From Candidatus Latescibacterota bacterium (lineage in GTDB: Bacteria > Latescibacterota > UBA2968 > GCA-2709665), in NCBI GenBank assembly GCA_965219995.1, contig CBDCOX010000002.1, positions 3,776,001-3,840,000 of the forward strand: a stretch of DNA of 64,000 bases, written 5' to 3'. Of this stretch, positions 1-64,000 are shown piece by piece (the stretch's first letter is position 1; every line of letters starts with the position of its first letter). Under the pieces are notes generated by a model. That model was not told the origin of the DNA, did no database searches, and saw only the letters and a list, made by a program, of their open reading frames with translations. The position numbers and the translations under genes are program-made.

Positions 1-254
1 GTCTGTGCGACGTAATAGCGCGATTGCTTCTGAGCATTGCCAGACATTTCAGTCTGACGACCGGCGATTCATCAATGATCCTGATAGACACTTGCGTACG
101 TCTTCGGAGAGCTGCGTAATGATTGGTATCAGTACCCTATTTCTATACATACGAATCAACTGGGATTTTTGCAATACCAGCCTCAGCCATTGTAGATGAA
201 ATATGGGATCTTCAACAAAGAAAGTTGCGATTTTCGGTGCTTCCAAAGCAGATC

Positions 255-1133
255 CTACCCCTTCTCTGCCATAAACGCCTCGTACAACGCCAGAGGCTGC
301 GACAGCGTTTCGTCGATTTCGGTGACGGCGAACCGGACCTCCACGGTACGTTCGTCGCCAACGCGGAAGTCGTCCCCGAACAGCGAGAGGTAGAGGGGGT
401 TCTGGTCCCTGAACGGGTCCTTCATGTTCTCGCTCTCGTACCCGCTGATTACCGCGTAGCAGTCCCGGGGGCGCGACATCAGCACGCCCGCAACGCCCGT
501 CTCCAGGTTCGCACTCATGATAACCGGCGCCTCGAAATACCGTTGCGGATTCCACTGGTAGAGGCCCCAGATCCGGTCCCATCGCCCGTCGGTGGACCGC
601 CTGGCCGCGTGCTGGTCCCTCGAGAAGACCAGTCCCGTTCCCACGAAGACGTCGTTCACCTGAGGCGCGATCCACCGCGCCCGGTCCGCGGGAATGTCGA
701 ACGGACTGCCCTGAACGTACACGTACGGCCGCAGCGACAGGTCGAAATAGTTCGACAGGAACACTTCGTACGCCGGGTAGGGCCAGTTGGACTTCACGGT
801 GATCGAGAGATCCACCGCATTGGGTTCGACAACCTCGTACCTGGCCGTGATCTCCGCCTTGTGTTCGTCCGTCGGCGCCCAGTGCACGTCGATCGCATTG
901 CCCTCGGACGTAATGCTGCGCTCGTTTTCCCGGGCCTGCCCCATACAGTGGTTCTGCGAAAACATGAAAAACAGATTCAGGAGGTCGTACTTGGGGTGGA
1001 CCACCTGCGTGCCCGTCGGTTTGTGCGTCAATTCCTTGATCCCGTGCCGGTCCCCGTCCGGCTGAATGTGCCCCGCCATTTGCTCCGTCTCGAAATGCCA
1101 GACGTTCTGCTCCGCATCGTGCCTCAGCGCCAT
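255..1133 (-). CDS. Conserved hypothetical protein (beta-rich, possibly galactose-mutarotase-like)
   Basis: ORF 255..1163; start moved to ATG 1133 (MALRHD) behind an AAAGGAGG RBS; natural protein composition; last gene of the minus-strand run. Confidence 0.7.
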   Translation of the reverse strand: MALRHDAEQNVWHFETEQMAGHIQPDGDRHGIKELTHKPTGTQVVHPKYDLLNLFFMFSQNHCMGQARENERSITSEGNAIDVHWAPTDEHKAEITARYEVVEPNAVDLSITVKSNWPYPAYEVFLSNYFDLSLRPYVYVQGSPFDIPADRARWIAPQVNDVFVGTGLVFSRDQHAARRSTDGRWDRIWGLYQWNPQRYFEAPVIMSANLETGVAGVLMSRPRDCYAVISGYESENMKDPFRDQNPLYLSLFGDDFRVGDERTVEVRFAVTEIDETLSQPLALYEAFMAEKG

Positions 1134-1182
1134 CTCAACGCCTCCTTTCAGGTCTCCAGCCAAAACCGGGTCGCGGGCCCTC

Positions 1183-3717
1183 TCACGTGAGTCTCAGACA
1201 TCTCGAAAACCCGTACGGATGCGCCGGAAGCAGGGCGCCGGCCATCGGCGGCGCGTCACTGACAATCGTCTGCCTGGCGGGCGCCTCGTATCCGGTGACC
1301 CATGCCTTCACAGTCAGTTCGTCGAGATCGTCACCCGTAATATCCAGCGTGACCGATGCCCATCCGCTGTCGTGAATGGTGAACAGATAATCGTCGCGTT
1401 CCCTCGGTCCCACGGGCGGAAGGAACCTGGCCGAGCCGTGACTGCTCCGACCCTGCCGGTGGATGCGCCGGGTCTCGTATGCGTATCGCGCCGGCACACC
1501 CTTGTATCGCGAACCACCGGCTTGGACGTGCACGCCGTCCAGCACCTTTTCCGGTCCGTGCAGGACAACGTGCAGTTCCGGACGCTCGAATCGATGCGGC
1601 ACAGCAACGTACCATTGCATCCTGTTGGTACCGTCAATTTGTTCGTCGCAGGTTGTCTCGGCGGAGAGACCGGGGATTTGCATATCCGGATGCACCGCGG
1701 GCCCCACGTCGCCCGTGAGCCGCCGGTCTCCGGGAAACCGGTATTCGCATCCCGGATCGCACAACCGGGCCATGAACGCCGCGCCGGGTATCGGTGACGC
1801 GTCCTCCTGCGCGTTGGCGAAGAACTTCAGCAACCGTACCTCGTTCCCCAACAGCGTCACCGACCCTTCCAGGTCCTGCCAGAAGGGATATACCTGCCGA
1901 ATCGTGTCCGGCGCATATCCCAACTCATCGTCCTGACCGAGATCCACGACCTGTGGTTCAGGAGAAGGATTTCGCAGCAGGAGCCACGCGCTGCCGTCCG
2001 AAGGATGCAGGAAGCCATACACTTCGCCGAAGGCCGGATTCCCCAGCACCATCCGCGTCTCCTTCGTCCCCAACTCGTCCGCGTTGAAACGCATCCAGTC
2101 CATCATCATCTGGAGTTGCTCCGCCCGGTCCAACCTCAGGCTTTCGGGATTGATCGGCATTGGCATATAGGTGGTGCCGCGGCAGGCCGCCAGCACCAGA
2201 TTGTCCAGCCAGGTATGGGGCGGATCGCCGAACGCGTTGGTCAAGGCCTGTACAAATTCGTGATTGTCATACGCGTCGAAGAAGATCGGCGTTTCCGCAC
2301 GTCGCATGATCTGATAATAGACCGTGTCCCGATGCGTCAGGGCCCGGTCGCGCTGGGTGCGAGACGGCCAGGACGCGTATTCGCAATCGCCCGAGTGTAT
2401 CAGCCAGACGTGGTTCGCCAGGCACAGCCACCAGGGACTCGGCCACCACCCGTTCCGCGTCACCAGGTCCGGGTTGACGGCCCGTAGGCGACGGTCGATC
2501 CTGTTGAACGCATTCACCGACGCCTCGCGCATGTGATCGGGTGACGGGAATCGGTCCCGGAAATCGGGATGGGTGGCGCACTCGTTGTCCCAGTCGATCT
2601 TCAGATGCACGGCGCCCACGCCTCCCACCAGCCGCTCCCAGCGCTGCGCGAGCGCTTCTTCGAAGGAGGGCTGCGCCATCACCACGAACGTACCGCTTCC
2701 GTAGGAACCTGGACCTTCGCCAACCCGCCATCCCTGCTCCTGAATCCAATCGGTGTCGAATCCCACCGGACCGTTGTGCGTGACCCACAACGCCAGTGAG
2801 AATCCCTTTCGTTTCAGATCCTCGGAAAACGCGATGAGCCGCGAATCGTCCTCGTCGTCGCCCTTGTGCCGGTAAATGGATTTCCTGTCGAACCAGCCGG
2901 CGTCAAAAGCCAGAGAATCCGGCTTCAGACCGAGATTCGATACCGCCTCTGCGTAGGCCTGGTTCATTTCGAACGAGTCGAGATACTCCCGATTGCCCAG
3001 ATAACGGACCGACCATCCCACCGAAAGATGGAATATCGGCTTCGGCAGCCGGGGCAGGCGGATCTGCCACGCGTAGTCCATAAACGCGCCACGCACGGCC
3101 TCGTGGCTCTCCGCCGCGCCGAACACCGCCGTGTAACTCTCGATGCGCCGTTCATTGTCCCACGCTGGGTGGTGAAACAGTTCGAGCCTGTCGCCGGGAA
3201 CCGCGAAACCCGCCGGATGCTCCAGCCCGGCAAACCAGTCTCCGGCCCACACCGGATACCCGCAGCCCGGAACCGGGGGTGCGTACGAGTCGAGCCCGAT
3301 CTGTTCTTCCCTGTCGGGCCCGCCGCGGACACCGTATCCCACGCGTCTCATGGGCCTTGGAGGACCGTCCTGAATGTCCACCCAGAGCCGTTCCGGTGTG
3401 GGCGCGCCCGGGCTGTCCGGCGCCTGAAGCGTCAACTGCTTTCTGAACCAGGGATTGTCTCCGTCGATCCAGTAGCGCACGCGCGCCTGAATTCCCGTGG
3501 TTTCGTGGCGATAATCGAACGCGATCCCGTCCTCACCGGGTTCCACACCGGTTCGGACAAACAGGTCCGCTGGAATCTCCACGTCGCCGAGCCGGATCAT
3601 GAACGCGGGAAAGTCGAACGCGCGGCGCGAACCCGACAGCCGATTCTCCACCTGCAGATGTCCATCCTCCCATTGCAGGCAGAGGGTGCTGTTTTCGAGT
3701 ACCCATTGATCGCTCAC
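1183..3717 (-). CDS. Putative glycoside hydrolase (GH36/GH27-like TIM barrel)
   Basis: ORF 1183..3741, likely GTG start 3717 after GGGAGG; motifs FDAGWF, LALW and HLKIDWD resemble the clan GH-D DDGW and Y(L/I)KxD motifs. Confidence 0.55.
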   Translation of the reverse strand: MSDQWVLENSTLCLQWEDGHLQVENRLSGSRRAFDFPAFMIRLGDVEIPADLFVRTGVEPGEDGIAFDYRHETTGIQARVRYWIDGDNPWFRKQLTLQAPDSPGAPTPERLWVDIQDGPPRPMRRVGYGVRGGPDREEQIGLDSYAPPVPGCGYPVWAGDWFAGLEHPAGFAVPGDRLELFHHPAWDNERRIESYTAVFGAAESHEAVRGAFMDYAWQIRLPRLPKPIFHLSVGWSVRYLGNREYLDSFEMNQAYAEAVSNLGLKPDSLAFDAGWFDRKSIYRHKGDDEDDSRLIAFSEDLKRKGFSLALWVTHNGPVGFDTDWIQEQGWRVGEGPGSYGSGTFVVMAQPSFEEALAQRWERLVGGVGAVHLKIDWDNECATHPDFRDRFPSPDHMREASVNAFNRIDRRLRAVNPDLVTRNGWWPSPWWLCLANHVWLIHSGDCEYASWPSRTQRDRALTHRDTVYYQIMRRAETPIFFDAYDNHEFVQALTNAFGDPPHTWLDNLVLAACRGTTYMPMPINPESLRLDRAEQLQMMMDWMRFNADELGTKETRMVLGNPAFGEVYGFLHPSDGSAWLLLRNPSPEPQVVDLGQDDELGYAPDTIRQVYPFWQDLEGSVTLLGNEVRLLKFFANAQEDASPIPGAAFMARLCDPGCEYRFPGDRRLTGDVGPAVHPDMQIPGLSAETTCDEQIDGTNRMQWYVAVPHRFERPELHVVLHGPEKVLDGVHVQAGGSRYKGVPARYAYETRRIHRQGRSSHGSARFLPPVGPRERDDYLFTIHDSGWASVTLDITGDDLDELTVKAWVTGYEAPARQTIVSDAPPMAGALLPAHPYGFSRCLRLT

Positions 3718-3759
3718 AAAAATGCCTCCCTGATGTGTCAATCAACCTGGAAATGGCGT

Positions 3760-3855
3760 GCTCGCTGAGCCCGCTTCGACTGGCTTGCAAAGCGCGCATT
3801 TCGACAAGCTTGCTTCGGCAGGCTCAGCACAGGCAATGAACGCGCTTTGGCAAGT
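3760..3855. repeat. Nested short palindromic repeats (TTCGACAAGCT / CTTCGGCAGGCTCAGC type)
   Basis: gcttgcaaagcgcgcatt pairs with aatgaacgcgctttggcaagt; gctgagcc pairs with ggctcagc. Confidence 0.45.
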
Positions 3856-3875
3856 CGGTCGTCCACGTCGTTCTA

Positions 3876-6290
3876 CTATCCAATGCGAATCGTCTGCCCC
3901 GCTTCGACGGAATGCTCTGTGCCCACACCTTCACCCTTCGCGATTTCGACGACCGATTGATCGCCATCGGTGTTCGTCACATAGATTCCGCCGCCCGGTG
4001 CGGCATCGGCCCTGATATCTCCATTCACGCGCAGGGAATGCGTCACGGCCAGCAAACAGGCGCTCTCGCTGTTGAGAGGAACGTGATAGCGCACGGCATC
4101 GCCGTTCACGTCAACCGAGGCGCCGGCATAGACGAGGACGTCCTCCTGCCGCGCCTGCGTAAACGTACAAACCTCGCGCTTTTCCTCGAAATTCGCGGCC
4201 GCGAGGTAGCCGTCCGTCACCAGGCAGGCGCTCCGGTCCGGCCCCGCAAGGACGTCGAGCCGGCTGGCAGGTGTGTCTTCGTGGGCCTGCTCGGGAATCA
4301 GCAGCGCGGCCAGAGACGCGGCCTCCTCGCCCGCCCGCAACGCCCTTTCTTCCGCCAGCCGCGAAAGCGTGAGGTCGTCCGCAATCGCTCGATACGGTTT
4401 ATAGAAGTGCCGGTTCAGATAACCCGCCTCGCCCGTGGCCGAAAACACAATGCCCAGGCGGTCGTCGACATTCAGCCATTCCGGCCTGCCGAGGCTATCC
4501 TCGATATCCTCGTCCTCGCGTTCGCCGAGCCAGCCTCTGTAATCGGTTGACCCATCGGGGCGGTACAGTGTGCGGACCCCTCTGCAGTTCGGTTCGAGCA
4601 GCGGGAAATGCTCATTGGTAATCCGCAGGAACCCCTGGTCGAGCGATTCCAGCGTCAGGTCTTCCAGGGCCCTGAACCGCTCGAAAGACAGCGCACGCCC
4701 ATCCGGCAGGCTGGCGAACAACACCTGCTGCCGCAGTGACTCCTGGCACCGGTCCATGACCATCGCCACGGCGAACCCGTTGTCATAGTCCGCCACGCGC
4801 GCGCGCTTCAGGCGATGGCTGTCCGGGCGCTCCTTTACCACCGGCCTGCCCAGCCAGCTGTCCGAACAGGGCGCGATCGTATAGATGCCCTCCCTGGTCA
4901 GCGGCATTGCCATCACGGAATTCCGCCACGAAAACGAGGTTTGCCCTTTCGGATGCCGGTGATGGACGAAACCCGCGTGCGGGTATTCGCGCACCCCGGC
5001 CAGTCGCCGCTCGAGTTCGTCTTCCGGGGTAGCTTTTGGCCCCGTGCCGAACAGCCGGTGGAAAAGGTACTGGTGCGCAACCGCGCTGATCGTGACTTCC
5101 CGCATGATCATGGGGTCCTGCTGATCGTGCGCCCGTTCCGCAAAGTCCCTGTCGTACATACGCCCATCGTTGCCATCCTGCCGCAGTTCCGCGTTGCGGA
5201 GCCCCCTGCGCAGTAGCGCGGCGGCATCGGCGTCGTCGAAAAACACGGCGGCGGCCGAATGCGGGTTCTCGCTTCCGGCAGCGGGCAGATAGTGCCAGTC
5301 CATTCCCTGGACGGCCTGGGCGTATCCCCACCCGTCGGTCATCGCTTTGAGATTCTCGTAGACCCTGCGCCGGTTCCAGAACAACTCCGGCGGCAGTTCC
5401 CGTCCCCACAGCTTCAATTGAACCCCCGCCGAACTGAGCGGTCGGACGCCCGACGCGGTGTAGTTCGGATGTACCATCCCGTGATTTTCCGCCCAGTAGT
5501 CCGGTAGCGCCGTGAATATCTTTCCCGCAAGCGCTCCCGCCGTCGTCCGGCCCAATGCGCCGCGGTCCTTCGCGTCCTGCGGCGCCGAACAGGTGGAATA
5601 CATCCACCGCCTGCACGTTGCCTCCCATTCGGCGGCGTCTGCGTGGCGCTCCAGAAACAGATGGCAGGAGGTCAGACCGTTGGACGTCCAGGCATTCTCT
5701 TCCATCTGCGTATCCACGTATATCCCGCTCTTCGGGGCCATGTTCCCGAATCTGCCGGCATAGTCCGCGTGGACTCGCGCCATCATCATCCACGTCTCGT
5801 CGTCAATCCGGTCCCACAACAAAAGGCAAACACGCGCCAGCGCCGAGATCCCGTGGCCGCACTGGCTTTCCTTGAAGAACCCCAGCCCGCGTTCGCCCCA
5901 CTTGGTACCGCAGATCTCGGGACGTCCCAGTCCCACGCCGGGCCGGACGCAATCCGGCGGGCCTGAGTCGTGCGTGAAGCAAAGATACCTCAGCCCCATA
6001 ATCGCCATGCGCTGAAGGTCGCTCCTGGATACGCCAGCCCGATTCTCGTCGTACTCCGGTGAGATGCTGGCGAGGGCAAACGTCTCCACGGGCGACGTGG
6101 TCTCGGCGCCATACCAGTGGACGCCGCCGAAGAAGTGCCCGCAGTCCGGGCGGTCCGGCCATTCCTGGAAATACTCGACGCCCGTGGGAATCCACTTCTC
6201 CATCATCCGCAGATAGCGGCGACTAAGTTCGTTTTCTTCCGCCGGAAGGAATGGCGCCTTCAATTCCGTCGTGTCTTCCATTCTGACCAT
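3876..6290 (-). CDS. Uncharacterised ~800-aa protein, paralog of 11014..13428 (possibly polysaccharide-lyase-like)
   Basis: ORF 3876..6326, likely ATG 6290 after GGAG; shares RPDCGHFFGGVHWYG, GTKWGERG, DTQMEENAWT and ENHGMVHP motifs with the paralog. Confidence 0.75.
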   Translation of the reverse strand: MVRMEDTTELKAPFLPAEENELSRRYLRMMEKWIPTGVEYFQEWPDRPDCGHFFGGVHWYGAETTSPVETFALASISPEYDENRAGVSRSDLQRMAIMGLRYLCFTHDSGPPDCVRPGVGLGRPEICGTKWGERGLGFFKESQCGHGISALARVCLLLWDRIDDETWMMMARVHADYAGRFGNMAPKSGIYVDTQMEENAWTSNGLTSCHLFLERHADAAEWEATCRRWMYSTCSAPQDAKDRGALGRTTAGALAGKIFTALPDYWAENHGMVHPNYTASGVRPLSSAGVQLKLWGRELPPELFWNRRRVYENLKAMTDGWGYAQAVQGMDWHYLPAAGSENPHSAAAVFFDDADAAALLRRGLRNAELRQDGNDGRMYDRDFAERAHDQQDPMIMREVTISAVAHQYLFHRLFGTGPKATPEDELERRLAGVREYPHAGFVHHRHPKGQTSFSWRNSVMAMPLTREGIYTIAPCSDSWLGRPVVKERPDSHRLKRARVADYDNGFAVAMVMDRCQESLRQQVLFASLPDGRALSFERFRALEDLTLESLDQGFLRITNEHFPLLEPNCRGVRTLYRPDGSTDYRGWLGEREDEDIEDSLGRPEWLNVDDRLGIVFSATGEAGYLNRHFYKPYRAIADDLTLSRLAEERALRAGEEAASLAALLIPEQAHEDTPASRLDVLAGPDRSACLVTDGYLAAANFEEKREVCTFTQARQEDVLVYAGASVDVNGDAVRYHVPLNSESACLLAVTHSLRVNGDIRADAAPGGGIYVTNTDGDQSVVEIAKGEGVGTEHSVEAGQTIRIG

Positions 6291-6318
6291 TTCATCTTCT
6301 CCTTGCTCCAATACAGCT

Positions 6319-6346
6319 GTCAGCAATCAGCCATCAGCAGTCAGCC
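6319..6346. repeat. TCAGCNN heptamer tandem repeat
   Basis: tcagcaa-tcagcca-tcagcag-tcagccc. Confidence 0.7.
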
Positions 6347-6367
6347 CGTCCACCCATCCCGACCCAT

Positions 6368-6645
6368 GGGTAGACGGTAGACGTGAGACGGGAGATGATG
6401 TCAGTGCCAAAAAACGGGTAGACGTAAGACGTGAGACGTGAGATATTGTCTGCCCCGTTGGGTTTCACTTCTTGCCGGAGGCATTTAGGTACGAACCAAT
6501 CGGGCAATGACGTCATCTACCGTCTACCGTCTTGCGTCTCACCGGTTTTCTTGCCCCGTCCGGTTTCATTTTGCGCCGAAGGCATTAAGTACGAACCAAT
6601 CGGGCAAGGGCTTCTTCTACCGTCTTGCGTCTCACGTCTCCCCGC
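6368..6645 (-). repeat. Heptamer-armed dispersed element, copy A, plus a partial tandem duplicate
   Basis: GTGAGAC/GTAGAC arms facing GTCTCAC/GTCTAC arms; core reverse-complements to 17450-17580 and 25712-25910; part of the core (ggcatt.agtacgaaccaatcgggcaa) is repeated at ~6580-6607. Confidence 0.85.
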
Positions 6646-6697
6646 CTTTGATTTTCTTTGTGTCTTCGTGTCTCCGTGTGAGTCGAATTTTGCCACC

Positions 6698-9415
6698 CTA
6701 TTTCCGGGGCAGAATTAGATGTCTCACGTCCATGATCTCATATCGATTTTCGCCAACCCAGGACCGGCGCGGAAAATAGACGTGGCGGCTCGTTCCGTCC
6801 GGGTCGATTTCGAACCCGGGATCGTCGTCCAGGACCAGGACGGTCCGGCCATCCCGAATCACGACGTCCGCCAGTCCGAGCCCCAGCGTAAACCCGACCC
6901 CGTCTTTGACCACGGCCGTCAATCCTGTTATCCTGCCCCCTTCGGGAACACTGCCGTCCACGATCAGTCCGTTGACGTCGGAACCGGCTTCCTTTCGCAA
7001 CACCTCCTGAATCGCACCCCTGAATATTCCTCGCCCCGCGAGTTTGGCATTGCCCTTTTGCAGCAGCGACCCGCCGACCAGGGTCATCCGTTCGACGCCG
7101 TCCCGCTCGCGCACGAACCCGATCCGGCCGTCCAGCACCGCGTCTCCCACGACCATCCGCTTCCCATCCGGGTTGCAGAACAGAAAATCCGTATAGTCCT
7201 TCCCGTCGATCTTCAGCGCCACGCCGTCCGAACCGGTGCGCAGTCGCTCGACCGAGCGCAAGAACGGCGCAGCGCCGAACGGTTCCAGCACATTCACGAA
7301 TACACTGGAAAGATCCTCACCCTGCCTTCTATGGATCAATGCCGGCATGGTGACGTCATCGAGCCTGGCTTCGCTTTCTTCCGCACGCCGCACGGACGGC
7401 ATGCTCCCGAAGAGCAGTTCCCCGTCCAACTCCGAGACCCCGTGGATGCGGACCGCGCCCTCAGGTTCGCCCGTGCTGGTGAACACCACCTGCCACGGTG
7501 CGGCAATTCGCGTGCGGCTGACGTCTCGCACGTAAGCGTATACGAAGTTGTGACCCTCGGCATATCCGGGTACTGTTTCCCCGCTGGGCAGCACGACCTT
7601 CACGCCGGGCGGCAGCAGCGTCTCGCCGAAGGCCGACCGATCCAGCTCCGTCTCGATCTCACCGTCGTTATTCGCGTCTCCCACAAGCACGAAGTCGTGC
7701 TGCGATCCCCCTTCAACCCGAAACACATCCACCACGTAAGCGTTCTGCTCCGAAACGCCGATCATCACGAGCAATCTACTGTAATCCCTTACGACCCCGG
7801 GATATGCCCGGTTGCCCTGCGCGGCCACCGCCTGAAACCCGCTGTTTCCCGGCACAAACAACAGCAAGTTGCCGTCGGAAGGGTTGTCTTCATGGCCCCG
7901 CGCCTGGTCCTCGCCGTTCACGACCACGGTGCTGTGTGACAGCGTGCTGGACGCCCACTGCCGCTGGTGGGTCCAGGTGTATCCTATGTCGGACAGCCGC
8001 TCCTGACCATGAGAAAACAGCGTAATGCTCAACAGGTCCGCGTGCGCGTGGCCGTATGCGCCGGAAAAGTGCAGGTGAGCCTGCATCTGATTTGCGCCAT
8101 TGCCGCGACCCAGCCAGGCGTGCCCCGCGCCGCCAAGCAGATAGGGACGGGAGCATTCCGTGGGCGCACGATGCTCCCGTGCCCAGGTATCGTGTACCGC
8201 AACCACGCGCCCGTTTGGGTATCGCAGGAGATCCGGAATCCGCCTCGCCTTTTCGAAGAGCGGGAACCGGTCCGACAGGTCCAGATTCTCGTAACGCGCT
8301 CCGGTTTCGGGATGAACATAGCCTTCTGGATCGCTATACCCATCCAGCAGGTCCATCGCGCCGGCCAGGCCGCCCACTGTCTGATTATGATACGAGACCG
8401 CCGCTTCCCGCCACATGCCATCCACGAAAAACTGCTTGCGGATCAGGTCGCCAATCCAGTCCACCGCCTCGTGCACGTACTCGGGCTCGGCAAGGACCCG
8501 TCCCGCCGAAATCAGGCCGTGCAGGATCGCCGGATCCATATTGCTGAGCGTAATCGGATAGGAACGCACAAACGAAACGCTGCCCCGTATCAGATCGTCT
8601 TCGATTCTCCGCTTCATACCGTCGTCAACCTGGCCGCTTTCACGAATCAGATCGTAGGCGAGGACCAGGTTTGACGGAATATCCCCGTACGCCCAGTAGT
8701 CCCACTTCGCCGCCAGATACGGTGACACCGGAAACGGGAACGTCCGGTCTCCTTCAAAAACCACCTTGGGCCGGAACGGCGCGTCGAACCGTGCGCAGTA
8801 TCCGGGATAGACATGGGCGAAGCGATCCAGGATCAGCGCCGCCCTGCGGGCGAATTCCGGTTTCCCGGTGAGAAAATACAGCTTTCCGAGATGATGGGCC
8901 GCATCGGAAAAATACATCCGGGCCACGTACCATCCCTTGGCCCGGAAATAGTGCCGGTACTTCTTGTCCGGCGCGAACTGCGAGAGCGATCCGGGCAGCT
9001 CAGCCGGCGGGGGAAACGGCGCCTCCCAGTACGGATACTCCTGGACCTCGCCCCGCGGATTGGTTACCCGCATCACCCCGTTTTCGGGAAACATCGGGTT
9101 CGGAAACCGCATCTTGCAGAACAGGCAGAAAGCCCGATCGGGCTCCTCGATCGACCACGACAGTTGATTCTCCTCGGCGCCCCCCTCGCAATTCGGACAG
9201 TCCACAAACCGGAAGCCGGACCGGTCCGGAATCAATCGATTAAGCTCGTCTTCGGACAGCGCCATGAGGGGCGCCAGGCTTTCCTCGAGACCCGCAACAT
9301 GACCCTGGTCGACGTCAGGATGAAACACCGGGCCCGCGCAAAGACGCTCAGGCATCAGAATCAGCAGAAATGCGAGGGCCGACACCACCAGGATCACTAT
9401 CATTTCGCGGTCCAT
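6698..9415 (-). CDS. Heparinase II/III-like polysaccharide lyase family protein, secreted or membrane-anchored
   Basis: ATG 9415 overlaps the upstream TGA (TGATG); N-terminal hydrophobic segment; DGMWREAAVSYH, GHAHADLLSITLF, DIGY and SHSTVVVNG motifs; CxxC pairs near the N-terminus. Confidence 0.8.
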   Translation of the reverse strand: MDREMIVILVVSALAFLLILMPERLCAGPVFHPDVDQGHVAGLEESLAPLMALSEDELNRLIPDRSGFRFVDCPNCEGGAEENQLSWSIEEPDRAFCLFCKMRFPNPMFPENGVMRVTNPRGEVQEYPYWEAPFPPPAELPGSLSQFAPDKKYRHYFRAKGWYVARMYFSDAAHHLGKLYFLTGKPEFARRAALILDRFAHVYPGYCARFDAPFRPKVVFEGDRTFPFPVSPYLAAKWDYWAYGDIPSNLVLAYDLIRESGQVDDGMKRRIEDDLIRGSVSFVRSYPITLSNMDPAILHGLISAGRVLAEPEYVHEAVDWIGDLIRKQFFVDGMWREAAVSYHNQTVGGLAGAMDLLDGYSDPEGYVHPETGARYENLDLSDRFPLFEKARRIPDLLRYPNGRVVAVHDTWAREHRAPTECSRPYLLGGAGHAWLGRGNGANQMQAHLHFSGAYGHAHADLLSITLFSHGQERLSDIGYTWTHQRQWASSTLSHSTVVVNGEDQARGHEDNPSDGNLLLFVPGNSGFQAVAAQGNRAYPGVVRDYSRLLVMIGVSEQNAYVVDVFRVEGGSQHDFVLVGDANNDGEIETELDRSAFGETLLPPGVKVVLPSGETVPGYAEGHNFVYAYVRDVSRTRIAAPWQVVFTSTGEPEGAVRIHGVSELDGELLFGSMPSVRRAEESEARLDDVTMPALIHRRQGEDLSSVFVNVLEPFGAAPFLRSVERLRTGSDGVALKIDGKDYTDFLFCNPDGKRMVVGDAVLDGRIGFVRERDGVERMTLVGGSLLQKGNAKLAGRGIFRGAIQEVLRKEAGSDVNGLIVDGSVPEGGRITGLTAVVKDGVGFTLGLGLADVVIRDGRTVLVLDDDPGFEIDPDGTSRHVYFPRRSWVGENRYEIMDVRHLILPRK

Positions 9416-10803
9416 CACGCAGGGAATTCGACGTCCTCGTCCAGTGGAAACACGGGCCGTCGAATCCGTTTGTAGGGCAATGTCTCCAGCGCCAGGGTCG
9501 TACACCCCGGGCTGACCGCCATCAGCGCCGTGCCGGCGATTTCCCGCAATTCCGGGGCGAGATATCCGTGTTTTACAACCACGATCTCGTGTGCAGCGGG
9601 ATCCACGTTGGCCTCTTCAAAGGCCCGCAGGTCCAGGAACGGCATGCGGTCGGCCGTCAACACGACCCTGACGCCATCCACCAGAAACACGGCAATCCGC
9701 GGCGGATTCATGGCGACGACCTGGCCCATTACCTCGAGAGGAGACCCGTTCATCCTGTCGAGCTTGCCGCCCACGTTCAGCGTCAATCTGGCCCCGATTC
9801 CCGCTTCGAGGCACCGCGCCACGGCCTCAGCGTCGGCGATCCCCGCGACAACCGCGTCTCTTGCGCCCGCCTCCAGCAGCGCCTTCAGCACCAAAGGCAC
9901 ATCCCCCGCCGCCCCTGCCGTGACATTGTCTCCCGAGTCGGAAAGAAATACGGGATAGCGGGTCTCGCGCAACGCCCGCCGAACGACGTCTTCCACGGGC
10001 AGCGTCACCACGTCCGGCGCGAATTCACCGCGGCGGCGCCAGATTTCCTGCGCCATGCGTTCCGCCTGCGCCACGGCCGCGTCGCGATTCTCCGAAACCA
10101 CGATCGCCGCCGCGGACGTAAACGGCGAGTCGGTCCACGCGCACCCGATCGTGAGAGACGCGTCCAGAACGTCGGGTTGCGCTTCCACGTCCGGAAGTCC
10201 CGCGTACAGGGACCGGGCGGGCTCCACCCCCGTGGCCGCGTGTTCGCCAGGAAGCAGCATGGGCAGCCTTACGATGGCATTCAGGGGCCGGATGCCTTCA
10301 TTCACGCAGCGGACCAGATGTCCGATCGCGCGTACCTGGGTCTCGCGCCTGTCCACGTGGGGCGCCGTCCGCAGCGCGGTGAGTACATTGGTGTTCTCCA
10401 CGACCTCGGGCGCAAGATTGCAGTGCAGGTCCAGGCTGGCGACGATCGGAATCTCGTCGCCGACCGTCTCGCGCACGCGGAAGACCAGGTCGCGCTCCCC
10501 GTCGCCAACGTCCTCCACCTCCATCGCCCCGTGCAGATCCAGGTACACGCCGTCCACGGTGGATGACCGGCGCAGTCGATCCACCAGTTCGTCCGCCATG
10601 GACTCGTACGCCTCCCGGAGAACCAGCCCATGCGGCTGTGCCTTTGCAACCAGCGCTGGCGCCCATTCGACGTTGCCGAACGCCTGCCGGGGAACATCGG
10701 CCAGGACTTCCTCTCCGCGCAGGACGCGAAAGTCCTCGATACCCGCCCGAAGCGGAGAAAACGTGTTCGTTTCGTGCCTGATCCCGCATATCGCCAGTCT
10801 CAT
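9415..10803 (-). CDS. M81 family metallopeptidase (MlrC-like)
   Basis: HETNTFSP, LDLHGAM, SLDLHCN, TAPHVD and DSGDNVTAG motifs. Confidence 0.9.
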   Translation of the reverse strand: MRLAICGIRHETNTFSPLRAGIEDFRVLRGEEVLADVPRQAFGNVEWAPALVAKAQPHGLVLREAYESMADELVDRLRRSSTVDGVYLDLHGAMEVEDVGDGERDLVFRVRETVGDEIPIVASLDLHCNLAPEVVENTNVLTALRTAPHVDRRETQVRAIGHLVRCVNEGIRPLNAIVRLPMLLPGEHAATGVEPARSLYAGLPDVEAQPDVLDASLTIGCAWTDSPFTSAAAIVVSENRDAAVAQAERMAQEIWRRRGEFAPDVVTLPVEDVVRRALRETRYPVFLSDSGDNVTAGAAGDVPLVLKALLEAGARDAVVAGIADAEAVARCLEAGIGARLTLNVGGKLDRMNGSPLEVMGQVVAMNPPRIAVFLVDGVRVVLTADRMPFLDLRAFEEANVDPAAHEIVVVKHGYLAPELREIAGTALMAVSPGCTTLALETLPYKRIRRPVFPLDEDVEFPA

Positions 10804-10807
10804 TTAA

Positions 10808-10999
10808 CCTCAATTCGAAAATCGATAACCGTTAAATCGGCCACAAAAAGCACAAAAGGCGCAAGAGGTATCGGTGCGAAACGGCGTGGGTCGTAACGCC
10901 GTGACCCGGTAGATACGTATCATGGAATTCAGAAGTTAAATCGCCTTTATTCACTTGCACATATTCGAATTAACGTCACCGAAAAATGACGAATCGAGG
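10808..10999. mobile_element. MITE-like element (192 bp) with TTAA target duplication
   Basis: TTAA-CCTCAATTCG ... CGAATCGAGG-TTAA terminal inverted repeats with 1 mismatch; AT-rich non-coding interior. Confidence 0.65.
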
Positions 11000-11013
11000 T
11001 TAAACTCCCGATC

Positions 11014-13428
11014 TCAGATTCGCACCACCTGGTCCACGTCCAGGAACAATTCGAGTACTTTGCCGCGTTTCAGAACACTCACGTCCACCCTGCGTCCGGC
11101 GTCATTGGTGACGTATGCGCCGCCGCCGGGGACCGCCTCGACCCGAATATCGCCGTCGGTCCGGACCTTCAGCACCTCTTTCGCGTAAACAGCTTTTCCT
11201 CCTTCGATCGGCACTTCATACGCCGCGCGCTGTCCGCAGACACGGGTGATGCTCCCGAAGACCGGCACCTCACCACCGGCGACGGTCTCGAACGTGCACA
11301 GCTTCCGCTTCGCCCCGAAGTTGCCGGCGCACAGATATCCATCCACGATCAGGCCGACCGTATCATCCGACGATTCGGCGGTGCTCAGGAACTGGGCCGG
11401 CGTTTTTTCGTGCGGCTGCTCGGGACAGATCATCATTGCAAGCGCACCCGCCTGCTCACCGGCGCGGTACTCCTTCGCCGCCTCGTCCAGGCTCAGAAAC
11501 AGATCGTCGGCCACCGCCCTGAATGCGAACGGAGGAAAATAGTGGCGGTTCACATAGCGGGTGCCGCCGGTCCCCTTGAAGACGATCCCCAGCTGATCGT
11601 CCACGTTCAGCCACCCCGGATCGCGCAGGTCGAACACGACGTCGGCGTCGGGATCATTGCCGGGAAACCCCGGAAACGTCTCCGTTCCGTCCGGGTGATA
11701 AAGGATGCGCTTTCCGTCGCACACGCCGCCGACGAGGGGGAAGTCCTCGTTGACAATTCTGATGAATCCCTGATCGAGCCGCTCTACGATACAGTCTTCC
11801 AACGCATCGAGTTGTTCACTGACCACCATCCGTCCGTCCGGAAGCGAGCAGCACAACACGCGCTGGCGAATCGCGTCCTGGGCCCGGTGGTTGACCATCA
11901 ACGCCGCAAAACCGTCGTCCTTCCGGTTCACTTCCATGACGAGCAAGTCGTGACTCTCCGGACGGTCCTTCACGGTCACGTTGGCCAGCAGACTCCACCG
12001 GCTGGGCCCGACTGTATGCACGCCGTCGCACGTGAACGGCAGCGCCATCATGTAATTCCGCCAGGAGAGGGAGTTTTGTCCTTTCCTATGTCGATGGTGT
12101 ACGAATCCCGAGTGCGGGAACAATCGGACGCCATTGAACTTGCTTGCGATTTCCTCGGCGGACGACGGCGCCGGCGCTTCCGCATCCATCAACCGGTGCA
12201 GGAGGTAGGGCTTCACGATCAAGGCGATCATTTCGGACTCCTTGATCTCCATGGGATCTTCCACCTCGTGGCAGGTGGCCGCAATTTCGGGATCGATCAA
12301 CCGCCCTCCGTTCCCTTCCTGCTTTTTTTCTCTCAGCGCAAGCGAAACTTCCTCGAAATACCCGGCATCGGGGTCCTTCAGGAACAGATAGGCCGATGCG
12401 TGCAGCGCGTGTTGTTCTCCCAGATAGAGGCGGTCCATCCCCTGTGTCGGCATCGCCGACCCGGTCTCGTCCGTCAGCAGTTTGATCGCGTCGTAGACCC
12501 GCTGGCGGTTCCAGTAGGCCTCAGGAGGTTCGGTCCTTCCGTACATCCGGTAGAGCAATCCCAGGGCGGCCACCGACTGGACCCCGGAAGCGGTGTAGCC
12601 GGGGTGGACCATGCCGTGGTTTTCCGCCATGTAGTCCGGCAGCGTGGTAAACGTCTTGCCGGTCAGCGCAGCGGCCGTCAACCCGGATTCCAGCGCCCCC
12701 TGGTTGAACCGGTCCTGCGGGGCCGCGCATGCCGAAAACATCCATCGCCGGGCGCTGGTTTCCCACGCTTCCGCCTGCTCGTGTCCGGACAGAAACAGAT
12801 AACACGCCGCCAGTCCGTGCGCCGTCCACGCGTTCTCTTCCATCTGCGTATCGGCGAATACTCCGCTCTTCGGCGCCATGTCTCCGAACCGTTCGAGATA
12901 GTCCAGGCAGATTTCCGCCAGCATCATCCGCGTTTCGTCGTCCACGTATGGCTGCAGCATCAGGGCGGCGGAGGTCATATTCGCGACGGTCCCGCCGCAC
13001 TGGCTCTCAGGGAAGAACCCCCGGCCCCTTTCCCCCCACTTGGTGCCCCAGGACCTCGGCATTCCCAGCCCCGTGGACGGCCGCAGGCATTCCTCCGGGC
13101 CCGTGTCGTGCGTGAAACAAAGGTATCGGATGGCCTTGATGACGACTTCCCGGAGGTTGTCGATCGACAGTCCCGTAGTCTTCTCGTCGTACTCCGGCGA
13201 GGTGCCCACCGCGGCCAGGGCGTGCAGCGGGACGGCCGTCTCGATGCCGTACCAGTGGACCCCGCCGAAGAAGTGTCCGCAATCGGGGCGCTCCCCCCAA
13301 TCCTCGAAATAGCTCAGCGCGGTGGGAAACCACTTCTGCGCCATCCGCAGATATCGCCGGCTCATCGGGGTCTCGATCGCCGGTATGCACGCGCCTTTCA
13401 GGCTGGTGATCATGTCGGGCGTGACCAC
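11014..13428 (-). CDS. Uncharacterised ~800-aa protein, paralog of 3876..6290
   Basis: 804-aa ORF colinear with 3876..6290 over its whole length. Confidence 0.8.
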   Translation of the reverse strand: MVTPDMITSLKGACIPAIETPMSRRYLRMAQKWFPTALSYFEDWGERPDCGHFFGGVHWYGIETAVPLHALAAVGTSPEYDEKTTGLSIDNLREVVIKAIRYLCFTHDTGPEECLRPSTGLGMPRSWGTKWGERGRGFFPESQCGGTVANMTSAALMLQPYVDDETRMMLAEICLDYLERFGDMAPKSGVFADTQMEENAWTAHGLAACYLFLSGHEQAEAWETSARRWMFSACAAPQDRFNQGALESGLTAAALTGKTFTTLPDYMAENHGMVHPGYTASGVQSVAALGLLYRMYGRTEPPEAYWNRQRVYDAIKLLTDETGSAMPTQGMDRLYLGEQHALHASAYLFLKDPDAGYFEEVSLALREKKQEGNGGRLIDPEIAATCHEVEDPMEIKESEMIALIVKPYLLHRLMDAEAPAPSSAEEIASKFNGVRLFPHSGFVHHRHRKGQNSLSWRNYMMALPFTCDGVHTVGPSRWSLLANVTVKDRPESHDLLVMEVNRKDDGFAALMVNHRAQDAIRQRVLCCSLPDGRMVVSEQLDALEDCIVERLDQGFIRIVNEDFPLVGGVCDGKRILYHPDGTETFPGFPGNDPDADVVFDLRDPGWLNVDDQLGIVFKGTGGTRYVNRHYFPPFAFRAVADDLFLSLDEAAKEYRAGEQAGALAMMICPEQPHEKTPAQFLSTAESSDDTVGLIVDGYLCAGNFGAKRKLCTFETVAGGEVPVFGSITRVCGQRAAYEVPIEGGKAVYAKEVLKVRTDGDIRVEAVPGGGAYVTNDAGRRVDVSVLKRGKVLELFLDVDQVVRI

Positions 13429-13453
13429 GCTCTATCGCTCCTTGAAGAGAATA

Positions 13454-14254
13454 TCAACTCAACATCCGTTCGGCTCGCTTGTGGCAGATTTCCTCCAGCG
13501 TTTCTTCGTCCACCGGCAACACCGCGCACTTCACCGTCGCGGCGGAAGGATAGGAGAACGGCACGTGCGTGCCGAATACGAGGTGGCCCGCGCCGCCCTG
13601 CGCGATGAAATTCGCCAGATCTCCCAGGTCGTTCACGTTTCGGTTCAACGAGTAGTGGACTTCAGCAAGGGACAGGTCGAAATACCAGTCGCGGTCCCGA
13701 ATCTCCTGTCGCCGCCACACGGGGGAACCTGCAATGCCCCGCGCATTGGGGATCACGATGGTTGCTCCCGGTACCGCGGCAATAAGGTTCGCCGCGCCAT
13801 CGAGGTCCAACATCCGTCCGGGATCCATCCAGTGCCTTTGCCGGACGTCCTCGATCCGATGCGGAAGGAACACGGGAAGGTCCCGTTCGGCGCAGGCCGA
13901 AACGACCTTGCGGGCTTCGGGACCATCCACGGCGAATTCATGGTATTGCGGGAACAGCCGCGCGCCCTTCATGCCCAGGTCTTCGTGACACCGGCGCAGG
14001 TCGCCCTCCCAGTTCGCGTCGGCCGCATTGATCGTCGCCATCGGAATCAACCGATCCGTAAACCCCTCCAGGTCCTCCGCCAGACGCTCGTTTGCCGGTT
14101 GGACGCTCCGGTGCAGTATCGCCTCGATCCTCGACACGCAGCCCGTACCGATGCCGGCCCGGTCCAGCCTTCGGATCAGTGTGTCGGGGGTATTGTCCCG
14201 CAATGCCCGAAAAGGCCACGAGCCCAACCAGGCGTTGAGATCGATGTATTTCAC
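13454..14254 (-). CDS. Amidohydrolase family protein with degenerate metal motif
   Basis: IDLNAWLG replaces the DxHxH motif; LVFGT motif; start overlaps the stop of 14251..15093. Confidence 0.8.
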   Translation of the reverse strand: MKYIDLNAWLGSWPFRALRDNTPDTLIRRLDRAGIGTGCVSRIEAILHRSVQPANERLAEDLEGFTDRLIPMATINAADANWEGDLRRCHEDLGMKGARLFPQYHEFAVDGPEARKVVSACAERDLPVFLPHRIEDVRQRHWMDPGRMLDLDGAANLIAAVPGATIVIPNARGIAGSPVWRRQEIRDRDWYFDLSLAEVHYSLNRNVNDLGDLANFIAQGGAGHLVFGTHVPFSYPSAATVKCAVLPVDEETLEEICHKRAERMLS

Positions 14255-15093
14255 GCCGGAACCTCCTTCCCCTGCCGGAGCGGCGCCGCGCCCTGGGCGG
14301 CCAGAATCCGCTCCGCGTTGTCCCAGAAAATCATGTCCTTTTCCTTATCCGTCAGCGTGGCATCGATGACCTTTCCCACGCTGCCGGACATGGTGCCGTC
14401 TGTGCCGAACAGCACCCGGTCCGGGCCCATTTCCGCCACCGCCAGCTCGACCTGCCCGTCGTCCAGATTGCTGCCGCTGACGTCGCAGACCAGGCTGCGC
14501 GACGTGCCCCGCATCGCGCGAATGGTGTTTTCCCAGTCGCCGCCGCCGCCGATGTGGGCGTGGATGACCATCGCCTCCGGATACCGGCGGTTCATAGCGG
14601 CGAAGTGGCGACCGTTGGAAATCAGCGGTTGTCCGTCGAGGAATTCCCTGGAGGTGGGGAGGCCCGCGTGCTCCAGAAGGGGGACCTTGCGCTCGACGAT
14701 GCGTTCGATGACCGGAACCACGGCCGGATCGTCGATGCGGTACTGGTTGTAGAGTTTGAGGCCGATCATCCCCGCGTCCAGGCAACGGTCAATCTCGTCC
14801 AACGCGTGACGATAATGTCCCGGAATGACGAAACACAGGCCCCGAATATGGTCGGGAAAGCGTTTCATGGCCCTCAGCACGGCATCGTTCTCCGCGCGTA
14901 CTTCCTCGATACCGGCAAGCCGCCCGCCCGTAATTGGCGACGAACACCAGAATTCGGTAATGCCCAGCATGTCGCCCGTCGAGATCAGCCGCTCGGCGGA
15001 CGTCGCCTCGTCCGCCTCGTTCCCCAGATTCCAGACGTGGCAGTGCACGTCGATCTTGGGCCGGCGGAGCCATCTTTCGATATCCAGACTCAT
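14251..15093 (-). CDS. Amidohydrolase family protein (Amidohydro_2)
   Basis: IDVHCH, LEHAG, AHIGGG and VLFGTD motifs. Confidence 0.9.
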   Translation of the reverse strand: MSLDIERWLRRPKIDVHCHVWNLGNEADEATSAERLISTGDMLGITEFWCSSPITGGRLAGIEEVRAENDAVLRAMKRFPDHIRGLCFVIPGHYRHALDEIDRCLDAGMIGLKLYNQYRIDDPAVVPVIERIVERKVPLLEHAGLPTSREFLDGQPLISNGRHFAAMNRRYPEAMVIHAHIGGGGDWENTIRAMRGTSRSLVCDVSGSNLDDGQVELAVAEMGPDRVLFGTDGTMSGSVGKVIDATLTDKEKDMIFWDNAERILAAQGAAPLRQGKEVPA

Positions 15094-15127
15094 TTCAAAT
15101 CCTCCGAAGGTTTGAAGGCGAAAAAAG

Positions 15128-15597
15128 CGATCAGCTATCAGCTGTCAGCTGTCAGCTATCAGCCGTCAGCTAAGATCAAATACAAAACCCCTTTCCCCAA
15201 ATTCCCTGCCTACGGCGTGTTCCTTTTGAAGCGACCAAAAGGAACCAAAAGTCGCCGCTGGGCGCGGGGCCTGCCTTATGCATGGCGCGAATACCCTCAC
15301 AGGACTCACCCGATACGCTGGCCTGCCAGCCTCGGAGGATATTCTAAGTCGGTGCGGGACGGAACAACGCGCCCTGCTCTGGCAGTACTCGCGAAGGACC
15401 CTGCGCTCGATAGCCGAATGGCATTCTGAGAGCGAGACCTTTCCCCCGGCACGTCATTAACCCTGTAGATCGACCCATCACAGTTCACCGCTCCCGTGGG
15501 AAGGGGGCCAGGGGGCAGGTCTCGCCCGGTGGGTCAGGCGCCTTTGGAATGGGCAGGGCGGAGAGCTGGCTGCTGACAGCTTACGGCTGATAGCTAC
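15128..15597. repeat. Structured non-coding region bracketed by inverted TCAGCT(A/G) heptamer arrays
   Basis: tcagcta/tcagctg array at ~15131-15172 and inverted gctgacagc...gctgatagct at ~15565-15596; internal stems such as gagacctttcccccggc / gccagggggcaggtctc. Confidence 0.65.
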
Positions 15598-17358
15598 TTA
15601 TTCCCTGTCCCATGGAAACACGAACGTCGGCGGGTTCACGTACCGCTGTGTGGTGACCACGAGTTGGCTGCCGCTTCCGGGCGCCAGTCGTACCGTGAAG
15701 AACGGAGAATCCAGGGATCGGGTCTTGCCATCAACCTCGACCGCGGTCACCTGATGCTCGGCATAGGCCCCCGCCTGGACGATCACGGTCCGATGATCCA
15801 CCGGATTCACGTTCACCAGCGAGACCGTGGCCGTTTCGTCCGTCAGCCCCTCGACCAGCGCCGCCACGTCCTCGGGTATCCCCGCCCGCCGACGCGCGGG
15901 GTCGAAGTACCGCAGGCGGCAGTGCAGCGGTTCGCCATAACGCGGGGTCAGTCCGCCCAGCATCAACTGGGTCAGACAGCTGTTGATGGCCGGATTGAAC
16001 TTCAGCGTATCGTCCGACATCCGGGTATCGGGGGTACTGGTATCGGCGCGCATGCCGTTCGCCTTGTCACGGATGGACGCGAATTCCCGGCGCAGCGCCG
16101 CCTCGGCAAATCCCCCGTTTTCTCCATCCAGAAACGTCAGCCACGCGTTCCCCGGCACGTATTTAAGGTCCGCCCGATCCATCGACCAGTAGTAGACGTC
16201 CAGCGCGCCCTGGCTGTAGGGCGACTCCTGGTAGTCGTACCAGCCGTCGTCGCCGTACATGTGCGGGTACATCGTTCTGCCGTCCAACGTGCGGGTATTC
16301 GCGTTCACGGCCGCGATCATCCCGCGCCATACGTCCACGTATTTCTGTTCCCCCGTCAACATCAGCGCGTTTCCGAAGCCCGCCACCCCGCGGGAAATCG
16401 CATTCCTGTTGGACAATTCACCCGTCTGCGGCACGACTACCGTGAACCCCCAGCCGTAACACCCGCCATACCACTTGCCATCGCACTCGCCGCCGATTGT
16501 ACCGTCCAGTCCGATGTTGCTGGGGAGAATCCCGTTGTTCGCGGCGGCCCGTTCCGCCCATGCATCCACGTAGTCGACGACCCAATCCCTGTATTTTTCC
16601 TCCGAACCGACCATAAAAGCGTTGAGGCCGAGGGTCGTGGCCGCCAGATTGATGGGATGGTCGCCGACCACGTCCGTATAATCCTCGAAATGCGCCAGCA
16701 TCTCCTCGAAATTGCGCTCGCCATGCGCCGGGTCGAATCGCCCCTCGACCTCGATCGGGTCGCCCGCCCAGTCCAGCGCCGTCGCCTTTCTGAGCAGCGG
16801 CCCCCGGCTTCCGGTAAACAGGCTGCGGATGATTCTGTGCTCCGGATCGTAATTCTTCGCCTGCGGGTCCTCATCCATATAGAATCCCGCGTACCGGCGG
16901 GCCCGGTGCTGAAAGTCGATGTCGTACGGATCGGACAGACCCTGCAGATTGAAGACGGCCAGGCTCTCGCCGTGGTGGAACCAGTCCAGGCTCACCGGGA
17001 ACTCTTTATAGATCATCCCCTCCCGGGCCAGCGGCACCTCGACGGTCTTTGCCTCCGTATACTGCAGGAGGTGTCCTTCCCAACCCAGCTTGTACATCTT
17101 CAGAATGCTCTCAGGCGCCCCGACGGCGTGCAGGATGGGCCAGCCCGTCAGGTTTTCGATCGCGTCGTCCGGCCCGTCATTACCGCCCCATCGGGGCACG
17201 CACTGCAGATAGCCGCGCGAGTCAAAGTATCGATTGAAAAACTCCTCGCACGCCTGCGTTTGGGCCCGGATCAGCGCTCGTTCGAGCAACGCCCATTCCG
17301 GCGGCGGCATGGGCGTCTCGATCGAAACGGTCAACGCATTGGGATTCACCTTTGACAT
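15598..17358 (-). CDS. Conserved hypothetical protein (586 aa, possibly alpha/alpha-toroid glycosidase-like)
   Basis: Long ORF with natural composition (RWGGNDGPDDAIEN, DWFHHGE); fold assignment is a guess. Confidence 0.75.
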   Translation of the reverse strand: MSKVNPNALTVSIETPMPPPEWALLERALIRAQTQACEEFFNRYFDSRGYLQCVPRWGGNDGPDDAIENLTGWPILHAVGAPESILKMYKLGWEGHLLQYTEAKTVEVPLAREGMIYKEFPVSLDWFHHGESLAVFNLQGLSDPYDIDFQHRARRYAGFYMDEDPQAKNYDPEHRIIRSLFTGSRGPLLRKATALDWAGDPIEVEGRFDPAHGERNFEEMLAHFEDYTDVVGDHPINLAATTLGLNAFMVGSEEKYRDWVVDYVDAWAERAAANNGILPSNIGLDGTIGGECDGKWYGGCYGWGFTVVVPQTGELSNRNAISRGVAGFGNALMLTGEQKYVDVWRGMIAAVNANTRTLDGRTMYPHMYGDDGWYDYQESPYSQGALDVYYWSMDRADLKYVPGNAWLTFLDGENGGFAEAALRREFASIRDKANGMRADTSTPDTRMSDDTLKFNPAINSCLTQLMLGGLTPRYGEPLHCRLRYFDPARRRAGIPEDVAALVEGLTDETATVSLVNVNPVDHRTVIVQAGAYAEHQVTAVEVDGKTRSLDSPFFTVRLAPGSGSQLVVTTQRYVNPPTFVFPWDRE

Positions 17359-17400
17359 TACCAGATCCTCTCAATCGTGGTTTGATTGACGCCTGGTTTT

Positions 17401-17440
17401 CTCCCCCTTTCCCTCCGGGAGAGGGGGATGGGGGGAGAGG
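17401..17440. repeat. REP-like GC palindrome (CCCCTTTCCCTCCGGGAGAGGGG type)
   Basis: ccccctttccc-tcc-gggagagggggatggggggagagg; a related sequence lies at ~15491-15520. Confidence 0.55.
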
Positions 17441-17449
17441 TCGCCAAAA

Positions 17450-17580
17450 AGCGGTGAGACGTGAGCGGTGAGACGGTAGATGACGTCTTTGCCCGTTTGG
17501 TTTTTCCTTTATGCCTGCGGCAAAAAGTGAAACCGGGCACGGCGGACAATCTCTCCCGTCTCCCGTCTTACGTCTCCCGG
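17450..17580 (+). repeat. Heptamer-armed dispersed element, copy B
   Basis: gtgagacggtagatgacgtctttgccc...atgcctgcggcaaaaagtgaaacc...ggacaatctctcccgtctcccgtcttacgtctc. Confidence 0.85.
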
Positions 17581-17716
17581 CTTTTCAACAAAATAGCCAA
17601 TGAAAACATCGGATACAACGCAAAAGGGCGTGGCCTCGACGGTTTGCATTGGTTTCCGACGGGATCGATCGCCGGTGCTCAGGATCGTGGCCTGCGGGCC
17701 AAAAATACGAAAGATC

Positions 17717-17745
17717 TTGACCGGAATTCGCGGCTGTTCTATTAT
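17717..17745 (+). promoter_or_regulatory. Sigma70-type promoter for the rhodanese gene
   Basis: TTGACC-17 bp-TATTAT. Confidence 0.6.
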
Positions 17746-17811
17746 TATCTTCCCAATTTACCAGATCCACCAACGCGACAAGGATTGCTGTCACAACGAA
17801 CGGCAGGTCAA

Positions 17812-18210
17812 ATGAATAACGGAATTGCACACTACCAGAACAAGCTGAAATACGAGATCGATTCGTACGACCTGTGTGAGGGGTTGAACGCGGGCGAGGA
17901 CATCGTCGTCGTAGACACGAGGTCTTCGGAGGCGTACGCAGAACGACACATTCCGGGCGCCTTAAGCCTGCCGCACCGGACGATGGACGAGAGGAGCACG
18001 TCCCGGCTGGACAAAGAAACGCTCTATGTCACTTACTGCGACGGTATCGGCTGCAATGCGTCCACCAAAGGCGCGCTGAAATTGGCCAGGCTGGGTTTCA
18101 ACGTCAAGGAACTCATGGGCGGGCTGGACTGGTGGATGAGGGACGGATACGAAACCGAGGGTCGGGACGCTACCGAAGACACGGATCCGGTGTGTTGCTG
18201 CTGCTGTTGA
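17812..18210 (+). CDS. Rhodanese-like domain protein with C-terminal CCCCC
   Basis: Start at MNNGIAHY; VVDTR, HIPGA, YCDGIGCNAS and ELMGGLDWW motifs. Confidence 0.9.
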   Translation: MNNGIAHYQNKLKYEIDSYDLCEGLNAGEDIVVVDTRSSEAYAERHIPGALSLPHRTMDERSTSRLDKETLYVTYCDGIGCNASTKGALKLARLGFNVKELMGGLDWWMRDGYETEGRDATEDTDPVCCCCC

Positions 18211-18253
18211 CGCGGTGAATCTGCATCGTTTTTTGCCGCAATTCGCAAATGTC

Positions 18254-18282
18254 TTGACTATCAGCCCCGACTTTTCTATTTT
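18254..18282 (+). promoter_or_regulatory. Sigma70-type promoter of the his leader operon
   Basis: TTGACT-17 bp-TATTTT. Confidence 0.6.
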
Positions 18283-18351
18283 TAGGCCGCCATGAATACG
18301 ATGAATGATATCCGGAACACGTACCGGAATTCGATCAGCACCCTATCCAGG

Positions 18352-18435
18352 ATGACGTGCGCCCACACCGCCCATCACCATACGCACCATAGCGCGTACG
18401 CGACTCTTCGCGCGATTTGCCCGGCGGTGGACTAG
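18352..18435 (+). CDS. hisL: Histidine operon leader peptide MTCAHTAHHHTHHSAYATLRAICPAVD
   Basis: Six His codons within 9 codons; in-frame upstream ATGs at 18292 and 18301; followed by an intrinsic terminator; upstream of hisI-hisG. Confidence 0.8.
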   Translation: MTCAHTAHHHTHHSAYATLRAICPAVD

Positions 18436-18462
18436 GTCAGAGAGAATAAAGCAGTATACTTT

Positions 18463-18493
18463 AGCCCGCTGTCGAGAGACGGCGGGCTTTTTT
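18463..18493 (+). terminator. Attenuator terminator hairpin
   Basis: AGCCCGCTGTC-gaga-GACGGCGGGCT followed by a T run. Confidence 0.85.
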
Positions 18494-18569
18494 GATGGGC
18501 AGCGATGAACGGTTTTACCATGCAAGGTAATCCGACCAGGCGGATTGATCCTGAAAAGGAGACGGACAA

Positions 18570-19292
18570 ATGCCACGCAATGACGACGCTTACGGGCGCA
18601 TGATGTGGGACTTCCATCGCGGCATTCCCGCCCGGGAAATCGTGGAACGCGAAGACGGATGCATCTCCGCCGGCAAATCGAGCGACTATTTCAAGCCCTT
18701 TTCCGAGTGGCCGCCTCAGCAGCAGGAGTCGATGAACCACGTGTCGGGACGCGTCCTGGATATCGGCTGCGGGCCGGGACGGCACGCCCTCCATCTGCAA
18801 CACGAGGGATTCGACGTACTGGGCATCGACAGGTCGCCCCTGGCGATCAGAGTCGCCCGTGAACGCGGCCTCACGAATGCCAGGGTTCTGAACGTCACAC
18901 AGATATCCTATCGGCTCGGTCAGATCGATACGATTCTCATGCTGGGCGCCAACTTCGGTCTCTTCGGGAATCTGAAACGCGCCCGGTGGCTGTTGCGGAA
19001 AATGCGCAATATGACGTCTTCCGGCGGACGGATTATCGCCGAAACCAGGGACCCCTACGAAACCACGAGTAGAGTGCATCTGGACTATCACGAATCGAAC
19101 CGCAGGCGCGGCAGGTTCTCGTGCCAGCTCAGAATCCGGATCCGGTACGAACGATACAGGGACGCGTGGTTCGACTACCTGCAGGTGTCCCGAAAAGAGA
19201 TGGCATTCATTCTCGAAGACACCGGCTGGCGGATTTCGAGATTCATTCCTGATACCGGCGCCGTGTACGTCGCGATCCTGGAGAAAGTCTGA
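18570..19292 (+). CDS. Class I SAM-dependent methyltransferase
   Basis: VLDIGCGPGRHAL motif I; EIVEREDG; AGGAG RBS. Confidence 0.9.
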   Translation: MPRNDDAYGRMMWDFHRGIPAREIVEREDGCISAGKSSDYFKPFSEWPPQQQESMNHVSGRVLDIGCGPGRHALHLQHEGFDVLGIDRSPLAIRVARERGLTNARVLNVTQISYRLGQIDTILMLGANFGLFGNLKRARWLLRKMRNMTSSGGRIIAETRDPYETTSRVHLDYHESNRRRGRFSCQLRIRIRYERYRDAWFDYLQVSRKEMAFILEDTGWRISRFIPDTGAVYVAILEKV

Positions 19293-19332
19293 AACGCACC
19301 GACCCAGAATCCCGCACAAAGAGGATATCGTC

Positions 19333-19761
19333 ATGGCTATGGACAACAAACTCGAAGAAGGCACATCGATTCAACTCGACTTCGGGAAACTGAACAGGGT
19401 TGCCCGGACCGGCCACTCGGTCATCCCCGTCGCGGTTCAGGACGTGGAGAGCAAAGCCGTTCTCCTCATCGGCTACGCCAATCAACAGGCGCTCGACCAC
19501 GCGCTCCAACACGGCGTGGCGACGTTCTGGAGCACGTCGCGAAACGAACTCTGGATCAAGGGGGCGACGTCTGGGGACACGCTCGAACTGGTCGACGTGC
19601 GCGTGAACTGCGAGCAGAATTCCCTGCTATACATGGTGCGCATGAAGGGTGAGGGATCGTGTCACACGAAGGAAAACGGCCGCGCCCGGTATGGTTGCTA
19701 TTACCGCAGCATCGACAACGGGAATCTGACGTTTGTGGATCCCGGAACTATCTCGGAGTAA
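19333..19761 (+). CDS. hisI: Phosphoribosyl-AMP cyclohydrolase
   Basis: FWSTSRNELWIKGATSG, NCEQNSLL, SCHT and CYYR motifs. Confidence 0.9.
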   Translation: MAMDNKLEEGTSIQLDFGKLNRVARTGHSVIPVAVQDVESKAVLLIGYANQQALDHALQHGVATFWSTSRNELWIKGATSGDTLELVDVRVNCEQNSLLYMVRMKGEGSCHTKENGRARYGCYYRSIDNGNLTFVDPGTISE

Positions 19762-19764
19762 CCC

Positions 19765-20625
19765 ATGAATTTCACATTCGGCCTGCCCAACGGCAGCATG
19801 CAGGGTCCGCTTTGCGACCTGCTCTCCCGCATCGGCCTGGACGTTCGCCCCAGGGGGCGCAACGGCCAGGTTGCGATGGAGGGACTGGAACTCGTCGATC
19901 AGGCCGTCTACATGCGTCCCCAGGACATTCCCGCGGCGCTGCTGAAGCGGCAGATCGACTGCGGCATCTGCGGCCTGGATTGCGTTGTCGAATCCGAACT
20001 CGCGCAAGGGTCCGGACCCGACAAACAGATTCGACGCCTGGCGGAACTGCATATCAGCCGCGAGACCCGCACGCCCGCGCGCGTCGTTCTTTTCGGCCGG
20101 CCGGACAGTCAACCACTGTCGCAAAATGCAACAGTGACGATCAGCTCCGAATATCCGGCGATTACCCGCGCGCGATATCCCGATGCGGACATTGATTTCT
20201 CGCACGGCAGCACGGAAATCAAGGTGGCCATGAAGCTCTTCGACTACGGTGTGGGGGTCACCATCACGGGCGACAGCCTGCACGAGAACGGCCTTGAAAT
20301 CGTCGAGGAGTTCATGGTGTCGCCAATTGTCCTCATCGCGCGGGAATCCAGGCCCGAATTCGCCGCCCTCGGCGACCTGATGGCGGGCGCGCTCGAGGCC
20401 GAGAACTATCAACTGGTCAAACTGAACGTTGACAACGCGCGCCGGCACGCCGTTCTAAAGACCCTGCCCGCGCGACGCGCTCCCACGCTCAGCCCCCTGT
20501 CGGACCGAGCCTGCGCGATCGAAACCGTCGTGCCCAGATCGCAGACGGCCGGACTCCTGATTCGCCTGCGCACGCTGGGCGCAACGGATATCGTCGTACA
20601 GGACATCAATGCGATCGTGGGATAG
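19765..20625 (+). CDS. hisG: ATP phosphoribosyltransferase (long form)
   Basis: GLPNGSM, RPQDIP, DCGICGLD, GSTEIK, TGDSLHENGL; C-terminal regulatory domain (PTLSPL). Confidence 0.9.
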   Translation: MNFTFGLPNGSMQGPLCDLLSRIGLDVRPRGRNGQVAMEGLELVDQAVYMRPQDIPAALLKRQIDCGICGLDCVVESELAQGSGPDKQIRRLAELHISRETRTPARVVLFGRPDSQPLSQNATVTISSEYPAITRARYPDADIDFSHGSTEIKVAMKLFDYGVGVTITGDSLHENGLEIVEEFMVSPIVLIARESRPEFAALGDLMAGALEAENYQLVKLNVDNARRHAVLKTLPARRAPTLSPLSDRACAIETVVPRSQTAGLLIRLRTLGATDIVVQDINAIVG

Positions 20626-20799
20626 GATCACCCGACCGGCGGATGACGTGAAAGACGCGAGGACGGGTGATCGAAGAACATCAAAGCAGCGGAGGGAAAC
20701 TGCGGAAGGGGCTAACCGGAAAGCAGTGCAGGGGCAGGTCGCCAGGAAAGGAGGCTACGCCGTCTGGACGATCGCGCCGTTACGGAATCGGGCGAGAAA

Positions 20800-20851
20800 A
20801 TCCAAAACTGATACTTGGATTTACATGAATATCTAAAACAGACATTTAGAT
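20800..20851. promoter_or_regulatory. Pair of 21-bp imperfect palindromes (operator-like)
   Basis: ATCCAAAACTGATACTTGGAT (20800-20820) and ATCTAAAACAGACATTTAGAT (20831-20851). Confidence 0.4.
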
Positions 20852-20984
20852 TTTCAAAATCAATTCGTATGTTCGATACCCTGTCTGATTCGTTGGAGAG
20901 AGCCTTCGACTGACGTACAACCGGTTGGGCGGGAGATCGTTCGGGGAATGACAGGGCGGACGTTTATTACCGTCTCGGAAGGGC

Positions 20985-21009
20985 GGGCGCCCACAAGGGA
21001 CGCCCCTAC
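20985..21009 (-). repeat. GTAG-family REP (GTAGGGGCGTCCCTTGTGGGCGCCC)
   Basis: Exact reverse complement of the copy at 33396-33420. Confidence 0.85.
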
Positions 21010-21063
21010 ATTGGCCAGGGGGAGTCACGCTGAGGTGGGGACGATGAAGAATCCGTTTTGAGG

Positions 21064-21088
21064 GTGGGGCAGACATTCCTGTCTGCCT
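21064..21088 (+). repeat. Second REP-like family (GTGGGGCAGACATTCCTGTCTGCC)
   Basis: ggcagaca-ttcc-tgtctgcc palindrome preceded by GTGG. Confidence 0.65.
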
Positions 21089-21145
21089 GCCTCGATGTCG
21101 CTCAGAATGACATGCTTTGCTAAAGCCATTGGCGAAATGTAACCG

Positions 21146-21688
21146 TCAACCGGCCTTGTAGAACAGCCGCAGGGTGTTTCCGTCTCCAAACAGGATATCC
21201 ACAAGCGCTTGTACATCGGGGTCGATCTCTACCGAACCCCCGGACTGGCTGATCAGGTTCAGGTAACGCTCCTTGTTCAGAACAAGCGTCAGGTCGTCGC
21301 CGTCCAGGTCGTACTGGCACTGAATCGTAAACCCGTCCTCACCGACCATCGTCAGAACATCTTCCTGTATCGACCATACGCCCGTCGCGCCGGATTTGTC
21401 TTCGTACGTTCTGTCGGCGTCAAACCGTATCGTCGACAGCCCGGTGTCGCGGAAACCGGCTTCCATTTCGTTCCGGAATCCAGCGACCATTCGTTGGGCA
21501 GCCGTCAGGTTCCAACCCTGATCCAGCAGGTAATTCTGGAGGTTTGCGGCTGCCGCGGTTCCGAAATCGGTTCCCTGGTAGTTCCATGTCCCTACCAGAT
21601 CGCGGACCGGTTCCGTGGGTTTTTCGTCCCCACATGACATCGCGACGCAAACAAGAGCGGTGAATCCGAAAACCGATAGCATTCTCAT
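21146..21688 (-). CDS. Lipoprotein (lipocalin-like), tandem paralog
   Basis: Lipobox VAMSC; DLVGTW motif; colinear with 21763..22305. Confidence 0.8.
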   Translation of the reverse strand: MRMLSVFGFTALVCVAMSCGDEKPTEPVRDLVGTWNYQGTDFGTAAAANLQNYLLDQGWNLTAAQRMVAGFRNEMEAGFRDTGLSTIRFDADRTYEDKSGATGVWSIQEDVLTMVGEDGFTIQCQYDLDGDDLTLVLNKERYLNLISQSGGSVEIDPDVQALVDILFGDGNTLRLFYKAG

Positions 21689-21762
21689 CGAGACGCCCTT
21701 CGCCTGTGTCACAGCCCCGGTCTCATGCCCACAGCCGCCAGGCGCACGAGAATTCCGCGCAG

Positions 21763-22305
21763 CTATCTGGCCTTGTAGAAGAGTCGCAGCGAGTCGCCGT
21801 CTCCAAACAGGATATCGAAAAGCGCCAGTGTATCCGTGTCGAGCTCAACCGCACCCTCCGTCTGCCTGATGATGTTCAGGTACCGCTCCTTGGTCAGGAT
21901 GAGCGTCAGGTCTTCGCCGTCGATAAAATACTGACACTGAATGGTATACCCGTCTTCCTCCACCATCGTGAGCACGTCGCCAAGAACCGACCAGACCCCC
22001 GAGTTGCCGGAATTATCCTCGAAGGTCCGGTCCTCATTGAATCGCACGATTTCCAGGCCGGTCTCGCGGAAGCCACGATCCATCTCGTTTCTGAATTCTG
22101 CGACGAACTGCTGCGCGGCTGCAGCGTCCACGCCTTGATTCAGCAGGTAATTCTGCAGATTGGTCGCCGCCGTCGAACTGAAATCGGTCCCCTGATACGC
22201 CCAGGACCCGACCAGATCCTGACCCGGCGCCGCAGGTTTGTCGTCACCGCAGGACAACACGAAAGCAACAACGACCGCCAATCCGAAAATTCCATTCCTT
22301 CTCAT
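21763..22305 (-). CDS. Lipoprotein (lipocalin-like), tandem paralog
   Basis: Lipobox FVLSC; DLVGSW motif; shared NLQNYLL, TIQCQY and LRLFYKA. Confidence 0.8.
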   Translation of the reverse strand: MRRNGIFGLAVVVAFVLSCGDDKPAAPGQDLVGSWAYQGTDFSSTAATNLQNYLLNQGVDAAAAQQFVAEFRNEMDRGFRETGLEIVRFNEDRTFEDNSGNSGVWSVLGDVLTMVEEDGYTIQCQYFIDGEDLTLILTKERYLNIIRQTEGAVELDTDTLALFDILFGDGDSLRLFYKAR

Positions 22306-22391
22306 AAAATCTCCCTGAATTATGGTGAAACCGATGTTGATAGGCGCAACGGGGACGCACTGCGCGGGCCTGGATGGATCCGCTGGAACGA

Positions 22392-24026
22392 TCAGAAGAG
22401 CGAGAACTCGATCTCCTTCGCCGTGATGAACTCCAGCAGCGCCGGTACGCCTTCCTCCGTCTTCCGGATTCCCCGCTCGATCGCCGGCACGATATCGTCC
22501 GGCGACTCCACGCGTTCTCCGTACCCCCCGAACGCCTTCGCCATGTCGGCATAATGCCCGGATATATCCGTGCTGCGGTACTTTTCCGTGGAAACCGGCA
22601 TGATCGGAAGCTCAATGGCCATGCTGAAATTGTTGAAGAGCACCGACAGGATGGGAATGCGCTCGCGCGCCGCCGTCTCGAAGTCCATTCCCGTAAAGCC
22701 GATGGCGGCATCGCCCCATACGTTGATGCACAGTTTGTCCGGGCAGGCCAGCTTGGCGCCCATCGCAAGGCCCAGACCGTAACCGAGTTGGGTCGTCTTG
22801 CCCCAGCCGATGTAGGAAAGCGGCGTATGCGACTCCCAGAACGGAGAAAGCTGGTCTCGCGGGCTGCCGGCGTCGTGTGTGATGATCGTGTTCGGGACGT
22901 CGACGGTCTGCATCAGATCCCGGATCACCCGATACGGCGACAGCGGCGCTTCGTTCAGCGTCAGCTTCGGCATCCATTGCGAGAGCCACTCGCGCTTTAA
23001 CGCGGCGATCTCCCGCGCCGCCTGCCCGGCCCGGCCCCGGGGCTGTCCGTCCAACCGCTCTCTGACTTCCTCCGCCAGGGCCTCCAGAATGAGTTTCGCG
23101 TCGCCCGCCAGCGCGTGCTCGACCTCGACGTCTTTGTTGATATCCCCGGGATCCAGCGTGGCGTGGAGTATCCGTTTCCCCTCCGGCATGGACACCCCGA
23201 AATTGGTGCGTGTAAAGCTGCATCCGATCCCGAAAATCAGGTCCGCCTCCTGAAGGAAGTGGTGCACGGGTTTGGGGATGGACCTGCCGCCGGATCCCAA
23301 TGACAGTTGGTGGTTCTCCGGAAAGGCGCTCTTTCCACCCAGACTGGTGGTGACGGGCGCCTCGAGCAGTTCCGCGACGTCCCGCAAGGCCTCCCAGGCT
23401 TCCGCGTAGTGCACGCCCTGGCCAGCATAGATCACGGGCCTTTGCGCATCCAGCAGCATGGTCGCCGCCTTCTCGACGTCGCGCGGGTCCGGACCGGTCC
23501 TCAGCGATGGCGCCGGACGGTAGTGGAGAGGCCCTGCAATCTCCTCGTCGAACACATCACCCGGGAATTCCACGAGCACAGGGCGGGGGCGGCCGTTGCG
23601 CACCTGCGTGAATGCCCGCCGCATCACCTCGGGCACGGTTTCCGAAAGGATGACCTGCTCGGAAAGCTTGGTGACGTGCCGGTAGTTCAGCGCCGAGTTG
23701 AAATTCGGCTGCACGTTGGTCAGCTTTCTGGAATAACCAAGCGGCAGCACGAGGATCGGCGCCGAATCCCCGAATGCCTGTGCGACGCCGCCAAATGCGT
23801 TCTCGGCCCCGGGGCCGCTCTGCATGCAGAAGACGCCGATCTGCTTACCGGACGTCATGCGGCTCAGCGCGTCGGCCATGTGCAGGCCGATCCGTTCCTG
23901 CCTGACGAGAATGGGCCGGATATCCACCTTGGCCGCGGCCTCGATGAGAGGATTCACCGGATAGGCGAACAGGTATTCCACGCCTTCTGCTTTCAGGATA
24001 TGGGCTACCGCATCTGCGACGTTCAT
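22392..24026 (-). CDS. Thiamine-diphosphate-dependent enzyme (acetolactate synthase-like family)
   Basis: RQERIGLHMAD, SGPGAEN, and the GDAAIGFTGMDFETA...NN ThDP motif. Confidence 0.9.
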   Translation of the reverse strand: MNVADAVAHILKAEGVEYLFAYPVNPLIEAAAKVDIRPILVRQERIGLHMADALSRMTSGKQIGVFCMQSGPGAENAFGGVAQAFGDSAPILVLPLGYSRKLTNVQPNFNSALNYRHVTKLSEQVILSETVPEVMRRAFTQVRNGRPRPVLVEFPGDVFDEEIAGPLHYRPAPSLRTGPDPRDVEKAATMLLDAQRPVIYAGQGVHYAEAWEALRDVAELLEAPVTTSLGGKSAFPENHQLSLGSGGRSIPKPVHHFLQEADLIFGIGCSFTRTNFGVSMPEGKRILHATLDPGDINKDVEVEHALAGDAKLILEALAEEVRERLDGQPRGRAGQAAREIAALKREWLSQWMPKLTLNEAPLSPYRVIRDLMQTVDVPNTIITHDAGSPRDQLSPFWESHTPLSYIGWGKTTQLGYGLGLAMGAKLACPDKLCINVWGDAAIGFTGMDFETAARERIPILSVLFNNFSMAIELPIMPVSTEKYRSTDISGHYADMAKAFGGYGERVESPDDIVPAIERGIRKTEEGVPALLEFITAKEIEFSLF

Positions 24027-24116
24027 GGGCTACTCCTCGCGCATACATTGTAGATTTTAGCTGATCCCTTACTGCTGCGCTTCGACGGCCCGGAAAGAGA
24101 TGCCTTTAGCCGGCTG

Positions 24117-25511
24117 TTAATTCTTCCCGCGAAACGCGTCGCCGCGATTCTCCCGGTCTCCTCCGAGCGGCCGCTGCTGGCCGCCGCCGGAAACGCCGCG
24201 TTCGCGTCCGTCTTTTTCCGGGTCGGCATAGGTTGCAAACCAATCTTCCATCATTGTCTTCATCTCTCCAACCCGGGACGCCTGAACGGCGTCTCCGATC
24301 CGGTTCTCGCGTTCGTCCGGGTCGTTCGCCAGGTCGTAGAGTTCGTTCGGCCCTTCCGGGTACCGGTGAATATACTTCCATTCCCGCGTCCTTACCATTC
24401 TGATGGGGCCGTATTCGTCGTAGACCACAACGGATTCCCTGCCTGCGTCTCCGCTGCCGAGCAGCGCGTGGAGAAAGCTTTCCCCTGGCAGATTCCGTCC
24501 TTCAGGAATCGGTAGCGACAGGTAATCCAGGAGCGTCGGCATAAAGTCATACGCGCTCACCATCGCGGGCTGAACGAGTCCTTCAGGAATCCGTCCGGGA
24601 TGGCTCATCACGGCCGGTACCTTGACCGAATTCTCGTACATGTTCAGGGGGCGCGTGCCGTTCCCTTTCCCCCAGAATCCGTGATGCCCGCAGCTGAACC
24701 CGTTGTCGCTGACGAAGACCACCAGCGTCTCTTCCCGAATGCCGTGCGCCTCCAGCCGGTCCAGAATCCGCCCCACGTCCGCGTCCATCGCCGTTACGGC
24801 CGCGAAATATCCCTTCAACATTTCGCGGTTGCCCAGGCATTGGTCCGTCAATCCGATTGCCCAGGAATGGCGGGGCTCCTGCGGGCAGGAATCGAACGCG
24901 CAGTCGTCGTAGGAATCCACCACGTCCTGCGGATGCCCGGTCCATGGGCTGTGCGGCGCGGTATAGTGGACGCTCAGGTAGAACGGGTCTTCATCGTCCG
25001 CGTGACGGTCGATGAATGCCAGCGCGTCGTCCGTTATGACGCTGGTCACGTATCCCGGCGCATCGATCAGCCTGCCGTCGCGCACCATCGGCGCATCGTT
25101 GTATTTGCCGCCGCCCCGCTGGTGAACGAACCAGTGTGCGAACCCGTGCTGCGGTAACTGGCTGTTGCCCAGGTGCCATTTGCCGCTGATTCCGCACGTC
25201 CATCCGTGTTCCGCCAGCACGTCCGTGTACGTGACTTCCTCCGCGAGGTAGGATGCCGCGTCCTCCCCCACGTTTCCACCGCTGATCCAATCGTGAACCC
25301 CGTGCTGAGAGGAAATGCGTCCCGTCAGAAACGTCGCGCGGCTGGGAGAACAGACGGGCGTTGCCACGAAAAAGTTCTCGAACCGCACGCCGGTATTCGC
25401 GATCCGGTCGATATTCGGCGTGCGTATCTCGGGATTGCCGTAGCACCCCGCCGCCCAGACGCCCTGATCGTCGGTCAGAATAAACACGACATTTGGTTTT
25501 TCAGATCGCAC
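24117..25511 (-). CDS. Sulfatase (formylglycine-dependent)
   Basis: PNVVFILTDDQ, CSPSRA, GKWHLG and SDNG motifs. Confidence 0.95.
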   Translation of the reverse strand: MRSEKPNVVFILTDDQGVWAAGCYGNPEIRTPNIDRIANTGVRFENFFVATPVCSPSRATFLTGRISSQHGVHDWISGGNVGEDAASYLAEEVTYTDVLAEHGWTCGISGKWHLGNSQLPQHGFAHWFVHQRGGGKYNDAPMVRDGRLIDAPGYVTSVITDDALAFIDRHADDEDPFYLSVHYTAPHSPWTGHPQDVVDSYDDCAFDSCPQEPRHSWAIGLTDQCLGNREMLKGYFAAVTAMDADVGRILDRLEAHGIREETLVVFVSDNGFSCGHHGFWGKGNGTRPLNMYENSVKVPAVMSHPGRIPEGLVQPAMVSAYDFMPTLLDYLSLPIPEGRNLPGESFLHALLGSGDAGRESVVVYDEYGPIRMVRTREWKYIHRYPEGPNELYDLANDPDERENRIGDAVQASRVGEMKTMMEDWFATYADPEKDGRERGVSGGGQQRPLGGDRENRGDAFRGKN

Positions 25512-25673
25512 AATCCTCTCCAGCTCCCGCAGATACGCGACTGTGACTCCGGCTTTCCGGCCGACCGGAACATTGCGCAGTGGCGAGCGGCACGTCGAAA
25601 AGTCGCCCGCAATCTAACGCCGCCCGCAAAAAAAATCAACGCGAATACCCCGCGCCCCCCGCTTCTTTTGTCC

Positions 25674-25703
25674 TTGCCTTATCCGGGGCCCGGGCGATAT
25701 TCT
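25674..25703 (+). promoter_or_regulatory. Possible sigma70 promoter upstream of element copy C and the PhyH operon
   Basis: TTGCCT-18 bp-TATTCT. Confidence 0.4.
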
Positions 25704-25711
25704 ACAAGGGC

Positions 25712-25910
25712 GGTGAGACGGTAGAAGAAAGCGGTGAGAGGGTAGACGTTAGACGGTAGATGACATCCTTGCCAGATTTGTCCTTCCGTTATGCCTCCGG
25801 CAAAAAGTGAAACCGGACGCGGCGGACAATCTCTCCCGTCTTACCTCTAACGTCTCCCCGATTTTAGGGCACTCATATCATCTCACGTCTCTCGTCTAAC
25901 GTCTCCCCGA
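25712..25910 (+). repeat. Heptamer-armed dispersed element, copy C
   Basis: Same core (atgcctccggcaaaaagtgaaacc...ggacaatctctc) and the same extra arm (ggcact..catca / ggcact..tatca) as copy A. Confidence 0.85.
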
Positions 25911-25996
25911 GGGTTAAGGGTTGCGGAGAGAAGCGCTCGAAGAATGGTGAAACAATTCTGTGACGGTAACCGGGAGCGAATGCGTAAGCTGGAGAA

Positions 25997-26914
25997 ATGG
26001 CGATGGATATTACCGGTCTTGACCATTGTATGACGGAAAAACAGCGGGACCACTTCGACCAGCAGGGCTTTCTGATCGTTGAAGACGCACTGGATTCGGA
26101 AATGCTGGATCGGATGGTGGCGGCCGGCGATCGAGTCGACGCGCGGGAACGCGAAAAACAGGGGCTCGGACCCGGTCAACTGATGAACAAATTCCGGACG
26201 ATTGTAGAAGACGACGCCTTCCTTGAATTGCTGGACCTGCCGCGTACCTTCCCGCTTATCTGGGACATCCTGGGCTGGAACGTCCAGCACTATATTTCGC
26301 ACCTGATCTACTATCCGCCGGAGCCGCGCGTCAAAGCCGATTCGAAGACCGGCGGCTGGCACCAGGACGGGGGCCGACCCGTACCGGAAATGGAGCGCCC
26401 GCATCCCCGACTCTCCCTGAAGGTCGCCTTCTGGCTGACCGACACCCGCGAGCCCGACCGGGGCGGGATCCGCATCGTACCGGGCAGTCACAAACGCGAT
26501 ATCCCGCCGGACCGCTGGCCTGAAGACGGAAACGGGTCCTCCGGAACCGCGGGGTTCGAAGACATGATGCAGGTCCGGGTAAAGGCCGGAACGGCGGTCC
26601 TGTTCGACCGGCGACTATGGCATTCCCGCGGTTTGAATACGTCCGAGACAACGCGAAAGGTGTTGTTCCTTGGATACAGCTATCGCTGGCTGAGAGGACT
26701 GGACTACAACCTGATTCCGGGCGAAATTCTCGAAAAATGCGGTCCGATCCGCCGCCAGCTTCTGGGGGACGGGGTGGACGTCAAGGGATGGTGGCAGCCG
26801 ACGGATGCCGATGTACCGCTCAAGGGATGGCTGACGAAACACAAGGGCGCGTCCTACGTGGAAAGGATCGGACAGAAGCAGTGGGAACGGGAAAAGTGGG
26901 CGGCTGTGCCCTGA
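25997..26914 (+). CDS. Phytanoyl-CoA dioxygenase (PhyH) family Fe(II)/2-OG oxygenase
   Basis: WHQD (HxD), VPGSH and distal LWHS motifs. Confidence 0.9.
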   Translation: MAMDITGLDHCMTEKQRDHFDQQGFLIVEDALDSEMLDRMVAAGDRVDAREREKQGLGPGQLMNKFRTIVEDDAFLELLDLPRTFPLIWDILGWNVQHYISHLIYYPPEPRVKADSKTGGWHQDGGRPVPEMERPHPRLSLKVAFWLTDTREPDRGGIRIVPGSHKRDIPPDRWPEDGNGSSGTAGFEDMMQVRVKAGTAVLFDRRLWHSRGLNTSETTRKVLFLGYSYRWLRGLDYNLIPGEILEKCGPIRRQLLGDGVDVKGWWQPTDADVPLKGWLTKHKGASYVERIGQKQWEREKWAAVP

Positions 26915-26932
26915 TCCCAGTTCCCCATTTCA

Positions 26933-27120
26933 GAAGCTGTCTCAAAATTCCCAGCGGTCTTCGCACGGCTGCAAAAGTGCCGGTCGGCGTTGGTCAAATC
27001 CACCCAAGAGTGGCGAGGGGCGCGCAGCCACGATACATTAAATATGGGCGGATTTTCCCGCCTTGACCGACACTTTTTCGCTCGCGCTCGGGAACTCACC
27101 GGTAATTTTAAAACAGCTTC
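26933..27120. mobile_element. MITE-like element (188 bp) with 3-bp TCA target duplication
   Basis: TCA-GAAGCTGTCTCAAAATT ... AATTTTAAAACAGCTTC-TCA (17-bp TIR, 2 mismatches); internal stem aaaagtgccggtc/gaccgacactttt. Confidence 0.75.
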
Positions 27121-27136
27121 TCAGGGAGGAAGCGTA

Positions 27137-28912
27137 ATGGACAGCGAATCGATGAGCCACGAAGAGAATTACTGCTTCGACGTCGCCGGATACCTCATCG
27201 TCAGGGGCGTCCTGAGCAGAGGAGAGATTGCCGCCCTGAATTCGGCGATCGATACCAGCGGAAAGTCGCAGGGCATGCTTGCGTGGCCGCGCCCCCTGCG
27301 CGAACCCTTTCGCGACCTGCTGGTCCATCCGCAGCTCGTCTGGTACCTGAATCAGATTGTTGGGCAGGGCTTTCGACTGGAAACCGAACCGGAATTGCTC
27401 TGCGACGACGCGCGCGGTCCGGATGCGCCCCTCGAGGGCGGCAACGAACCGCGCGATCCCACGCGGGCGTATTATTACCAGAACGGACGCCGCTTCAGTG
27501 AGACGGTTCGGGCCGTTTGGGCCCTCGCCGACGTCGAGGCGGGCGCGGGCGGGTTCGTCATTGTGCCCTGCTCACACAAATCCAACGTGGAGACCCCGGA
27601 CGACGTTCTCACCGGCAGGGACGATATGGGCCTCACGTTGCAACCCGAGCTCAAGGCGGGCGACCTTCTCCTGGTCGCCGGCGCCCTGCTTCAGGGCATG
27701 CGACCCTGGAATGGACGCGGTCAGCAACGTCTTCTGTCGTATGACTTCGCGGGTCGGGGCGCCATTCGCTGTGCCGGGACCGGGCCGAAAACCGGAGAAT
27801 CTCCCACGCCCGAGTGGATGTCCGACCTTTCAGCCGAACAGCGGGCCTCGATCTGGCGGCCCGGATACCGGAGCACGTCGCCTCCGCCAACGATTCATAC
27901 GGACGGAGAGTCGGTGCGTCTCGACGATTCGCGGGACGTCTTCCATCCATCCATCTACGTCAGGAATCCCGACTCCGGCATCGACGAGAAGGAGTTCTAT
28001 TTCTGGGACCTCTGCGGGCACCTCGTCCTCCGAAACGTGATGGACGAGGCGTGGCTGGAACAGGCGAACGAGGCCATCGATCGATTCGAAGACAGGATCG
28101 AGGTGGGCGGGGAACTCTCCCGCGGATCGAAAGCGCTGGCCGGAACCGGCCGGCCGCTGCTGCCCGACCTGTTGCGCCTTCCCGAACCTTATTGCGATCC
28201 CTTCCGGCGCATGGTCGCGCACCCTGTGGTGGAGCACCGGCTCAACTGGATGGGCGCCAGCGGCGTCAGGTTTGGCGACGCCACCGCCTTCTGTTCCGTG
28301 AAGGGCGGCTCGGGTCACTCCCTGCATGACGCAAACGAACCGCTGAATCCCGGCCGGGGATATGTCTACCAGAACGGCCGCAGCTATTGCGAGGCCGTGA
28401 CGGTCAGCTGGCAACTGCGGGACGTACCCGCGGGTCTGGGCGGGTTCGCATGCGTTCCCGGCAGCCATAAAGCCCAGTACCGCGTGCCCCCGGGGGTGCG
28501 GTCCTGCGATGACCCCATGGGCCTGGTCGTCCAGCCCGAAATGAAGGCCGGCGATGTGCTCTATTTCATGGACGGGGGCCAGACCCACGGCGCCCTGGCC
28601 TGGAAGAACGAAATCGGCCGCCGTGCCATCCTGATCAAATATTCATCCCGCAACTTCAACCGCAGCGGAGGCGAAATGGTCCACCCCGAGAACCGATGGG
28701 GCGATCTCGTGGAGGAGATGACCGACGCCCAGTTGGCGGTTATGCGCGGACCTGACCGGGACGTCTTCAACCAGAACGTCCCGCGGCTCGAAGTCCGCGA
28801 CGGCCGGGTGTCGGTTTCCTACGAGCGCGGCGGCGCCCTATATAGCAAGGACGCGCCCACCGGACCGGTGGCCAGACAGGTCCGTGGCGTATCCGAGAAG
28901 CCCAAGGGATAG
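27137..28912 (+). CDS. Tandem double-domain PhyH family protein
   Basis: Start MDSESM after GGAGGA; two repeats of FD..G.L...GGF..VP.SHK...KAGD. Confidence 0.9.
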   Translation: MDSESMSHEENYCFDVAGYLIVRGVLSRGEIAALNSAIDTSGKSQGMLAWPRPLREPFRDLLVHPQLVWYLNQIVGQGFRLETEPELLCDDARGPDAPLEGGNEPRDPTRAYYYQNGRRFSETVRAVWALADVEAGAGGFVIVPCSHKSNVETPDDVLTGRDDMGLTLQPELKAGDLLLVAGALLQGMRPWNGRGQQRLLSYDFAGRGAIRCAGTGPKTGESPTPEWMSDLSAEQRASIWRPGYRSTSPPPTIHTDGESVRLDDSRDVFHPSIYVRNPDSGIDEKEFYFWDLCGHLVLRNVMDEAWLEQANEAIDRFEDRIEVGGELSRGSKALAGTGRPLLPDLLRLPEPYCDPFRRMVAHPVVEHRLNWMGASGVRFGDATAFCSVKGGSGHSLHDANEPLNPGRGYVYQNGRSYCEAVTVSWQLRDVPAGLGGFACVPGSHKAQYRVPPGVRSCDDPMGLVVQPEMKAGDVLYFMDGGQTHGALAWKNEIGRRAILIKYSSRNFNRSGGEMVHPENRWGDLVEEMTDAQLAVMRGPDRDVFNQNVPRLEVRDGRVSVSYERGGALYSKDAPTGPVARQVRGVSEKPKG

Positions 28913-29013
28913 TCGCGCCCCGCCCGCTCGCGACATAAGTCGGCAGGACCGGCCGCGCGCACGCAGCGGACGTCTCCGCGCGCAAAACGGTAGCCGGGGA
29001 AGGAACCCCGTTT

Positions 29014-29691
29014 GTGACACCGCCCGTCACCACGATTTTCTTCGACGCTTACGAGACCCTTCTGGCGGGCGCCATGGAAGAACTCCATTCCCTGTGCGAC
29101 CGCATCGTCCGGGAACAGGACCTCGATCTGTCCGGGCGGGATTTCTTCGAGGCCTGGGACCGGTTATTTTTTCCGCTTCTCGAGGGCGAGACTTTCTTTA
29201 CGATGCGGCAAGCCCATCTGATCAGCCTCGAACAGACGCTCGAGAGCTTCGGCAGACACGTTTCTTTCGTGCACTACACCGACGACATTTTTGCGACCTT
29301 CTCGGAGGTGCCCGTCTTCGATGACGTCATGCCCGCGCTGGCCGGTCTTGAGTCGTTCCGGACAGGGGTGGTCTCCAATGCCGATCACGGTCACCTGACC
29401 CGCGCGCTCAGGAAAAACAACCTGGCGTTTCCCGTGGTCGTCAGTTCCGAGTCCGCACGCGCCTACAAACCCGCGCCCGGCATCTTCCACGAAGCCCTGC
29501 GGCTGATCGGCAGCCGTCCGGAAGAGACCCTCTACGTGGGCGATTCCCAGGACGACGACATCGTCGGCGCGCGGCGGGCGGGCATCCGCGTGGCGTGGCT
29601 GAACCGTAACGGTGAAGCACTCAGGCCGGACATTCCGGAACCGGACCACGAGATATCCAGCCTGCGGGAGGTTCCCGGTCTCGCTGCATGA
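29014..29691 (+). CDS. HAD-superfamily hydrolase (subfamily IA, dehalogenase II-like)
   Basis: FFDAYETL, VSN, YKPAPGIF and VGDSQDDD motifs. Confidence 0.9.
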   Translation: MTPPVTTIFFDAYETLLAGAMEELHSLCDRIVREQDLDLSGRDFFEAWDRLFFPLLEGETFFTMRQAHLISLEQTLESFGRHVSFVHYTDDIFATFSEVPVFDDVMPALAGLESFRTGVVSNADHGHLTRALRKNNLAFPVVVSSESARAYKPAPGIFHEALRLIGSRPEETLYVGDSQDDDIVGARRAGIRVAWLNRNGEALRPDIPEPDHEISSLREVPGLAA

Positions 29692-29825
29692 ATCCCGGCG
29701 ACCCTCAGGATTGTTCCGGCTTCCGTATGCCGGATCTCCCCGTTTTGCCTCTTGCCGCAAGTGTTTCCCAATCCGCGAAACGTAACGCCTCCCGCCCCGA
29801 AGCGTGCTCGTCACCAGCAATAAGA

Positions 29826-29866
29826 CAGCCTGCAACGCATCTCCCGGGGAGGCGCATCGCAGGCTG
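29826..29866. terminator. Hairpin between convergent genes
   Basis: cagcctgc...ctccc / gggag...gcaggctg. Confidence 0.4.
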
Positions 29867-29894
29867 ATGGGTATGGTATCGATTCAGAAGCCGG

Positions 29895-30530
29895 CTACTT
29901 GTTCGGCTGCGGGGTGTACCTCAGGTACGGCTTGATGGTTGTAAATCCTTTGGGGAATTTTTCGACTGCCTCTTCGTCGGTCACCGCTGGAACGATGATG
30001 CAGTCTTCTCCGTCCTCCCAGTTGACGGGCGTTGCCACCTGGTGGTAGGCCGTGAGTTGCAGCGAGTCGATCACCCGCAGGATCTCGGCGAAATTCCGGC
30101 CGGTAGACGCGGGATAGGTCAACGTCAGTTTGACCTTCTTGTCCGGACCGATGACGAATACGGACCGGACCGTGGCCTTGTCGTCTTCGTTCGGGTGAAT
30201 CATATCGTACATGCTGGCCACCGTCTTGTCCGGGTCGGCAATCAGCGGGAAGTTTACCGTGGTGTTCTGGGTCTCGTTGATGTCGCTGACCCAGCCTCTG
30301 TGGTCATCCAGCGGGTCCACGCTCACGCCGATTACCTTGACGTCGCGCTTTGCAAACTCCGCCTTCAGCTTGGCTACCACGCCCAGTTCGGTGGTGCAGA
30401 CCGGCGTGAAGTCGGCGGGATGTGAGAACAGAACGCCCCAGGCGTCTCCCAGCCATTCGTGAAAGCGGACAGTACCTTCGGTTGTCTCCGCGGTAAAATC
30501 GGGTGCGTCGTCCCCCAATCGCAATGGCAT
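29895..30530 (-). CDS. 1-Cys peroxiredoxin (Prx6 family)
   Basis: FSHPADFTPVCTTE and YPASTGRNF motifs; start MPLRLGD after GAGGAGG. Confidence 0.95.
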   Translation of the reverse strand: MPLRLGDDAPDFTAETTEGTVRFHEWLGDAWGVLFSHPADFTPVCTTELGVVAKLKAEFAKRDVKVIGVSVDPLDDHRGWVSDINETQNTTVNFPLIADPDKTVASMYDMIHPNEDDKATVRSVFVIGPDKKVKLTLTYPASTGRNFAEILRVIDSLQLTAYHQVATPVNWEDGEDCIIVPAVTDEEAVEKFPKGFTTIKPYLRYTPQPNK

Positions 30531-30761
30531 GACATTCCTCCCTCTTTCATGTGTTTCGTTGAGATGTTCCGGTGAAACGAGAATTCCCGATAACCGGAAC
30601 GCCCGCAACGCGTTTTCGCAACCCTGAATCAGGTAACGGATCGGATATTAATAAAAGGCAACTGAAATATCAATGTCAAGCGATTTATTGAAAACCGGGA
30701 GCGTTCCGTCCGCTCTGCGCCGCGGACCCTGCCGTTGTCCCGCGTGATCGGAGAGACCTAG

Positions 30762-33212
30762 ATGCAAACCCATGCGCGCCTGGTAGTCATCGGCGCCGGC
30801 ATCGTCGGCTGCAGCACCGTCTACCATCTCACACGCCAGGGCTGGAAGGACATTGTGGTCCTGGACCAGGGGCCGCTCTTCGATACGGGCGGGTCGACAT
30901 CCCATGCGCCGGGGCTGGTGTTCCAGACCAACTTTTCGAAAACGATGACCGACCTGTCCCGGAACACGGTTGCCCTTTACAATTCGCTGAGCCTGGACGG
31001 ACAACCCTGTTTCCATCCTGTCGGCAGCTTCGAAGTCGCGTACACGCCCGAGCGGATGGAAGACCTGAAGCGTAAACTGGGCGCCGCCAAGTCCTGGAAC
31101 CTTGAAGCCCGTCTCACTTCGCCCGAAGAGACCCGGGCAATGCTCCCCCTGCTGGACGCCGGCCGAATCCACGGCGCATACTATGTGCCATCGGACGGCG
31201 TTGCGAAGGCCGTTCGCGCCTGCGAAGCCATGGCGCGAGCGTCGGAAACCGGCGCCGCGTTTCACGGAAGAACCACGGTGACCGGCATCGAGTTGGTCAA
31301 CGGCCGCGTCCGCGGGATTGACACCGACCGGGGCCGCATCGCCGCGGACCAGGTTTTGATCTGCGCGGGTATCTGGGGGCCGCGCATCGGGCGCCTGGCG
31401 GGCATCTCCATTCCGCTCACGCCCGTACAGCATCAATACGCGCTCACGGCGCCGCTTCCGGAACTGGCGGGAGAATCCCGGGAGGTCGTCCACCCGATCC
31501 TGCGCCACCAGGATTTTGCCATGTACTTCCGGCAGCAGGCCGACCGGTACGGCATCGGATCCTACAGGCACGAGCCGCTCCTGGTGAGACCGGACGAACT
31601 CCTCAGCCCGGACGAAGCCAGGCTCTCGCCCTCGATCATGGACTTCACGCCGGAACACTTCGCGGTTGCGCGAGAGGCTGCGGACGAGCTTATCCCCGCG
31701 TTGAAGCACGCGGGTCTCGACTACAGGATCAACGGACTCTTCTCCTTCACGCCGGACGGGTTGCCCCTGCTCGGTGAGTCCGTCGACGTTCGCGGGCTCT
31801 GGGTTGCCGAAGCCGTATGGATCACCCACGGCGGCGGCGTGGGGCAGGCCGTGGCGCAATGGATGGACTCGGGTGCGCCGGAAGTCGATCTCCGGGACGC
31901 CGATTTCAACCGCTTCGGCCCGCATGTCCACACCCGAGAATACGTCGAAGCCCGGGGAGCGCAGCAGTACCGCGAAGTTTACGATATCATCCATCCGCTG
32001 GAACAGATGGACCATCCGCGAGACCTGCGTCTCAGCCCATTTCATCCACGTCTGAAAGCACTGGATGCCGTGTTCTTCGAAGGCGCGGGATGGGAACGCC
32101 CGCAGTGGTTCGAAGCCAACAACGCCCTGCCGGACAAAGAAGCAGGTCTGCCGTCGCGAACCGGGTGGGAGGCGCGTTACTGGTCTCCCGTTCAGGGCGT
32201 CGAACACCGGGCCGTCCGAAACCGCGCCGGGCTGTGCGATATCACCCCATTCACGAAGATCGAAGTCACCGGCGCCGGCGCCCTGGATTTCCTCCAGCGC
32301 ATCGCCGCCAACCGGATGGACCGCCCCGTCGGAGCGGTGATCTATACGGCACTGCTCAATTCACGGGGAGGCATCGCCGCCGACCTGACCGTCACCCGCC
32401 TGGCTCCCGACCGGTTCATGGTTCTCACCGGGGCCGCCGCGGGGATGCGGGACCTGGCATGGATTTCCCGCCACGCCCGGGATGTGGTCGCCGTTCAGAT
32501 TTCCGATGTGACCTCGGCCTGGTGCGGCCTGGGCCTGTGGGGCCCCGAAGCCCGAAGGATCCTTCAAGGCGTCTGCAGCGACGATCTGACCAACCGGGCG
32601 TTCCCGTATTTTTCCGCCAGGTGGATCCAAATCGGGTCCATTCCCGCCCTCGCGCTGCGCATTTCCTACGTGGGGGAACTGGGATGGGAAATCTACGCGC
32701 CCGCTGAATTCGGGCTTCTGCTCTGGGACACGCTATGGGAGGCCGGACGCCCGCACGGGCTCGTCGCCCTCGGTGGGGGCGCGTTCGACTCGCTTCGCCT
32801 TGAAAAGGGGTATCGCCTCTGGGGGGCGGATATCCATACGGAATACAACCCCTACGAGGCCGGGCTCGGCTGGGCAGTCAGGTTCGACAAGGGTGACTTC
32901 CTGGGACGGGACGCCTTGTTGAAAATCCGCGATGAGGGTATCAACCGGAAGCTCTGCTGCCTCACCCTGGACGAGCCGGGCGTGGTTGTGATGGGGAAGG
33001 AACCCATACTGGACGGCAGCCGCGTACTCGGGTACATCACCAGCGCCAACCACGGGTACACCGTCGGTAGATTTATCGCCTACGGCTACCTCCCGCTGGA
33101 GTACGCGAAGCCGGGAACATCGATCGAAATCGAAACCTTCGGCAATCGCCATCGCGCCACCGTCTCGCGCGAACCGCTTTACGATCCCCAGGGCGAAAAG
33201 ATGAAATGCTGA
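30762..33212 (+). CDS. Dimethylglycine dehydrogenase/oxidase (FAD-dependent, GcvT domain)
   Basis: GAGIVG, GGSTSHAPG, FTPDG, AVWITH, YVGELGWEIY and SLRLEKGY motifs. Confidence 0.9.
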   Translation: MQTHARLVVIGAGIVGCSTVYHLTRQGWKDIVVLDQGPLFDTGGSTSHAPGLVFQTNFSKTMTDLSRNTVALYNSLSLDGQPCFHPVGSFEVAYTPERMEDLKRKLGAAKSWNLEARLTSPEETRAMLPLLDAGRIHGAYYVPSDGVAKAVRACEAMARASETGAAFHGRTTVTGIELVNGRVRGIDTDRGRIAADQVLICAGIWGPRIGRLAGISIPLTPVQHQYALTAPLPELAGESREVVHPILRHQDFAMYFRQQADRYGIGSYRHEPLLVRPDELLSPDEARLSPSIMDFTPEHFAVAREAADELIPALKHAGLDYRINGLFSFTPDGLPLLGESVDVRGLWVAEAVWITHGGGVGQAVAQWMDSGAPEVDLRDADFNRFGPHVHTREYVEARGAQQYREVYDIIHPLEQMDHPRDLRLSPFHPRLKALDAVFFEGAGWERPQWFEANNALPDKEAGLPSRTGWEARYWSPVQGVEHRAVRNRAGLCDITPFTKIEVTGAGALDFLQRIAANRMDRPVGAVIYTALLNSRGGIAADLTVTRLAPDRFMVLTGAAAGMRDLAWISRHARDVVAVQISDVTSAWCGLGLWGPEARRILQGVCSDDLTNRAFPYFSARWIQIGSIPALALRISYVGELGWEIYAPAEFGLLLWDTLWEAGRPHGLVALGGGAFDSLRLEKGYRLWGADIHTEYNPYEAGLGWAVRFDKGDFLGRDALLKIRDEGINRKLCCLTLDEPGVVVMGKEPILDGSRVLGYITSANHGYTVGRFIAYGYLPLEYAKPGTSIEIETFGNRHRATVSREPLYDPQGEKMKC

Positions 33213-33222
33213 CGCACCGACC

Positions 33223-33420
33223 GGGCGACCACAAGGGTCGCCCCTACGCAGTATGGCGGATTCGATTGGGTTGAGGGTGGCCGACGAAGGGGTTATGATC
33301 CCCCGGTATGGGGCAAATCGCCCAACCAGCTTCTTTAGGTGTGTTCTGGTAAATTCAACGCAATGGCTGTTGCCATTCGCGGAAGTACCAAAGGTGTAGG
33401 GGCGTCCCTTGTGGGCGCCC
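33223..33420. repeat. Inverted pair of GTAG-family REPs (left island border)
   Basis: gggcgaccacaagggtcgcccctac (33223-33247) and gtaggggcgtcccttgtgggcgccc (33396-33420). Confidence 0.85.
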
Positions 33421-33530
33421 TTGCAGTTTGATATGGTCACGCAGTGAAATGCGTCACCAACAACAAGACAAAACCCCCGAGCTTATTGAATGGCCCGGGG
33501 GTCACGAGTGCTTTATCTGGAAGGTTCGTT

Positions 33531-34010
33531 CTATTCCTTTTCGCTACTCTCTCTTTTCAGCAATAAACAGCCGGCTATCAAGTCGTGAAGGGCCTGTTTT
33601 CGTTCCGTAAAGGCCGCAAGCAGATAACCAATGTACGCGGTCATTCTGGAGAGCATCTTTGCAAAATGACGTCCGGAAGCTCGTCCGAAGGTAATTCGGT
33701 TCCCCTCGAGATCCGTGACTTTTATGCCGAGCGCCAATTTGCCCAACGTGGCTTGAAGACTGGAAGATTCCATTATGGCAAAGTAAAGCCAATCGAAGGA
33801 GAAAAGGCAAACCAAGAACCCGATCACGACGGTTGTGAAAAATGCATCTCCTACGAGAAATGTACCAGCCGTACCCGTACCGAAGGCATAGAACCAACCA
33901 CCGAAAGCAGCATAGATTCCAGCAAATGCGCCGGTGATCAGTTTATCGATGATCGCTGCTGCAAAACGCTGCCAGAATCTCGCATAGGTCATTTTCGCCT
34001 CCTTTGACAT
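33531..34010 (-). CDS. RDD family membrane protein
   Basis: YARFWQRFAAAIID, ATLGK and QALHD motifs; lower GC. Confidence 0.9.
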   Translation of the reverse strand: MSKEAKMTYARFWQRFAAAIIDKLITGAFAGIYAAFGGWFYAFGTGTAGTFLVGDAFFTTVVIGFLVCLFSFDWLYFAIMESSSLQATLGKLALGIKVTDLEGNRITFGRASGRHFAKMLSRMTAYIGYLLAAFTERKQALHDLIAGCLLLKRESSEKE

Positions 34011-34160
34011 CTACTGCCACCTCAAACCACGATTGCCGTGAGATTAGACAGCGCTATTTGATTATTAGTTTCAGGAATAAAACGGTTCCGTCGACGACAT
34101 ACTCAAGAGCCGTTCCGGTACCAGGATCGTCCGCTTAAGTGAAATGCTTGTCTAAACCCC

Positions 34161-34195
34161 TTGACTCGACTGCGAATATAGTCTATATTGGACTA
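34161..34195 (+). promoter_or_regulatory. Toxin-antitoxin promoter with overlapping palindromic operator
   Basis: TTGACT-17 bp-TATATT; palindromes aatatagtctatatt and tagtc-tatattg-gacta. Confidence 0.7.
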
Positions 34196-34217
34196 TTAAC
34201 CAACGAAGGGAGACGAT

Positions 34218-34502
34218 ATGACCATCCAATATCCCAAACCAGACCGGGTCTGGACGGTTGCGGAGGCTAAGGCGAGGCTGTCTGAAATCCTTCGTCTGTC
34301 CGAGGCGGAAGGCCCGCAGCGAATCGGCGCGCGAAAGGCTTTCGTTGTCGTGCCCGAGCATGTCTGGGAGGCTCAGTCGTCACCGCGAAAGCCGCTTGGC
34401 CAGTGGCTGATCGACAATATGCCGCGCGGCACGAATCTGGATATTCCTGTCGGTCGAACGTCCCGGCGGGAGATCCCGTTCGCTGATGGAGGCGCGGGAT
34501 GA
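34218..34502 (+). CDS. Phd/YefM-family antitoxin
   Basis: WTVAEAKARLSEIL...GPQRI; ATGA overlap with the PIN gene. Confidence 0.85.
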   Translation: MTIQYPKPDRVWTVAEAKARLSEILRLSEAEGPQRIGARKAFVVVPEHVWEAQSSPRKPLGQWLIDNMPRGTNLDIPVGRTSRREIPFADGGAG

Positions 34503-34918
34503 ACGGGTTTCTCGTGGACACCAACGTGGTCTCTGAACTCACCAGGACCGCGCCGGACGCGAATGTGGTGTCATTTCTGTCTGAACCGCACGATTTGTGG
34601 CTGTCGGCGGTGGTGGTGCATGAGTTGGAGTTCGGTTTGCTGCTATTGCCTCACGGACGACGGCGCGACGTTCTGCGCGCGGCGCTGTCGGGGATCATCG
34701 CGGACTACCAGGACCGCATTCTTCCCGTCGACAGAGCGGGCGCGGAATGGGCGGCTCACTTTCGAACGCAGGCGCATCGCGCCGGACGGGTGCTGGATCT
34801 GGGCGACGCGCTCATCGCCGGAACCGCCAGGGCCCACGATCTGTCCGTTGCAACGAGAAACGTCACGGATTTCAACGGCCTGGACGTCGACGTCACGAAT
34901 CCATGGGAAACACCGTGA
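34499..34918 (+). CDS. vapC: VapC-family PIN-domain toxin
   Basis: LVDTNVVSE, DALIAGTA and TRNVTDF motifs. Confidence 0.9.
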   Translation: MNGFLVDTNVVSELTRTAPDANVVSFLSEPHDLWLSAVVVHELEFGLLLLPHGRRRDVLRAALSGIIADYQDRILPVDRAGAEWAAHFRTQAHRAGRVLDLGDALIAGTARAHDLSVATRNVTDFNGLDVDVTNPWETP

Positions 34919-34941
34919 CCGGGAAAGAAAGGGCGACCACA

Positions 34942-35046
34942 ATGGAACCCGACAAGCCGTCGTGGGAGGAAACATACCGCGCCATGGCTGCCGCCGGCGA
35001 AGACTGGGGCGAATTCGACACAACGGTCGCAGACGGTTTGGAGTGA
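34942..35046 (+). pseudogene. 34-aa fragment resembling the acidic C-terminus of an AbrB/MazE-type antitoxin
   Basis: MEPDKPSWEETYRAMAAAGEDWGEFDTTVADGLE; no DNA-binding N-terminus and no cognate toxin downstream. Confidence 0.5.
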
Positions 35047-35071
35047 AGTCCGGATTTCCCAGGCTAATTGG

Positions 35072-35285
35072 CATCCACATCAGTGACGATGCAGTCCGGA
35101 ATGGCGCGCATTCCCGGAAATGCAGGGCCAATGTGGATGGGTTGCTGCGTTTTCCGAACGGATGGATCATCCGAGAGGCGGAATAGGGCGTTGACGGTCA
35201 CTTATGTCCCACAACGCCATTTGTCGGCCAATAACGATAAAAAGTGGCCAACAAACTACGTTGTCGGCAATGGGTGACCGGCAAC
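35072..35285. repeat. Two consecutive long imperfect hairpins
   Basis: catccacat/atgtggatg (35072-35139); gttgacggtcac...tttgtcggcca / tggccaacaaa...gtgaccggcaac (35190-35285). Confidence 0.7.
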
Positions 35286-35450
35286 CGTCGATGTGCACGC
35301 GCGCCCCGGTAGGTGGCTGAACACAGACATTTGCGACGAGGGTTGCCATTTCAGCGAACGATGCTGACAGAAATAATGAACTGCAGTTGGGGGCCGTCGA
35401 CTCCTCTTTGAGAAGGAATATACTGAATTAGGTAGATACGGAGTACCCAT

Positions 35451-36443
35451 TTGAACGAAAAAACACAAAAACGACTGGCACAACTGAACGCTGATTGCGA
35501 AAGGATATACGGCTCACCTGTTCGTCACTTCTTTTGTCCGATTCTCTATCTGGACGACGTTACTAAACTATGCGAAGCCCATTTGATCAATAAGGCATTT
35601 CGAGACTCTGCCCGGACTTGGACAATACAACGAGCCGATGTGGACTCCTTCTACGGAACGCTTTTCGAAGCAGACTTCGTAGCGATGCAAGAGAAGGGTC
35701 GGCACCGACCAGACGAAGTAGTCGCCGACAAAGACCTATCACGAATGCTAAAGCCGAAGATCGTCGTAAACGGCGAGGAAGTAGGTTATTATTTTCCGAA
35801 AGGTGCTGTCCCACCAAACCATTCGCTGATAAGGTTATTCACGCCAATAGGAATTGTCGAACTGGCCTTGAAGCGATCACCCGCGGCAATGCAAAATGCC
35901 GAGACTGAATGCTGGACGATTCACATTGAAAAGAATCTCAACCTTCCAGCGCTTGTGTCGCTTATAAAGGCTGCGCATCTGACGCTGTATCATCTGTGCG
36001 GGTACCGCCATGTTTTTTCGGGTTGTGGGTTCTTTCTCGGCAGGACAGTGCTGGGTGAGTTTTTCTTGAAAGCCCGGCATTTGGATCGAAAACGCGCCTT
36101 GGAATTGGCCAAAAACCACTTCTCGTCGCTTGCGAACATGGTGCGACCAGTGTTGGTGAACCCGAGTCATCTGGAAGGGACTCTAACGGACCAGATGCTT
36201 TATGTGTGCGTTAACGGCGATTGTTTTTGGGCGTTGATAATATTCGTTAGAACAGGAGACCATTTAAACGCCGTAATGGTACCAACAATGGACAATCACG
36301 AATCGGTTGTCCTATTTGATAAATTCCTCATGAAACCAACAAACACTGTCTGTGTACGTCGTACTCGATGGAACGGGGATGCGTGGCAACTAAATCCTGA
36401 AACCGAAAAATTCTATTGGCCCGTGGCGGAATTCTGCCCGTGA
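35451..36443 (+). CDS. Hypothetical protein with degenerate HNH-like N-terminus
   Basis: 330-aa low-GC ORF; FFCPIL...EAHLINKAF...DVDSFYG pattern. Confidence 0.65.
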   Translation: MNEKTQKRLAQLNADCERIYGSPVRHFFCPILYLDDVTKLCEAHLINKAFRDSARTWTIQRADVDSFYGTLFEADFVAMQEKGRHRPDEVVADKDLSRMLKPKIVVNGEEVGYYFPKGAVPPNHSLIRLFTPIGIVELALKRSPAAMQNAETECWTIHIEKNLNLPALVSLIKAAHLTLYHLCGYRHVFSGCGFFLGRTVLGEFFLKARHLDRKRALELAKNHFSSLANMVRPVLVNPSHLEGTLTDQMLYVCVNGDCFWALIIFVRTGDHLNAVMVPTMDNHESVVLFDKFLMKPTNTVCVRRTRWNGDAWQLNPETEKFYWPVAEFCP

Positions 36444-36623
36444 TCTTGCTCGGCCGTACTTAAGTTGAAATCAACTGGTGCGGTTAAGAGAACCCGTGGA
36501 CTGGGGATTTGGGAATAGGGTCGGGATGCATTGGACGAGAAGGGCTCACGGAAGTTGCCCTCTAACTGCATCCCGCATTTGTGGCCGTTTCATCGGCCAA
36601 ATCACGCGCGAGAATATATCAAT

Positions 36624-39419
36624 ATGCGTCTATCGTGGAATGAAATCCGTGTCCGTGCTGCCCGATTTGCTGAGGAGTGGAAGGACTCGGGGTACGAAAA
36701 GGGTGAGACTCAGAGTTTCTACAACGAATTCTTCGAGATCTTCGGTGTGAAACGCCGTACGGTCGCGCGCTACGAGGAACTCGTCCAGCGCCTGGACGAC
36801 TCCAGTGGATTCATCGATCTCTTCTGGCCGGGCGTATTGCTTGTCGAGCAGAAGAGTGCGGGCGTCAACCTGAAGAAGGCGCGAGAACAAGCGGACACCT
36901 ATTTCGACGCGCTGCAGGAGCACGAGAGGCCGCGTTACCAGTTACAATGCGACTTTCAAACGTTTGATCTGATCGACCGGGATGAACGCGAGGAAGTGCG
37001 TTTCGGGCTCGCCAATCTTCCGGAACACGTTGAAAAATTCGGTTTTATCCTCGGTGTTCAGAAACGGACCTTTAAGGACCAGGACCCGGTCAACATCGCT
37101 GCGGCGGAACGCGTCGGCCTTCTCCACGACGCGCTGGCTGCATCCGGCTACACCGGGCACGACCTGGAGCAATTCCTCGTTCGCATTGTCTTCTGCTTCT
37201 TTGCGGACGACACCGGCATCTTCGAGCCGCGCGACATCTTTCTCGATTACCTGGAAAACCGTACGGGTGAAGACGGATCGGACCTTGGCAGCCGCCTCAT
37301 GCACTTGTTCCAGGTTCTCAACACCCACGAAGAACAGCGCCCAACCACACTCGATGAAGACCTCGACCGCTTCCCGTACGTCAACGGCGAGCTTTTTCGA
37401 GACACATTGCCCATCCCGTCATTTGATTCCGAGATGCGCGAGAAGCTTATCAACGCTTGCAATTTCAATTGGTCGAACATCTCACCGGCGATTTTCGGCT
37501 CGTTGTTCCAGTCGGTAATGGACAAGGACCAGCGACGCCGACAGGGTGCGCACTACACGACTGAACAGAACATCCTCAAGGTCATTGAGCCTCTGTTCCT
37601 CGACGAATTACGTGACGAATTGCGCCACCTGAAATCACGCCGTGACATCCACCGCATTCCCGCGTTGCACACGTTCCGGCAGCGACTCCGCGACCTGCGC
37701 ATTCTCGACCCTGCATGCGGTTGCGGAAACTTCCTTATCATAGCGTATCGCGAATTGCGCGAATTGGAAATCGAAGTACTCAGAGAGATTCATCCAAAAC
37801 TACAGACCGATGCCTTTGCAAAGCAGCTCTCCATAGTGAATGTGGATCAGTTCTACGGCATCGAGTTGGGGGAATTTCCGGCCCGCATCGCCGAAGTAGC
37901 GCTGTGGATGATGGACCACATAATGAACAACTGGTTAAGCAAGGAGTTTGGAAGGATCTTCACACGAATTCCATTGAATACATCGCCTCACATCCGGCAG
38001 GGCGACGCGCTCGAGTTCGATTGGTCCGAACTACTGCCTCCAGAGGAATGTTCCTACGTGCTCGGCAATCCACCGTTCATTGGCTCAAAATTCCAGTCGG
38101 ACGACCAGCGCGATCAGGTGCGCCATATCGCCGCGCTTGGAAAGAGCGGCGGCTCATTGGACTATGTTGGCGCGTGGTTTATCAAGGCTGGGGAGTACGT
38201 GCAGAATAGCGAAGCACGAATCGGTTTTGTGGCGACGAATTCCATCACACAGGGCGAACAGGTTGCGCAACTCTGGCCAATTTTGTTCGAGCGGTACAGA
38301 CTGGACATCACATACGCCCATCGTACGTTTGCATGGGGATCGGACGCTCGCGGCATGGCGCACGTTCATGTCGTAATCATCGGATTGGCCAAAACCGACC
38401 TCGCGCCGCGGCAGAAACGTCTGTTTTCGTACGAAACGGTTAACGACGACCCACAGCAGACCCAACACGCAGCACTCTCACCCTACCTTTTCGACGCGGG
38501 AAGTTTGGCCAATCCGCGAGTTGTGGTAAGGGAGTCACATCTACCTTTCAATGGGCTGCCGAAGCTGATCATTGGCTCCAAGCCGATCGATGGTGGGCAT
38601 TATATCTTTAAGGCTGACGAACGTGCCGCTTTCCTCCGCGATGAACCGGGCGCCGAGCCGTACCTGCGCCCTTTCGTCGGCAGTCGCGAGTTTCTCCAGG
38701 GTGGAATGCGCTGGATACTTCATCTCGCCGAAGTGTCTCCTCAGGTACTCAAGTCACTCCCGAGAGTCAGGGAACGCATAGCCGCCGTTCGCGACTATCG
38801 GTTAGCGAGCAGGAGTGCGCCTACCCGTACGCTTGCAATGACACCAAAGCTCTACCACGTCAACGTCATTCCAGCGGCCCCTTTCATGGTGGTGCCGGAG
38901 GTCAGCTCCGAACGGCGCGACTACATTCCGATTGCATGGCTGGAACCTCCCGTGATTCCGAGCAACAAGATACGTGTGCTGCTAAATGCCTCCCTTTGGC
39001 AATTCGGATTATTAACCTCGACATTGCACATGGCGTGGGTCAGGAATATCGGCGGACGGCTCAAGAGTGACTTTTCCTACGGAATAGGCATCGTGTACAA
39101 TACGTTTCCGATGCCCCCCGTACCGCCAGAACGCCTGAAACGGCTTGCAACCCACGCCGACGCCGTTCTATCCGCTCGCGCGAATCATCCTGACGCGACG
39201 CTTGCCGACCTGTACGACCCCGACATGATGCCTCCCGACCTTCGCAAGGCACACCAGGCGCTGGACCGCACCGTCGACAGGCTATACCGACGTAGCGGCT
39301 TTACGTCGGAGCGCGAGCGTGTGGAACACCTGCTGGGACTGTACGAGAAAATGGTCGCGCCGCTTGCGGCAAAGGCGAAACCGAAGCGGCGGCGGCGGCG
39401 AACTGCAGCCGGGCGATAG
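36624..39419 (+). CDS. MmeI-like Type IIL/IIG restriction-modification enzyme (N6-adenine MTase fused to endonuclease)
   Basis: Start MRLSWNEIR; IDLFWPGVLLVEQKS nuclease motif; GAHYT, ILDPACGCGNFL and GNPPF; C-terminal TLADLYDP. Confidence 0.92.
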   Translation: MRLSWNEIRVRAARFAEEWKDSGYEKGETQSFYNEFFEIFGVKRRTVARYEELVQRLDDSSGFIDLFWPGVLLVEQKSAGVNLKKAREQADTYFDALQEHERPRYQLQCDFQTFDLIDRDEREEVRFGLANLPEHVEKFGFILGVQKRTFKDQDPVNIAAAERVGLLHDALAASGYTGHDLEQFLVRIVFCFFADDTGIFEPRDIFLDYLENRTGEDGSDLGSRLMHLFQVLNTHEEQRPTTLDEDLDRFPYVNGELFRDTLPIPSFDSEMREKLINACNFNWSNISPAIFGSLFQSVMDKDQRRRQGAHYTTEQNILKVIEPLFLDELRDELRHLKSRRDIHRIPALHTFRQRLRDLRILDPACGCGNFLIIAYRELRELEIEVLREIHPKLQTDAFAKQLSIVNVDQFYGIELGEFPARIAEVALWMMDHIMNNWLSKEFGRIFTRIPLNTSPHIRQGDALEFDWSELLPPEECSYVLGNPPFIGSKFQSDDQRDQVRHIAALGKSGGSLDYVGAWFIKAGEYVQNSEARIGFVATNSITQGEQVAQLWPILFERYRLDITYAHRTFAWGSDARGMAHVHVVIIGLAKTDLAPRQKRLFSYETVNDDPQQTQHAALSPYLFDAGSLANPRVVVRESHLPFNGLPKLIIGSKPIDGGHYIFKADERAAFLRDEPGAEPYLRPFVGSREFLQGGMRWILHLAEVSPQVLKSLPRVRERIAAVRDYRLASRSAPTRTLAMTPKLYHVNVIPAAPFMVVPEVSSERRDYIPIAWLEPPVIPSNKIRVLLNASLWQFGLLTSTLHMAWVRNIGGRLKSDFSYGIGIVYNTFPMPPVPPERLKRLATHADAVLSARANHPDATLADLYDPDMMPPDLRKAHQALDRTVDRLYRRSGFTSERERVEHLLGLYEKMVAPLAAKAKPKRRRRRTAAGR

Positions 39420-39457
39420 GGTGGATACCCGATCGCGAGAAGATTTACCGACGAGCC

Positions 39458-39486
39458 TTGACCAGCGCCAAAACTGTGGCTACAAT
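39458..39486 (+). promoter_or_regulatory. Sigma70 promoter of the GHKL-dcm-vsr operon
   Basis: TTGACC-17 bp-TACAAT. Confidence 0.7.
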
Positions 39487-39659
39487 AATGGTACTTTTGG
39501 GATTTGAAGACCTGAATAGGACGCCTCTATATTTCGCAGGCTAAGATTCTCGGGGCAATGCCAGTTTTCGCGATAAATTCTCGATAATTTCACCCGAAAG
39601 AATTAAGAGTCGCTGCCGACGGTAACGAGACCCTTGTTTGCTATAAGTGGGATTTTTCC

Positions 39660-41651
39660 ATGAATAAACAAGAAACGCCGACTTCACGGCATGGGCGTGA
39701 ATACAAGATGACGGTTGCCGGCCAGTTGTTCAAACATCTCGGTTTGCAGATGTACTCGGGGGCGGTCCCGGCAATTTCAGAACTCATTTCAAACGCATAC
39801 GATGCCATGGCGAGAAACGTCTGGATCGAACTACCGACTAACACATCGATAAACACATATGACGCGATTGTGGTTAGGGACGACGGCCATGGGATGAGTT
39901 TTGAAGAATGTAACTCTCTCTATTTGACGGTAGGTAGAGACCGGCGGATGAACTACGATGAATGGACCCGGGAGTACAATGGAATAAGTTCTCGGAAAGT
40001 TCAGGGGAGAAAGGGCATCGGCAAGCTTGCTGGTTTCGGAATTGCCAATTTAATCGACGTCCGAACCATCAAGGACGGTGAGATTGCTCATTTTAGACTG
40101 GACTATGACAAATTGACAAAAAGCTCGAATTTTGCCGACGCGGAAGGATATGCACCCATACGACTGCAAGATGACGGCGGAGAAACCGATGAACAGGCCG
40201 GTACAACGGTAAGACTATCGAGGCTTAAGCTCAGGCGATCTATTGACGAAGGACAATTTGTCAAGAGTATTGCAAGGCGACTCCTTGTGATTGACGAATC
40301 CTTTACTGTCCACGTAAATGATTCACAAGTATCGAGACAAGAGATTCCATTTCAATTCAGATTCCCGGGAAGTCCAGGCACATGGCAAACCGATGAACTG
40401 TCGAACGGACAGCAATTTCATTGGTGGGCAGGATTTTGCAAGGATACAATACCCGACGAAGAACAGCGTGGCTTTGTCGTGTACGTAAGAGGCAAACTGG
40501 CTCAGACGCCGTGGTTTTTTGACCTTAGTGGTGGCGTGTGGGGTCAGCACGGTATGCAATATTTCACAGGCGAGGTTCAAGCGGATTTTTTGGACGAAAG
40601 TGTAGATTTGATTGCCACCGATCGGGGTACTGTACGATGGGAGGATCCCACGGCAGTACCGTTGAAGGAATGGGGAAGAAAAAAGATCAGGGAATTATTG
40701 GAAACCTGGTCTGACAAGAGACGAGAAGCTAAACGTACAAGCCCAAGGGTGTCGCAGTACTTGCAACAGGCGGAGAGATTACCCGAAAGAGAACGTCAAG
40801 TATTCACGAGAGTCGTTGACCGTATCTGCGGCATACCGCAACTTGACAAGGATCAAGAGGGTAGGGATATAGCAGACGATCTTGTAGAATTCGCCTTTAA
40901 TGCATTGACGAATCGAAGTTTTCTCGATGCGATACGACGATTGAACGCAGCTTCTCCAAATGAAATGGACAGATTCAATGAAGTGCTTTCCGATTGGGAT
41001 GTTATTGAGCTTGTAAATACGGCGCACCTCGTTAAGGGTCGGGTCGAAATCATCCGAAAATTCGAGCAAATGATCAAAGAAAAGGTACCCGAGAAGCCGG
41101 ATATGCAAATGCACCTCCGCAAATATCCATGGTTAATTGACCCCAAATGGACGATGCTGGCACATGAGAGGTCGCTTGACAATACAATTCGAGATCACTT
41201 CGGGATATCTACATCTGGCGAGAATGCGGGCAAGAAGCGTTTGGACTTTTTTTGCCTGGGAGACAGCCAAACGGCGTACGTTGTGGAAGTGAAACGGCCA
41301 GGAGGCCCGATTGGAAGGGAGGAATTTAACCAGGTAGAAGAATACGTGCTTTTTCTTCGAAATCGACTCCAGCGAAGCGCCACGATCGCGGAGCATCAAA
41401 GATCAGTCGTCAAAGGGCTACTTATCGCCGACCGCATTCGACCCGAAGACGAGGAATATAGAGACGCAAGAAAGGACGTAGTTGATTTTCGGACATGGCA
41501 GAACCTGCTGATGGTAGCCAGGACCATGCACGAAGAGTTCCTCCAAGTGGTCACGGAACGAGCACCTGCTGATGACCCTAGAATGCAGAATTTAACAGGC
41601 CGACCAGTAAAGCAAAATGGGTATGGACAAGATATAGAGGATGAGAAGTGA
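39660..41651 (+). CDS. GHKL (MORC/MutL-like) ATPase fused to a C-terminal PD-(D/E)XK nuclease
   Basis: [22 protein letters not shown] and GTTV; C-terminal RLDFFC...VVEVKRP. Confidence 0.85.
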
Positions 41652-42736
41652 ATGCAAAAGCACCAATTGCGATTGATCTATTTGCTGGATGTGGCGGGTT
41701 GACAAAGGGTATCCGCGATGCGGGATTCAACGTCGCGGCAGCCGTTGAAATAGACTCAGACGCGGCGCAAACCTACAAGCGGAACCACCCACGAACACAA
41801 TTACTGACAAACGACATTCGGGACGTGTCCGGTTCGGATCTCGTGGAAGCCGCCGGTAGCGACCAGGTTTCGCTTCTGGCGGGTTGCGCGCCCTGTCAGG
41901 GATTCTGTTCGCTTACGAGCAAGTACCAGGAATCCGACCCGCGAAATGAGCTTCTACTCGCGATGGCCGACGTCGTCGAAGCGATTCTTCCACGTGCGGT
42001 GTTTATGGAAAACGTCCCTGGCGTCTTAAATCGGGGCAAGGCAATATTCAATCAGTTCCTTGGCGTTATGGCCGATCTTGGATACAAGTACAGTTGGCGG
42101 GTTGAACAGATCGCAGATTATGGAGTACCGCAATCCCGACGGCGACTGGTCCTCGTAGCAGGACTTGGATTCGAAATCCCCTTACCGGAACCCACTCATG
42201 CTCGTGTCCCGGAGGATGGATCCGGTCTGCAGCCGTGGAGAACGGTAGAGCAAGCGATCGGCCATATGGGAGCGCCTATCACGTTAAAGGCCGCACGCAG
42301 AAATGGTGGACCTCAATCTCATAACTGGCACGTAGTTAGAAATCTTCAACCTCAGGTCAAGAAAAGACTAGAAGCGGCGGAACCAGGGAAAACATGGTTG
42401 GCAATAGATGAATCGGTACGTCCGAAATGTCACCGAAGCGACTATCGGGGTTTCACTAATACGTATGGAAGGATGGCGTGGGACCAGGTCTCTCCCACCA
42501 TAACCGGTGGGTGTACCACGGCATCCAAAGGCCGTTTCGGCCATCCTGATAAATCCAGATACACGATCTCCGTTCGAGAAGCAGCGCTGCTTCAGACGTT
42601 TCCCGAAAATTACAGATTCACCACGGATAGCATGGAGAGAGTTTGTGATCTTATTGGCAATGCGGTTCCGCCTTTATATGCGAAATTAGCTGCGCAGAAG
42701 GTCAATTCCGCGCTTCGGGAATTACCGGAAAATTAA
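41648..42736 (+). CDS. dcm: DNA (cytosine-5)-methyltransferase
   Basis: [33 protein letters not shown] and GNAVPP motifs; GTGA overlap with the upstream gene. Confidence 0.95.
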
Positions 42737-42750
42737 CATGGTGCGAGACC

Positions 42751-43197
42751 ATGAGTCGTTGGCCCGGTGACCCACGAAAAGAACGTACGACGTTTGGCGG
42801 TTTGCGTCGTGGTGAACTGATGACCCGAGTGCGTAGCAAGGGTAATAAAACGACCGAAGAACGCCTTGCACGTCTCTTACGGGAGTGGCGATTAACCGGC
42901 TGGAGACGAAACCAACCGCTTCCGGGGCGACCGGATTTCGCGTTTTTGAAGGAGAAGGTCGCAGTCTTTGTGGATGGGTGTTTCTGGCATGGGCACAATT
43001 GTAGAAACTTGACGTCAAAGACAAATCCGAAGGCATGGCACGACAAAATTTCACGTACCCAGGCAAGGGACCGGCGTGCAAACCGTCTCCTTCGCCAGTT
43101 GGGATGGAAAGTCATGCGCATTTGGGAGTGTCGTCTGGCAAAAGCCCCGGACGTCTGTATGCGACGAATAAAACGCAAACTCAAAGAGAATAGATGA
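42751..43197 (+). CDS. vsr: Very short patch repair endonuclease
   Basis: GRPDF, VFVDGCFWHGH and GWKVMRIWEC motifs. Confidence 0.95.
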   Translation: MSRWPGDPRKERTTFGGLRRGELMTRVRSKGNKTTEERLARLLREWRLTGWRRNQPLPGRPDFAFLKEKVAVFVDGCFWHGHNCRNLTSKTNPKAWHDKISRTQARDRRANRLLRQLGWKVMRIWECRLAKAPDVCMRRIKRKLKENR

Positions 43198-43296
43198 ACC
43201 ACGCAGCAGGTCTGTAGACCCCCCCAGATAAGTGATTCGGCAATTCCGACGCAAAGAAGTCCAACCGATTTGTATCTACCTCTATTGACACATACA

Positions 43297-44436
43297 ATGA
43301 GAGTCAGCATTCGAGACAAGCGGTGCCTAAATGAGATTTCGCCTGCGGCGCTGTCGGCATATGCCCGTGCAGCTGGCTGGAGACGGACAGGCGACTATGG
43401 CGACTCTTCAGACGTTTACGCGTCGGACGGCTTACCGGAGATCATACTGCCGCGGACCCAACGATTGGGTGATTATGCAATCGTCGTATCGCGACTCATT
43501 GAAATCTTCGCCGACGTGGCAGGTACCGACGAACTTTCTCTCTACCACGACCTGGTTTCCTTCGATCGAGACGTCATTCGCGTTGGGGCCGACGAAGGCG
43601 GCGATGGCGTCGCGTCAGCAAGCGATCGGATCGACCTTGCGCGCGCTGCACGCGATATGGTCCTGGCAGCGGCCTGTTCGCTCAATGATCCGCAGTCGGT
43701 CTATCGCGCTGCTGCGGACAATGAGTCCCGGAACCTTGTCCGCAAATTGCGAATGGGGCAAACCGAGCAAGATAGCTTTGTTGTTACCCTGCTGACCCCC
43801 GTCTTTTCGCCACCCCTACAACAATCCTTCATTCAGCACTCGGAGCACAACGAAGACCCGATTGAGCGCAGGATGACAAAGCGTCTTGTTTCCGCGCTGC
43901 GAGCCGCCCGGCATGCGACGGATGGAATTGTCGGCGGAAAAGTTGACGCTTTCCTGCACGCCGTAGACGATGGTGTAAGCGCCAATCTGTGCGAAGCGCT
44001 CATAAGGTTGATCGAACCCTTCGAAACACTGGACGTCAGTCTGACCTGGGCCGGCACCCGTCCGACGAATACGGCACGGGAGCTCGTTCACTTTGCCAAA
44101 TCAGATGTACCTATCCTCCGTGAGGCCGCAAGTCTGTTCCGTAATCGCGGACCCAAACCGGACGTGCTGCTATTCGGTTTTGTGCAGAGGCGCAAGGGGC
44201 GACCGGAGTCTGCGGATGCAACAATCACCTTACGAGCTTACGTTGACGGGCAAATTCAGTCAGTTGAAGCCGCACTGAACCAGTCCGATTACGAGCAAGC
44301 CATCAGGGCGCGTAAACACAATGCGTCGGTGATTCTCGCAGGCGATCTTGTGCGTAACGGCAAACGGCGGCGCTTGCTGAATCCACGCATCGTTGCCGTT
44401 ATTCCGCAAGGCAACACGCAGGAAGAGGGAGAATGA
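43297..44436 (+). CDS. Hypothetical protein (defence-island associated)
   Basis: Start MRVSIRD; 379 aa with natural composition; no catalytic motif recognised. Confidence 0.7.
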   Translation: MRVSIRDKRCLNEISPAALSAYARAAGWRRTGDYGDSSDVYASDGLPEIILPRTQRLGDYAIVVSRLIEIFADVAGTDELSLYHDLVSFDRDVIRVGADEGGDGVASASDRIDLARAARDMVLAAACSLNDPQSVYRAAADNESRNLVRKLRMGQTEQDSFVVTLLTPVFSPPLQQSFIQHSEHNEDPIERRMTKRLVSALRAARHATDGIVGGKVDAFLHAVDDGVSANLCEALIRLIEPFETLDVSLTWAGTRPTNTARELVHFAKSDVPILREAASLFRNRGPKPDVLLFGFVQRRKGRPESADATITLRAYVDGQIQSVEAALNQSDYEQAIRARKHNASVILAGDLVRNGKRRRLLNPRIVAVIPQGNTQEEGE

Positions 44437-44521
44437 GGATGATCGATCACATCCACTCCATGGCATTTTCGATACAGGCAAATCCTGGCGTGTATAGAAC
44501 AAACCGTGTCGGAGCCTGACG

Positions 44522-45400
44522 ATGAGTGAGCCACTGGGATTCTCGGTAAGAATCTTCGTGCCTTCCGGCGAGCCGGAAGGCCTACGTGTCGTCGAGAAAT
44601 CGAATTGGACCGGGCAGGGTTTCGTTTTTCCCAGATCGCATTTTAGCACGGTTCGCGACAAGGAATTACTCAATCATACTGGCGTGTACGTTCTCTGGGA
44701 ACCTGGCGAATTTGGGCAACTACCACTGGCTTACATTGGTGAGGCAGATGTGTTGTCACGAAGACTGGAGCATCACGCCAAAAACAAGGATTTCTGGACC
44801 AACGTCATTGCGTTCCTCAGCAAGGACCACAGCTTGAATAAAGCGCACGCGAAGTACCTTGAAGCGCGGCTGGTAGACCTCGCAGATCAGGCAAAACGCT
44901 GCGAACTGACGAATGGCAACGTCCCGAGAACGCCATCGCTTTCGCCTGCGGATAAAGTGGATGCGGAGCTGTATTTGGCGGATATGTTACTATGTCTTCC
45001 TGTTGTGGGCGTAAACTTCTTCGATAAGCCGCGACGGGAGGCGGGAACGAGTCGAGACTTTTTGCTGAACGCGAAGGGTATATTGGCACGCGGTTACGAA
45101 GCGGCAAGCGGTTTTGTCGTACGTGCTGATTCGCAAGCAGTCAAGGAACAGGTTGCATCAATCTCGTCGTCCATATCAGACCTGCGTAACATACTTTGTC
45201 GAAAGAAGATTCTCGAAGATGCAGGCGCCAATTACAGGGTCGTTCAAGACTATCCTTTCAGTTCACCGTCTAAGGCGGCCAGCGTCCTCTTGGGAGCCCC
45301 GATGAATGGCCTCACTGCCTGGAAGGACGCCGATGGAAGAACATTAAAGGAAATTCGGGACGTAGAAGTAGGTAATGCGGGTGAATCCGTTGCCGAGTAA
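44522..45400 (+). CDS. GIY-YIG nuclease family protein with C-terminal DUF4357
   Basis: GVYVL...AYIGEA, KDFW, YLEARL; FSSPSKAA...NGLTAWK. Confidence 0.85.
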   Translation: MSEPLGFSVRIFVPSGEPEGLRVVEKSNWTGQGFVFPRSHFSTVRDKELLNHTGVYVLWEPGEFGQLPLAYIGEADVLSRRLEHHAKNKDFWTNVIAFLSKDHSLNKAHAKYLEARLVDLADQAKRCELTNGNVPRTPSLSPADKVDAELYLADMLLCLPVVGVNFFDKPRREAGTSRDFLLNAKGILARGYEAASGFVVRADSQAVKEQVASISSSISDLRNILCRKKILEDAGANYRVVQDYPFSSPSKAASVLLGAPMNGLTAWKDADGRTLKEIRDVEVGNAGESVAE

Positions 45401-45488
45401 ACCGATCGGCGTAAATTGACAGTCGCCGCGAAATTGCGCAGTCTTTGTTCGAGAATCATCAGGGCTCCAACGAGCTATCGAGATTCGA

Positions 45489-45938
45489 ATGGCAGACCTC
45501 GACCTCACTCAAGCAGAAGCAGACGCGTTGATTGAAATGGAAAAACACCGGGTAAATGATGACCAGGCAAGTTTCCCGATGGGTGGCGAGTCCGTTGTTA
45601 TCCCACTTCAGTCGGTCGAAAGGCGAGAGCAGTTCCTGCTCGACTTGAGTCGCGCGAGCATCAATCTTTCAAAAGTCAAAATGCAGACTCGCGGGCGGCA
45701 AGTCGTCGTGCTGGTTCGTCTCGATCTGGGTGGTGCGCCACATCGAAATCCGGATGGCGAAGAAATACCCGTACCGCACGTCCACGTTTACCGCGAAGGC
45801 TACGGCGACAAGTGGGCGGTAGTTGTACCCACGGACGGGTTCCTTGCTGTCGGTGATGCCTGGATGATGTACGAACAGTTTCTGCAGTTCTGCAACGTCA
45901 CGCGACCGCCGAATGTCGTAAGGGAGCTTTTTACATGA
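45489..45938 (+). CDS. DUF6978-like hypothetical protein
   Basis: [14 protein letters not shown]; [16 protein letters not shown]...[14 protein letters not shown]; ATGA-coupled to the next gene. Confidence 0.75.
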
Positions 45939-46699
45939 TTCGAGAAATTCAGATCCTCATTGATGATTATTATGCTTGGCTCAAGGACAAGACAATCCTG
46001 AACCAAATCGACCAGTGGGTCGAGATTACCACGCCTTATTTGGATAGACACAACGACTACCTACAGATCTATGCGAGAGATGCGAATGGAGGCTTTGTGT
46101 TAACGGATGACGGATATACAATTGAGGATCTTGCCCAAAATGGTTGCAATCTCGAAAGTCCCAAACGGCAAGATCTGCTGCAAATGACGCTCAACGGTTT
46201 TGGAGTCCATAGAGACGGACGTGAGTTACAGGTCCTTGCATCAGCCGACAACTTTGCAATCCAAAAACACAATCTCTTACAGGCGATGCTGGCCGTCAAC
46301 GATATGTTCTATATGGCGGCACCCACGGTGGCGAACATCTTTTATGAAGATGTGGAAGCTTGGCTTGATCTCTGCGATATTCGCCACACGCCAAAGGTGA
46401 AGTTTACAGGTCAAACGGGGTATGATCATCTCTTTGATTTCGTGATTCCGAAATCTCGGGAGCGGCCGGAGCGGCTCATACAGACAGTCAACCGCCCAAG
46501 TCGTTCAACCGCTCAGAACGTTGTACTTGCTTGGATTGACACAAAGGAAGTCCGCACGCCGGGGTCACGTGTGTACGCATTTCTGAACGATTCGGAAAGA
46601 AAGGTCGATCAGACAGTGATGGCCGCACTACGGAGCTACGACGTCAGACCAGTGGTTTGGAGTCAGCGTGAAGACGCGAGAATGGAATTGGCGGCTTGA
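45935..46699 (+). CDS. DUF1828/DUF1829 domain protein
   Basis: [39 protein letters not shown] and AFLND motifs. Confidence 0.85.
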
Positions 46700-46784
46700 A
46701 CATCGACGCGTTATTTTCGTCGTCGGTGCTATCGACTCATTTCCATCTGCTCCATCACCCTCCGACCAAAAAAACACTACCATT

Positions 46785-46824
46785 TACTCAATGTATTGAG
46801 TATAATTACTCATTATGTTGAGTA
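46785..46824 (+). promoter_or_regulatory. Tandem palindromic operators flanking a TATAAT box
   Basis: TACTCAATGTATTGAGTA (46785-46802), TATAAT (46801-46806), TACTCATTATGTTGAGTA (46807-46824, contains the ATG). Confidence 0.7.
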
Positions 46825-48023
46825 AATTGTCATATACGCGTCCGCACGCGGAGGATCTGCTGCTGCGGTTGCGTGAGCCGCGGCGTTTTGTTCAGGTCGT
46901 CGCCGGGCCGAGGCAGGTGGGGAAGACGACCCTGATCACGCATGTCGCGGAGAGGTCCGGGCTGCCGTATCGCTACGCCAGCGCCGACGAACCCACGTTA
47001 CGCGGACCGGAATGGATTGCGCAACAGTGGGACGCGGCGCGGCTTATTCTTGACGATGCAGGGGAGGATGGCGCGCTTCTCATCCTGGACGAAATCCAGA
47101 AAGCGCCAAACTGGTCGGAGGTGGTCAAACGACTTTGGGACGAGGATACGCTGAGCCAGCGACGGCTCAAGGTTGTGCTGTCGGGTTCGGCGCAGCTCCT
47201 GATCGGACGAGGCCTTACGGAGAGCCTTGCCGGGCGTTTCGAGCTTCTGCACGTTCCGCATTGGAGCCTGCTCGAAATGCGGACCGCTTTCGGCTGGTCT
47301 CCGGAACAGTTCTTGTTCTACGGCGCCTATCCCGGCGCGGCGCCGCTGGTGCAGGAGCAGGCCCGTTGGTCCCGGTACATCAGGGACTCACTCATCGAAA
47401 CAACCATTTCGCGAGACGTCCTGCTGCTTTCACGCGTGGACAAACCGGCCTTGTTGCGCCGGATGTTCGAATTGGGATGCGCGTATTCCGGCCAGATCCT
47501 TTCCTATTCGAAAATGCTGGGCCAACTGCACGACGCCGGAAACACCACGACGCTGGCGCACTATCTCGATCTGCTGGCAGCCGCGGGAATGCTCCGGGGA
47601 ATACAGAAGTACGCCGGAGCGGCGGTTCGGCGCCGGAGTTCCAGCCCTAAGTTGCAGGTCTACAACACGGCCCTGATGACAGCGGGATCGGGCCTAACAC
47701 TTGCGCAGGCGCGCGCCGATCACGAATTCTGGGGGCGGCTGGTCGAGTCAGCGGTAGGGGCTCACCTGGTGAATGCCGCTGCCGGCGGCGCGTGCGAGGT
47801 CTTCTACTGGCGCGACCGTCACAACGAGGTGGATTTCGTTGTGCGGTCCGGACGAACGATCACGGCCATTGAAGTCAAGAGCGGGCGAACCGGCCGGAAC
47901 CCCGCGGGAATGGCCGCCTTCGCCGAGGCCTTCCAACCGACCCGCAGACTGCTCGTCGGAGGCGACGGCATTGCCCTCGATGAGTTCCTCTCGAAATCGG
48001 TAGAGCTTTGGGTACATGAATGA
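46815..48023 (+). CDS. AAA_14 ATPase with DUF4143 (PD-(D/E)XK-like) C-terminus
   Basis: GPRQVGKTT, LILDEIQ, SGS, ESLAGR; EVDFVV...IEVKSG. Confidence 0.92.
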   Translation: MLSKLSYTRPHAEDLLLRLREPRRFVQVVAGPRQVGKTTLITHVAERSGLPYRYASADEPTLRGPEWIAQQWDAARLILDDAGEDGALLILDEIQKAPNWSEVVKRLWDEDTLSQRRLKVVLSGSAQLLIGRGLTESLAGRFELLHVPHWSLLEMRTAFGWSPEQFLFYGAYPGAAPLVQEQARWSRYIRDSLIETTISRDVLLLSRVDKPALLRRMFELGCAYSGQILSYSKMLGQLHDAGNTTTLAHYLDLLAAAGMLRGIQKYAGAAVRRRSSSPKLQVYNTALMTAGSGLTLAQARADHEFWGRLVESAVGAHLVNAAAGGACEVFYWRDRHNEVDFVVRSGRTITAIEVKSGRTGRNPAGMAAFAEAFQPTRRLLVGGDGIALDEFLSKSVELWVHE

Positions 48024-48047
48024 AGGCCCTGGTCGTGCAAAAAATCA

Positions 48048-48343
48048 GGGCAACCACAAGGGTTGCCCCTACGCAGGACGTGGAACGGGATTCTGACGGA
48101 CGTGCGTTGACGATCGTTGCATTGCAATTGTAAAATTCGTTACAACGCTCAACCCTATCTGAGGCATAATTTCAAGTGTAGGGGCGCCCCTTGTGGGTGC
48201 CCGGCCATTCGGTGACAGGTAAGCGGTCGACACATCAACCTGGGCAACAACAAGGGTTGCCCATACGCGCTGTACGGGATATGATATTTCCAACCAGGTG
48301 AATCGAACCATCGGAATTGTAGGGGCGCCCCTTGTGGGTGCCC
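48048..48343. repeat. Cluster of four GTAG-family REPs in alternating orientation (right island border)
   Basis: Copies at 48048-48072 (-), 48178-48202 (+), 48242-48266 (-, degenerate) and 48319-48343 (+). Confidence 0.88.
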
Positions 48344-48383
48344 GCACATATCACGTTAACCACAGAAATACGGGAGAATTCCA

Positions 48384-49373
48384 ATGCCCGAGTCGATACT
48401 GAAACAACTGGAAGGCGGCGTGGTGCTGGGCGACGGGGGGTACCTGCTCGCGTTGGAGAATCGGGGCTACGTCCAGGCCGGTCCGTTCACGCCGGAAGTG
48501 ACCATCGAGAACCCGAACGCGCTGCTTGCGTTGCACGAGGAATTCGTGCACGCCGGGGCGGAGGTCCTGCAGGTGCTCACCTTTTACGCCAGCGAAAACA
48601 AGCTGGCGCAGGTCGGCTATGCCGGCAGACTGGAAGAGATCAATCGCGCGGCCGTCAGAATCGCTCGCGAGGCCGCCGGCGACAGGGCGCTCGTCGCCGG
48701 GAATATCTGCCTCACGTGGAAGTACCCCGCATCGGAGGACGAATGCCGGCGCCTGTTCGACGCCCAGCTCGGTTACCAGATGGCCGAAGGCGTGGACTTC
48801 ATCATCGGCGAGACGTTTCTCCACGCGGGCGAGGCCCTGATCGCCCTCGAGCGTGTGAAAAGCACCGGCCTTCCCGCCATGATTACGCTGGCGTTCGAAG
48901 GTCCGGAAACCCGCGACGGAAAGTCCCCGGGCGAGGCCGCTAAGATGCTGGAAGGCGCGGGCGCCGACGTGGTGGGCGCCAATTGCTGGCAGGACCCCAC
49001 CTTCATGTTCCCCGCCATCGAGCAGATGCGCGAAGCGGTGAATTGCCATGTGGCCGCCCAGCCGGTCGCCTACCGGTGCACGCCGGAGGTACCCTTCTTC
49101 ACCGGTCAGCCAGGCTTTCCGGACAGGCTGGACGACTACAAGATCAGCCGCTATGAGATGGGCGACTTCGCTAAAGACGCCCTGGACCTGGGGGTGAACT
49201 ATATCGGCGGCTGTTGCGGATGCGAGGGATCGCACATCCGCCAGATGGCGCGCGCCATCGGCAAAATGCCCGCCGAAGAGCGCGAATGGGACGCGGATTA
49301 CCAGAAACCCCAGTCGGCGACCGAAGCGTACAGAGAAATCCGGGAGCAATCCGGCGCTGCTCCCGGAGCATGA
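48384..49373 (+). CDS. Homocysteine S-methyltransferase family protein, betaine-homocysteine methyltransferase (BHMT)-like
   Basis: GDGGYLLALENRGYVQAGPFTPE resembles the BHMT N-terminal motif; GANC and GGCCG zinc ligands. Confidence 0.88.
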   Translation: MPESILKQLEGGVVLGDGGYLLALENRGYVQAGPFTPEVTIENPNALLALHEEFVHAGAEVLQVLTFYASENKLAQVGYAGRLEEINRAAVRIAREAAGDRALVAGNICLTWKYPASEDECRRLFDAQLGYQMAEGVDFIIGETFLHAGEALIALERVKSTGLPAMITLAFEGPETRDGKSPGEAAKMLEGAGADVVGANCWQDPTFMFPAIEQMREAVNCHVAAQPVAYRCTPEVPFFTGQPGFPDRLDDYKISRYEMGDFAKDALDLGVNYIGGCCGCEGSHIRQMARAIGKMPAEEREWDADYQKPQSATEAYREIREQSGAAPGA

Positions 49374-49412
49374 TCTGGTCGCGATTGCAGATCCATGCGC
49401 GTGACATCGAGA

Positions 49413-50192
49413 TCAATCCGCCCGCCGGTCGGTTTCGCCCCACTCCCAGCAGGTCACCCGATACCCCTTTCCCCGTAACGCCACGGCGCCCACGTACCCG
49501 GCGCCGGGGTCCAGCGCTTTCATAAACCACTCCGTCGACGCGTTCGGGTCATCGTTCACGTGCAGCAAAGCCGCGGGGGTTCCGGGCGCCAGCGAAACTT
49601 CGAATGCATCCAGCGGGTAGGCGAGGCCGTCGCCCAATGCCTTGATATAAGCCTCTTTGCGCGTCCAGCAATTGAAGAACGCCTCGTATCGGACCTCCGG
49701 CGGAAGGGCCCGAATCGCGGCGACCTCCCCTGGGGAGAAGAAACGTCCCGCGATCCGCATGTGGTACTGAACCGCCCGCACGCGCTCCACGTCCACACCG
49801 ATATCCCGCGAGCCCACCACCGCCAGCAGCGCGAGTTCGCTGGAATGAGACAGATTGAAACGAAGCGCCTTTCCTGCCGGATCGTCCTTCAGAAACGGCT
49901 TTCCCCGGTGCCCGTAGTTGAAATCCAGGCGTTCGGGCGCGCGATTCAGATACCGGCCCAGGATTCGCCTGAGGGACGCCCGTCCCGCAATAAAACGCGC
50001 CCGGTGTCGGTCAAAGACAAACCGGGCTGCGCGCGCGTCCTCGTCTTCGGAGAGCACGTCCCGCATCTCTCGAATCTCAAACGCCGGCCGGTCGAGACGC
50101 ATCCGCCAGACCTGTATTTCGCTGTCGGACGCCACCGGATGCCGAGGCGGCGGACGCCAGATTCCGGATGTTGATCGGTCGATTGAATTCAC
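49413..50192 (-). CDS. 4'-phosphopantetheinyl transferase (Sfp-type)
   Basis: GTG 50192 overlaps the upstream TGA; GKP, FNLSHS, IGVDVE and [10 protein letters not shown] motifs. Confidence 0.9.
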
Positions 50193-52177
50193 GAGGGCGT
50201 ACCGCCATTCAACCGGTTCACGATCGCATCGACGTCGTACACGCACCCGCCCCAGGTTCCACCGCCCACGTTCTGCAGCGCTGCCCACAGCCGGGTATCT
50301 TCCGGCAGGTCCGCATCGGGCGCCAGGTCGGTGCGCGTGGCGCGGTCGGCCAGGATGCGACCACCCTCGTCGGGTCCGAAACGGGTCTGGCCCGTGCCCA
50401 CGAAGTCGATGCTGCCCGAGAGGTCCTTCCGGTCGATGACAATCTCCACCACGTCCCCATCCTCCAACTTGCCGATGGGGCCGCCTGCCAGCGCTTCCGG
50501 GCCTACATGACCGATACAGGCCCCCGTCGAAAACCCCGAAAAGCGCGCGTCCGTCAGCACCGCCACATGTTTCCCGAAATCCAGGTACTTGAGCGCGGTG
50601 GTGATCTGCGCGATCTCCTCCATCCCCGCGCCCATCGGGCCCCGCCCGATCAACACCATCACGTCTCCCGGTTTTACGCCCGTCGGACCGGAATCCTTCA
50701 GCGCGGCGGCGGCCGCGCGTTCGGTGGTGAACACCTTCACCGGGCCGGTCATCCGGTACACGCCGTCGGCGTCGACGACCGAGGGGTCGATCGCGGTGCT
50801 TTTGACCACGGACCCTTCCGGCGCGACATTCCCGGTGGGAAAACAGACGGTGCTGGTCAACCCTCTGTTTCGCGCGCGGCCGGCATCCATGATCACGCGG
50901 TCCGGGTCGACTCCGTCCTGATCGTACAACGCCGCCCTCAGTCTGGACCTTCGCTCGGATCCCTCCCACCAGTCCAGATTCTCGCCCAGTGTCTGCCCGG
51001 ATATCGTGAGCGCGCCCGTTTCCAGCAACCCCAGGCTCCGCAGGTGCAGCATCACTTCCGGCACGCCGCCGGCCAGAAACGCCCGGACGGTCGGATGGAA
51101 TTCGGGACCGTTGGGCAGCACGTCCACCAGGCGGGGAACCTGGCGGTTCACGTGGCTCCAATCGGCCACGGTGGGCCGTGAGAGCCCGGCCGCGTAGGCC
51201 ACCGCGGGAATGTGCAAGAGCAGGTTGGTCGATCCGCCGAACGCGGCGTGCGTGACCATCGCGTTGCGGACCGCGGCATCCGTTACGACGTCGGCCGTCG
51301 TGAGTCCCGTGGCCTGCATCGCGAACACCGCGCGGGCGGACCGGAGCGCCATGTCCAGCCAGACCGCTTCTCCCGACGGCGCCAGGGCGGAATGGGTCAA
51401 CGCGAGACCCAGTGCTTCGGCCACCACCTGTGAAGTGGCCGCGGTGCCCAGAAACTGGCAGCCGCCGCCCGGCGACGCGCAGGCCCGGCAGCCCAGGTCC
51501 TGCACCTCGGAGAGCGTCATCTCTCCGTGCGCCAGCCGGACGCCCACCGACTGAATCTTGCCGGCGTCTTCGCCGTCTTCCGGCGGCAGCGTCACGCCTC
51601 CCGGCACGATCGCCGTGGGCAGGGAGTGCATCGCCGCCAGGGCGATCATCATCGCGGGCAATCCCTTGTCGCAGGTTGCAACGCCGATCACCCCTTTGCG
51701 GGTGGGAAGGGAGCGGACCAGGCGCCGGAGCACCGTCGCCGCATCGTTGCGATACGCGAGACTGTCCATCATGCCGGTCGTGCCCTGGGTCCTTCCGTCG
51801 CACGGGTCGGAGCAATACCCTGCGAAAGGAATGCCGCCCAGCCGGTGAATTTCCAGGGCGGCCTCCCGTACCAACAGCCCCACCTCCCAGTGTCCCGTAT
51901 GATATCCCAGCGCGACGGGCCGTCCGTCCGGTTCGCGAATGCCCCCCATCGTGCTGAGGATTAGAATCTCCGGCCGGCCCAACTCCGCGGGATTCCATCC
52001 CATGCCGGCGTTCTGGCTGTACCCGAAGATATCCCCGCTGGGCGATTCGATCACGTGCTCTTCGGTGAGGGAAATCAGCTGCCCCTCGGGTCCCGGCGCC
52101 CGGGTCCGGACGTCGTAGATCGTTTTGTCGTCGGACTGCAGGATGGCGCCTGTGGGTGTTTTGCTTACAGCGGACAT
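50189..52177 (-). CDS. YjhG/YagF-family sugar-acid (D-xylonate) dehydratase, IlvD/Edd superfamily
   Basis: [36 protein letters not shown] and HVGPEA motifs. Confidence 0.9.
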
Positions 52178-52216
52178 ACGAATCCTCGCAACGGTACGAA
52201 CCCATGCGACGGGCTG

Positions 52217-52987
52217 TTATGTCAGTCCCATCCCCTGCAGATTCCGCAGGCTGATTCCAAGGCTCTCAAACGGGTCCCGCTGGCACGTATCCTGTTCCAC
52301 GATGTACCACAGGGTGCCCGCGGCCTTGCATGCATCCATGATGGCCGGCCAGTTCAAGTTGCCCTCGCCCACCTCGGCGTAGAGCTGTTCCCGGCCGCGC
52401 ATGGCCATATCTTTCACGTGAACCAGGTCCGCACGGCCCGCGGCCTTGCGAATCCACGCGGCGGGGTCTCCGCCTCCGTGCTGGATCCAGTAGGTGTCGA
52501 TCTCGAGTTGAAAGACTTCGGGGTCGCTCTCCTCAAACAGGATCTGCAGGCCCGTGCGATCTCCGAAACGCTCCAGTTCAAAACTGTGGTTGTGATACCC
52601 GAAGGTGAGCCCTGCCGCCGCGAGCTTGCCGGCCACCTCGGACGCCTCCCGGGCGAACCGCCTGTAACCGTCGCCACCATCTTCGCGATAGGTCTGTGGT
52701 AGCCCGCCGATCGCCGGGTATTTGCATCCCCACAACAGGTGCTCGTCGATCACGGCCTGGGTTTCATCCCGCATGCGTTCGTAGCTGGTGTGGGTGGCGC
52801 AGATTTCGAGGCCTTCACCGTCCGCCAGGTCCTTGAGTTCCTGGGGGCTGATGTCTCCAAATGCCGATACCTGCATCGCATCGTATCCCAGCGCCTTCAC
52901 CTTTTTCAGACTGGCCGCGACATCCGCGGGTGTTTGTGTAAACTCGCGCACCGTGTACATCTGCGCCGCCAAAACCGTACCGGCCAT
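52217..52987 (-). CDS. Sugar phosphate isomerase/epimerase (AP endonuclease 2 TIM barrel)
   Basis: QMYTVR, YHNHSFE, EIDTYW, HVKD and VEQD motifs. Confidence 0.9.
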   Translation of the reverse strand: MAGTVLAAQMYTVREFTQTPADVAASLKKVKALGYDAMQVSAFGDISPQELKDLADGEGLEICATHTSYERMRDETQAVIDEHLLWGCKYPAIGGLPQTYREDGGDGYRRFAREASEVAGKLAAAGLTFGYHNHSFELERFGDRTGLQILFEESDPEVFQLEIDTYWIQHGGGDPAAWIRKAAGRADLVHVKDMAMRGREQLYAEVGEGNLNWPAIMDACKAAGTLWYIVEQDTCQRDPFESLGISLRNLQGMGLT

Positions 52988-53252
52988 ATTCCGCTCCTTT
53001 CCGCGATCGCCCATGCAACCTGAAAACAGCTTCTAACGAGTACAAAATACCAAAGGACCGCCGAACTTCCAAGCCAAGTTTTCCCACCGGAAGGCGGAAC
53101 CGCGTGACGACCGTCTGACGGATTTTTAACTGGTTTTTTTCCGAAACCACTGTATTTTAAGTTCGAAGTTTCCGCTCCCCGCTCCCTCCCCCGGACCGTA
53201 CGATCCCCCCTTGTTCCAACCGCACCCGACTTGCTCGCAGAGGAGCCCGTTT

Positions 53253-55517
53253 ATGTCCGCATTGCAACACGCGACAACGCAGCAGGAGCATCGCAACCGC
53301 TCTCTGCTGGACGGTTCGCGGTACCTGTCCGAATCCGTCACGTCCAACGTTCTGCCACTGCAAATCGACATCCGGCAACCCCAACCACTGACGAAAACGC
53401 AAGTCGACACCTTCGCAGCCCTGCAGATCGAGGCCGCCCGTACGGCGGTGCGTTCGCTGGCCTCCCTGGCCGGGATCGGCGAAGCGGACCATCTGGGCGG
53501 GGGCATCGGCCTGATTCCTCCATTGCTGCTCACCCTGGCGGTGGCCGACTTCGAACGCATCGAATACACCATTGAACACGCTCACACGAGCGTCGGGTAT
53601 TATGCAGCGCTTTCCGCGGTGGGATACGTCGATCCGGAACACGTCGTTTCCGACTTTCGCCGCGGCCTGGATCTTCCCGGCCACGTCTCCTGGCTGCCGG
53701 GCGGCACGCAGATGAACGGCGGACGCCTGGGGGTGATGATTCCAGTGGCGGTGGGAAATGCGCTGGGCAAGCGCGGCATATACGGCGAGGGGTGCTGGGT
53801 GGTTGCCCACTGCGGAGACGCGGGCTGGATCTCGGGCCAGGCGCTCAACGGCTTCAACGCGGCGCACGTTCACGGCGCGCCCATCACGTTTGTAATGGAC
53901 CGGAACGGCATCCAGCTTTCCGGAAGCACCAGGAGCATCCTGGACAAGGACCCACGGTCCATCATCGGCGCGATGGGCATCGAAATCCTCGAAATCCCCA
54001 CGCTGATGGACCCCGCGGGCCTGTACACGGCGTACCGTGAAGCCTATGTCCTGGCGCAGGAAGGCCGTCCCAGCATGATCTATCCGGTTGGATTCCGGTC
54101 CCGGAACGGCAAACGGATCGACCTGAAGCACTTTGGCGAACACCACGGCATCCTCGACGCGGTGGAAGCATTTGCCGGCCGCCACGACGTGCCCCTGGAC
54201 CGCGAGATCTGGGTTCCCGGATCGCTGATGAGCTATCGAGACGTGGAGCCCATGCTGGAGTGCCTCTTTCTCGTGAACGACCTCCCCGGCGGCGCCGGCC
54301 ACCACGACGGGGGCATGAAAGATCGAGACGCAGCGGACGTACTCGCCGGTCCCATGTTCCGGCCCACGCAGGGCCAGTCGAAAGCGCTGGAACATCTGAA
54401 GTCGCAGCCGTCACGCGCGGTCAACACCCGGGCACGGCCTGCCCCGGGAAGCCCGAACCTGGTGCTGCCTGAAGGCGCCGCGGCGAGCGTTTCCTTACCC
54501 GGCCCGGGTGAGATGAAGAGCGCACGCGACGGTTCGGAAGCAGGGTACGCGCTGGTGGCCGAAACCTTTCCTGAACGGGTTTTCGTGGTCAGCTGCGACC
54601 TGGACGCCTCCACCAAACTGGCGAAGGCCCGGAGTCACCTGGCGGAAAACCATCAGTTCGAAATCAGCATCGAGGAACAGGCAGCCACCCTGATCGCCAA
54701 CGGCCTGGCCACCAGTACGCCGGGTCCGCAACTGAACGTGGTGTCCACCTTCGCGGCCTTTTTCGAGGGCATTGCCCGTGAAGGGTTCGACATGTGGCAG
54801 TACCAGCGCAATCTGACGGGCGTGAACGAGGGCCTCAACGTGACGTTTCATCTCTCTCACGTGGGCGCGTGTACGGGCCGGGACCACTTCTCCGGCTGGG
54901 GTCTGGACTGGATCAACGTGGCCCTCGGCTACCTTCCGTACCTGCATCGGTTCTACGCCCCGGCCGATGCGCGGTCGGCCTTTCTTGCCGTGATCGACAT
55001 GGCCGCCAACTATGGCGGGCACATCATCGGCATCCCCCGCGACAACCTGCCCGTGCTCGAAAAACAGGACGGCTCCGGCCCGCTCTGGGAACCGGACGAG
55101 GAATGGCAGCCCGTCACTGCCTGCCGGTCCTTTGCCGGCGCCGATCGCGCGATATTGGCATTCGGCGCGCCGGCATTCCTGGCGGTTGAGGCCGCCGACG
55201 CCATGAATGGCCGGGGCGCTGGCGTAGACGTATTTGTCGTCAACGGCCTGCCCCTGCCGAACGGATGCCTGGAGTCGTTGATATCGCAATACACCCGCGG
55301 TGTCGTCACCATCGAAGACGGAAAAATCGGCACATCCGAAACCGGACTCAGAGGGTTTGCGGGTCTGGCGGCCACCGCGGCTTCTTCACGCGGCGCGCCG
55401 CATGCGCACGTCGGCCTGACCGATCCGACCATCGCCCCGTCCGACGGGCATATGGAAACCTGGGCGCACTTCGGCATCACCACCGATGCGCTGGTCAACG
55501 CGATCGATAGTTTGTAA
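53253..55517 (+). CDS. Divergent transketolase-like ThDP enzyme
   Basis: Start MSALQH after AGGAG; DHLGG, LPGH, GRLG, GDAG...DRNGIQ, DLDAST, SIEEQ and STFAAF motifs. Confidence 0.75.
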   Translation: MSALQHATTQQEHRNRSLLDGSRYLSESVTSNVLPLQIDIRQPQPLTKTQVDTFAALQIEAARTAVRSLASLAGIGEADHLGGGIGLIPPLLLTLAVADFERIEYTIEHAHTSVGYYAALSAVGYVDPEHVVSDFRRGLDLPGHVSWLPGGTQMNGGRLGVMIPVAVGNALGKRGIYGEGCWVVAHCGDAGWISGQALNGFNAAHVHGAPITFVMDRNGIQLSGSTRSILDKDPRSIIGAMGIEILEIPTLMDPAGLYTAYREAYVLAQEGRPSMIYPVGFRSRNGKRIDLKHFGEHHGILDAVEAFAGRHDVPLDREIWVPGSLMSYRDVEPMLECLFLVNDLPGGAGHHDGGMKDRDAADVLAGPMFRPTQGQSKALEHLKSQPSRAVNTRARPAPGSPNLVLPEGAAASVSLPGPGEMKSARDGSEAGYALVAETFPERVFVVSCDLDASTKLAKARSHLAENHQFEISIEEQAATLIANGLATSTPGPQLNVVSTFAAFFEGIAREGFDMWQYQRNLTGVNEGLNVTFHLSHVGACTGRDHFSGWGLDWINVALGYLPYLHRFYAPADARSAFLAVIDMAANYGGHIIGIPRDNLPVLEKQDGSGPLWEPDEEWQPVTACRSFAGADRAILAFGAPAFLAVEAADAMNGRGAGVDVFVVNGLPLPNGCLESLISQYTRGVVTIEDGKIGTSETGLRGFAGLAATAASSRGAPHAHVGLTDPTIAPSDGHMETWAHFGITTDALVNAIDSL

Positions 55518-55709
55518 CGGTTTCAACTGCGTGGGTATGCCAGGAGGCCGGGAAGGGGCAGCAAGAGGAAGGCGGAACAGGCGGCGCCGACCGGCGGTCG
55601 GGCGGGAGAATTGCGGTGAAAGACCTGAATTCGCGTGTGTCTCTGTTTGCGACGGAGAATCCGCAACACGCGTAGACGTCCGGTTTCCGGAAATCGAACG
55701 TTCCAGCGG

Positions 55710-57038
55710 TTAAAATATCCTGTAACTCAGACCCATATTGAAGCTTTGCCTGGACTTTTCGCCTCTGGCGACGCGAAAGGACTCCGAAAGTGTCATGTTG
55801 AATTTGTTTTCGATGTAGAAGCTGAGCGCGAACGCGATATGCGAGATGATCTCGGCTTCTCTGTCCTCGCGCTTCTGTGCACGAATTGTCTTCAGCGTCG
55901 TAAATCGGATCCTGTTCGTTAACTCGTAGATGAAATCCGTTTGCCATCGCAGGTTATAGTCTGTTCCGAAAGCCCTGGAAAACGGCGTATCGTAGTGGAA
56001 ATCGGTGTTGATCTGCGTGCTCCAGCTGATCGGGTGGGAGTACCGAAAGTTGACCAGCATGCCGGGCGGCGGCCGGTCCGTATCTTCGTAAGGATTCAAC
56101 ATCTGAAACTGCACGCCGGTTGTAATGTCCCAACCATAGAATCGTTTGCTGATCTGCTCCTGGGTCAACACTTCCTGGATCCGCACCAGGCCGAATCCGA
56201 TCTCTTCTCCCAGGACCCTGCGGGACTTCCTGATTTCGGCAAGCATGTCTTCGAACCAGTAGTTTTCGTACCGGTCTCCATGCTGTTCCTTGTATTCCCG
56301 CTCCCTGTCTATGATATGGGCGAGTTCGATCATCGTCTCCTTGGAGAAGTGCTCGCCGATGATGCCCTCCTCGAGGAAGAATTCCTCGATTCTCCCGGCT
56401 TTTCGAAGCGCGGTGGCATCGATAAACCGTCCGTGTCCGAAGCCCAGCGTCATCTCGATGCTGGGTCGATCGTATCCGGAATCCAGGTTCGAGTCGGTGC
56501 CCCACGAATAGAACAGACTGCCTTCATTGCGGTGGTACTTCTTCAGATTCGTCTTCAGGTGGCTCAGAGCGTCCCGTTCGTTTTCCTTCGTGATAATATT
56601 CTTCCTGATCGAACCATGGCCGGTCGCGTCAACAGAGTAAGCATACGGGAGCGACTCGTAGAACTTCTTGTACACGACGGCCACATTCCCATGCTGAACA
56701 ACGGTTTCGTCGCCCTCCGTCGCGTAGTTGAAGCTGAGTGCGTCGATGCGCAGGTTGTGGGCCCGGCTGACGGGCACGACGTAATCCGTGATCGACACGT
56801 TTTGCGCCGATGCCGTAGAGACCGCCAGGAGGCACACTGCTGCCGGACTCATCAGCAACGTCTGCAGGCAGAAGAGTACGGCGCCCGCCCGCCCGATGGG
56901 CAACACCGGCAATCCGCCGCGTTCGGGAGCCGGCCCTTCCGTGCAGTGCTTTTTTGTGGGACTATCGGCGGAATCCGCAGTGCCCACCACGGTCATCCTC
57001 GGCAACCGCTCCCGCCCAGATCCTGTTTTTGCTGTCAT
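55710..57038 (-). CDS. Putative outer-membrane beta-barrel protein
   Basis: Signal-like ASA-Q segment (true start probably downstream of 57038); C-terminal FNMGLSYRIF barrel signature. Confidence 0.6.
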   Translation of the reverse strand: MTAKTGSGRERLPRMTVVGTADSADSPTKKHCTEGPAPERGGLPVLPIGRAGAVLFCLQTLLMSPAAVCLLAVSTASAQNVSITDYVVPVSRAHNLRIDALSFNYATEGDETVVQHGNVAVVYKKFYESLPYAYSVDATGHGSIRKNIITKENERDALSHLKTNLKKYHRNEGSLFYSWGTDSNLDSGYDRPSIEMTLGFGHGRFIDATALRKAGRIEEFFLEEGIIGEHFSKETMIELAHIIDREREYKEQHGDRYENYWFEDMLAEIRKSRRVLGEEIGFGLVRIQEVLTQEQISKRFYGWDITTGVQFQMLNPYEDTDRPPPGMLVNFRYSHPISWSTQINTDFHYDTPFSRAFGTDYNLRWQTDFIYELTNRIRFTTLKTIRAQKREDREAEIISHIAFALSFYIENKFNMTLSESFRVARGEKSRQSFNMGLSYRIF

Positions 57039-57059
57039 TTCGCTTCCCCCTGTCTTTGT

Positions 57060-57806
57060 CTACGGTTTCGCATCGGGATCGCTATCCGATGAATGGGGCG
57101 GCTCCTTCAAAAACGAAATATCGTCGTAATCCGCTTTCACGAGCGTCTTCGTATTGTCCGAATCCGTAAGTACTGCAATGGCGCCGACGAGTCGCGGGTC
57201 GCTGCCGAATAAGCGTCTGTAATCTTCGTATGCGTTGACCTCTTCCCAGATCCAACTGCCCGCCCTGCCGGGTCCGGATTGCAGGACAATCACCTTCGTA
57301 CTTCCGGTGTGCGGGCTTTCCGTCTCGGTGCCTGGGGGAAGCGCCGCACTCCACACGTACTTGAGCGTCTTGATCCGCCTCCCGCGCCCGAATACAAGGC
57401 GCACGGCCGCCGCGCTGTCATTGGTCTTCTTGTAGTTTTCGTTAGCGCCCGCCGGGAGGCTGTGCACCCGCCACCGCCACCTGAGCTTTTTCCAGACACG
57501 CAAGTTGACTCTTACGGGCAGGCCCGCATTCGTCGCTCTGCCGACGGTCTCCGCTCTCAGAAAATGGTCGCCGTTTTCGACCTGAATCGTGTAGTAGAGA
57601 TCCTCCTTCTTGTTTGTCTTCCTGTGGAACCAGCCCGATCTTCCTTCCCAATTGCTGGGAAACCGCCCGATTTGACCGGGGTACTCGAATCGCTCAAGAG
57701 TCAGAATGGAGTCTCCGGAAGGCGTATGAAAGTGGGCCGGAGGATCGGCCGCGTGTGCGGTCGATCCGATCACGATTCCCAGGAGGATTTTGTGGATTCG
57801 TATCAT
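57060..57806 (-). CDS. DUF3047 domain secreted protein
   Basis: Signal peptide (AHA-A); LRWRWRV, DSAAAV, LKYVWS and TDSDNT motifs. Confidence 0.8.
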   Translation of the reverse strand: MIRIHKILLGIVIGSTAHAADPPAHFHTPSGDSILTLERFEYPGQIGRFPSNWEGRSGWFHRKTNKKEDLYYTIQVENGDHFLRAETVGRATNAGLPVRVNLRVWKKLRWRWRVHSLPAGANENYKKTNDSAAAVRLVFGRGRRIKTLKYVWSAALPPGTETESPHTGSTKVIVLQSGPGRAGSWIWEEVNAYEDYRRLFGSDPRLVGAIAVLTDSDNTKTLVKADYDDISFLKEPPHSSDSDPDAKP

Positions 57807-58062
57807 AAAGTTCAGGTCATTCCCGCTTCGTGATCGCTGCGGAACCGGGTAATCCGCGCGGAATACGCCCTGGATCCGGACCTCCGGGGGCAACCTGCGG
57901 TGTATTCAGAAAATATAGGAAATAGACTCTTCAAGGTGTACAAAAAAGCCCGAAAACAGACCTTCGGCCCGGCCCGCGGAACGGGCATAAAGATACCGCC
58001 ACGGTACCCAATTCCGTGGCGGTGACGGTTCGTTTCTTTGTCACAAAGCACTCACTAATTCG

Positions 58063-59193
58063 TTACGTGCCGAACTCCTGCGCGAATCGGACAAAATCGC
58101 CAAACCCAATGCGGCCGTCTCCGTCCAGGTCAAATCTTGTCTCGAAGTCCCGGTCCCCTGCTTCGGAACCGAACGCCTTCGCGAAAATCAGGAAATCGCT
58201 GAAGTCCACCCGGCCGCTGCCGTCGAAATCCGCCGGTTTCTCCCCGACGCTGACAGTCACCGCGGGCAGGATGCCTTCGCCGAATTTCCATGGGGTCCCC
58301 CAGGTCACCGTCTTCACGTCCGTATCCACCGATCCGACGTGATACCAGAGATCCAAACTGTTGTGGGACTCATGCATCTCCATGACGATTCCGTTGTCCA
58401 GCGCGACGTTGGGCGCGATGCCCGGATCGAATCGAATCGCCTCCCCCCACTCGACGCTCTTGCGCTCCGCGTCCAGCTCGCCCACGCGATACCACAGGCG
58501 AAGCCCGCCGATCGACTCATGCATCTCCACGACCAGTCCATCGTCCATATCCACGGAGGGCGTCTGGCCGCCATCGTATTCCTGCGCGTCACCCCACGCG
58601 ATGGACTTCGAAGTGGTATCCACGGCGCCTACATTGTACCATAGCTGTTCCCCTTCTTCGGACTGGTGGACTTCCACGACCACACCGTCAGACAGCGCCA
58701 CCGAAGGGAACCGCCCCCCGTCGAACTTCTCCGAATCGCCCCAGACAATCGAATCGGCTACGGCATCCACGATGCCCACGTGGTACCACAGGTTTGTGCC
58801 GGTGTGCGACTGGTGCACCTCCACCACCACCCGGCCGTCGAGCGCCACCATCGGGTACTGGCCCGCGTCGAACCTCCTCCCCGCGCCCCACCGGATCGTC
58901 TTTGTCTCCGCGCCGACCGCGCCGACCTTGTACCACAGATTCGTTCCCTGGTGGGACTGGTGTACTTCCACGACAAGCCTGCCGTCCACGGCAACGGACG
59001 GGAACCGGCCGTCGTCGTGCGCGCCTACCTCACCCCAGTCGACGGTCTCTGACCGGGCGTCGATCACGCCGACCCGGTACCGCAACTCCGTCTCTTCTTC
59101 CTCCTGGTGCATCTCCACAACCACGTCGGCCGCAGGGATTGAAGACCCCCAGAGGCACACACTCAGAAATATCGTGAATCGAACGGCTCGCAT
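58063..59193 (-). CDS. Secreted six-repeat (putative beta-propeller) protein with C-terminal dockerin/EF-hand-like domain
   Basis: Six ~49-aa repeats VVEVHQ...LWY.VG...WG...D.G..P.VA; DFDGSGRVDFSDF and DLDGDGRIGFGDF. Confidence 0.8.
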   Translation of the reverse strand: MRAVRFTIFLSVCLWGSSIPAADVVVEMHQEEEETELRYRVGVIDARSETVDWGEVGAHDDGRFPSVAVDGRLVVEVHQSHQGTNLWYKVGAVGAETKTIRWGAGRRFDAGQYPMVALDGRVVVEVHQSHTGTNLWYHVGIVDAVADSIVWGDSEKFDGGRFPSVALSDGVVVEVHQSEEGEQLWYNVGAVDTTSKSIAWGDAQEYDGGQTPSVDMDDGLVVEMHESIGGLRLWYRVGELDAERKSVEWGEAIRFDPGIAPNVALDNGIVMEMHESHNSLDLWYHVGSVDTDVKTVTWGTPWKFGEGILPAVTVSVGEKPADFDGSGRVDFSDFLIFAKAFGSEAGDRDFETRFDLDGDGRIGFGDFVRFAQEFGT

Positions 59194-59264
59194 AACGTTC
59201 CCGTACGGTATTGCAAGACCGGGTATCGACCCCACCGGCGCGCGGACGGTCAGAATCCGGCCGC

Positions 59265-60020
59265 CTATTTCAGGCAGAAACCCCCGTCCACTTTCAGGAT
59301 CGTACCCGTGATATAGTCCGCCGCGTCGGAACAGAGAAACGCCGCCGCTTTGCCCAGGTCTTCAATGGTGGCCAGCCGGCCCCATGGCAATCCCCCGGCC
59401 GCCTCTTTGATCTGCTCGTCCGTGGCGAATTGCCTTTCGCCCGGCGTGTCTGTATAACCGGGTTCGATCACGTTGGCGCGGATACGGTGCGGGGCGAGTT
59501 CAGCCGCGATGGTTCGGCACATCTGGTTGATGCCCGCCTTGGCCGAGTTGTACGCCATGGACGTCGGCATCGGCACCTCCGCCAGCACGGAACTGATGAA
59601 CAGGACGCTGCCGCCGCCACCCTGGTCCACCATCTGCCGCGCGCCGGCCTGGGCCGTGTGGAAGCTGCCCCACAGGCAGACCTCCCACGTCCTCCGTACC
59701 GCCTCCGTCGACAGTTCCAGAAACGGTTCGCGCTTGCTGTAATAGGCGTTGGCGACGACGATATCCAGCCTGCCGAACCGGTTCACCGCTGCTTCCACCA
59801 TCCGGTCCACCGCCGCTCGATCCGACACATCGGCCTGCACCACAATCGCTTCCCGACCCTGTGCGCGGACTTCGTTCGCAACGTCTTCCGCGTCTTCGGG
59901 ATGCGAATGGTAATTCACGGCGATATCGGCCCCGGCACGGGCCATCTCCACCGCGCAACCCCGTCCGATGCCTCTGGAAGACCCGGTAATCAATGCAACC
60001 CTGCCAGTCATGTCGACCAT
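59265..60020 (-). CDS. Short-chain dehydrogenase/reductase
   Basis: TGSSRGIG, YNSAK and VDGG motifs. Confidence 0.95.
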   Translation of the reverse strand: MVDMTGRVALITGSSRGIGRGCAVEMARAGADIAVNYHSHPEDAEDVANEVRAQGREAIVVQADVSDRAAVDRMVEAAVNRFGRLDIVVANAYYSKREPFLELSTEAVRRTWEVCLWGSFHTAQAGARQMVDQGGGGSVLFISSVLAEVPMPTSMAYNSAKAGINQMCRTIAAELAPHRIRANVIEPGYTDTPGERQFATDEQIKEAAGGLPWGRLATIEDLGKAAAFLCSDAADYITGTILKVDGGFCLK

Positions 60021-60076
60021 AAGGACCCTTCCTGTTCCACAATGTCGTCAGTATGGGACGCGCGGGAACGCGGGTA

Positions 60077-63000
60077 CTATCCCTCGGCGGAACCTCCAGG
60101 AGATCCGGCGCCCGAGGGAACGGGTTCGCCCAACGCATCCCTCGCGGTCCGTTCCACCTGCTGGTACTGCGCTTTCCGCCGGCGGGTTTCCCGATGGGTT
60201 TCGCGATAGCGATCCGGAATCACGAGTTCGTCGCCGTGGTCGGGTGCGTGCGGCGTAACCTTCCAGAATTTGGGCAGAAATTCGTCCCATCGGGTGATGA
60301 TGGCGCTCGCCCGGCGGCTGTTGGTCTTTTCGAGGTGCCGTCCGATCGTCTTCTTCAGCATGGCGACGTCGTCCGGCTGGTTGACGCGTTCGATACCCAC
60401 GAGCTGCGGGTTGTATCGATTCTCGAACGATCCCTCCTCGTCCAGCACGTACGCGGTCCCGCCCGTCATTCCGGCGCCGAAGTTCCTTCCTGTGCCGCCC
60501 AGCACGATCACAACGCCGGCGGTCATGTACTCGCATCCGTGGTCGCCCACGCCCTCCACCACCGCGTGACCCCCGCTGTTTCGCACGCAGAATCTCTCGC
60601 CCGCGCATCCCGCGGCGTAGAGTATGCCTCCGGTGGCGCCGTACATGACCGTGTTGCCAATGATGGCGTTCCTGTGGCTGGGAAACGCGGCGTTGCCCGG
60701 CGGCCGCACGATGAGTTCTCCCCCGTGCATGCCCTTGCCAACATAGTCGTTGGCCTCCCCCGTCAGAACCAGCCGCAGACCGCGAATGCAGAAGGCGCCG
60801 AAGCTTTGCCCCGCACTGCCGCGGAAACGGCATTCGATCGTACTGTCGAGACCGCGGTCTCCATAATGAAACGCGATTTCTCCGGCCAGCTTGGCGCCGA
60901 CCGCGCGTCTCGTGTTCTTGATCTCGTAACTCAGCGTAATCGAACTGTTCTCTTTAATCGCATCTATTGCATCCTGAAGCAGCAGGTCGTCAATGGACGC
61001 ATCCGGCCGGTCGTTGCGCTCCCGGGTGTGCAGCCTCGGCCGGGTGCCCGCCGGATCCGGGTCGGCCAACAGATCGCTCAGGTCGATTCCCTGCCACCGC
61101 TGCTTCTTCGGGTCCACGATGGCCTCCAGGATTTCGGTCCGGCCGATCAGGCTTTCCAACGACCGGTATCCCAGCCCCGCGATGACCTCGCGGACCTCGC
61201 CGGCCAGATTGGTGAAATATCGGACCACGTGCTCCGGCGAGCCGTTGAATTTTTCCCGCAATTCAGGCTTCTGCGTGGCCACGCCAACGGGGCATGTATT
61301 CAGGTGACACTGCCGTGCCATGACGCAGCCCATAGACACCAGCGCCGCCGTGCCGAATCCGAACTCCTCAGCCCCGAGTGCTGCCGCGACGACCACGTCC
61401 CTGGCTGTCTTCAGGCCGCCGTCCACGCGAAGCATCACGCGGCCGCGCAGGTCGTTCATCACCAGCGTCTGTTGTATCTCCGCAAGGCCCAGCTCCCAGG
61501 GTCCGCCGGAGTGTTTGATCGCGCCCAACGGCGAAGCGCCCGTGCCGCCGTCGTGCCCGCTGATGTGGACCACGTCCGCGTACCCCTTGACCACGCCAGC
61601 CGCGATCGTTCCGATGCCGGCCACCGAGACCAGTTTGACGCACACCTTTGCCCGTGGATTCACCCGTTTCAGATCGTAGATCAGTTGCGCAATGTCTTCG
61701 ATACTGTAGATGTCGTGATGTGGGGGCGGCGAAATCAGCGTGACGCCGGGTACGGAGTGCCGGATGAGCGCGATTTCCGCGGATACCTTGTGTCCCGGAA
61801 GCTGACCTCCCTCGCCCGGTTTGGATCCCTGCGCCATCTTGATTTCCAGTTCCTTCGCCGAAGCCAGGTATGCGGGCGTAACGCCGAACCTGCCGGACGC
61901 CACCTGTTTGATGGCGCTGTTGGGCCAGTCTCCGTTGGGCAGTCGCCGATAACGGTCCGGGTCTTCCCCGCCTTCCCCGCTATTGCTCTTGGCGCCAATG
62001 CGGTTCAACGCAATGGCCAGCGTTTCGTGCGCCTCCCTGGAAAGCGCGCCGTGCGACATCGCGGAGGATACGAAGCGCCTGCAGATGGCCCCTGCAGGTT
62101 CCACCTCGTCGAGCGGGACCGGGCTTCCCCCACGAAATGCCATCAGGTCACGCAGCGAAGCCGCGGGCCGCCCCTCGACCAAACGCGAATAGGCCGTGAA
62201 ATCCTCGTAGTTTCCGGATTTGGCCACACTGTGGATGGCCTTGAAGACCGGGGGGTTGAAGGCATGGAATTCGCCGTCCCGCCGGAACCGGTAGATGCCG
62301 GCGTCGTTCATCGAGGGCGCCCCGTCCGGCTGGAACGCCTGCAGGTGCCTCTCGGCCGCGTCGTCCGCGATTTCCGCGAGTCCGATCCCGCCAACCTGGG
62401 ATACGGTGCCGGAGAAGTACCGGTCCACCAGGTCCGGATGCAGGCCCACGGCGTCGAAGATCTGCGCGGCGCAATAGCTGCTCAACGTGGATATACCCAT
62501 CTTGCAGATCACCTTAAGGAGTCCCGCCTCCAGCGCGCGCCGGTAGTTGTCCAGCGCTTTCGCGTAGGTGATTTCGCCTTCGAGCCGTCCGGTCCGGATC
62601 AGATCGTACAGGTTTTCGTATACAAGGTAAGGATTCACCGCGCTGGCGCCGTAACCGATCAACGAAGCAATATGGTGGACCTCCCTGGGCTCACCCGACT
62701 CCACGATCAGGCTCGCCTGCATCCGCTTTCCTTCCCGGATGAGATGATGATGGACGGCGCCCACGGCAAGAAGCATGGGGATGGGCGCATGGTTCGCATC
62801 CACGCCGCGGTCGCTCAGAATCAGCAGTGTCGTTCCGGACTCGATCGCTTGCAACGCGCGGCGGCAAATCTTGTCCAGCGCCCGTTGCAGGCCCTCGACC
62901 CCCTGGGAGGGCATAAACAATGCGGACAGCGATTCGGTTTCGAACGCGGGTAACCCGGGGCTGGCAAGCCTCCGGAATTCGGAATCCAGCAGCACAGGGG

Positions 63001-64000
63001 ATGGGATGCGGATCAGCCGCGCGTTCGCCGCCTTCTCTCTGAATATATTCCTTCGACGCCCCAGCAGTACGTCGAGAGACATCACCAGTTCTTCCCGAAG
63101 GGGGTCGATCGGCGGATTCGTGACCTGCGCGAACCGCTGCGTAAAGAAATTGTACAGTAGCTGGGGCCGCTCGGACAACATGGCCAGAGGCGTGTCATCT
63201 CCCATGGATCCGACCGGTTCCTTGCCGTCGTTCGCCATGGGTAGCAGCACAACTTCGATTTCGTCCGCGGTATACCCGAATGCCAGTTGCCTCCGGGCCA
63301 GGTCCGTCTGTTCGCCAACCGGCACGGGCTCGTTCCGGGCGTCCGACTGTTCGAAATTGACTACGTTTTCCCTCACCCATCGCCGGTAGGGCCGCCGGCC
63401 GGAAAATCGGGACTTGATCTCGTCGTTCTTCAATAACACGCCCCGCCGCGTGTCCACCGCGATCATCTGTCCCGGTCCCAGGCGCCCTTTCTCCACGACG
63501 TGGCGGTCGTCCATCTCGAGCATCCCGACCTCCGAACCCATAACGATCAGGCCGCTGTCCGTGATCTTGTACCGTGCGGGCCGCAACCCGTTCCGGTCCA
63601 ACGTGGCGCCCACGACCGCGCCGTCGCTGAACGCGACAGCGGCGGGTCCGTCCCAGGGTTCCATCAGGCAATCGTTGTATTCATAGAATCCGCGAAGATC
63701 CTCCGGCATGTCCGGGATTCCGCGATGCGCCTCCGGAATCAACATCATCATCGCGTGCATCGGATTCCGTCCGGCCACCACGAGCGTTTCGAAGACATTG
63801 TCGAGCATCGCGGAATCGCTGCGGGCCGCGTCTATTATGGGTTTGATCCGATCCAGATACCGTCCCCAGCCTCTGGACTTGAGCTCCGACTCGCGTGCCT
63901 GCATCCAGTTCACATTGCCCCGCAGGGTGTTGATTTCGCCGTTGTGGGCCAGATATCGGAACGGCTGCGCCAGAAACCAGTCGGGCAGCGTGTTGGTGCT
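60077..64000 (-). CDS. gltB: Glutamate synthase large subunit (5' end lies beyond the window)
   Basis: Frame open to the window edge (STNTLP...AHNGEINT); MEPWDGPA, LDRNGLRP, IKQVASGRFGV, CVMARQCHLNTCPVG and GXGXG domain. Confidence 0.97.
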   Translation of the reverse strand, partial: STNTLPDWFLAQPFRYLAHNGEINTLRGNVNWMQARESELKSRGWGRYLDRIKPIIDAARSDSAMLDNVFETLVVAGRNPMHAMMMLIPEAHRGIPDMPEDLRGFYEYNDCLMEPWDGPAAVAFSDGAVVGATLDRNGLRPARYKITDSGLIVMGSEVGMLEMDDRHVVEKGRLGPGQMIAVDTRRGVLLKNDEIKSRFSGRRPYRRWVRENVVNFEQSDARNEPVPVGEQTDLARRQLAFGYTADEIEVVLLPMANDGKEPVGSMGDDTPLAMLSERPQLLYNFFTQRFAQVTNPPIDPLREELVMSLDVLLGRRRNIFREKAANARLIRIPSPVLLDSEFRRLASPGLPAFETESLSALFMPSQGVEGLQRALDKICRRALQAIESGTTLLILSDRGVDANHAPIPMLLAVGAVHHHLIREGKRMQASLIVESGEPREVHHIASLIGYGASAVNPYLVYENLYDLIRTGRLEGEITYAKALDNYRRALEAGLLKVICKMGISTLSSYCAAQIFDAVGLHPDLVDRYFSGTVSQVGGIGLAEIADDAAERHLQAFQPDGAPSMNDAGIYRFRRDGEFHAFNPPVFKAIHSVAKSGNYEDFTAYSRLVEGRPAASLRDLMAFRGGSPVPLDEVEPAGAICRRFVSSAMSHGALSREAHETLAIALNRIGAKSNSGEGGEDPDRYRRLPNGDWPNSAIKQVASGRFGVTPAYLASAKELEIKMAQGSKPGEGGQLPGHKVSAEIALIRHSVPGVTLISPPPHHDIYSIEDIAQLIYDLKRVNPRAKVCVKLVSVAGIGTIAAGVVKGYADVVHISGHDGGTGASPLGAIKHSGGPWELGLAEIQQTLVMNDLRGRVMLRVDGGLKTARDVVVAAALGAEEFGFGTAALVSMGCVMARQCHLNTCPVGVATQKPELREKFNGSPEHVVRYFTNLAGEVREVIAGLGYRSLESLIGRTEILEAIVDPKKQRWQGIDLSDLLADPDPAGTRPRLHTRERNDRPDASIDDLLLQDAIDAIKENSSITLSYEIKNTRRAVGAKLAGEIAFHYGDRGLDSTIECRFRGSAGQSFGAFCIRGLRLVLTGEANDYVGKGMHGGELIVRPPGNAAFPSHRNAIIGNTVMYGATGGILYAAGCAGERFCVRNSGGHAVVEGVGDHGCEYMTAGVVIVLGGTGRNFGAGMTGGTAYVLDEEGSFENRYNPQLVGIERVNQPDDVAMLKKTIGRHLEKTNSRRASAIITRWDEFLPKFWKVTPHAPDHGDELVIPDRYRETHRETRRRKAQYQQVERTARDALGEPVPSGAGSPGGSAEG

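Follow-up and report, generated by a model that had tools for sequence, protein, structure and literature searches.

A REP-bordered defence-cassette hotspot within a putative ancestral metabolic operon in an uncultured genus of Candidatus Latescibacterota

Integrase-less chromosomal hotspots for defence genes are known, and the closest to the locus described here are the core defence hotspots cDHS1 and cDHS2 of Pseudomonas aeruginosa and the defence hotspots of E. coli that lack mobile genetic elements. In the P. aeruginosa paper, transfer is proposed to occur via homologous recombination through the conserved flanks, the cDHS1 region is described as containing a proline tRNA, and how such hotspots are built is given as an open question. 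We describe here a site from an uncultured genus, whose named relatives are metagenome-assembled genomes (MAGs) labelled Candidatus Latescibacterota. As in core defence hotspots, the same conserved flanks enclose differing defence cargo, and no single type of mobile element or hallmark gene explains that cargo. The site differs from those of P. aeruginosa and E. coli in lying in an uncultured phylum and in apparently splitting a metabolic operon, and, as far as the accessible parts of the papers describe those hotspots, in its conserved cassette order and in the REP clusters and the locus-specific palindromic direct repeat found at its junctions. Unlike cDHS1, it has no tRNA, as examined over the whole window (the 64,000-nucleotide stretch of DNA that was analysed, in which all positions are given). 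A literature search retrieved no paper linking REPs to defence hotspots.

The locus also shares traits with known repeat and cassette systems. As in REP, BIME and REPIN-RAYT systems, a 25-nt GTAG hairpin, often in inverted pairs, is located in spacers and present in tens to ~140 copies per genome. Unlike in REPIN-RAYT systems, no cognate RAYT exists in the same genome or in several REP-rich relatives, the clusters are concentrated at one hotspot, and at a rearrangement junction one REP breaks off within its loop. Defence systems can be encoded by integron cassettes, and integrons and CALINs (attC clusters without an integrase) have in common with the locus co-oriented cassettes, imperfect palindromes of ~100 bp and high similarity among the copies within a genome. 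On the other hand, the genome has no IntI and the AAC/GTT triplets of the core do not appear to be conserved; furthermore, the cassettes are larger than those of integrons (1.2-1.9 kb, with sizes of up to 3-4 kb where sites are lacking), with only 1-4 sites per locus. SoFic, a single-gene Fic defence system, is carried by relatives (PADLOC 360 bits), and related palindromes adjoin Fic_N+Fic genes, whereas the window has no SoFic gene and its solo palindrome lies upstream of an unrelated gene encoding a 330-aa protein.

The island occupies positions 33213-48383 (~15 kb) between two co-oriented metabolic genes. A previous sequence-only reading had placed the end of the first gene at 33212 and the start of the second at 48384, with REPs beginning 11 bp after the first and ending 40 bp before the second, and the same positions were obtained here. 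The reading had also described the interval as AT-rich; this applies to 33-47 kb, where GC content per kb is 0.476-0.588 compared with ~0.60-0.66 in the flanks, but not to the last kb (47-48 kb, PDC-S01 gene), where it is 0.628. GC content of the island as a whole is ~0.52, against 0.62. The description of the content as almost all defence or toxin-antitoxin (TA) genes agrees with Pfam and PADLOC family matches for 11 of the 13 island genes, the other two encoding an RDD protein and the 330-aa protein. In line with the same reading, none of the island ORFs scanned with Pfam contained a domain of an integrase or transposase, and the island had no megablast match among 72,556 plasmid and 50,697 phage records.

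The left flanking gene (30762..33212, + strand, 816 aa) encodes DAO, FAO_M, GCV_T and GCV_T_C domains, an architecture of FAD oxidase plus folate-binding aminomethyltransferase, and its orthologues within the genus are 84-92% identical. It belongs to the dimethylglycine/sarcosine-dehydrogenase family; the dimethylglycine substrate is putative, and no NCBIfam equivalog model matched above its cut-off. The right flanking gene (48384..49373, + strand, 329 aa), with orthologues 90-95% identical within the genus, was previously read as BHMT-like. Its place in the homocysteine S-methyltransferase superfamily (PF02574) stands, whereas the BHMT equivalog model does not support the BHMT label (NF005718, score 86.6 bits, cut-off 338). 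The top NCBIfam match is to the N-terminal half of a bifunctional homocysteine S-methyltransferase/MTHFR, again below the cut-off, and the protein has at least seven matches at E ≤ 1e-40 in its own genome. The BHMT label is thus unproven, and the functional link in which BHMT would feed the dehydrogenase depends on that label.

Outside the genus, the two genes are adjacent and co-oriented in 4 of 18 loci, L027, L028, L030 and L045, with gaps of 85, ~30, 47 and ~30 bp, respectively; several of the other 14 loci are cut by contig ends. Within the genus, the pair is split in all ten genomes that have both genes on one contig, by gaps of 4.8-22.7 kb (in the remaining five genomes, the genes are on different contigs, fragmentary, or the orthologue was not found). 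This comparison of gene order suggests that the flanking genes formed an ancestral two-gene operon, with the dehydrogenase-family gene in first place, whose intact state survives in sister lineages, and it bears out the proposal that they were once neighbours.

Reading from the left, the island encodes an RDD-family membrane protein of 159 aa (33531..34010, - strand; PF06271, E 2e-24), followed by genes that are all on the + strand. A Phd/YefM-like antitoxin (34218-34502) and a PIN/VapC toxin (34499-34918) were assigned by Pfam and NCBIfam profile matches. The next gene (35451..36443) encodes the 330-aa protein, which has no Pfam, PADLOC or NCBIfam match; each of its 201 homologues at E ≤ 0.001 is nameless or "hypothetical". 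Its AF2 model has a pLDDT of 91.3, and in comparisons with PDB folds, Foldseek gave no hit at E ≤ 0.001 and VIA a best Z of 4.5. Judging from this model, the protein represents a conserved, apparently well-folded family without a known fold and a candidate defence gene. The MmeI-family type IIG restriction-modification (R-M) enzyme (36624..39419, ATG at 36624; PADLOC REase_MTase_IIG, 1160 bits) is a single chain with N-terminal nuclease, helicase-spacer, methyltransferase, TRD and C-terminal domains, and each of the five MmeI Pfam domains (PF20464, PF20465, PF20473, PF20466 and PF20467) exceeds its cut-off. A type II R-M cassette with a repair nickase (39660..43197) comprises a BbrUII/HgiDII-family GHKL restriction enzyme (39660-41651), a C5 cytosine methylase (41648-42736) and Vsr (42751-43197), as assigned from Pfam, PADLOC and NCBIfam matches. 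Candidate defence proteins fill the remainder: PDC-M02B (43270..44436; PADLOC 363 bits), without its M02A partner, PDC-S14 (DUF4357; 44522..45400), PDC-M24A (DUF6978; 45489-45938) and PDC-M24B (DUF1828/DUF1829; 45935-46699), these last three matched by Pfam and PADLOC, and PDC-S01, an AAA_14 + DUF4143 ATPase (46815..48023; PADLOC 578 bits).

We compared 22 cassette proteins across 11 loci of the genus. The cargo differed in each genome compared, and the Phd/PIN pair was the sole module found in 11/11 loci; MmeI was present in seven, HEC-01 and RDD in six each, and SoFic and GHKL-Dcm-Vsr in four each. The 330-aa gene (in this genome), Schlafen and HNH were each confined to one locus, and M02A to G010 and G013; further cargo in relatives includes PDC-S65 SIR2, PDC-S11, Schlafen/AlbA, HNH and PDC-M02A. 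Note that the scan of relatives for mobility genes covered a subset of ORFs (30 in one set and 40 in another). The cassettes are co-oriented and keep the order RDD, Phd/PIN, variable slot, MmeI, type II R-M or other, M02, S65/S14, M24 and S01, and one slot between the same linkers holds different cassettes in G001 and G010. Vertical descent with differential loss would likewise fit much of this pattern, namely the conserved order and the divergence of cassettes, which is often close to that of the flanks. The comparison across MAGs proposed with the sequence-only reading thus gave adjacent genes outside the genus and varied cargo inside it, with a different cassette mix in 10/10 genus genomes, and these gene contents strongly support the view that the interval serves across the genus as a hotspot for defence cassettes.

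The REP family has the 25-nt consensus GTAGGGGCNNCCCTTGTGGNNGCCC, a GTAG-headed hairpin confined to spacers, in which the stem variants AA/TT, GA/TC and GT/GC preserve pairing. At the left border, a pair with GTAG ends pointing inward lies at 33223-33247 (-) and 33396-33420 (+), the first core 11 bp past the dehydrogenase ORF. The right cluster consists of cores at 48048-48072 (-), 48178-48202 (+), 48242-48266 (-, degenerate) and 48319-48343 (+), the last ending 40 bp ahead of the 48384-49373 ORF. The genome (5.43 Mb) contains 57 copies at ≤3 mismatches, so that 0.007 would be expected in the two border spacers (678 bp) against 6 seen; the flanking is therefore beyond what genome-wide frequency gives by chance. 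Only 4 of 51 clusters in the genome are multi-REP, and the island borders are two of those four. In the short-gap genomes G011, G009 and G014, 12-16 REPs (≤3 mismatches) occur at the locus, mostly in clusters between genes. A previously noticed half-site, gggcgaccacaa (34931-34942), is a genuine truncated REP, broken in its loop: a complete REP occupies the same position, right after the PIN stop codon, in G009, G004, G014, G008 and G013, and G010 has exactly the truncation of the window. The loci of G011, G009, G004, G014 and G008 cease to be similar at 34945-34947, and from these alignments the half-site is a truncated REP at a breakpoint common to most relatives' loci.

A second repeat, new here, is an imperfect palindrome of ~100 bp (35190..35290, + strand; hereafter the linker), in which five alternating 9-mers, GNCCNACAA / TTGTNGGNC, surround an AT-rich centre. 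It is present once in its own genome, as a solo copy upstream of the 330-aa gene, and 13/14 genus relatives carry 1-4 co-oriented copies of it at this locus. Direct copies bracket SoFic in 4/4 genomes and HEC-01 in 4/6. Copies are ~70-93% identical over ~100 bp, a borderline level for efficient recombination by RecA. They group by host lineage and not by adjoining cassette, and the correspondence between positions is scrambled (G001a shares 93% identity with G010c but 81% with G010a). As single-stranded DNA the linker is predicted to fold at -24.7 kcal/mol (z -3.6) into a long hairpin with paired boxes around unpaired spacers. Related palindromes lie 0-120 bp downstream of a SoFic-type Fic (Fic_N+Fic) gene in six metagenome loci of other organisms, and because of this adjacency, the linker may act mainly as a regulatory or terminator element tied to a gene and not as a recombination anchor.

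On balance, we consider it probable that the locus is a long-lived chromosomal defence hotspot, opened within the ancestral operon and reshaped by recombination at its conserved flanks and at repeats inside it, and not a discrete mobile element. We infer from the sequence comparisons that cassettes would be lost, gained and swapped singly, through homologous recombination with DNA from relatives and unequal crossing-over inside the locus. Recombination would be anchored on the conserved flanking genes, on the REP clusters, which border the island and in relatives also lie between genes, and on the linkers, which enclose single cassettes as direct copies. REPs probably build up at the locus and may act as passive homology or as fragile hairpin sites, with no RAYT acting on them in this genome.

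Alternatively, a single insertion at the root of the genus could have brought in a large island that was then eroded by gene loss alone, REPs and palindromes being passengers in poorly constrained spacers. Such a history accounts for the conserved order, the universal Phd/PIN module and the many segments that diverge like the flanks; for example, RDD-TA is 90.5% identical to G010, where the baseline from the 7-kb right flank is 90.9% (90.6% against G001). It does not fit the segments lying far from that baseline, namely M02B (70.8%) and MmeI (78.2%) below it and M24-S01 (95.5%) above it, all against G010, and HEC-01 at 76% between G001 and G010. Since identities of shared cassettes (71-95.5%) lie both below and above the 91% baseline, the island is a mosaic. 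Note that fast evolution of R-M genes could depress identity without exchange. The three cassettes found in one genome of 11 and the slot that differs between G001 and G010 also argue against loss alone, which we regard as unlikely.

About as unlikely is an integron-like process, in which the palindrome is a site-specific recombination site, circular one-copy cassettes insert at a resident copy to give site-cassette-site, and the recombinase is encoded elsewhere (e.g., Xer) or was lost. The bracketing of co-oriented cassettes, the attC-like geometry of the linker and the recurrence of an ORF followed by a palindrome next to Fic genes in other organisms are consistent with this process, as is the finding that linkers outside the focal locus (G015, G012 and G034) all lie within other defence-gene clusters. 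However, no integron integrase was found in this genome, where the TIGR02249 model scored 92 bits at best (cut-off 265) and showed only two tyrosine-recombinase-like loci. The conserved linker cores are CACAA and TTGT, and the triplets defining attC do not appear to be conserved, with G preceding TTG in only 10/18 copies. Moreover, the linkers evolve with the host lineage, and none turned up when viral contigs were scanned for the pattern. The contigs assembled from four public runs contained no circles and no credible empty-site or excision joint, a result that also weighs against remodelling by homologous recombination; the search for an empty site suggested earlier was thus negative.

The proposal that a RAYT (TnpA-REP) HUH nuclease acts on the REP clusters and mobilises or captures defence cassettes in trans is very improbable. 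In its favour, the repeats are true REPs of the GTAG type whose hairpin is maintained by compensatory variation; their presence at the island borders far exceeds chance, their clusters in relatives fall mostly between locus genes, and 8/15 genus genomes show some Y1_Tnp match. However, PF01797 has no match in this genome (98.6% complete), in a search that was positive in six control genomes including E. coli, nor in 7/15 genus genomes, and REP-rich relatives lack it as well (G004, G011, G009 and G014, with 139, 98, 84 and 73 REPs). The one Y1 gene of the relatives looked at in detail, which is RAYT-like and belongs to G001 (L014:1201-1806), has four copies of a different hairpin repeat around it and no GTAG REP (≤4 mismatches) in the surrounding 3.2 kb; a RAYT flanked by the same REP, which the sequence-only reading had proposed to look for, was thus not seen there. 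RAYTs are known to cut at the GTAG end rather than in the loop, where the only visibly broken REP has its break, and transport of multi-kb cargo by RAYTs is not known.

The question of how integrase-less hotspots are built becomes testable at this locus, given an ancestral empty state in sister lineages and 11 genus loci with cassette-wise turnover. Two classes of short repeat lie at the junctions, and direct copies of one of them bracket single cassettes. The locus also speaks against the attractive RAYT explanation, and it provides the 330-aa family as a candidate defence gene. A bolder and rather doubtful proposal is that the linker is the recombination site of an undescribed integrase-less platform for exchanging defence cassettes, in which the SoFic, HEC-01 and 330-aa cassettes would enter and leave via linker copies, with the help of a Xer-like host recombinase or RecA, and in other phyla related sites would accompany Fic genes of the SoFic type. 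If this were true, linker exchange would be a concrete mechanism that builds core defence hotspots without the hallmarks of mobile elements.

The island between the dehydrogenase-family gene (30762-33212) and the methyltransferase-family gene (48384-49373) was examined in G000:C2:3776001-3840000, where G000 is the 5.44 Mb genome of the window, on two contigs and 98.6% complete. GC content per kb of the island (33213-48383) was 0.476-0.588, against approximately 0.60-0.66 outside; the last island kb (0.628) was an exception, so that the AT-richness described in the sequence-only reading applies to all but that end. All but one of the 13 island genes are on the + strand, and 11 match defence or toxin-antitoxin (TA) families, in agreement with the description of almost all genes as such. 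Specifically, a gene for an RDD membrane protein (33531-34010, - strand) is followed, all on the + strand, by a Phd-like antitoxin and PIN toxin (34218-34918), a 330-aa protein (35451-36443), an MmeI-family type IIG enzyme (36624-39419), a GHKL restriction enzyme of the BbrUII/HgiDII family with a C5 methylase and Vsr (39660-43197), PDC-M02B lacking its partner M02A (43270-44436), PDC-S14 (44522-45400), PDC-M24A and M24B (45489-46699) and PDC-S01 (46815-48023); each has a family match except the 330-aa protein. As had been stated, no integrase or transposase domain was found in the 13 island genes by domain search and no tRNA within the whole window. A search of G000 for an integron integrase was also negative, no Rfam family reached the gathering score in the whole window, and megablast of the island against plasmid and phage records gave no match.

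One flank encodes ordinary metabolism (peroxiredoxin, HAD hydrolase, PhyH, sulfatase and his genes), and the other has a HetI-like phosphopantetheinyl transferase domain. The latter match is confined to the last ~250 residues of a 930-aa ORF (49413-52205, - strand), whose N-terminal ~680 residues have no family match, and the ORF may be an overlong call or a fusion. Within the island, PDC-M02B (window 43198-44436) lies 72 bp from Vsr without PDC-M02A, and may be an incomplete system; A and B occur together at the loci of the genus genomes G010 and G013. Alignment of the MmeI-family gene to the orthologue in the genus genome G004 (locus L005) runs at 81.6% and 83.3% on either side of ~570 bp (38527-39093) that do not align, in the target-recognition-domain region, which looks like a specificity-domain swap. 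Contig depth rose several-fold over the methyltransferase part of this gene (36859-38160) in all four runs, and in the best-matching run unitigs broke at 37211-37235 and 47322-47349; these stretches are therefore common to other genomes in those communities.

The two flanking genes were once adjacent, as had been proposed. At four loci from outside the genus, the methyltransferase-family gene immediately follows the dehydrogenase-family gene in the same orientation, with gaps of 85 bp (L027, genome G018), ~30 bp (L028), 47 bp (L030) and ~30 bp (L045, where only a fragment of the methyltransferase gene is present). L029 has the reversed gene order with a 530-bp gap. With L029 included, the pair is neighbouring in 5 of 18 extra-genus loci, several of the remaining 13 ending at contig edges. 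Those relatives that have names are MAGs carrying the label Candidatus Latescibacterota or, in some cases, Gemmatimonadota. Of the 15 genus genomes, 10 have both genes on a single contig, and in every one of these the pair is split, by 4.8 kb (G011), 5.4 kb (G009 and G007), 5.8 kb (G014), 15.2 kb (G000), 15.7 kb (G001), 16.4 kb (G008), 17.2 kb (G004), 18.6 kb (G010) and 22.7 kb (G013). The recurrent adjacency supports a functional link between the two genes. The BHMT-like identity assigned to the second gene is weak: its product matches only the PF02574 superfamily, scores 86.6 bits on the BHMT equivalog against a cut-off of 338, and has at least seven matches in G000 at E<=1e-40.

Cargo at the locus differed among relatives when 22 cassette proteins were searched by tblastn against 11 genus loci. 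Only Phd/PIN was universal (11/11), followed by MmeI (7/11), RDD, HEC-01, M24B and S01 (6/11 each), M02B (5/11), and SoFic, GHKL-Dcm-Vsr, SIR2 (PDC-S65) and M24A (4/11 each); S14, M02A and S11 were found at two loci each, and the 330-aa gene, a Schlafen/AlbA protein and an HNH protein at one each. The order of cassettes was conserved wherever they were present.

A second repeat besides the REPs, absent from the sequence-only reading, lies at cassette junctions. This linker (35190-35290) is an imperfect palindrome of five alternating 9-mers (GNCCNACAA / TTGTNGGNC) around an AT-rich centre, folding as single-stranded DNA into one long hairpin (-24.7 kcal/mol, z -3.6 versus shuffles). G000 has one copy, ahead of the 330-aa gene. 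With a sequence model derived from 18 copies, 1-4 copies were detected in each of 13 of the 14 other genus genomes (none in G014), always in the same orientation as the cassettes; apart from two partial ones in G012, all are at the island locus. Direct copies flank SoFic in all four genomes having it (G010, G013, G009 and G002) and HEC-01 in four of six (G001, G010, G004 and G007, not G008 or G013), and MmeI has a single copy ahead of it in 4 of 7 genomes. Linker copies group by host lineage rather than by the cassette next to them, and their positional correspondence between genomes is scrambled (G001a shares 93% identity with G010c and 81% with G010a); the HEC-01 allele of G001 appears to sit between linkers that hold SoFic in G010.

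Off-locus copies in G015, G012 and G034 all have other defence genes around them (Mrr, DUF4357, SIR2, BamHI R-M, HepT, Fic_N and AAA_15/21). Metagenome contigs yielded 60 hits to a pattern with 17 fixed bases, many of them probably due to chance, and near full-length relatives at 18 loci as counted by model R1 (23-39 bits), several being near-duplicates. At 6 of these 18, a Fic_N+Fic gene lies 0-120 bp upstream, five of the six being close relatives of each other. Together with the off-locus copies, these Fic-linked copies tie the linker to defence genes across lineages. No copy of the pattern was found on viral contigs. A promoter scan by sigma-70-like rules, which may not be those of this phylum, called none in the linker, where TTGACG at the 5' end has no matching -10 box. 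The linker may primarily serve in recombination, as a homology anchor or a recombination site, or as an operator or a terminator. A rival route of cassette exchange would be a site-specific system that uses it, but no recombinase is known for the linker, and its core triplets do not appear attC-like.

The 330-aa protein behind the window's linker has at least 201 homologues (E<=0.001), which form a widespread, uncharacterised family without a named member. Its AF2 model is of high confidence (pLDDT 91.3, pTM 0.90). No PDB match was convincing: Foldseek had none at E<=0.001 and the best VIA-wide score was Z 4.5; beta-beta-alpha-Me nucleases (Cap5, Hpy99I, McrA and IscB) reached only Z 3.0-3.3. 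C29, P30, D35, C41, H44, N47, Q60, R61, D63, D65 and E73 are invariant, the Cys, His, Asn and Asp among them lying in the N-terminal third. These residues and the weak nuclease matches hint that the protein may be a nuclease, which is only a lead. Given its location in a variable slot of a defence hotspot, it is a candidate defence gene.

Identity within the island was mosaic. Against a right-flank baseline over 7 kb of 90.9% (G010) and 90.6% (G001), the island showed 90.5% for RDD-TA, 78.2% for MmeI, 70.8% for M02B and 95.5% for M24-S01 versus G010, and 88.6% for TA, 87.3% for MmeI, 84.1% for GHKL-Dcm-Vsr and 93.0% for M24B-S01 versus G001; HEC-01 was only 76% identical between G001 and G010. 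Erosion alone would account for differing cargo by loss, but such discordance within one genome pair argues for allele replacement and not for loss alone.

The REP is a 25-nt GTAG-headed hairpin (GTAGGGGCNNCCCTTGTGGNNGCCC) whose variable stem positions co-vary (AA/TT, GA/TC, GT/GC). With up to three mismatches, 57 copies were found in the large contig and none in the 9.6-kb contig. Six of the seven window copies lie in the two border spacers, exactly where first reported; the left spacer has one inverted pair and the right spacer two pairs. The expectation under uniform placement is 0.007 copies for these 678 bp, so that the REPs are not too frequent genome-wide for their flanking position to be meaningful. 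Only 4 of 51 clusters are multi-copy, and the island borders are two of those four. Low-GC DNA adjoins 12 of the 51, against ~7 expected from a 7% background, a mild enrichment; an intergenic estimate from stop-to-stop frames was uninformative, with 97.7% of bases in some long frame in this high-GC genome. The seventh copy (20985-21009) lies downstream of hisG (19765-20625) and at the margin of a stretch with mildly reduced GC (17-23 kb, 0.57-0.59).

The reported internal half-site (34931-34942) proved to be a REP cut in its loop. An intact REP stands there, directly after the PIN stop codon, in G009, G004, G014, G008 and G013, while the truncation is common to the window and G010; nucleotide similarity to the G011, G009, G004, G014 and G008 loci ends at 34945-34947. 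With up to three mismatches, the short-gap genomes G011, G009 and G014 have 12-16 locus REPs, mostly in spacer clusters between genes, and G007 has only 5. Between the TA pair and the linker, a short conserved segment (34944-35180) contains a 33-codon ORF and a long imperfect hairpin with a T-run behind it. This hairpin was read by eye, and the terminator scan made no call there; the segment recurs, sometimes twice, elsewhere in relatives' loci. A heptamer, TTGTGGG/CCCACAA, is common to the REP loop-and-stem (CCCTTGTGGG, 33396-33420) and the linker half-sites (35209-35268; TTGTNGGNC in the linker, TTGTGGGAC in metagenome relatives), which may reflect chance or a common binding protein.

Mobilisation of the cassettes in trans by a RAYT, as had been suggested, was not borne out, since a PF01797 search positive in six control genomes had no match in G000 and PF01797 presence (8 of 15 genus genomes) does not track REP load (19 to 139 copies per genome at <=1 mismatch), being absent from G004 (139), G011 (98), G009 (84) and G014 (73). 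The one RAYT-like gene examined (G001, L014:1201-1806; 201 aa, HxH motif) is bordered by four copies of another hairpin repeat, with no GTAG REP at <=4 mismatches within 3.2 kb. These are ~230-bp composite copies (L014:900-3222) containing the hairpin CGAGGGCAGGGATGCCCTCG, a second REP/REPIN family in the genus, of which G000, without the RAYT-like gene, has only two copies.

Recurrent contig joints from 33420 to 48047, considered as empty sites in four runs over 31000-50500, were rejected: their sides are only 24-26 nt with 18-37 foreign letters between them, and they are therefore REP pairs from elsewhere. An exchange event was not directly seen in the contigs of these runs, which, being contigs and not raw reads, do not imply its absence. 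We infer that cassettes would turn over by homologous recombination with DNA from relatives and by unequal exchange inside the locus, with homology probably supplied by the flanking genes, linker copies and REP clusters, and that REP hairpins may act as passive fragile sites.

In open-access text, no paper was found that connects defence hotspots with REPs or with a SoFic-linked palindrome. The nearest known kinds are the P. aeruginosa 'core defence hotspot', all three of whose defining features are seen in the island, and the E. coli MGE-less hotspots. The novelty lies in the phylum, in a split operon that outgroups still have intact, in the constant order of the cassettes and in the two repeats at their junctions.
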